Source of the DNA: an uncultured virus (IMG/VR IMGVR_UViG_3300020148_000038)
Lineage: Duplodnaviria > Heunggongvirae > Uroviricota > Caudoviricetes
IMG/VR virus record: IMGVR_UViG_3300020148_000038
Strand: one strand, 5' to 3'
DNA length: 20,000 bases
Both the position numbers and the translations under genes were made by a program. Positions within the stretch are counted from its first letter, which is position 1, and every line of letters begins with the position of its first letter. The notes beneath the pieces were generated by a model. That model had not been told where the DNA came from. It did no database searches and saw only the letters and a program-made list of their open reading frames with translations. Shown here one piece after another: positions 1 through 20,000 of the stretch.

Positions 1-1
1 G

Positions 2-403
2 TAATCTAACCAAACCCGTCTCTCTTCCATCTCGCGAAGATACTGTGGCGTTAATCCATCCGCCAGGTTCTCCAGCGCTATGCAGTCTGACCGTTTCAAG
101 GTCTATATCATGTAAACGATCTATATCGCTCCAGTCATAGGCTTTATTTCTGGATACAATCTCTCGCATTATCCGTGGTATAGACAATCCTTCTGGACAT
201 TCACTCAATCCACATCCGACTACGTTGTGTTTTCTACTTTTGCAGATTTTGGGTTCAAGCCTGTTCTGAATAAGTGCGTTCTTGTCGTGTAACAGCCCGC
301 TGTTGTCAACGTTTACAACCCTATTATTGGTTTTTCGGGAGATGTTCTTCCATACATGAGTGAACTTACCGTTCTTGTCTATGATGGGAACCCGAGTGGA
401 CAT
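2..403 (-). CDS. DKNG-tag protein 1 (partial, runs off window start; absent from ORF track)
   Basis: ATG at 403, GGAGG RBS upstream, 2 nt after the stop of the 406..1026 gene. My translation is MSTRVPIIDKNGKFTHVWKNISRKTNNRVVNVDNSGLL...CKSRKHNVVGCGLSECPEG..., open to the window edge. Confidence 0.9.
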   Translation of the reverse strand, partial: MSTRVPIIDKNGKFTHVWKNISRKTNNRVVNVDNSGLLHDKNALIQNRLEPKICKSRKHNVVGCGLSECPEGLSIPRIMREIVSRNKAYDWSDIDRLHDIDLETVRLHSAGEPGGWINATVSSRDGRETGLVRL

Positions 404-405
404 GT

Positions 406-1026
406 TTACCCTCCGACGAGGAATTCGTAATCTTTGTTGTTTCCAATGAACTCTCTGAATTCAGCGGTTTGCTTCTTAACGCTATCAAACATCTTGGTTA
501 CGCGATGCATTTCGTCATAGTCGCTCATATCGAAGCCTACTTCGCTGGCTAGCTCTTGTGGCGTCCGACAGTTGTCGGATATGGAGGCGTCGAGAATCAA
601 GGAGTGAAGAACGTCTTCGACAGTTGGAACCGTATCAATAGCAAGTCCAGTGCTGTATGGAATCTGAATCTCTTTGTTGTCGTCATTCGTAAGGGTGATG
701 ATAAACTTGTTTTGTAATATGTTCTTACCAACATTATCTGTATAACGCTGTCCTATGTAATAAGCCGAACCGGTCACCCCGAGCCTTTTGGATACTTTTT
801 CGATCCTAAAAGTTTCTCCGTCTGAGTATGAACCTTTAGGGAGCATCGGAGTTGAACTCTCTGGTTGTAAATCAGCGATATTGGTGACGGTTCTATTCTC
901 TTGGTGCCCGGTATTTGGAACGGCCGACACCATCTTTTTCACTCCGACTTTTGGCTCGGCGCGTTTATGTACAGTGGTCTTACGTCCGTTCTTGTCTATG
1001 ATTTGGGTGGGTACGAGGTTTGACAT
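406..1026 (-). CDS. DKNG-tag protein 2; C-terminal phage-type hypothetical domain
   Basis: Start refined to ATG 1026 (AAGGAG RBS). Begins MSNLVPTQIIDKNGRKTTVHKR; C-terminal region PTVEDVLHSLILDA...ELASEVGFD. Confidence 0.88.
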   Translation of the reverse strand: MSNLVPTQIIDKNGRKTTVHKRAEPKVGVKKMVSAVPNTGHQENRTVTNIADLQPESSTPMLPKGSYSDGETFRIEKVSKRLGVTGSAYYIGQRYTDNVGKNILQNKFIITLTNDDNKEIQIPYSTGLAIDTVPTVEDVLHSLILDASISDNCRTPQELASEVGFDMSDYDEMHRVTKMFDSVKKQTAEFREFIGNNKDYEFLVGG

Positions 1027-1048
1027 TGGGATGCTCCTTAACAATGTT

Positions 1049-1070
1049 ACTATACAACGAGGGTGTGACC
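1049..1070 (-). promoter_or_regulatory. Class II promoter GGTC-N12-TATAGT
   Basis: Minus strand GGTC (1070-1067), 12 nt, TATAGT (1054-1049); no -35 at 17 nt spacing. Confidence 0.7.
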
Positions 1071-1091
1071 TCATTCGAATAGAGTTTCTAA

Positions 1092-1982
1092 TTAGCAACC
1101 GTAACGAGATCCGTATGCATTAGCGCCCGCTTCAAGTTCCTCTCTGTTGTAGATTACGCCGCCTTCCATATCAATCATTCCATTCACCCATTGATAATAG
1201 TGGTAGGACTCATGTGCTATGGCCGTTCTGACTTTACAATCTGGTCTGTTGAGCCAAGCTGGAGTGATAATAATGTAGTTGTCTCCTGGGTAATAACATG
1301 CAACGCCAATAGGACAATACGCAATAACTATTGGTGGTACGTAAATAGAAATACCTTGACTCAGCCTTGCTAATCTGTCCGCCTGAGATGCGTCCGGGAC
1401 TCGCCCTGACCCCCGCGCAGCCGCCTCACGCGCCGCTGCTTCCGCTTCCTCCTTGGCTATTCTGTCGTTCTCGCTTTTGACTATTTTCTTGAAGCTTTCG
1501 ATTTTCTCTTCTAACGGCGGAATTTGTTCGTCCACCCACAGCGTTACTTCGGATTCCCATTCTTCCACGGTTTCCTTGGTGACAATCGAGTGCCAAACTT
1601 GGAGTCTTTGGGATGGTTCTATTTCGTAGATATCATCCAATTGGTCAACTTGCTCTTTTATTTCCTCGGCAAGAGATGTCATTTCCTTGGTTGGATTTGC
1701 CCCAGCTTTTCCGTGATCTGCGTCGAGCACGTCTGTTATGTTTTTAATTTCCAATTTCAGCCTAGAGTCTTCATCACGCAAGAAGGACTCAATTGACTTC
1801 TTTAGCTCTTCGTGCTCTTTATTGGCTTGCCGTATCTGGTTTTCTGTTCTGTGTATGCTTTCCATATATCTAGAATTCAGGCTGTCAACTTCGCTGTCAG
1901 ACGGCACCCTCATGTCAGATACGAACATGAGTCCTAATGTTGGAATTATTAACAAGCTGATAATACGAACAAAGTTTTTCAT
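1092..1982 (-). CDS. Secreted/membrane-anchored coiled-coil protein with C-terminal HExxH zinc metallopeptidase-like domain
   Basis: Hydrophobic N-terminus, long helical coiled-coil, AIAHESYHYYQ motif, downstream ELEAGANAYG. Confidence 0.75.
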   Translation of the reverse strand: MKNFVRIISLLIIPTLGLMFVSDMRVPSDSEVDSLNSRYMESIHRTENQIRQANKEHEELKKSIESFLRDEDSRLKLEIKNITDVLDADHGKAGANPTKEMTSLAEEIKEQVDQLDDIYEIEPSQRLQVWHSIVTKETVEEWESEVTLWVDEQIPPLEEKIESFKKIVKSENDRIAKEEAEAAAREAAARGSGRVPDASQADRLARLSQGISIYVPPIVIAYCPIGVACYYPGDNYIIITPAWLNRPDCKVRTAIAHESYHYYQWVNGMIDMEGGVIYNREELEAGANAYGSRYGC

Positions 1983-2029
1983 TATGGGTTGACGTTAGCA
2001 AAGATTCGTGATGAATGGGATAACTTTGA

Positions 2030-2485
2030 CTATTTTAGTCCAAAAATATATTCGCCCGATTCTGGGTCATCTCGTATTTGAAGAGTAAAGTATTCATCTC
2101 CCCTTAATATCGCTGCTGCGTATCTGTGGTTTCCGTCGATTAAAGGGTGAAGGTTAAACAGGTGTTTCTCTACACTGAATATGGGAAGGTGCCAATCGTC
2201 TTCGCACTGGACGCCATTGTGATAAAACCACGCCACCCTATTGATGTGGTATTGCCTAACTTCATTAGAATATCCTTCTAGATCAACTCCACAATATTCC
2301 TTGGATGATGCCTCAGCAAGCGGAACAGACCTAACCTCTTCTTCAGTGAGAACATCACCGCCCCAAGTCGGGTAAATAAAAGCGCTAGGAATGATAGACT
2401 TCAGTAAAGAAACCCGAACCTTGTAAATGTTGTGAGATAACCTAATGGCATCTTCAGTGGTTGGTTTATCTGTTCGTGTTGACAT
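2030..2485 (-). CDS. ParB/Srx-like domain protein
   Basis: LIDGNHRYAAAILRG motif. Start refined to ATG 2485 (leaderless, 7 nt after a -10). Confidence 0.7.
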   Translation of the reverse strand: MSTRTDKPTTEDAIRLSHNIYKVRVSLLKSIIPSAFIYPTWGGDVLTEEEVRSVPLAEASSKEYCGVDLEGYSNEVRQYHINRVAWFYHNGVQCEDDWHLPIFSVEKHLFNLHPLIDGNHRYAAAILRGDEYFTLQIRDDPESGEYIFGLK

Positions 2486-2492
2486 CGCTGGG

Positions 2493-2521
2493 ATAATAAA
2501 ACATCTCGGTCTAAAAATCAA
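2493..2521 (-). promoter_or_regulatory. SigA-type promoter TTGATT-N17-TATTAT (leaderless)
   Basis: -35 at 2521-2516, -10 at 2498-2493, ATG at 2485. Confidence 0.7.
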
Positions 2522-3363
2522 CCAGAGATAATCTCTAGCACGTCGTTATCGACTTTAGCCCATTCCCTCAACCTGAATGGATTCTTTTCGTGAGCGGCTA
2601 CATCAACAATTGCATCAAAGTCCAGCCTGAAGAGGCGAACCATAATCAACCATATCCACAGGGGAGGGAAGTTGTGGTCTTGGCGCGCCCTGTTTCTGAT
2701 GTAGTAGAAGACCCAGAGGATGAATTGTCTGTTTCCGATTCTGCGATACAGTCGGACATTCGCTGCGTTGATGTCTTCCCATAGTTCACGCCCTATATAG
2801 TGTTGCCGCGAGATGATTTCGGCGGCTTCTCCAACCGTAATGCGCTCGTTATAGAAATGGGTTTTCATAGAAAGCGTTGAAAGCAACAACGGGGTAAGTC
2901 TTCCCTCTTGAGAGAGAATTTTGATTAAGTCGTCTTTGTTACAAGAGATCAACCTATGTGGTTTTTTAACCGAGCTATTTCCATATTTACTATGACCCAG
3001 ATGTTGAAGTCCTGGACTATAAATCGTATCTTTGTATTTCAGCCACATTCCGACAAAGAAAGCAGCCAAATCCAAATCCTCTGCGTCATTGATGCTGGTT
3101 AGTCGTGAAATTTGATACGGCGAAGACTCCCTGAATTCGGATTTTTCAACCTCTGTCAAATCGGAAGCTTTAAGAAATCTTTCAAATTGGGTTTGAGTGG
3201 GGAGTGACCAATAACTAAAATTTGAAAATGGTATGCGGCATTGTTCGATATCTCGGTAACGCCCGTCTTGGGAGGGGTCAACCCATTCCAAGAATTTAGA
3301 TATTGGCTCGATGCTGTCTTCTAGTGATTTATCTATAACTAGGCTTCTTTTTGGAAAGCTCAT
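2518..3363 (-). CDS. Hypothetical protein, probable paralog of 8990..9781 (C-terminal motif family)
   Basis: 281-aa ORF with ATGA overlap to the upstream lipoprotein gene. C-terminus WLIMVRLFRLDFDAIV...KVDNDVLEIISG. Confidence 0.8.
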   Translation of the reverse strand: MSFPKRSLVIDKSLEDSIEPISKFLEWVDPSQDGRYRDIEQCRIPFSNFSYWSLPTQTQFERFLKASDLTEVEKSEFRESSPYQISRLTSINDAEDLDLAAFFVGMWLKYKDTIYSPGLQHLGHSKYGNSSVKKPHRLISCNKDDLIKILSQEGRLTPLLLSTLSMKTHFYNERITVGEAAEIISRQHYIGRELWEDINAANVRLYRRIGNRQFILWVFYYIRNRARQDHNFPPLWIWLIMVRLFRLDFDAIVDVAAHEKNPFRLREWAKVDNDVLEIISG

Positions 3364-3800
3364 CTCATTTTCGATTCAAGCGTGGGGAGTAGGATATCTT
3401 GCTCCGGCTGGAATAGTTCGTACTCTTCTATAGAGTTGAACCTTTTTAAACTCGGACTTTCTGATGACTTGGCATATACCACCCCGCCATCGCCATATTT
3501 AGCTGCCACGATATAATGGTTTCCGTCAGCAGACGCGGTAGTGGCTACTTGGATGCCGGTGGGAATCACAACGGAGAAAGATGCGTCAGATGTTATTTCG
3601 ACAATGCTGCCCGCATATCTTCCGTTTTTATCACGAAAATAAGTTTGAGCCGCCGCGAAATCAATCACCGTGTTTTTAACAAGCTGTTCAGTAGAAACAG
3701 TCTCCACTGGCGTCGGGTTTGGCTCTCGGTGTTCACTACATCCAGTTAAGAGGAATGCAGACCCTATTATTACCGCTGCCGCTACTACTTTCTTGAACAA
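3360..3800 (-). CDS. Lipoprotein with pilin-like soluble domain
   Basis: Lipobox LLTG-C21 after a basic/hydrophobic signal. DFAAAQTYF...YIVAAKYGDGGVVY resembles the 11865..12359 protein. Confidence 0.7.
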   Translation of the reverse strand: MFKKVVAAAVIIGSAFLLTGCSEHREPNPTPVETVSTEQLVKNTVIDFAAAQTYFRDKNGRYAGSIVEITSDASFSVVIPTGIQVATTASADGNHYIVAAKYGDGGVVYAKSSESPSLKRFNSIEEYELFQPEQDILLPTLESKMR

Positions 3801-3858
3801 CTTAAACTCTTCCGTCTTTTATTGCAATAAGCAATTTGATATAAGGTAATCTTATTGT

Positions 3859-4782
3859 ATGTCCCGCGTCTTTTCAAGTATATTTTCGCGCCTATTTTTG
3901 GCGACGGCGCTGGTTATGCCGTTTTTGGCATTCGCCCTTCCTGCCCAAGCATCTGTGGATGAATCAGCAGTGATGTTTGAATCTATTAATGACGAAAGGC
4001 AGTCTATAGGGCTTGAACTTTTGGAAGAAGATCCGCAGTTGAATGATGTCGCGCAGTCGTGGGCATTACAGATGTCTGAAGACGGTGAAATGTCTCACAA
4101 CCCGAACTATTCAAAGCAGATTCCGTCTGGATGGGAGGCTTCGGGAGAAAATGTTGCATATGGGTATCCTGATGGTGCGACCACTGTAGCAAATTGGATG
4201 CAATCGGAATCCCATAGAGAAAATATTCTTGGTGACTATACCCATGTTGGAACAGGTTGGGTGATGGACGATATGGGTACGAGTTGGGCTGTTCAGGTAT
4301 TCGCTAAATACCCTGTGGGAGGTATTGGAGAACCTGTTAAAAATGAAGGTGGATCTCAACCTGCTTCATCCGATCCCGTCGAGACTTCGCAAGGGGTTTC
4401 TGGTTCCCATTCAAAGAGCAACGCTTCTGAAAGCTCTACTACCACCACCACCACCGAAATCCCTGAGACTGAGACAAGTTCTAGCAAGAAGCGTTCTGCC
4501 GAACCGGGTGACATGATTGTAACCATTAAGGATGATGATGTCGATTCTGCATACTTGTCGCTTTTGGTTGTTAGTTGGCTTCTCGCCGCAGTGGTGGTTT
4601 TATTGTCTGTTGTCTGCTTCGTGCATTTCAGAATCATCAAAGGACGCACTCCGATACTGAGCAACAGAACGTCGTCTTCTCACCCAGAACAATCGTTAAC
4701 CAAGATGGTGCAAGACATTACAGCGAAGAATCGTGAATCCGTGCTAGAAAAACACACGAACTTGTTTTTAGATGACAAGTAG
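3859..4782 (+). CDS. CAP/SCP domain surface protein (signal peptide, Ser/Thr linker, C-terminal TM)
   Basis: INDERQSIGL...LNDVAQSWA..MSHNP...GENVAYG...WMQSESHRENIL..YTHVGTG...WAVQVF. Leaderless start 6 nt after TAATCT. Confidence 0.9.
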   Translation: MSRVFSSIFSRLFLATALVMPFLAFALPAQASVDESAVMFESINDERQSIGLELLEEDPQLNDVAQSWALQMSEDGEMSHNPNYSKQIPSGWEASGENVAYGYPDGATTVANWMQSESHRENILGDYTHVGTGWVMDDMGTSWAVQVFAKYPVGGIGEPVKNEGGSQPASSDPVETSQGVSGSHSKSNASESSTTTTTTEIPETETSSSKKRSAEPGDMIVTIKDDDVDSAYLSLLVVSWLLAAVVVLLSVVCFVHFRIIKGRTPILSNRTSSSHPEQSLTKMVQDITAKNRESVLEKHTNLFLDDK

Positions 4783-4798
4783 CACGCGCTTTAGTTGT

Positions 4799-4827
4799 TT
4801 GACAATAAAATGGTTTTGTAATAGAAT
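4799..4827 (+). promoter_or_regulatory. SigA-type promoter TTGACA-N17-TAGAAT
   Basis: Near-consensus hexamers with a 17-nt spacer upstream of 4859. Confidence 0.85.
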
Positions 4828-4858
4828 GCAGACAACTAAAAGATAGGGTTGATTCATA

Positions 4859-5452
4859 ATGAGTAAGCGCGAACCGATTTTCGGTTTGGATTTGGACGGT
4901 TCTGCTCTGGATTACGTGAGCGGACTTCGCGATGCCATCGCTGCCAGCAAGTCCATTTCCCCTGAAGACGCCCTTCGTTTGATGCCAGCCCCGACAAACT
5001 ATGACTTCTCAGACTGGCATGCGGTTATCGGTAACGAATTCAAGAAGTATCACACTGAAGCTGTTACTAATGGACTTTATGCTCGACTCAAGGCTTTCGA
5101 TAACGCATCCGATGTGTTATGGCGACTTTCGGACGAGGGGATTCACATCCGGGTTATCACCAGCAGATTCGTAAGGCACGGTCAGAACAGCATCGTGATC
5201 GCCTCGACTGGCGAATCTCTTGATATCAACAATATCCCCTACCGCGATATTGTTTTCACCGCCCACAAGACCGATATTTATGCAGACTTCTATCTTGAAG
5301 ATTCGCCTGCGAACATCATTTCTTTGAGAGAGAATGATGGTGATGTCATCATTTACGATGCCCCGTACAATCAGGATCTAGACGGCGACCGCGCGTATAA
5401 CTGGATGGACGTTTATGGGCTTGTAAAGAAGAGGATGGAGCTTTATGTCTAG
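4859..5452 (+). CDS. HAD-superfamily 5'(3')-deoxyribonucleotidase (NT5C-like)
   Basis: GLDLDG motif I, VITSR motif II, K..IYADFYLEDSP motifs III/IV, APYN..WMDV tail. Confidence 0.85.
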   Translation: MSKREPIFGLDLDGSALDYVSGLRDAIAASKSISPEDALRLMPAPTNYDFSDWHAVIGNEFKKYHTEAVTNGLYARLKAFDNASDVLWRLSDEGIHIRVITSRFVRHGQNSIVIASTGESLDINNIPYRDIVFTAHKTDIYADFYLEDSPANIISLRENDGDVIIYDAPYNQDLDGDRAYNWMDVYGLVKKRMELYV

Positions 5453-5987
5453 GCGCGCCCAGAGCATTCATAACATGCTTGTTATTTGGGCTATGGGAGG
5501 ATTGCCCGTGGCGCTCGTGTACGCTCTTGGCACAAAACAGTGGTTAGGGGCTTTTGCAATTCTGTTCCTTTGGTTTTCAGCGTTCTTGATTGCAAGTTTC
5601 TTGGTGCATAAACTCTCCAAGAAGGAGAAGGTTGTTAATCGTTCGGTTGATACTCTCCTGAGCGGAGTTGATCGCAAAAAGTATAAGTTGCTCGATAGTT
5701 TGTATATGAACTTTACAGCAACAGCAAACAACGCGATTTTCTTTGTTATTGGAGCGATGATTGTTCTTGGTTACGCGAAGCAATCAAATGAATCGTCCGC
5801 GTATCTTGTTGTTGTAATTTCTTTAGTGCTTGCTCTCGCTCTTGTTATTTCTTCGGCATGTTTCTTAGTGTTTTATCGAATTGGCGTCAAGAATAACCCC
5901 GCCGAAAGCTCAGCACTTGCCAACCATTCTCCTGATGAGCGCACAAAGATTCGTCATTACTTTGCAGATAATGCCATCAAGTTCTAG
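5445..5987 (+). CDS. Integral membrane protein (about 4 TM)
   Basis: Four hydrophobic segments; overlaps the upstream stop; GGAG RBS. Confidence 0.8.
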   Translation: MSRRAQSIHNMLVIWAMGGLPVALVYALGTKQWLGAFAILFLWFSAFLIASFLVHKLSKKEKVVNRSVDTLLSGVDRKKYKLLDSLYMNFTATANNAIFFVIGAMIVLGYAKQSNESSAYLVVVISLVLALALVISSACFLVFYRIGVKNNPAESSALANHSPDERTKIRHYFADNAIKF

Positions 5988-6013
5988 ACTTTTAGATTTT
6001 CTTATGTTATGAT
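5985..6013 (+). promoter_or_regulatory. SigA-type promoter TAGACT-N17-TATGAT
   Basis: 17-nt spacer and TG extended -10. Confidence 0.55.
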
Positions 6014-6117
6014 TCCCGCATGAACATTTTCTACTAGGTTCCGTATTTGGATTCCGGATGACTCCTGCTTGCCTTCAAATTTCGCAAACAAGACATCTAC
6101 TCAGAAAGGAATCCAAA

Positions 6118-6687
6118 ATGTCTAAGAAAGAATTCACGCATCCCCTCCATCAGAGGGCTATCAGCTTCCTCTTGAAGAAGTTTCCCACAGTTGACAAATC
6201 CAATGTCGATGATTTCGTTCAATTGGTTTTCGAGCAGATCGGTATTCATTCCAAGCAGAGTGTTTATGATTTGTTGCAAGAACAATATGACCATGAGCAA
6301 GTTCTTATGAAGCGGATAAGGAAGGCAGCCGAGGTGGTCTGGAATACCAAGAGAAAGTTCATCGGTGATGCCTTCCCAGAAGAGTTGGAATGGGTAAACA
6401 AGCAGATTGTCAAGGTAACAAAGGGTGAAGACGACAACATCAAGATCTTCGCTTTAAACGGAAGCGGACGACTGCGCACCTATATCATGCCGGAATCTTT
6501 CCTTCTTAACGACCCTATTGTTGTGGCTCAGTTCACGCGCCGCTCTATCCGCAACACAAGGGAATCCATCGCTGCGAACGAGGTTAAAGATTTGAAGTTC
6601 AAGCTCGAATTGCTACAGGGTCAAATCGCTAAAGCCGAGGCTGAACTTGCCGACCATCAGGAGAGGTTGGCGTTATTGAGCAAATAA
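6118..6687 (+). CDS. Hypothetical protein with C-terminal coiled coil
   Basis: Start refined to ATG 6118 (AAAGGA RBS); followed by a terminator hairpin. Confidence 0.8.
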   Translation: MSKKEFTHPLHQRAISFLLKKFPTVDKSNVDDFVQLVFEQIGIHSKQSVYDLLQEQYDHEQVLMKRIRKAAEVVWNTKRKFIGDAFPEELEWVNKQIVKVTKGEDDNIKIFALNGSGRLRTYIMPESFLLNDPIVVAQFTRRSIRNTRESIAANEVKDLKFKLELLQGQIAKAEAELADHQERLALLSK

Positions 6688-6697
6688 CACACAATAT

Positions 6698-6746
6698 ATA
6701 CAGCCCACATGTGTACTGCTACGTCATATGTGGGCTGTATTATTTT
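6698..6746 (+). terminator. Intrinsic terminator
   Basis: ATACAGCCCACAT / ATGTGGGCTGTAT stem followed by TATTTT. Confidence 0.75.
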
Positions 6747-6757
6747 CGTGGTAAGGT
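6736..6757 (+). promoter_or_regulatory. Class II promoter TGTA-N12-TAAGGT (leaderless)
   Basis: -10 at 6752-6757 is 6 nt before ATG 6764; one mismatch to TGTC; no -35. Confidence 0.55.
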
Positions 6758-6763
6758 GGTAAC

Positions 6764-7456
6764 ATGTCAAATCTGGTCAGGACTCCTGTTGTTGATGTCA
6801 ACGGGAAAGAAACCCACGTTTGGCGTTCTCCTGAACAAATAGGCGTAGCGCCTCAAAGGAATATCCCGATACCCGCCGCCAAAGTCTTGTCCGCCAGAGA
6901 AAAACTTCTTGCCGAGGATGTTGGCTGGGAACAAATGCCCCTCCCCTTAAGATGCGAGCACATCTACGACTGCGTAATAGATTTGCTGACAGAACACGAA
7001 ATTCACCATGAAGAGGACGGAGACAATTATTGGTACGTCAACTTTAATAACAATACCCATATCGTCGGCAAATGCGATTTTCATAAATTGACTATCTATT
7101 TTTCTAGAGAATTGATATCCGCCGCAACCTATGAACAGGCTATTGATGTAGCACTACACGAGGTGGCTCACGCTATCGCTGGTCCTTATGCTAGACACGG
7201 TGAAGTCTGGAAGGAGGTCGCACGTTCGTTAGGAATGAAAGATCCTGGTCATTCGACCTCCGTAGAGATAAAACGGAAGAGTAACGGCAAAACCTCTGTG
7301 GGCGATATTTCGTTGGGAGACGTTTTAGTAACTCCACGCGGGGTGAAGCTCACCGTTATAGAGTTTAAGAGGACAAGGTTGGTTGCTGAATCCCCGACCG
7401 GAGATAAATATTCTGTTTCCATCGATTATGCATCGAAAATCAAGAAGAGGGACTGA
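6764..7456 (+). CDS. DKNG-tag protein 3; SprT-like zinc metalloprotease with a small C-terminal beta domain
   Basis: MSNLVRTPVVDVNGKETHVWR; GKC...I.FS...ALHEVAHAIAG...HGEVWKEVARSLG is typical of SprT-like proteases. Confidence 0.85.
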   Translation: MSNLVRTPVVDVNGKETHVWRSPEQIGVAPQRNIPIPAAKVLSAREKLLAEDVGWEQMPLPLRCEHIYDCVIDLLTEHEIHHEEDGDNYWYVNFNNNTHIVGKCDFHKLTIYFSRELISAATYEQAIDVALHEVAHAIAGPYARHGEVWKEVARSLGMKDPGHSTSVEIKRKSNGKTSVGDISLGDVLVTPRGVKLTVIEFKRTRLVAESPTGDKYSVSIDYASKIKKRD

Positions 7457-7515
7457 TTTTCTTATTGTTGTTTGACGGTTTGATATCATCATGTGAATCG
7501 TAAAGGCAACTAATT

Positions 7516-8514
7516 GTGGAACAACCTAAAGACGAGTTTGATTTTTCGTATGATACGACCAACGACCCATTCAAACCATTAAGCAGGTCCGAGTCCGAAA
7601 GGGTATATCAACAACAGCAGTATTTTGCAGAACAGAATAAAGCGCCTTACGTTCAGATGCCTGCTACCACTATCAACTATTCGACAGCTTCAACAGGTGG
7701 TAAGGCTGTAACAATCACCATATTTTCGATACTTGGTGGTGTGGTACTGCTCCCTTTGATAATAACTCTGCTTTTGGCCGTGTTCATCATCCCAGGTTCA
7801 TACAATCCTGTCGATGATGACACGCCAACCCCATCACCCAGCTATATAGATGATTTCGGTGTTTTGGTGGAACCGGACTATGTATATTCTTATGAAATCG
7901 ACCCATTTACATCAAGTGATTATGTTCATCACTCTTACCCTTCGCGTAACGACGCTATTGAAGAGCTATGGAAGTCTGGTGAAAATTGGTTGGAAGCGCC
8001 CGAGTCAGAAGAGCCTCTATCAGATTTTTATCCGGGATATCCAGATGTCAATGAGTATTTGAATGAGGTAACAACCGGTAATGCACAGGGTGTTCATGTG
8101 GTTGTTTCTAGCGATCCTGAGTACAATTGTGGACTGCATAACGAATCTCCTGGCCCGGAAACCATTGCTGGTTGTTATGACCCAAGTTACGGCAATGTTA
8201 TTTTCATGTGGTGGGGTCCGGGGGTCAAATCAGATCTGAAGGTGTTAGAGCTATTCCATCAGTTCTCACATTACGCCGGTATCTGGGATAACTTCGACAT
8301 TTATTATTCGTTGTATCAAGAGCATCGGATCAATGATGAAGAAATTGGCGATTTGATAGAACGTGATGCTACTTGCAAGGTGTATATCGGTTGGAATAAC
8401 TCAACGCTTTCATACCTTGATTCGATATATCATGCACCATGTGGTTGGGCAGCAGAGTATTGGGATGCGCAATTCCTAGAATATGACTCTGATGTTGATG
8501 TCATGGACTGGTAA
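7516..8514 (+). CDS. Single-pass membrane protein with acidic extracellular, degenerate metallopeptidase-like domain
   Basis: TM segment near aa 65-93; AGCY...LFHQFSHYA...IERDATC, with HQxxH in place of HExxH. Confidence 0.75.
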   Translation: MEQPKDEFDFSYDTTNDPFKPLSRSESERVYQQQQYFAEQNKAPYVQMPATTINYSTASTGGKAVTITIFSILGGVVLLPLIITLLLAVFIIPGSYNPVDDDTPTPSPSYIDDFGVLVEPDYVYSYEIDPFTSSDYVHHSYPSRNDAIEELWKSGENWLEAPESEEPLSDFYPGYPDVNEYLNEVTTGNAQGVHVVVSSDPEYNCGLHNESPGPETIAGCYDPSYGNVIFMWWGPGVKSDLKVLELFHQFSHYAGIWDNFDIYYSLYQEHRINDEEIGDLIERDATCKVYIGWNNSTLSYLDSIYHAPCGWAAEYWDAQFLEYDSDVDVMDW

Positions 8515-8516
8515 TG

Positions 8517-8903
8517 TTAGTTGACTTGAACGTAGTGCTTGCCGTGACCATATGGACGGCGGCATCTATCAAAACCCTTGCCGATGCCACACACCTTCTT
8601 TGAATTCGTATCGTCTCGCGGCAGCTTCAGGTCTGAAATGGCTGGGTCAGAAATTGTTTTGCCTGCTCTGTTCATCTGGTGAGACGCAAGAGCCTCAAGA
8701 GCGAGGGTGACCAAATCATCACCGTAGCGGTGCTGGAATTTAATTTCTGATTTGTCCCAGTCTCCTACAACAGCGTCTTCGTTTTGTTGAATAACTACGT
8801 ATTCGTTTACGTCGTCTTCGGACAGTCCGAGCTTGCTGACGCGCGCGACCCGAATTGTCTCAAACAATTCGTTGTTAACACTTATCCGAATTTCAACAGG
8901 CAT
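8517..8903 (-). CDS. Hypothetical protein with C-terminal C-x8-C-x5-H-x2-H putative zinc-binding motif
   Basis: Leaderless ATG 6 nt after TAGAAT; ends CGIGKGFDRCRRPYGHGKHY. Confidence 0.8.
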   Translation of the reverse strand: MPVEIRISVNNELFETIRVARVSKLGLSEDDVNEYVVIQQNEDAVVGDWDKSEIKFQHRYGDDLVTLALEALASHQMNRAGKTISDPAISDLKLPRDDTNSKKVCGIGKGFDRCRRPYGHGKHYVQVN

Positions 8904-8909
8904 AAGAGC

Positions 8910-8967
8910 ATTCTATCTTGTTCACGTTGTTAAGTCAATTGACCAATATGTCGAACTATGGTAAAGT
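8910..8967. promoter_or_regulatory. Back-to-back divergent SigA promoters
   Basis: Minus strand TTGACT(8938-8933)-N17-TAGAAT(8915-8910); plus strand TTGACC(8939-8944)-N17-TAAAGT(8962-8967). Confidence 0.85.
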
Positions 8968-8989
8968 TGTTTTAGGAAAGAGGTGGTTT

Positions 8990-9781
8990 ATGCGTCAGTT
9001 TGATATTCAGAAGCATTCGGCGGAAACCGGTTATTTGGTCGGTGAACACTCTGACACTCGCGACCCTTTGATTAAGGGCATCCGCTCATTGATGCTTCGC
9101 GCTCCGCTTCCCGACAAGAGAAGTATCGAGAGATATCTCAAAATGTTCCCCTCGAACAAACCGTACATATCTGGTTTTATGGAGAGCCAATTCTTTCGCA
9201 ATCACCCCCATAAATCACAACCGATGCAAACGGAAATGTCGGTTGATTCGGTAGTCGAGCTTTGGCACTGGGGCGGCGACGAACTCATGACGAAAATTGT
9301 TCCGTTTGGGCATTCTCTCGGATTGGATTTTAAGGATAAGAAGGAGCTTCTGCTTTCTTCTTGGCGCATGGATAAGCCTTATGATGTGGCCGATATACTC
9401 TTTTTGGTTGATAACCCCAAGGACAGGTTTATTAACAACATCAATGTTAACGATTTCGGAAACATTCTGTCTTCTCAGACGTGGAGATACAACATGTACA
9501 AGACGATGAGATCTTATATCGCAAAAGACCTTTTTGTTAAATTTGTATTTTCGATGGATAATTCTGAGAACTATCTGGTGTGGGCTACGGTAGCAGCCAC
9601 TATTGGACGGGTACACCCGGAGATCAATCCTGTCAGTTGGGTGAATATTTATCGACTTTGGGGATTAGATCCGGCAGAAGTCCTCAAGTGTATTGAAGAT
9701 GGTTTTCCGTTGGAGAGCGTTCGCGTTTCCATTCAGAACAAAATCGATCTGGATATTATCGACTCGATTTTCTTTAATTGA
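8990..9781 (+). CDS. Hypothetical protein, C-terminal motif family
   Basis: Start refined to ATG 8990 (GAGGTGG RBS, downstream of the promoter). Ends IEDGFPLESVRVSIQNKIDLDIIDSIFFN. Confidence 0.85.
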   Translation: MRQFDIQKHSAETGYLVGEHSDTRDPLIKGIRSLMLRAPLPDKRSIERYLKMFPSNKPYISGFMESQFFRNHPHKSQPMQTEMSVDSVVELWHWGGDELMTKIVPFGHSLGLDFKDKKELLLSSWRMDKPYDVADILFLVDNPKDRFINNINVNDFGNILSSQTWRYNMYKTMRSYIAKDLFVKFVFSMDNSENYLVWATVAATIGRVHPEINPVSWVNIYRLWGLDPAEVLKCIEDGFPLESVRVSIQNKIDLDIIDSIFFN

Positions 9782-9806
9782 CCGTCTTCCCAACGATAGC
9801 TATGGG

Positions 9807-9828
9807 TGTCAATTGCCCATGTTAGAAT
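9807..9828 (+). promoter_or_regulatory. Class II promoter TGTC-N12-TAGAAT (leaderless)
   Basis: TGTC 9807-9810, TAGAAT 9823-9828, ATG at 9835; no -35. Confidence 0.8.
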
Positions 9829-9834
9829 CGTTAC

Positions 9835-10362
9835 ATGAACAACTTAACGCCAACCCCAATCGTTGACAAGAACGGCAAGAGGACAACCGTACACAAACGC
9901 ACCGATTCTGCTCGCGGTAATTCAAATAGAAGTATCCCCAAGCCGAAGCGTCCGAAGAACCCGATAGATATAGTTGAGTCCTCCCTGAAGCGTTCCAAGG
10001 TAAAGATGTCCGCCTCGTCCACTTTTGCTGTTTTGCGTGTGTTGAGTAATCCGACAGAAGATAGATTTGACCGTGTTGTTGATGTGGTCAAAAGGGAGTA
10101 TGGTGTAAACGATTCTCGCGCGACTAAGATTACCGAGTTCCTTTTCAGAGATGCTGGACTCAAGATGGAGAAAAAAGTAATTCCATATTCCGATATCTTG
10201 CAGAAAGCATCTCTTGATATGATTTCGCGAAGCCATAAGAAGAGGTATGTTTCCGAAAAGGAACAAACGGTACAGCGCGAAGAAAAGCAGAATGATGCAC
10301 CGACGACCCAAGAACCGTCCATCCTTGATATGGTGAATCAAATGCTGCAACAGCAGGATTGA
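9835..10362 (+). CDS. DKNG-tag protein 4, basic helical protein
   Basis: MNNLTPTPIVDKNGKRTTVHKR followed by a basic linker. Confidence 0.88.
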   Translation: MNNLTPTPIVDKNGKRTTVHKRTDSARGNSNRSIPKPKRPKNPIDIVESSLKRSKVKMSASSTFAVLRVLSNPTEDRFDRVVDVVKREYGVNDSRATKITEFLFRDAGLKMEKKVIPYSDILQKASLDMISRSHKKRYVSEKEQTVQREEKQNDAPTTQEPSILDMVNQMLQQQD

Positions 10363-10365
10363 CGA

Positions 10366-10394
10366 TTGCTTTTCCAACAATTTTAGACTATAGT
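10366..10394 (+). promoter_or_regulatory. SigA-type promoter TTGCTT-N17-TATAGT
   Basis: 17-nt spacer upstream of the YqeY-like gene. Confidence 0.6.
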
Positions 10395-10427
10395 TATTCT
10401 TCTGTAAAAAGATAGAAGGGTAATGTT

Positions 10428-10937
10428 ATGGGTTTGAAAGAAGATTTAAAAGCAGCCTCCATCACCGCTCTCAAGAGCAAGGACAAGACGGCACTTGACA
10501 CCTTGCGATTGGTGCTTGCTGAGTTTGAAAAGAAGGAGAAGTCTGGCAAGGCTCCGGTAGTTCTGACCGAGGAAGAGTCTGTTCAGCTTTTACAGTCCGA
10601 GGTCAAGAAGCGCAAGGGAACCATCGAAGAGCTTACCGAGAACACCCGTTCCGAGTTCGAAGCAACAGGTTCTCGTCCCGCCCGCATCACAGAGAGAATC
10701 GACCGCGAGAACGCCGAGATTGCCGTACTGAAGCAGTTCCTCCCAGAAGAGGTTTCGGCAGACGAACTTGGCACTATCGTTCTGGTTGCAGCCAACAAGC
10801 TGAGTGCGGAGAACGGCGAACTCAGCATGCGTGACATGGGTACGTTGATGAAGCTTGTCAAGGAGTCTCTGGGCGGAAGACTTGCTGATGGCAGAGTGCT
10901 GAGCGATTTGGTGAAGAGCGCGATTACCGCCGCTTAA
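10428..10937 (+). CDS. GatB/YqeY domain protein
   Basis: LKEDLK.A..ALKSKDK..LDTLR...EVKKRK...E.AEIAVLKQFLPEE.S..EL...MRDMGTLMK.V...LADGRVLSDLVK. Confidence 0.9.
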   Translation: MGLKEDLKAASITALKSKDKTALDTLRLVLAEFEKKEKSGKAPVVLTEEESVQLLQSEVKKRKGTIEELTENTRSEFEATGSRPARITERIDRENAEIAVLKQFLPEEVSADELGTIVLVAANKLSAENGELSMRDMGTLMKLVKESLGGRLADGRVLSDLVKSAITAA

Positions 10938-10975
10938 CCGAAGGATTAAACAGCTTCGGACACAGTTAAGTGTTG

Positions 10976-11018
10976 GACGGCTCTGGATATAAAAGTCCAG
11001 AGCCGTCTTCGTGTTTTC
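10976..11018 (+). terminator. Intrinsic terminator
   Basis: GACGGCTCTGGA / TCCAGAGCCGTC 12-bp stem with a T-rich tail. Confidence 0.8.
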
Positions 11019-11065
11019 TGAACGCTTCCTGTGTATTCTTGGAAAGAACCATTTAGCGGACAGAC

Positions 11066-11087
11066 TGTTACATATCAAGAGTAAAAT
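11066..11087 (+). promoter_or_regulatory. Possible class II promoter TGTT-N12-TAAAAT
   Basis: Same spacing as class II, one mismatch; upstream of the 11147 gene. Confidence 0.45.
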
Positions 11088-11146
11088 TGTATAGCACATG
11101 GAGAATAGACTGCTAAGGCGGTTTCTAAGGGAAGGGGAAGTTTTCC

Positions 11147-11782
11147 ATGAGCGCTATATTAGAAAAGAACGCTCTTGTTTACGACGAGAGCGAGTTATTA
11201 AGAGACGAAGAGTTAGAAAGAAGCGAAGATCTAATTTCTTACGCAATGCAAAATCAAATTCTATCTGGAGAAACAGTCATATCGTTAGAAGACGAGTTCA
11301 GACGCATATTGGAATCAAACGACATTAGGTTACAGTTGTCTGGTGATGCAAGAGTCGATGATTACGCCGACGAAACAATTATTTTGCCTGTTACCGGGGG
11401 TTATGTATCAATACGAAATGTTGATGACGGCGGAAGCGTAATGGATATAGAGCATATCGGATCTGGAATCAAGCTGTCTAATGGAGATAAGTCCCTAGAG
11501 TTAGATAACTTCGAGTTCAATTCGGTAGAGTCTACAATGAGAGCCGACCCTTTGATAGAGGGTCACGGAAACCCATTATCCATGACTGGTCCAATACCTA
11601 ACATATTCGATGTGGAGAATCTGGTCGCTGGCACCGAAGGAGACGCATTGGATACGCGAGCCGATCTTGTTCTTTCGGAAGAGGGTTGTCTATTGCTCAA
11701 AAGGGCTTTATTGATAGATGAGCTAAGTCCTGGGCTTTTGGTTGGACAAGTCCGCTTGACCGCTTTAGGTGATACTACATAG
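11147..11782 (+). CDS. Acidic beta-rich hypothetical protein
   Basis: AAGGGGAAG RBS; 211 aa. LPVTGG...IEHIGSGIKLS...LELDNF...PGLLVGQVRLT looks like actinobacterial hypothetical proteins (from memory, unverified). Confidence 0.75.
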   Translation: MSAILEKNALVYDESELLRDEELERSEDLISYAMQNQILSGETVISLEDEFRRILESNDIRLQLSGDARVDDYADETIILPVTGGYVSIRNVDDGGSVMDIEHIGSGIKLSNGDKSLELDNFEFNSVESTMRADPLIEGHGNPLSMTGPIPNIFDVENLVAGTEGDALDTRADLVLSEEGCLLLKRALLIDELSPGLLVGQVRLTALGDTT

Positions 11783-11798
11783 TCTGTCTTCGTACCTA

Positions 11799-11839
11799 AT
11801 TTTGGGGGCATTGTCGATTAGTGATAATGTCCCCAAAAT
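11799..11839 (+). terminator. Hairpin / probable terminator
   Basis: ATTTTGGGGGCATTGTC pairs with GATAATGTCCCCAAAAT (two G-U pairs). Confidence 0.6.
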
Positions 11840-11864
11840 CGTATTTTGGTGCCAAAATATAGGC

Positions 11865-12359
11865 ATGAAGGGATTTTTGGCTAAAGGCGACCGCGCCGAG
11901 AACTCGATAATGCAGACTATCACTATAGCTGTATCGATTATACTTGTGGCTGCTGGGCTTCTCACTGCCCCAGGACTTATCAACAATGCCAGAGATAATA
12001 ATGCTAAAGGCGATTTGGCGATTATTGCATATGCTCAAGAATGGGCTTTATCAAACACCTATTTGTATTACGAAAACATCGAGAAGGGACAACCCGACTC
12101 CCTTTACGACAAAGTTTATGGCGTGGAACTTTCAACCGGAATCAAATACAGTCTTTCGGGAGGAACTACAAATAGGGCAGCGTTGGTATGCAATATCGGT
12201 GAAGATTCTACATCGGCTTACCTACTTAGAGCAGAATCCACTTCAGGTAAGGTGTTTTATCGAGCTTCTAAGTCCGCCGAGATATCGGAGAATCCTGCCG
12301 ATTTGGATATAGATGTTTGCATCCTTTCGCGTGATGACTATGACGACTTTATTTTGTGA
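11865..12359 (+). CDS. Type IV pilin-like protein
   Basis: Start refined to ATG 11865. Short charged leader, hydrophobic helix ending in P, then INNARDNNAKGDLAIIAYAQE, typical of the pilin alpha1-C helix. The canonical G|FxxxE site is absent. Confidence 0.65.
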   Translation: MKGFLAKGDRAENSIMQTITIAVSIILVAAGLLTAPGLINNARDNNAKGDLAIIAYAQEWALSNTYLYYENIEKGQPDSLYDKVYGVELSTGIKYSLSGGTTNRAALVCNIGEDSTSAYLLRAESTSGKVFYRASKSAEISENPADLDIDVCILSRDDYDDFIL

Positions 12360-12365
12360 TTAAGC

Positions 12366-12387
12366 TGTCGCCACCATCATGTAACCT
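12366..12387 (+). promoter_or_regulatory. Class II promoter TGTC-N12-TAACCT (leaderless)
   Basis: TGTC 12366-12369, TAACCT 12382-12387, ATG at 12394. Confidence 0.75.
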
Positions 12388-12393
12388 AATTGT

Positions 12394-13419
12394 ATGACAA
12401 ATACGGTAAGAACGCCGATTGTGGACAAAAACGGTAAGTTCACTCACGTTCACAAAAAGCTGTTAAGTGATGTTTCATACAGGGTATACAACGAGAAACC
12501 TTCCAAATGGAAACAACTTTCTGAAGGGACGAGAGCTTCCCAAATCCTCAACGATGAGATGAAGCGCTCTTTTGGATTCGCGTTATTCTCGCAGTTGTTG
12601 GATAACGCCCGCAACGACCGCGACTTCTTTGGAAAAAGAAGGACGATTATCAATAATCGCAAGACCGCAGAATTCATTGATGGGATAACCTCTTCAATGA
12701 AGCTCAAAGAGAAGAACGAAAATCCGTTGGGACGGAAATTAAGATTCGCTCGTTTGCACAAGCTGCTGAATAGCGGTCCTTATATAGATGAGATTCAAGA
12801 GATCCTGAAATATAACCCCGCTGCGATGGACAATTTCAGATCGGAAATGTTGGTCGGTGGAGCAGTAGCGCTCGAATTGCGCCCTGGTAGAGCTTTGGCA
12901 TGCCAAGATGAATATATAAACCATCCTCAAAGAAGGCGAGATCCCTATATGTTGAGGACGTTGTTCGCGCACAACGAAGTCCTCAACGCCCTCTTCGGAA
13001 TCGATGGGTGCTTCACCCTAGAAGATTTTGACCAATACATAGAAAGACGAAACACCGCTCCGCTTTATCTTTTCCCTTCTCAAAACACCCATTACAACAA
13101 CTTTGACGAGTTTAATGTACGAGAAATAATCGAATGGTCTTATTCTCTTGTTGAAGATCCACAAAACACGCTCGATTGGGTTGCTTTTGTGGCAGATGCT
13201 AGCTCGCATGGTGACGATGTGTTAGTCGGACACTACAAACATTATGCTGTCGAAAGACTTATCCTCAGCGTACCATTTGAACGGTTCAATAAGTATGCTT
13301 CGGTTTCTTCATTCCCATTAGATACTAAAGAAATATTGGCTGCTATTGAAAATGGTATTGACCCGGACGTTTACGCCCAAACTGTTCGTTCAGCCGAAAA
13401 TAATAACCCACCAAGATAG
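12394..13419 (+). CDS. DKNG-tag protein 5, also carrying the C-terminal motif
   Basis: Begins MTNTVRTPIVDKNGKFTHVHKK; near its end LDTKEILAAIENGIDPDVYAQTV. Confidence 0.88.
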   Translation: MTNTVRTPIVDKNGKFTHVHKKLLSDVSYRVYNEKPSKWKQLSEGTRASQILNDEMKRSFGFALFSQLLDNARNDRDFFGKRRTIINNRKTAEFIDGITSSMKLKEKNENPLGRKLRFARLHKLLNSGPYIDEIQEILKYNPAAMDNFRSEMLVGGAVALELRPGRALACQDEYINHPQRRRDPYMLRTLFAHNEVLNALFGIDGCFTLEDFDQYIERRNTAPLYLFPSQNTHYNNFDEFNVREIIEWSYSLVEDPQNTLDWVAFVADASSHGDDVLVGHYKHYAVERLILSVPFERFNKYASVSSFPLDTKEILAAIENGIDPDVYAQTVRSAENNNPPR

Positions 13420-14127
13420 AGAGCTAACCACAGTAAATAACACCACTGCCGGGTTAAAGAAAAGAGATAGAAGCATTGTGGCAACTGCCCACACCCTGCC
13501 TCTTTTCTTGAATGTTCCGATAAGACCAATCAGGAATGGAATCGCTGTGCTCGCTAATATGCAGATGATGAAACCCAGCCTGAATTCTTGATATTCACTG
13601 GTCATATGCAGCAATGCCGATAGCGAATCAACTAGAACCGAAATGTTAGAGATGTTCCAATTCTGACCAATGCTTTCTTGCAGCATGTCAAACAGGTATT
13701 GGCTGGATGCGTATACGGCTACCCCGGCAACGGCCACATAAGATATCAAATAGCTTATGAAGGCCGTACCTCCTACACTTGTAAATCTCGTGTTGGATTG
13801 CTTGAGAGTTGCTTCTTTCTTGAGATGTTTGTACTCTTCGCGTGAAAGTTCTTTGCTCTTGTACGATCTTTTGAGGTTGCGAAGAGAATAGATATCCTTT
13901 TCCCGCTTCGTTCTTCCCGTCTTCTTCGGGGAAGGGTCTTGGGGCTTAAGTTCGTTCGATTCCATAACAACGTCCGCAACATTTTCAGTTTCAACGCGGG
14001 CGGGTTGTGGCGCTCTATGAGGAACCAATTCATGTTTTGGTCTTGTCTTGTCTGTCCATCTTTCGCCGTCCCAATAACGCGCTAACTCTGGGTTTTGCGG
14101 ATCGGGATACCAGGAAGCTGTAGGCAT
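13390..14127 (-). CDS. DUF2510 domain membrane protein
   Basis: N-terminal ASWYPDPQNPELARYWDGERWTD (DUF2510, mainly Actinobacteria) and 3-4 C-terminal TM segments; GGAG RBS. Confidence 0.88.
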   Translation of the reverse strand: MPTASWYPDPQNPELARYWDGERWTDKTRPKHELVPHRAPQPARVETENVADVVMESNELKPQDPSPKKTGRTKREKDIYSLRNLKRSYKSKELSREEYKHLKKEATLKQSNTRFTSVGGTAFISYLISYVAVAGVAVYASSQYLFDMLQESIGQNWNISNISVLVDSLSALLHMTSEYQEFRLGFIICILASTAIPFLIGLIGTFKKRGRVWAVATMLLSLFFNPAVVLFTVVSSLSWWVIIFG

Positions 14128-14155
14128 TGCTTATCTCTCCAATAAAATCCTGGGG

Positions 14156-14184
14156 AGTTTACATGTTCTATCCCGTTTAGTCAA
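14156..14184 (-). promoter_or_regulatory. SigA-type promoter TTGACT-N17-TAAACT
   Basis: -35 at 14184-14179, -10 at 14161-14156. Confidence 0.8.
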
Positions 14185-14192
14185 GCAGTTGG

Positions 14193-14214
14193 TGTCTCAC
14201 ATGAATGATAAAAT
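14193..14214 (+). promoter_or_regulatory. Class II promoter TGTC-N12-TAAAAT
   Basis: TGTC 14193-14196, TAAAAT 14209-14214, then AAAGGAG RBS and ATG 14233. Confidence 0.78.
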
Positions 14215-14232
14215 TTGAGCCAAAGGAGAATT

Positions 14233-15273
14233 ATGTCAAACCCAAATCTTCAGCCTAAGAGAATAGTCAGGTCGGACGGAGTAGAGACGACTGTTTATGT
14301 CAACCCGAACAAGAATCGAAAGTCAAACGATAGAGTGATCTCATCAACCCAAATGGCTTCATCGGTAACTGAATCTGATAATGGCAAATCTGTAGTTGAT
14401 GAAGTTATCGCATCCATTAAAAATTTGAAGAGTGTATCGCTCACTTACGTTGATTACCGCGATAGCCTAGATGATGATAAAGATGCTGTCAGCATGTTCC
14501 TCGCTGGCGATCTAGATGGTCTTAACGAAAGAGTTTTCGGCAATTATGACGATTTCGATAACCGCATGGAAAGCATCGTGAGTTATGCAAACGAAGAATT
14601 ACGTGAATACGATATGGACTGGAACGATCTTGATTACGACGAACAGGACGAGATAAGGTTCGCGTTAGAAGAAAAAGACGACTCCGATGTTTTGGGTCAA
14701 TTGATTCGCAACACAGGAGTAAAACTGGTTACTTACGATATTGAAAGCGTTACGGATGCTATTGAGAAATATTGCACCGACGACAATGGCAATGTAGATG
14801 ACGAAATGGTGAATAGGTTAACCTGGGGCAATTATGACAACTTCGATGAACGAACCGCCTTTGTTAAGGACTACATGGGTAAACTCGGTTTCGATACCTC
14901 ATCAGAAGGATTCGACAAGAGTGCGCATTCACTTGTTGCCAACGGAGCGTATGATTGGCATAGTGGGGTTCAGATGGGATTCATATTTACGGCAGATATA
15001 GAAGATGTAAATGTGGGTATATGGAGTGAAGAGCAACAGAGAACTTTGGACGAAAGAGAGATATCGTTCTCGCAAAATGCATTCTTCGGTATGATTGACA
15101 GGTTTAACGGCTCTGGTATGCTCGAAGAATTTCCAACGGGAAATGAAGTGAAGATAACAGCCACTAAAGAGAAGCCAATCCAGTTAGACTCAAACACTGG
15201 CGGTTACGGATGGGATGAAATAGTTGGCGGATCTACATCACTGAACGTTTCACTGAAATCCGAATGGAAGTAA
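14233..15273 (+). CDS. DKNG-tag protein 6 (variant tag), highly acidic protein
   Basis: Start refined to ATG 14233. Begins MSNPNLQPKRIVRSDGVETTVYVN; body is very D/E rich. Confidence 0.85.
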   Translation: MSNPNLQPKRIVRSDGVETTVYVNPNKNRKSNDRVISSTQMASSVTESDNGKSVVDEVIASIKNLKSVSLTYVDYRDSLDDDKDAVSMFLAGDLDGLNERVFGNYDDFDNRMESIVSYANEELREYDMDWNDLDYDEQDEIRFALEEKDDSDVLGQLIRNTGVKLVTYDIESVTDAIEKYCTDDNGNVDDEMVNRLTWGNYDNFDERTAFVKDYMGKLGFDTSSEGFDKSAHSLVANGAYDWHSGVQMGFIFTADIEDVNVGIWSEEQQRTLDEREISFSQNAFFGMIDRFNGSGMLEEFPTGNEVKITATKEKPIQLDSNTGGYGWDEIVGGSTSLNVSLKSEWK

Positions 15274-15279
15274 AATTCA

Positions 15280-15753
15280 TTAGCTTCTGAACATGCTTTC
15301 TACAAGTTCTGCCATGTCAGATTCTACCTGGATTTTATCCCTGCTATATGTTCCACAATTGCAGCTTAATATTACGCTTGTGTTGATGTTGTGTGATTGC
15401 GCGTCAGCGTCAAAAGTATTGAATACGTATTCGCTTTCAATGTCTTCATAGACCGACCATACATCCGAAATACCACATTTCTCGATGTGCAAAGATCTCT
15501 CGGTTCTTTTTCTCGGCTGGAAAAATCCGACAAACTCAGTGTCTTGCTTCACAACGGCATCCGCAATTCTGAATGCATAATCTCTAAACCATTCCGGTTT
15601 GCCCTGGAAATATGTATTCTCTTCTTCACGCGCGGGCTTTTTAGAGATGTTTCGCTTATGCGTTTTGGATTCATCTACTTTTCTATACACGGTGGTTTGT
15701 TTGCCGTTCTTGTCTACTATCTTGGTCGGTACTGTGTTTGCCCCAGCCATCAT
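15280..15753 (-). CDS. DKNG-tag protein 7
   Basis: Start refined to ATG 15753/15750 (GAGAGGA RBS). Begins MMAGANTVPTKIVDKNGKQTTVYRK; H...C...CxC could bind metal. Confidence 0.85.
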   Translation of the reverse strand: MMAGANTVPTKIVDKNGKQTTVYRKVDESKTHKRNISKKPAREEENTYFQGKPEWFRDYAFRIADAVVKQDTEFVGFFQPRKRTERSLHIEKCGISDVWSVYEDIESEYVFNTFDADAQSHNINTSVILSCNCGTYSRDKIQVESDMAELVESMFRS

Positions 15754-15773
15754 GTGATCCTCTCTATAGTGAA

Positions 15774-15795
15774 ATAATAGCATCGACATAAGACC
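15774..15795 (-). promoter_or_regulatory. Class II promoter GGTC-N12-TATTAT
   Basis: Minus strand GGTC 15795-15792, TATTAT 15779-15774; no -35. Confidence 0.7.
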
Positions 15796-15807
15796 ACTGT
15801 GCTGTAC

Positions 15808-15836
15808 TTGATTTATTTACGCAATCGTAGTAGTAT
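15808..15836 (+). promoter_or_regulatory. SigA-type promoter TTGATT-N17-TAGTAT
   Basis: 17-nt spacer upstream of 15860. Confidence 0.7.
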
Positions 15837-15859
15837 CTAAGTATCTAGAAAGGCTCTAC

Positions 15860-16849
15860 ATGACGTTCACCAACACTTTTGGTCACAAAATCGATGACGA
15901 TGTTCTTTCCGTCGAAGATAAAACTCTTGACGAGGTGATGGATGACACGGAGCGAACCGGAACACGAAGATTTGTTCCATCAATCTTCTCTGTCCCATCA
16001 GTTGACGAGTTTGTCGATTTTCTTGACGGCGACGAGGCGCTATCCGAATATGAAGAGCTTGTCGAGGACATGAACTCATCCGCCGCAATGGGTTATGTTA
16101 CCCTAGCGGATGCACATGGCGTTCCGTCAGATAAGCTTCTTGCTAAATATCCCCTGATTACGGTGCGAGAATTCTTTGACCTGATGATCGAGTCGCCCCT
16201 TTTCGTTCCGAAGATGTCGGTTGTTAAGGTCGAGAAATACGACGAAGAATTTAAGGATGAAGATGTTGCTGTCGGTAATTTCGGCAACATTTCTGTCTCA
16301 AAGGTGTTTTCGGGAGAAGTTTCGATGCGCGAACTTTCTGTATGGTGGGGCAGCGTGCGTGCCGGGAACATCCGTAACGGGAACACATCACTGACCAACT
16401 TCATCAAGGTTGGCGAGGTTATGCGTCTTGCTTCATATGATGGAATGACAGCGAACCTTTTCTCGGCATGCGATGCTGATTTTAAGAGTGTCATCGAATC
16501 TTACCGTAACGATTTCGGCAGCGAGTCTCTTCTGTGGGCCGCTATCGCGGACGCTGACGTTGAAGATGGCAAAGCCGATATCGATGGTTATGAGTCTAAG
16601 CGTGTTGAACTCAAACAGATGATTTCGGAGTTCGGATCTGATGGTGTTAGTGGGTATTTTGGCGCTTCTTATGATATCAACACAATTCGTTCTTATTTGG
16701 AGGTCGGGCTGTCTCATACTGAGGCGATTCCGTTCATCCGAATGGGGGTTGTTGACCCTAAGCAGATTAAGAGCAGTCTCGATGCTGAAATCGATCCGAT
16801 GATTGCAAAGGGCTTTTTCGCTAAGAGTCAGTTCTTTGGAGAATGGTAA
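15860..16849 (+). CDS. Acidic hypothetical protein, C-terminal motif family
   Basis: GAAAGG RBS; near its end IRMGVVDPKQIKSSLDAEIDPMIAKGFF. Confidence 0.85.
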   Translation: MTFTNTFGHKIDDDVLSVEDKTLDEVMDDTERTGTRRFVPSIFSVPSVDEFVDFLDGDEALSEYEELVEDMNSSAAMGYVTLADAHGVPSDKLLAKYPLITVREFFDLMIESPLFVPKMSVVKVEKYDEEFKDEDVAVGNFGNISVSKVFSGEVSMRELSVWWGSVRAGNIRNGNTSLTNFIKVGEVMRLASYDGMTANLFSACDADFKSVIESYRNDFGSESLLWAAIADADVEDGKADIDGYESKRVELKQMISEFGSDGVSGYFGASYDINTIRSYLEVGLSHTEAIPFIRMGVVDPKQIKSSLDAEIDPMIAKGFFAKSQFFGEW

Positions 16850-16854
16850 TCTGA

Positions 16855-17748
16855 GTGATTAACAGGATTGTGAAGAACGGCGCTCTCGAAAACAGCTATT
16901 TCGAAAGAATGGCTGGGAGCATTGGAGATAAGAAGAAGCTTATAGGTTTTCTTCCCCCTGTGACCTCTCATTACCGTCCGGTAATTCTTGACGTAGGTGC
17001 TGGCGGCGGCGAGTTATCACATGTTCTTCATGAAATGGGATACGAAGTGTATGCTCTTGATGCCAACGAAGATGCATTAACAAGGATTCGCACTAACTAT
17101 CCCGGCGTCCAAACTATTCAGGCATTGGCTAATCACGTAGATGATCAAGACAAGAAGTTTGACGCGATTATTTGTTCCTCAATTTTGCATGAGGTTTTCT
17201 CTGCTGGGGATGATGTTGCATCGTTTGGGCATATATCTTCTGTCGGACGCGCGTTGAAAAGCTTTCGTAACGCTCTCAAAGATGGCGGTCGTCTTATTAT
17301 CCGCGACGGTGTAATGCCTGACAATCATCGGGATATTGCGTTCGTAGAGATTCTTGATGCGGATGAATCCGTTGTTGAGGATTACTTGAAGATATCGGTA
17401 TTCAGTAATGGGACTGCCCACGAAGATTCAGGCAGTATTATTAGGCTTAATAAAGTAGGCACTCGACTGTTTCAGGGAAGCATTCGAAGTGTTTTCGAGT
17501 TTGTAATGACCTACAACTGGGGAGTGTCCAATTATCACCGGGAAGCTAATGAAATTTACGGTGTTTTTACTTTCAGCGACTATCCGAAATATGTCGCGCA
17601 GTTTGGGTACGAGTTGGTTTACCAAGATCGGTACTCGCTTCCAGAGTACGAACATCATCTAAAGAGCAGAGTGAAGATGATGGACGAGGATATGAACGAG
17701 ATTCCCATGTTCTACACAAATGCCATTTGGGTTTACGAAAAGCAGTAA
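16855..17748 (+). CDS. Class I SAM-dependent methyltransferase
   Basis: ILDVGAGGG motif I, YALDAN, FDAIICSSILHEV, LKDGGRLIIRD. Confidence 0.9.
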   Translation: MINRIVKNGALENSYFERMAGSIGDKKKLIGFLPPVTSHYRPVILDVGAGGGELSHVLHEMGYEVYALDANEDALTRIRTNYPGVQTIQALANHVDDQDKKFDAIICSSILHEVFSAGDDVASFGHISSVGRALKSFRNALKDGGRLIIRDGVMPDNHRDIAFVEILDADESVVEDYLKISVFSNGTAHEDSGSIIRLNKVGTRLFQGSIRSVFEFVMTYNWGVSNYHREANEIYGVFTFSDYPKYVAQFGYELVYQDRYSLPEYEHHLKSRVKMMDEDMNEIPMFYTNAIWVYEKQ

Positions 17749-17752
17749 TAGA

Positions 17753-17796
17753 GAAAACCCCGACAGTCGGCGGAGAGAATGACTATCGGGGTTTTC
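17753..17796. terminator. Bidirectional terminator hairpin
   Basis: GAAAACCCCGACAGTC / GACTATCGGGGTTTTC between convergent ORFs. Confidence 0.8.
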
Positions 17797-17807
17797 GGCT
17801 TGTGGTT

Positions 17808-17921
17808 TTAGATGAACTTCCCAGCGGGATGCCGCGATACAGCGCTGTTCACGGCATTGTCTTTCTTGAAAGACAATCGGGTAGTTACTTTCTTAATAAG
17901 ATCGGTAAATGCTGTCCACAT
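17808..17921 (-). CDS. Putative 37-aa micro-protein
   Basis: MWTAFTDLIKKVTTRLSFKKDNAVNSAVSRHPAGKFI fills the gap and ends just before the terminator; no RBS (possibly leaderless). Confidence 0.45.
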   Translation of the reverse strand: MWTAFTDLIKKVTTRLSFKKDNAVNSAVSRHPAGKFI

Positions 17922-17989
17922 GGTTACATCGTGACACATATATTCAGATAATGCGGCAAGACACGCCGTATATTGATATATTTCTTGTT

Positions 17990-18118
17990 ATGTCGAAAGC
18001 AATAATAGTCCCTATCGTCGTTCCGATCATCACTGTCATCTCAGCTTTGGCTTTATATCGTTTCCTCAACAGGGGGCTAGATAAACTAAACCTTGGTGAA
18101 CTAGACTTCGTTGAATAA
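17990..18118 (+). CDS. 42-aa single-TM micro-protein
   Basis: MSKAIIVPIVVPIITVISALALYRFLNRGLDKLNLGELDFVE; ATG 7 nt after TATATT; followed by a terminator. Confidence 0.65.
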   Translation: MSKAIIVPIVVPIITVISALALYRFLNRGLDKLNLGELDFVE

Positions 18119-18122
18119 AGAG

Positions 18123-18153
18123 GAAAGGCTATCCCGTTTAAGGATAGCCTTTC
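18123..18153. terminator. Bidirectional terminator hairpin
   Basis: GAAAGGCTATCC / GGATAGCCTTTC perfect 12-bp stem between two convergent micro-ORFs. Confidence 0.8.
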
Positions 18154-18155
18154 TG

Positions 18156-18299
18156 TTAGAATACGGAAGATATCACAACTACCAGCGCCAGAATTCCCAG
18201 GAACCCAGCCGAAGCAATAGCTAATTCAGCATCAACCCTTCTGGAAAGGTCGTTCTCTTTCTGACGAGTTGTGATATCCATTGTCTTTGTACTTGACAT
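18156..18299 (-). CDS. 47-aa C-terminal-TM micro-protein (absent from ORF track)
   Basis: MSSTKTMDITTRQKENDLSRRVDAELAIASAGFLGILALVVVISSVF. GAGGTG RBS 7 nt upstream, TAGATA-N17-TACAAT promoter, and stop 2 nt before the terminator. Confidence 0.75.
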   Translation of the reverse strand: MSSTKTMDITTRQKENDLSRRVDAELAIASAGFLGILALVVVISSVF

Positions 18300-18439
18300 G
18301 ACATATCACCTCTTTCACTTAAAGCATGAATTGTAACACTATGTAACTGATTTATCTAGTTAAATCAGTCTGAAAGAAACCTGAGAGTTTGCAGATAATG
18401 GTTTTGTGGGTGTGGATGCGGGAATAATATAGTCATCAC

Positions 18440-18592
18440 ACAATAAGAAAATTTAACAAAGAACCGCGACTAGAACGCGAAGCTCGGTATTGAGATATCG
18501 AGAGATATGAGGGTTGGCACTTTTCATATCTGACCAATTAAATTGGATGGTTCACCCCTGATTCAACAAACAGAGTCAGGGGTGAACCATTT
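18440..18592 (+). ncRNA. Candidate small structured RNA
   Basis: Interval without a credible ORF after TATAGT (18429-18434), with consecutive hairpins ending in an 18-bp terminator stem. Confidence 0.35.
18547..18592 (+). terminator. Strong hairpin/terminator
   Basis: ATGGTTCACCCCTGATTC / GAGTCAGGGGTGAACCAT. Confidence 0.75.
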
Positions 18593-18604
18593 ATAGAAGG
18601 CTAC

Positions 18605-18633
18605 TTGACGCCAAACATGCGGTCAAGTAGAAT
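18605..18633 (+). promoter_or_regulatory. SigA-type promoter TTGACG-N17-TAGAAT (leaderless), inside an inverted repeat
   Basis: GTG 18640 is 6 nt after the -10; CTACTTGAC-N12-GTCAAGTAG at 18601-18630. Confidence 0.85.
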
Positions 18634-18639
18634 AACTGA

Positions 18640-19521
18640 GTGCTTGTTAAATTTGTTAAGTTGAACGCTGGCAATATCGCTCTAAGAATGGCAACCTTCA
18701 TTGTCTTCGCCGCGTTGGTTGTGTATTGTTATCAGTACATCGCAGAAATTCTTGAAAGCACGCCCGCTGCGATTGTAGTTGTGGTTGTTCTTGTCACATT
18801 AGGTTCTATCATCATTTTCAACGAAGTAGTTGATTCTTTTGTCCAGTTTAAAAGGAACTCTGCGAGCATTGAAGTTGGGTTGGTAGATGAATTCACCAAC
18901 AAGCCTTACATGAAATACATCCCAAAGGATATGTCTCATGATGCTGTTTTGAAGGTTGTTTGGGAGGTTGAACTGTCACAATGCACTTCGACGGAGAATA
19001 TTAATATAATCGTCAAGGAAGTAAAAGACAAGTACCGCCGTTTATCCCTTGGACAAAATGTAGCCAAAGAAGTTTTGATAGCGCATGAAGCTGGACATGC
19101 TACCGTCGCTATTGCTTTGGGTTATCCGGTATTAGCAATTCATCTGAGAAGAGATGGTGGAGAAACGTATGTATCTTCGTGTCCGTGCGCTCCGGAGGAA
19201 ATATGGGATGCGCTGCTTATCTCTGTTGCTGGCTGGGCAGGAGAAAGAAGAGCAGATGTAACCCAAACTGCTATTCATCAAGATGAAATAGAGAGCACCG
19301 ATTATGCAAACAGATTGTCATATATCGAATGGTCGCCCACTTCAGAATATATGTCTCCCGAGCAGTTGATTAAGTATGCAAAACAGGAGGCGACGCGCAT
19401 CCTCAATGATTATGAAGATTTATACTCTTCTATTGCTCATGAGCTAGAACAGCAAGGAGAGCTAACATCGGAATCTGTTATTGCTATCGTCCGTTCGAAC
19501 AGAACTGTGATAGTTGGTTGA
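18640..19521 (+). CDS. Membrane-anchored peptidase M41 (FtsH protease-like) domain protein lacking an AAA+ domain
   Basis: Two N-terminal TM segments; IAHEAGHATVA...GGET...ISVAGWAGER...A..IL......I A.EL...GELT; no Walker A/B motifs. Confidence 0.8.
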   Translation: MLVKFVKLNAGNIALRMATFIVFAALVVYCYQYIAEILESTPAAIVVVVVLVTLGSIIIFNEVVDSFVQFKRNSASIEVGLVDEFTNKPYMKYIPKDMSHDAVLKVVWEVELSQCTSTENINIIVKEVKDKYRRLSLGQNVAKEVLIAHEAGHATVAIALGYPVLAIHLRRDGGETYVSSCPCAPEEIWDALLISVAGWAGERRADVTQTAIHQDEIESTDYANRLSYIEWSPTSEYMSPEQLIKYAKQEATRILNDYEDLYSSIAHELEQQGELTSESVIAIVRSNRTVIVG

Positions 19522-19546
19522 TTTAAAAGTGGTTTTCTAGTACAGT
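19518..19546 (+). promoter_or_regulatory. SigA-type promoter TTGATT-N17-TACAGT (leaderless)
   Basis: GTG 19554 is 7 nt after the -10. Confidence 0.7.
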
Positions 19547-19553
19547 TGTTATT

Positions 19554-20000
19554 GTGAAACCTGAAACCAATTTTTTCGATTTAGCTAGTAAGCTGGCTAT
19601 CGCCATTCCAGAAATGAGTCCGCTTCAGGTTCATCAATACCTATCAAGACTTGATTTATGGGTCTTAGAGCGTATCGGGCTATTGACGGTGGTAACTCAT
19701 ACCGATATCGCTACGGTCAATCAATTGAATACCAACGTGGGCGCTCTTAGGAAGCATTGTCAACTCGACAATTTGGTTTATCTCGTAGCTTTACTGTTTG
19801 CTGTCAACCCTTATGTTTTGCTTAGCGATGATACTGCAAAACTATTGAGTCGAGCATCGACTGTTCAATCCGCTATAGAGAATTATGGGTTAGCGCAGTT
19901 GCAGAAAATGTTTCAATCCGGGATGGGGATTGACTCTCTTTCGACGCTCATTAACAACAATGTAGATGTTGATATCGTCATGTCTGTTGTAAACAACTGA
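19554..20000 (+). CDS. Hypothetical protein, C-terminal motif family
   Basis: Ends FQSGMGIDSLSTLINNNVDVDIVMSVVNN; TGA at the window end. Confidence 0.8.
   Translation: MKPETNFFDLASKLAIAIPEMSPLQVHQYLSRLDLWVLERIGLLTVVTHTDIATVNQLNTNVGALRKHCQLDNLVYLVALLFAVNPYVLLSDDTAKLLSRASTVQSAIENYGLAQLQKMFQSGMGIDSLSTLINNNVDVDIVMSVVNN

Follow-up and report, generated by a model that had tools for sequence, protein, structure and literature searches.

Seven open reading frames (ORFs) of the window, that is, the whole 20,000-nucleotide stretch of DNA analysed here, start with one peptide, of consensus SNL[VI]PTPIVDKNGKxTTV[HYW][KR], which appears to be an address or docking label carried by hundreds of related effector-like proteins. 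The reading that is preferred here, tentatively and with somewhat less than even confidence, is that this tag docks effectors that are co-delivered with the DNA of the element. The seven tagged ORFs are the following:

2 to 403, minus strand: tagged ORF 1, MSTRVPIIDKNGKFTHVWK..., tag in the first ~40 codons (284 to 403), HMM E 4.9e-11; cut by the window edge, its full form having 326 aa (P0007)
406 to 1026, minus strand: tagged ORF 2, MSNLVPTQIIDKNGRKTTVHKR..., 206 aa, HMM E 1.5e-12
6764 to 7456, plus strand: tagged ORF 3, MSNLVRTPVVDVNGKETHVWR..., 230 aa, HMM E 2.5e-11
9835 to 10362, plus strand: tagged ORF 4, MNNLTPTPIVDKNGKRTTVHKR..., 175 aa, HMM E 2.7e-14
12394 to 13419, plus strand: tagged ORF 5, MTNTVRTPIVDKNGKFTHVHKK..., 341 aa, orphan body, HMM E 1.1e-12
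14233 to 15273, plus strand: tagged ORF 6, MSNPNLQPKRIVRSDGVETTVYV..., 346 aa, HMM E 1.5e-9
15280 to 15753, minus strand: tagged ORF 7, M(M)AGANTVPTKIVDKNGKQTTVYRK..., 156-157 aa, orphan body, HMM E 3.6e-13

The tag HMM, which covers 20 residues and was built from 120 relatives outside the window, was run on all six translated frames of the window and returned exactly seven matches, with E values from 2.7e-14 to 1.5e-9, each right behind a start codon. No eighth copy was detected by this HMM in any of the six frames, the next-best match having E = 0.92, and even the tag of ORF 6 (IVRSDGVETTVYV), the most divergent of the seven, is recovered at E = 1.5e-9. A sequence-only reading of this DNA had picked out the same seven N-termini, and all of these ORFs exist with the coordinates and peptides listed above. 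Where two window tags share a residue, the same codon is used in only 69 of 181 comparisons (38%); the tag Gly is encoded by all four of its codons across the copies, and the mean nucleotide identity between the tags is 53%. Since synonymous codons differ between copies, selection acts on the protein, as had been proposed.

The bodies that follow the tags were previously described as unrelated, and the seven window ORFs indeed form 7 separate BLASTP families, with no pairwise match at E<=1e-5. The body of ORF 2 corresponds to phrog_4273 (function unknown) and is also found in a 7-member tagged family; AlphaFold predicts for this protein a hairpin at residues 4-22, a linker at 25-44 with pLDDT<50 and a folded body at 57-206, and a fold search with the predicted structure returned no match. 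ORF 3 carries a SprT-like zinc metalloprotease (PF10263, 1.3e-7, residues 93-160). The body of ORF 4 belongs to no known family and the protein shares 34% identity over 127 aa with the tagged protein 111664 of G001, a 202.7-kb element which is the best-sampled relative of the present one. The body of ORF 6 is strongly acidic, with a net charge of -13.6 per 100 aa.

The tag is made of three parts: first a beta-hairpin, then, 15-18 residues beyond the Gly, an Arg-x-[VIL] motif, and finally a Pro/Ala/Ser linker that is disordered. AlphaFold modelling from a 24-sequence alignment places strands at residues 4-10 and 16-22 with a pLDDT of 84-91, and this predicted structure agrees with the strand-DKNG turn-strand hairpin that had been put forward. 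The flexible basic, Pro-rich linker noticed behind the tag is likewise recovered, the AlphaFold model of full-length P0002 showing a linker with pLDDT<50 between the hairpin and a confident body, and Pro being enriched 2.9-fold in the linkers. Past the hairpin, nothing is fixed except R-x(0-1)-[VLIM] at +15 to +18, present in 155 of 225 tagged proteins, so that the second motif formerly written R-x-[IV]-[PS] is real; position-by-position residue counts reveal neither a conserved Glu nor a T4-type cleavage site after the tag. The tag bears a charge of +3.8 (45 aa), compared to -7.5 net charge per 100 aa for the bodies, with conserved residues K, K, H, K and K besides the fixed Arg, and displays a hydrophobic face (P-x-P-I-V / T-x-V). 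The N-terminal oligomerisation hairpin, or AT-hook-like motif, of Lsr2 was considered as a known counterpart and rejected, hhalign against an Lsr2 protein giving a probability of 0.35%. Finally, the tag is absent from Pfam, NCBIfam and PHROGs and was not retrieved by a literature string search, and its presumed novelty therefore holds against these sources.

Outside the window, a word-free HMM search over 1.84 billion proteins (E<=1e-3) yielded 834 matching clusters, and in 147 of the best 150 of these matches the tag starts at residue 1-17. In the same line, an independent word-based search located the tag core at residue 7-13 in 115 of 120 cases. The HMM scan that the sequence-only reading had suggested thus gives exactly seven copies in the window and, in relatives, the expected confinement to residues 1-30. 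Internal copies are rare: P0123 contains three tag copies within one chain, and others occur in P0173 and in G002, a true tailed phage. These internal copies indicate that the tag does not strictly need a free N-terminus, and that a docking module fits better than a classical secretion signal. The peptide is kept across elements of 44% and 51% GC. Besides, a strict back-translated tag pattern gave 1 chance match in 185,579 species genomes and 108 stretches in metagenome contigs, often several on one contig; according to these searches, the tag is essentially absent from cellular genomes.

The 224 tagged bodies group into 104 BLASTP families, 62 of them singletons, and thus represent at least 104 unrelated families of soluble, mostly acidic proteins, with a median length of 242 aa for the tagged proteins and a TM-like segment in 1 of 226 of them, versus 47 of 157 untagged G001 ORFs. 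A single body per protein is found in the seven window proteins and in most relatives, P0123 and a 2,542-aa protein of G002 being the exceptions. MIX, LXG and similar markers are larger folded N-terminal trafficking domains tied to T6SS/T7SS. The present tag is like them in being a conserved N-terminal marker in front of many unrelated C-terminal domains (104 families among 224 bodies), and hence a handle for effector discovery, but it is small, has no Pfam or NCBIfam family, and its linkage to a secretion machine is circumstantial, consisting of the pilus, FtsK and AAA_10 genes of G001 and of a pilin-like gene that shares the promoter motif of tagged genes.

Of 150 bodies, no more than 12 match Pfam at E<=1e-3, and 7 of these also pass the curated cut-off; the effector label therefore depends on a minority of the proteins. 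One set of named cargo comprises ArdcN + MPTase-PolyVal, GmrSD_N and DUF7007, and another comprises GmrSD_N (three times), SprT-like, LPD29 and ADP-ribosyltransferase (ART); NUDIX cargo occurs six times among tagged relatives, and an ArdA-like match lies just below the cut-off. For the ~10% of bodies with any Pfam match, the named cargo is, as judged from these domain assignments, the polyvalent-protein and anti-restriction repertoire.

Upstream of the tagged genes of G001, a promoter-like motif, TGTC[GA]N-N10-TAnnnT, is found at 11 of 17 genes, as compared with 3 of 224 for the untagged ones; the p value of 1.3e-12 (Fisher) refers to the same G001 genes from which the motif was derived. Among the three untagged carriers of the motif is the gene of a 926-aa pilin-like protein in the G001 pilus cluster. 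The features of the window that relate to this motif and to G001 are:

9807 to 9828, plus strand: promoter-like site TGTCAA-N10-TAGAAT, 6 nt ahead of the ATG of ORF 4
11769 to 12359, plus strand: pilin-like ORF (...AENSIMQTITIAVSIILVAAGL...), context, outside the tag family
12366 to 12387, plus strand: promoter-like site TGTCGC-N10-TAACCT, 6 nt ahead of the ATG of ORF 5

With a PWM trained on the G001 sites, the two best scores of the window stand exactly before tagged ORFs 4 and 5, the site at 9807-9828 ranking top (17.5 bits, exceeding all 20 shuffles) and that at 12366-12387 second (14.0 bits). With only 6 nt between the end of the former and the ATG of ORF 4, the corresponding transcript is probably leaderless. 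The motif is present at only 2 of the 7 tagged genes of the window, and ordinary Shine-Dalgarno-like leaders precede 5 of the 7. Co-regulation of a subset of the tagged genes is shown by these sites. The pilin-like ORF has an N-terminal module that recurs on 5 G001 proteins (E 5e-42 to 1e-12), which ties the window to G001-type elements.

G001 is viral by IMG/VR classification and possesses PilB/PilT/PilC-like genes, an FtsK-like ATPase, an AAA_10 (VirB4/HerA-type) ATPase, 64 tRNAs, a tmRNA, CRISPR-Cas and replication genes. Its 920-aa ATPase is 85% identical to a protein on a 494,976-bp contig taken as that of the window, and the conserved AAA_10 ATPase has a homologue on that contig. No match of the AAA_10 ATPase was found in 50,697 phage records, its only matches being three actinobacterial megaplasmids. 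The tag was found neither in G003 (322 kb, AAA_10 ATPase 38% identical) nor in a Curtobacterium megaplasmid, a relative by its AAA_10 ATPase, which shows that the tag is not tied to the whole AAA_10 ATPase family. In G001, whose 202.7 kb may be part of a larger genome of 0.5-0.8 Mb, no capsid, portal, terminase, tail or protease gene was identified with PHROGs (171 + 62 ORFs, at 1e-5 and 0.01), Pfam or NCBIfam. As a positive control, PHROGs finds capsid, portal, terminase, protease and tail genes in G002; the six-frame Pfam tests are weak, four of the five families tried (PF03237, PF03354, PF17289 and PF05065) missing the terminase and head protein of that phage. Since G001 may be a fragment, the element may still have a capsid.

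The 2,542-aa protein of G002 is a NUDIX + Alt-like ART polyvalent protein whose gene has the portal gene on one side and the protease/major head genes on the other, and around its residue 75 stands a tag-like hairpin followed by an Arg and a Pro/Ala linker. A search with the N-terminal region of this protein returned only the protein itself. Polyvalent-type domains have been argued to travel with DNA via capsids or T4SS (Iyer et al. 2017, PMC5512222, in the part considered here). Going by that part of the source, the tagged proteins share with polyvalent proteins the ArdC-N, MPTase-PolyVal, LPD29, ART, NUDIX and ParB/GmrSD-like repertoire, and one true member of the class, that of G002, bears the tag-like hairpin; however, 2-15 domains are joined per chain in polyvalent proteins, whereas the tagged effectors are separate and small. 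Within the same part of PMC5512222, the term 'N-terminal motif' has 0 occurrences and the mentions of hairpins are unrelated to the tag. G002 is the only phage that provides a link to a capsid-packaged polyvalent protein.

The capsid-targeting sequence (CTS) of the T4 internal proteins IPI-III and of Alt is a short N-terminal peptide common to unrelated cargo, with cleavage by the prohead protease at L/I-x-E. The tag resembles this CTS in that unrelated cargo, including ADP-ribosyltransferase and anti-restriction proteins, starts with one short peptide, and also in its detachable tether. Nevertheless, it is longer (a ~20-aa hairpin, ~40 aa including the Arg motif), has no sequence likeness to the CTS and no L/I-x-E-type cleavage motif, and has rare internal copies. 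The element could in this respect be a huge phage whose hairpin docks on the scaffold, portal or inner capsid during prohead assembly, the head protease possibly clipping the tag and the cargo being injected with the DNA. Such capsid targeting, to which the position and modularity of the tag, the resemblance of Alt-like ART and anti-restriction bodies to packaged proteins (in the part of PMC5512222 considered), the head-morphogenesis location of the G002 protein, and the viral classification and huge-phage-like gene content of G001 all lend weight, is nonetheless rather unlikely: G001, possibly a fragment, has no virion matches with tools of which PHROGs succeeds on G002, nothing fixed but the Arg motif follows the tag, and the AAA_10 ATPase points to megaplasmids instead of phages. 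The view of the element as a phage and of the tag as routing cargo into the virion head, both held in the sequence-only reading, is thus not sustained by the gene content of G001 (which may be incomplete) nor by the residues that follow the tag.

A role inside the carrier cell, with no delivery, is unlikely as well. Its reader there might be a chaperone, a protein conferring immunity or inhibition, an adaptor of a protease (the tag then being a timed degron) or a hub protein of the host, and the effect would be to restrain potentially harmful effectors or to direct them at a single host target. Tag modularity and co-regulation fit this possibility equally, internal copies suit binding and not a terminal signal, and the tag is missing in relatives that retain the transfer-like ATPase; however, this leaves unexplained both a cargo repertoire of the DNA-co-delivered, anti-restriction kind and the head-module position in G002, and no candidate reader gene was found. 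It is more doubtful still, and quite improbable, that the basic hairpin and fixed Arg bind DNA or RNA of the element or host and thereby concentrate enzymes there. Such a tether would account for a basic tag on acidic bodies, for its conserved basic residues and for DNA-related bodies (ArdC-N, GmrSD_N/ParB-like, SprT-like), and DNA is the sole thing common to the tailed phage G002 and to G001, which looks capsid-less; the Arg motif also has a loose similarity to SRGRI of Lsr2. Yet the tag has no likeness to nucleic-acid-binding families in Pfam or NCBIfam, hhalign against Lsr2 gives only the probability stated above, it is hard to see why NUDIX, ART and most orphan bodies would need DNA, a single two-stranded hairpin binds DNA weakly unless oligomerised, and the hydrophobic face suggests protein docking. 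Finally, a functionless tag, either a remnant of recent duplication or gene conversion or a nucleotide-level start signal of leaderless mRNAs, is hardly credible: ORFs 4 and 5 look leaderless, and the 5' coding sequence can matter in such mRNAs, but this is contradicted by the scrambled synonymous sites, by a peptide conserved at both GC contents and in 834 clusters, and by the ordinary leaders of most window genes.

In the preferred reading, that of co-delivery, a hairpin with one hydrophobic and one basic face, a fixed Arg-x-[VIL] ~16 residues past the turn Gly and a disordered tether are fused N-terminally to a large, fast-turning-over set of soluble effectors of giant (0.2-0.8 Mb) uncultivated mobile elements. 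A single common partner would read the hairpin, probably via beta-strand pairing, so that >100 unrelated cargo families could be handled alike. The most likely purpose would be to let effectors enter a new cell together with the DNA of the element, where they would blunt restriction and modify host targets, separate tagged proteins replacing the single, covalently fused polyvalent protein of other elements. The anatomy of the tag, its N-terminal location, selection at the protein level, the diversity and repertoire of the cargo, and co-regulation of a subset are all shown by the data above; the partner, delivery of the cargo and the vehicle are inferred. As for the vehicle, which is the weakest step of the argument, we lean away from a capsid and towards the pilus/FtsK/AAA_10-type machinery of G001. 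Since the T4SS signals described so far sit at the C-terminus or internally, an N-terminal one would be unusual.

A bolder proposal, decidedly unlikely at this stage, is that the tag marks the substrates of a new protein-delivery route, used by giant plasmid-like elements that lack a capsid and belong to Actinomycetota-type hosts. Their replication, tRNA and CRISPR genes would be of the jumbo-phage kind and would stand alongside a type IV pilus and FtsK/HerA-type ATPases; tagged anti-defence effectors of >100 families would reach the recipient together with the DNA. If true, the tagged proteins would constitute a non-covalent counterpart to polyvalent proteins, addressed by an N-terminal signal for which no known T4SS signal offers a parallel.

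Seven ORFs of the window (20 kb; GC 41-48%) open with a common peptide, M-x-N-L-V-P-T-P-I-V-D-K-N-G-K-x-T-T-V-[HWY]-[KR], hereafter the tag, in whose alignment Gly, Thr, and Val are invariant:

ORF 1: 2-403, minus strand, tagged protein
ORF 2: 406-1026, minus strand, tagged protein (P0002 at full length)
ORF 3: 6764-7456, plus strand, tagged SprT-like protein
ORF 4: 9835-10362, plus strand, tagged protein
ORF 5: 12394-13419, plus strand, tagged protein
ORF 6: 14233-15273, plus strand, tagged protein
ORF 7: 15280-15753, minus strand, tagged protein

The common DKNG peptide pointed out by the sequence-only reading is confirmed by a 20-residue HMM built from 120 relatives outside the window: the six-frame scan gives exactly seven matches, with E-values of 2.7e-14 to 1.5e-9 and each directly behind a start codon, and the eighth-best match lies at E = 0.92, so that chance is excluded as their source. 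A second possibility, that the resemblance is an artefact of the DNA itself or of duplication, is excluded too, since of 181 comparisons at identical residues only 69 show the same codon, and GGT, GGA, GGG, and GGC all occur at the invariant Gly; conservation thus acts on the protein, as had been claimed. The bodies behind the tags are indeed unrelated, no pair of the seven being similar by BLASTP. Among them are a SprT-like metalloprotease and a member of phrog_4273, while the remaining five match no family in Pfam or PHROGs. Rfam returned no family for the window, and near-identical DNA is absent from 50,697 phage and 72,556 plasmid records; tblastn searches of phages and plasmids gave nothing useful with either ORF 5 or the 30-aa tag as query, a 30-aa query having little power at such a database size. 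Nearly identical DNA is present in three public runs labelled ant metagenome (three studies; X1-X3), whose contigs show the same sequence and of which X1 may be the origin of the window; no RNA run is listed as containing it.

The tag consists of three parts, namely a hairpin, a fixed Arg, and a linker. Among the 120 relatives, the hairpin columns read P107, T113, P102, I111, V95, D119, K108, N119, G120, K112, x, T119, T113, V120, H89/Y21, and K97/R21. The Arg comes next, beyond about eight polar residues that vary: of 225 proteins, 155 have R-x(0-1)-[VLIM] at 15-18 residues past the Gly. The linker is enriched in Pro (2.9-fold), as well as in Ala and Ser. The proposed hairpin around a DKNG turn is also what AlphaFold2 predicts from a 24-sequence tag alignment, with strands at residues 4-10 and 16-22 (pLDDT 84-91). 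In the full-length model of P0002 (7-sequence alignment), pLDDT falls below 50 at residues 25-44, a linker that parts the same hairpin from a confidently folded body, so that the hairpin is predicted to be a tethered, separate element. The tag is basic (+3.8) while the bodies are mostly acidic (-7.5 per 100 aa). The ESM Atlas offered no usable feature match to the tag and, as structures, generic hairpins; a fold search of the P0002 model against the PDB found no match at E<=1e-3 (TM about 0.2). A Lsr2-like reading of the tag was rejected by hhalign profile comparison with an Lsr2 protein.

Outside the window, a search with the seven-tag profile over longer proteins matched 137 proteins. In all 120 listed, the core lies near the N-terminus, at residue 7-13 in 115, 17-19 in 4, and 31 in 1. 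This search relied on a word index, which favours sequences close to the consensus, and it was therefore repeated without one, with 24 tags of the window and of G001, a 202,737-bp IMG/VR relative (IMGVR_UViG_3300034069_002177), against 1.84 billion cluster representatives. It yielded 834 clusters at E<=1e-3, 40 of them at E<=1e-10. The match starts at residue 1-17 in 147 of the best 150, as expected of an N-terminal tag and not of a motif at random internal sites. The other three are a junk repeat (P0181) and two proteins with internal copies: P0123 (770 aa), with one N-terminal and two internal tags, and P0173 (990 aa), with two internal ones. The latter two resemble fusions of tagged modules, and could possibly link single tagged effectors to polyvalent proteins, the multi-effector chains of phages and conjugative elements. 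At the DNA level, a strict back-translated pattern has one match in 185,579 species genomes, rejected as a chance look-alike (a C-terminal Ig-like strand pair in a secreted protein of a MAG), and 108 in metagenome contigs, which are up to 231 kb long and often carry several. Fifteen word-indexed matches fall on one 494,976-bp contig; assuming that this contig is the window's, its element would carry at least 16 tagged genes, the SprT protein included. The tag was not found in a 546-kb Curtobacterium megaplasmid carrying a distant AAA_10 homologue, nor in G003-G005 (G003 being a 322-kb AAA_10 relative). The tag is not covered by any family of Pfam, NCBIfam, or PHROGs, so it is not an already known domain. 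In searchable full text, subscription journals apart, the string VDKNGK occurs in unrelated papers only, and accessible work on jumbo-phage capsid targeting, on polyvalent proteins, and on giant extrachromosomal elements holds no account of the tag. The tag is therefore undescribed, while its class, that of address tags and trafficking modules, is already known.

The cargo is highly diverse, the bodies of 224 tagged proteins falling into 104 BLASTP families, 62 of which are singletons, and it is soluble in character, with a membrane-like segment in 1 of 226. Among 150 bodies, 138 have no Pfam match at 1e-3; the others include GmrSD_N (3), SprT-like, LPD29, ADP-ribosyltransferase, LRV repeats, and ArdA near threshold. 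Precomputed annotation adds NUDIX in six tagged proteins, and the tagged cargo of G001 comprises ArdC-N with MPTase-PolyVal, GmrSD_N, and DUF7007. These kinds of cargo match the polyvalent-protein repertoire described in the accessible text of Iyer et al. (PMC5512222), where it is argued that such proteins reach the new host with the DNA, through a capsid or a T4SS. The genuine tailed phage G002 also encodes, between its portal and head protease/major head protein genes, a 2,542-aa protein with NUDIX and an Alt-like ART, in which a tag-like hairpin at about residue 75 precedes an Arg and a Pro/Ala linker. No second case is at hand, a search with the N-terminal region of this protein having retrieved the protein alone. 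The label 'MuF-like' for the ORF upstream of it, suggested by an HxxCRC motif, finds no support in Pfam or PHROGs and was dropped.

The tagged genes also appear to be in part co-regulated. In G001, TGTC[GA]N-N10-TAnnnT lies at most 80 nt upstream of 11 of 17 tagged genes versus 3 of 224 untagged ones (Fisher p = 1.3e-12, inflated because the motif was derived on these very genes), and canonical TTGAC-N17-19-TAnnnT is found at 0 of 17 tagged and 11 untagged genes. One of the three untagged carriers is a 926-aa pilin-like protein of the pilus cluster. As an independent test, the window was scanned with a PWM trained on the G001 sites: the two top matches (17.5 and 14.0 bits) stand 5 nt ahead of the ATG of ORF 4 and that of ORF 5, both tagged, the best score over 20 shuffled sequences being 16.4 and the mean of their tops 12.5. 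The motif is present at only 2 of the 7 tagged window genes. In its layout, with an upstream box about 10 bp from the -10 element, the putative promoter is reminiscent of the activator-dependent middle promoters of T4.

Other features of the window were observed beside the tagged genes. Canonical TTGACn-N17-TAGAAT promoter-like sites precede untagged genes, and at 8903 (minus) and 18640 (plus) the -10 ends 6 nt ahead of the start codon, which makes leaderless transcripts probable there, as is common in Actinomycetota-type hosts. The imperfect inverted repeat, between the stop of ORF 6058-6687 and tagged ORF 3, could be a terminator or an operator.

4799-4827 (plus), 8910-8938 (minus), 18605-18633 (plus): canonical promoter-like sites
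6685-6753: inverted repeat of 29 nt, 76% complementary, core ACAGCCCACAT/ATGTGGGCTGT
1092-1982 (minus): membrane-anchored coiled-coil protein with AHESYH, one of three HExxH-type proteins within 20 kb
18640-19521 (plus): AHEAGH protein with a weak Peptidase_M50B match, the second
6764-7456 (plus): SprT-like tagged protein, the third
3859-4782 (plus), 3360-3800 (minus), 13390-14127 (minus): cluster of untagged exported or membrane proteins, of which one is a CAP/SCP-domain protein anchored at its C-terminus, one a lipoprotein with an LTGC lipobox, and one a DUF2510 protein that has transmembrane segments

The nature of the element was approached through G001, which is classed as 'provirus' and carries 17 tagged genes.

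Gene sets of G001
Replication/metabolism: Pol III alpha-like polymerase, clamp, clamp loader, helicases, ligase, RNR, GyrA, RtcB, NAMPT
tRNA array: 64 tRNA genes and tmRNA in one 17-kb array
Defence/other: type I-E CRISPR-Cas set, WhiB, HA domains
Pilus/ATPase: PilB-, PilT-, and PilC-like proteins, weak prepilin-peptidase match, FtsK/SpoIIIE-like 1,030-aa protein, AAA_10

Its 920-aa AAA_10 ATPase has homologues on the 494,976-bp contig (85% identity) and on an 805,269-bp contig (90%), has no match in 50,697 phage records, and among plasmids matches three alone, all of them actinobacterial megaplasmids (22-33% identity), distant homologues residing on Curtobacterium and Euzebya megaplasmids of about 550 kb. 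Among the homologues (P0228-P0255), some reach 1,340-1,371 aa, and P0251 (1,371 aa) carries Hom_end and LAGLIDADG_3 homing-endonuclease domains, probably as an intein. Three large G001 proteins compared with PDB sequences gave nothing informative. A second common N-terminal module, with a pilin-like leader and a hydrophobic helix (AENSIMQTITIAVS...) ahead of differing C-terminal parts, is shared by G001 and the window; one of its proteins has BNR/Sortilin repeats, and two of its G001 genes directly follow the PilB/PilT/PilC/prepilin-peptidase genes.

Window 11769-12359 (plus): pilin-like module
G001 31065-31574, 31728-32288, 6775-8343, 81954-83537, 113359-114231: pilin-like module

Neither capsid, portal, terminase, protease, nor tail was detected in G001 by PHROGs (171 ORFs searched at 1e-5; 62 at 0.01), which recognised all these virion genes in G002, or by Pfam (75 ORFs) or NCBIfam (55 ORFs). 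Six-frame Pfam tests are weak in this respect: PF03237, PF03354, PF17289, and PF05065 missed the terminase and head protein of G002, the portal family PF04860 being the only virion family tried that scored there. Since no virion gene is detectable, G001 could represent a giant plasmid-like element and not a phage.

Alongside the observed anatomy, position, selection, diversity, repertoire, and partial co-regulation of the tag, the best-supported reading is that of a docking element recognised by one partner. A single reader would allow a large, changing set of soluble effectors to be handled alike, and the most likely purpose would be their entry into a new cell together with the element's DNA; the partner, the delivery, and its vehicle are what we infer here. 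As an interpretation, the 'shared partner' part of the sequence-only reading holds. Its other part, a tag for the virion head of a phage like the capsid-targeting sequence of T4 IPI/IPII/IPIII, would be a special case of the docking tag and is weakened: no head genes were detected in G001 and no T4-type cleavage motif follows the tag. Routing into a phage head does not hold on present evidence. The reading leans away from a capsid as vehicle, with three caveats: G001 may be only part of a genome of 0.5-0.8 Mb, its CheckV value of 96% is no proof of completeness, and the six-frame Pfam tests are weak. Two rivals place the tag elsewhere, either as a small tether to nucleic acid or as a signal for handling proteins within the cell; one co-fold pairing the tag and G001's FtsK-like protein (residues 100-1030) gave no answer (score 0.00) and speaks neither way. 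The docking tag stands ahead of these rivals, and the initial observation is confirmed in a form more general than could be seen from the window.

For the biology of these little-known mobile elements of 0.2-0.8 Mb, a tag HMM of about 40 residues provides a sequence handle on an effector arsenal of 834 protein clusters, roughly nine-tenths of which lack a known domain, and the few named cargo suggest, by their domains, roles in anti-restriction and in modifying the host. Should the tag signal delivery, it marks the proteins that travel with the DNA and could act as a portable tag to load foreign proteins. Phage identity is not to be assumed for the element behind the window, and G001 resembles, in its gene sets, a cross between a jumbo phage and a conjugative megaplasmid, an element type that merits study by itself.
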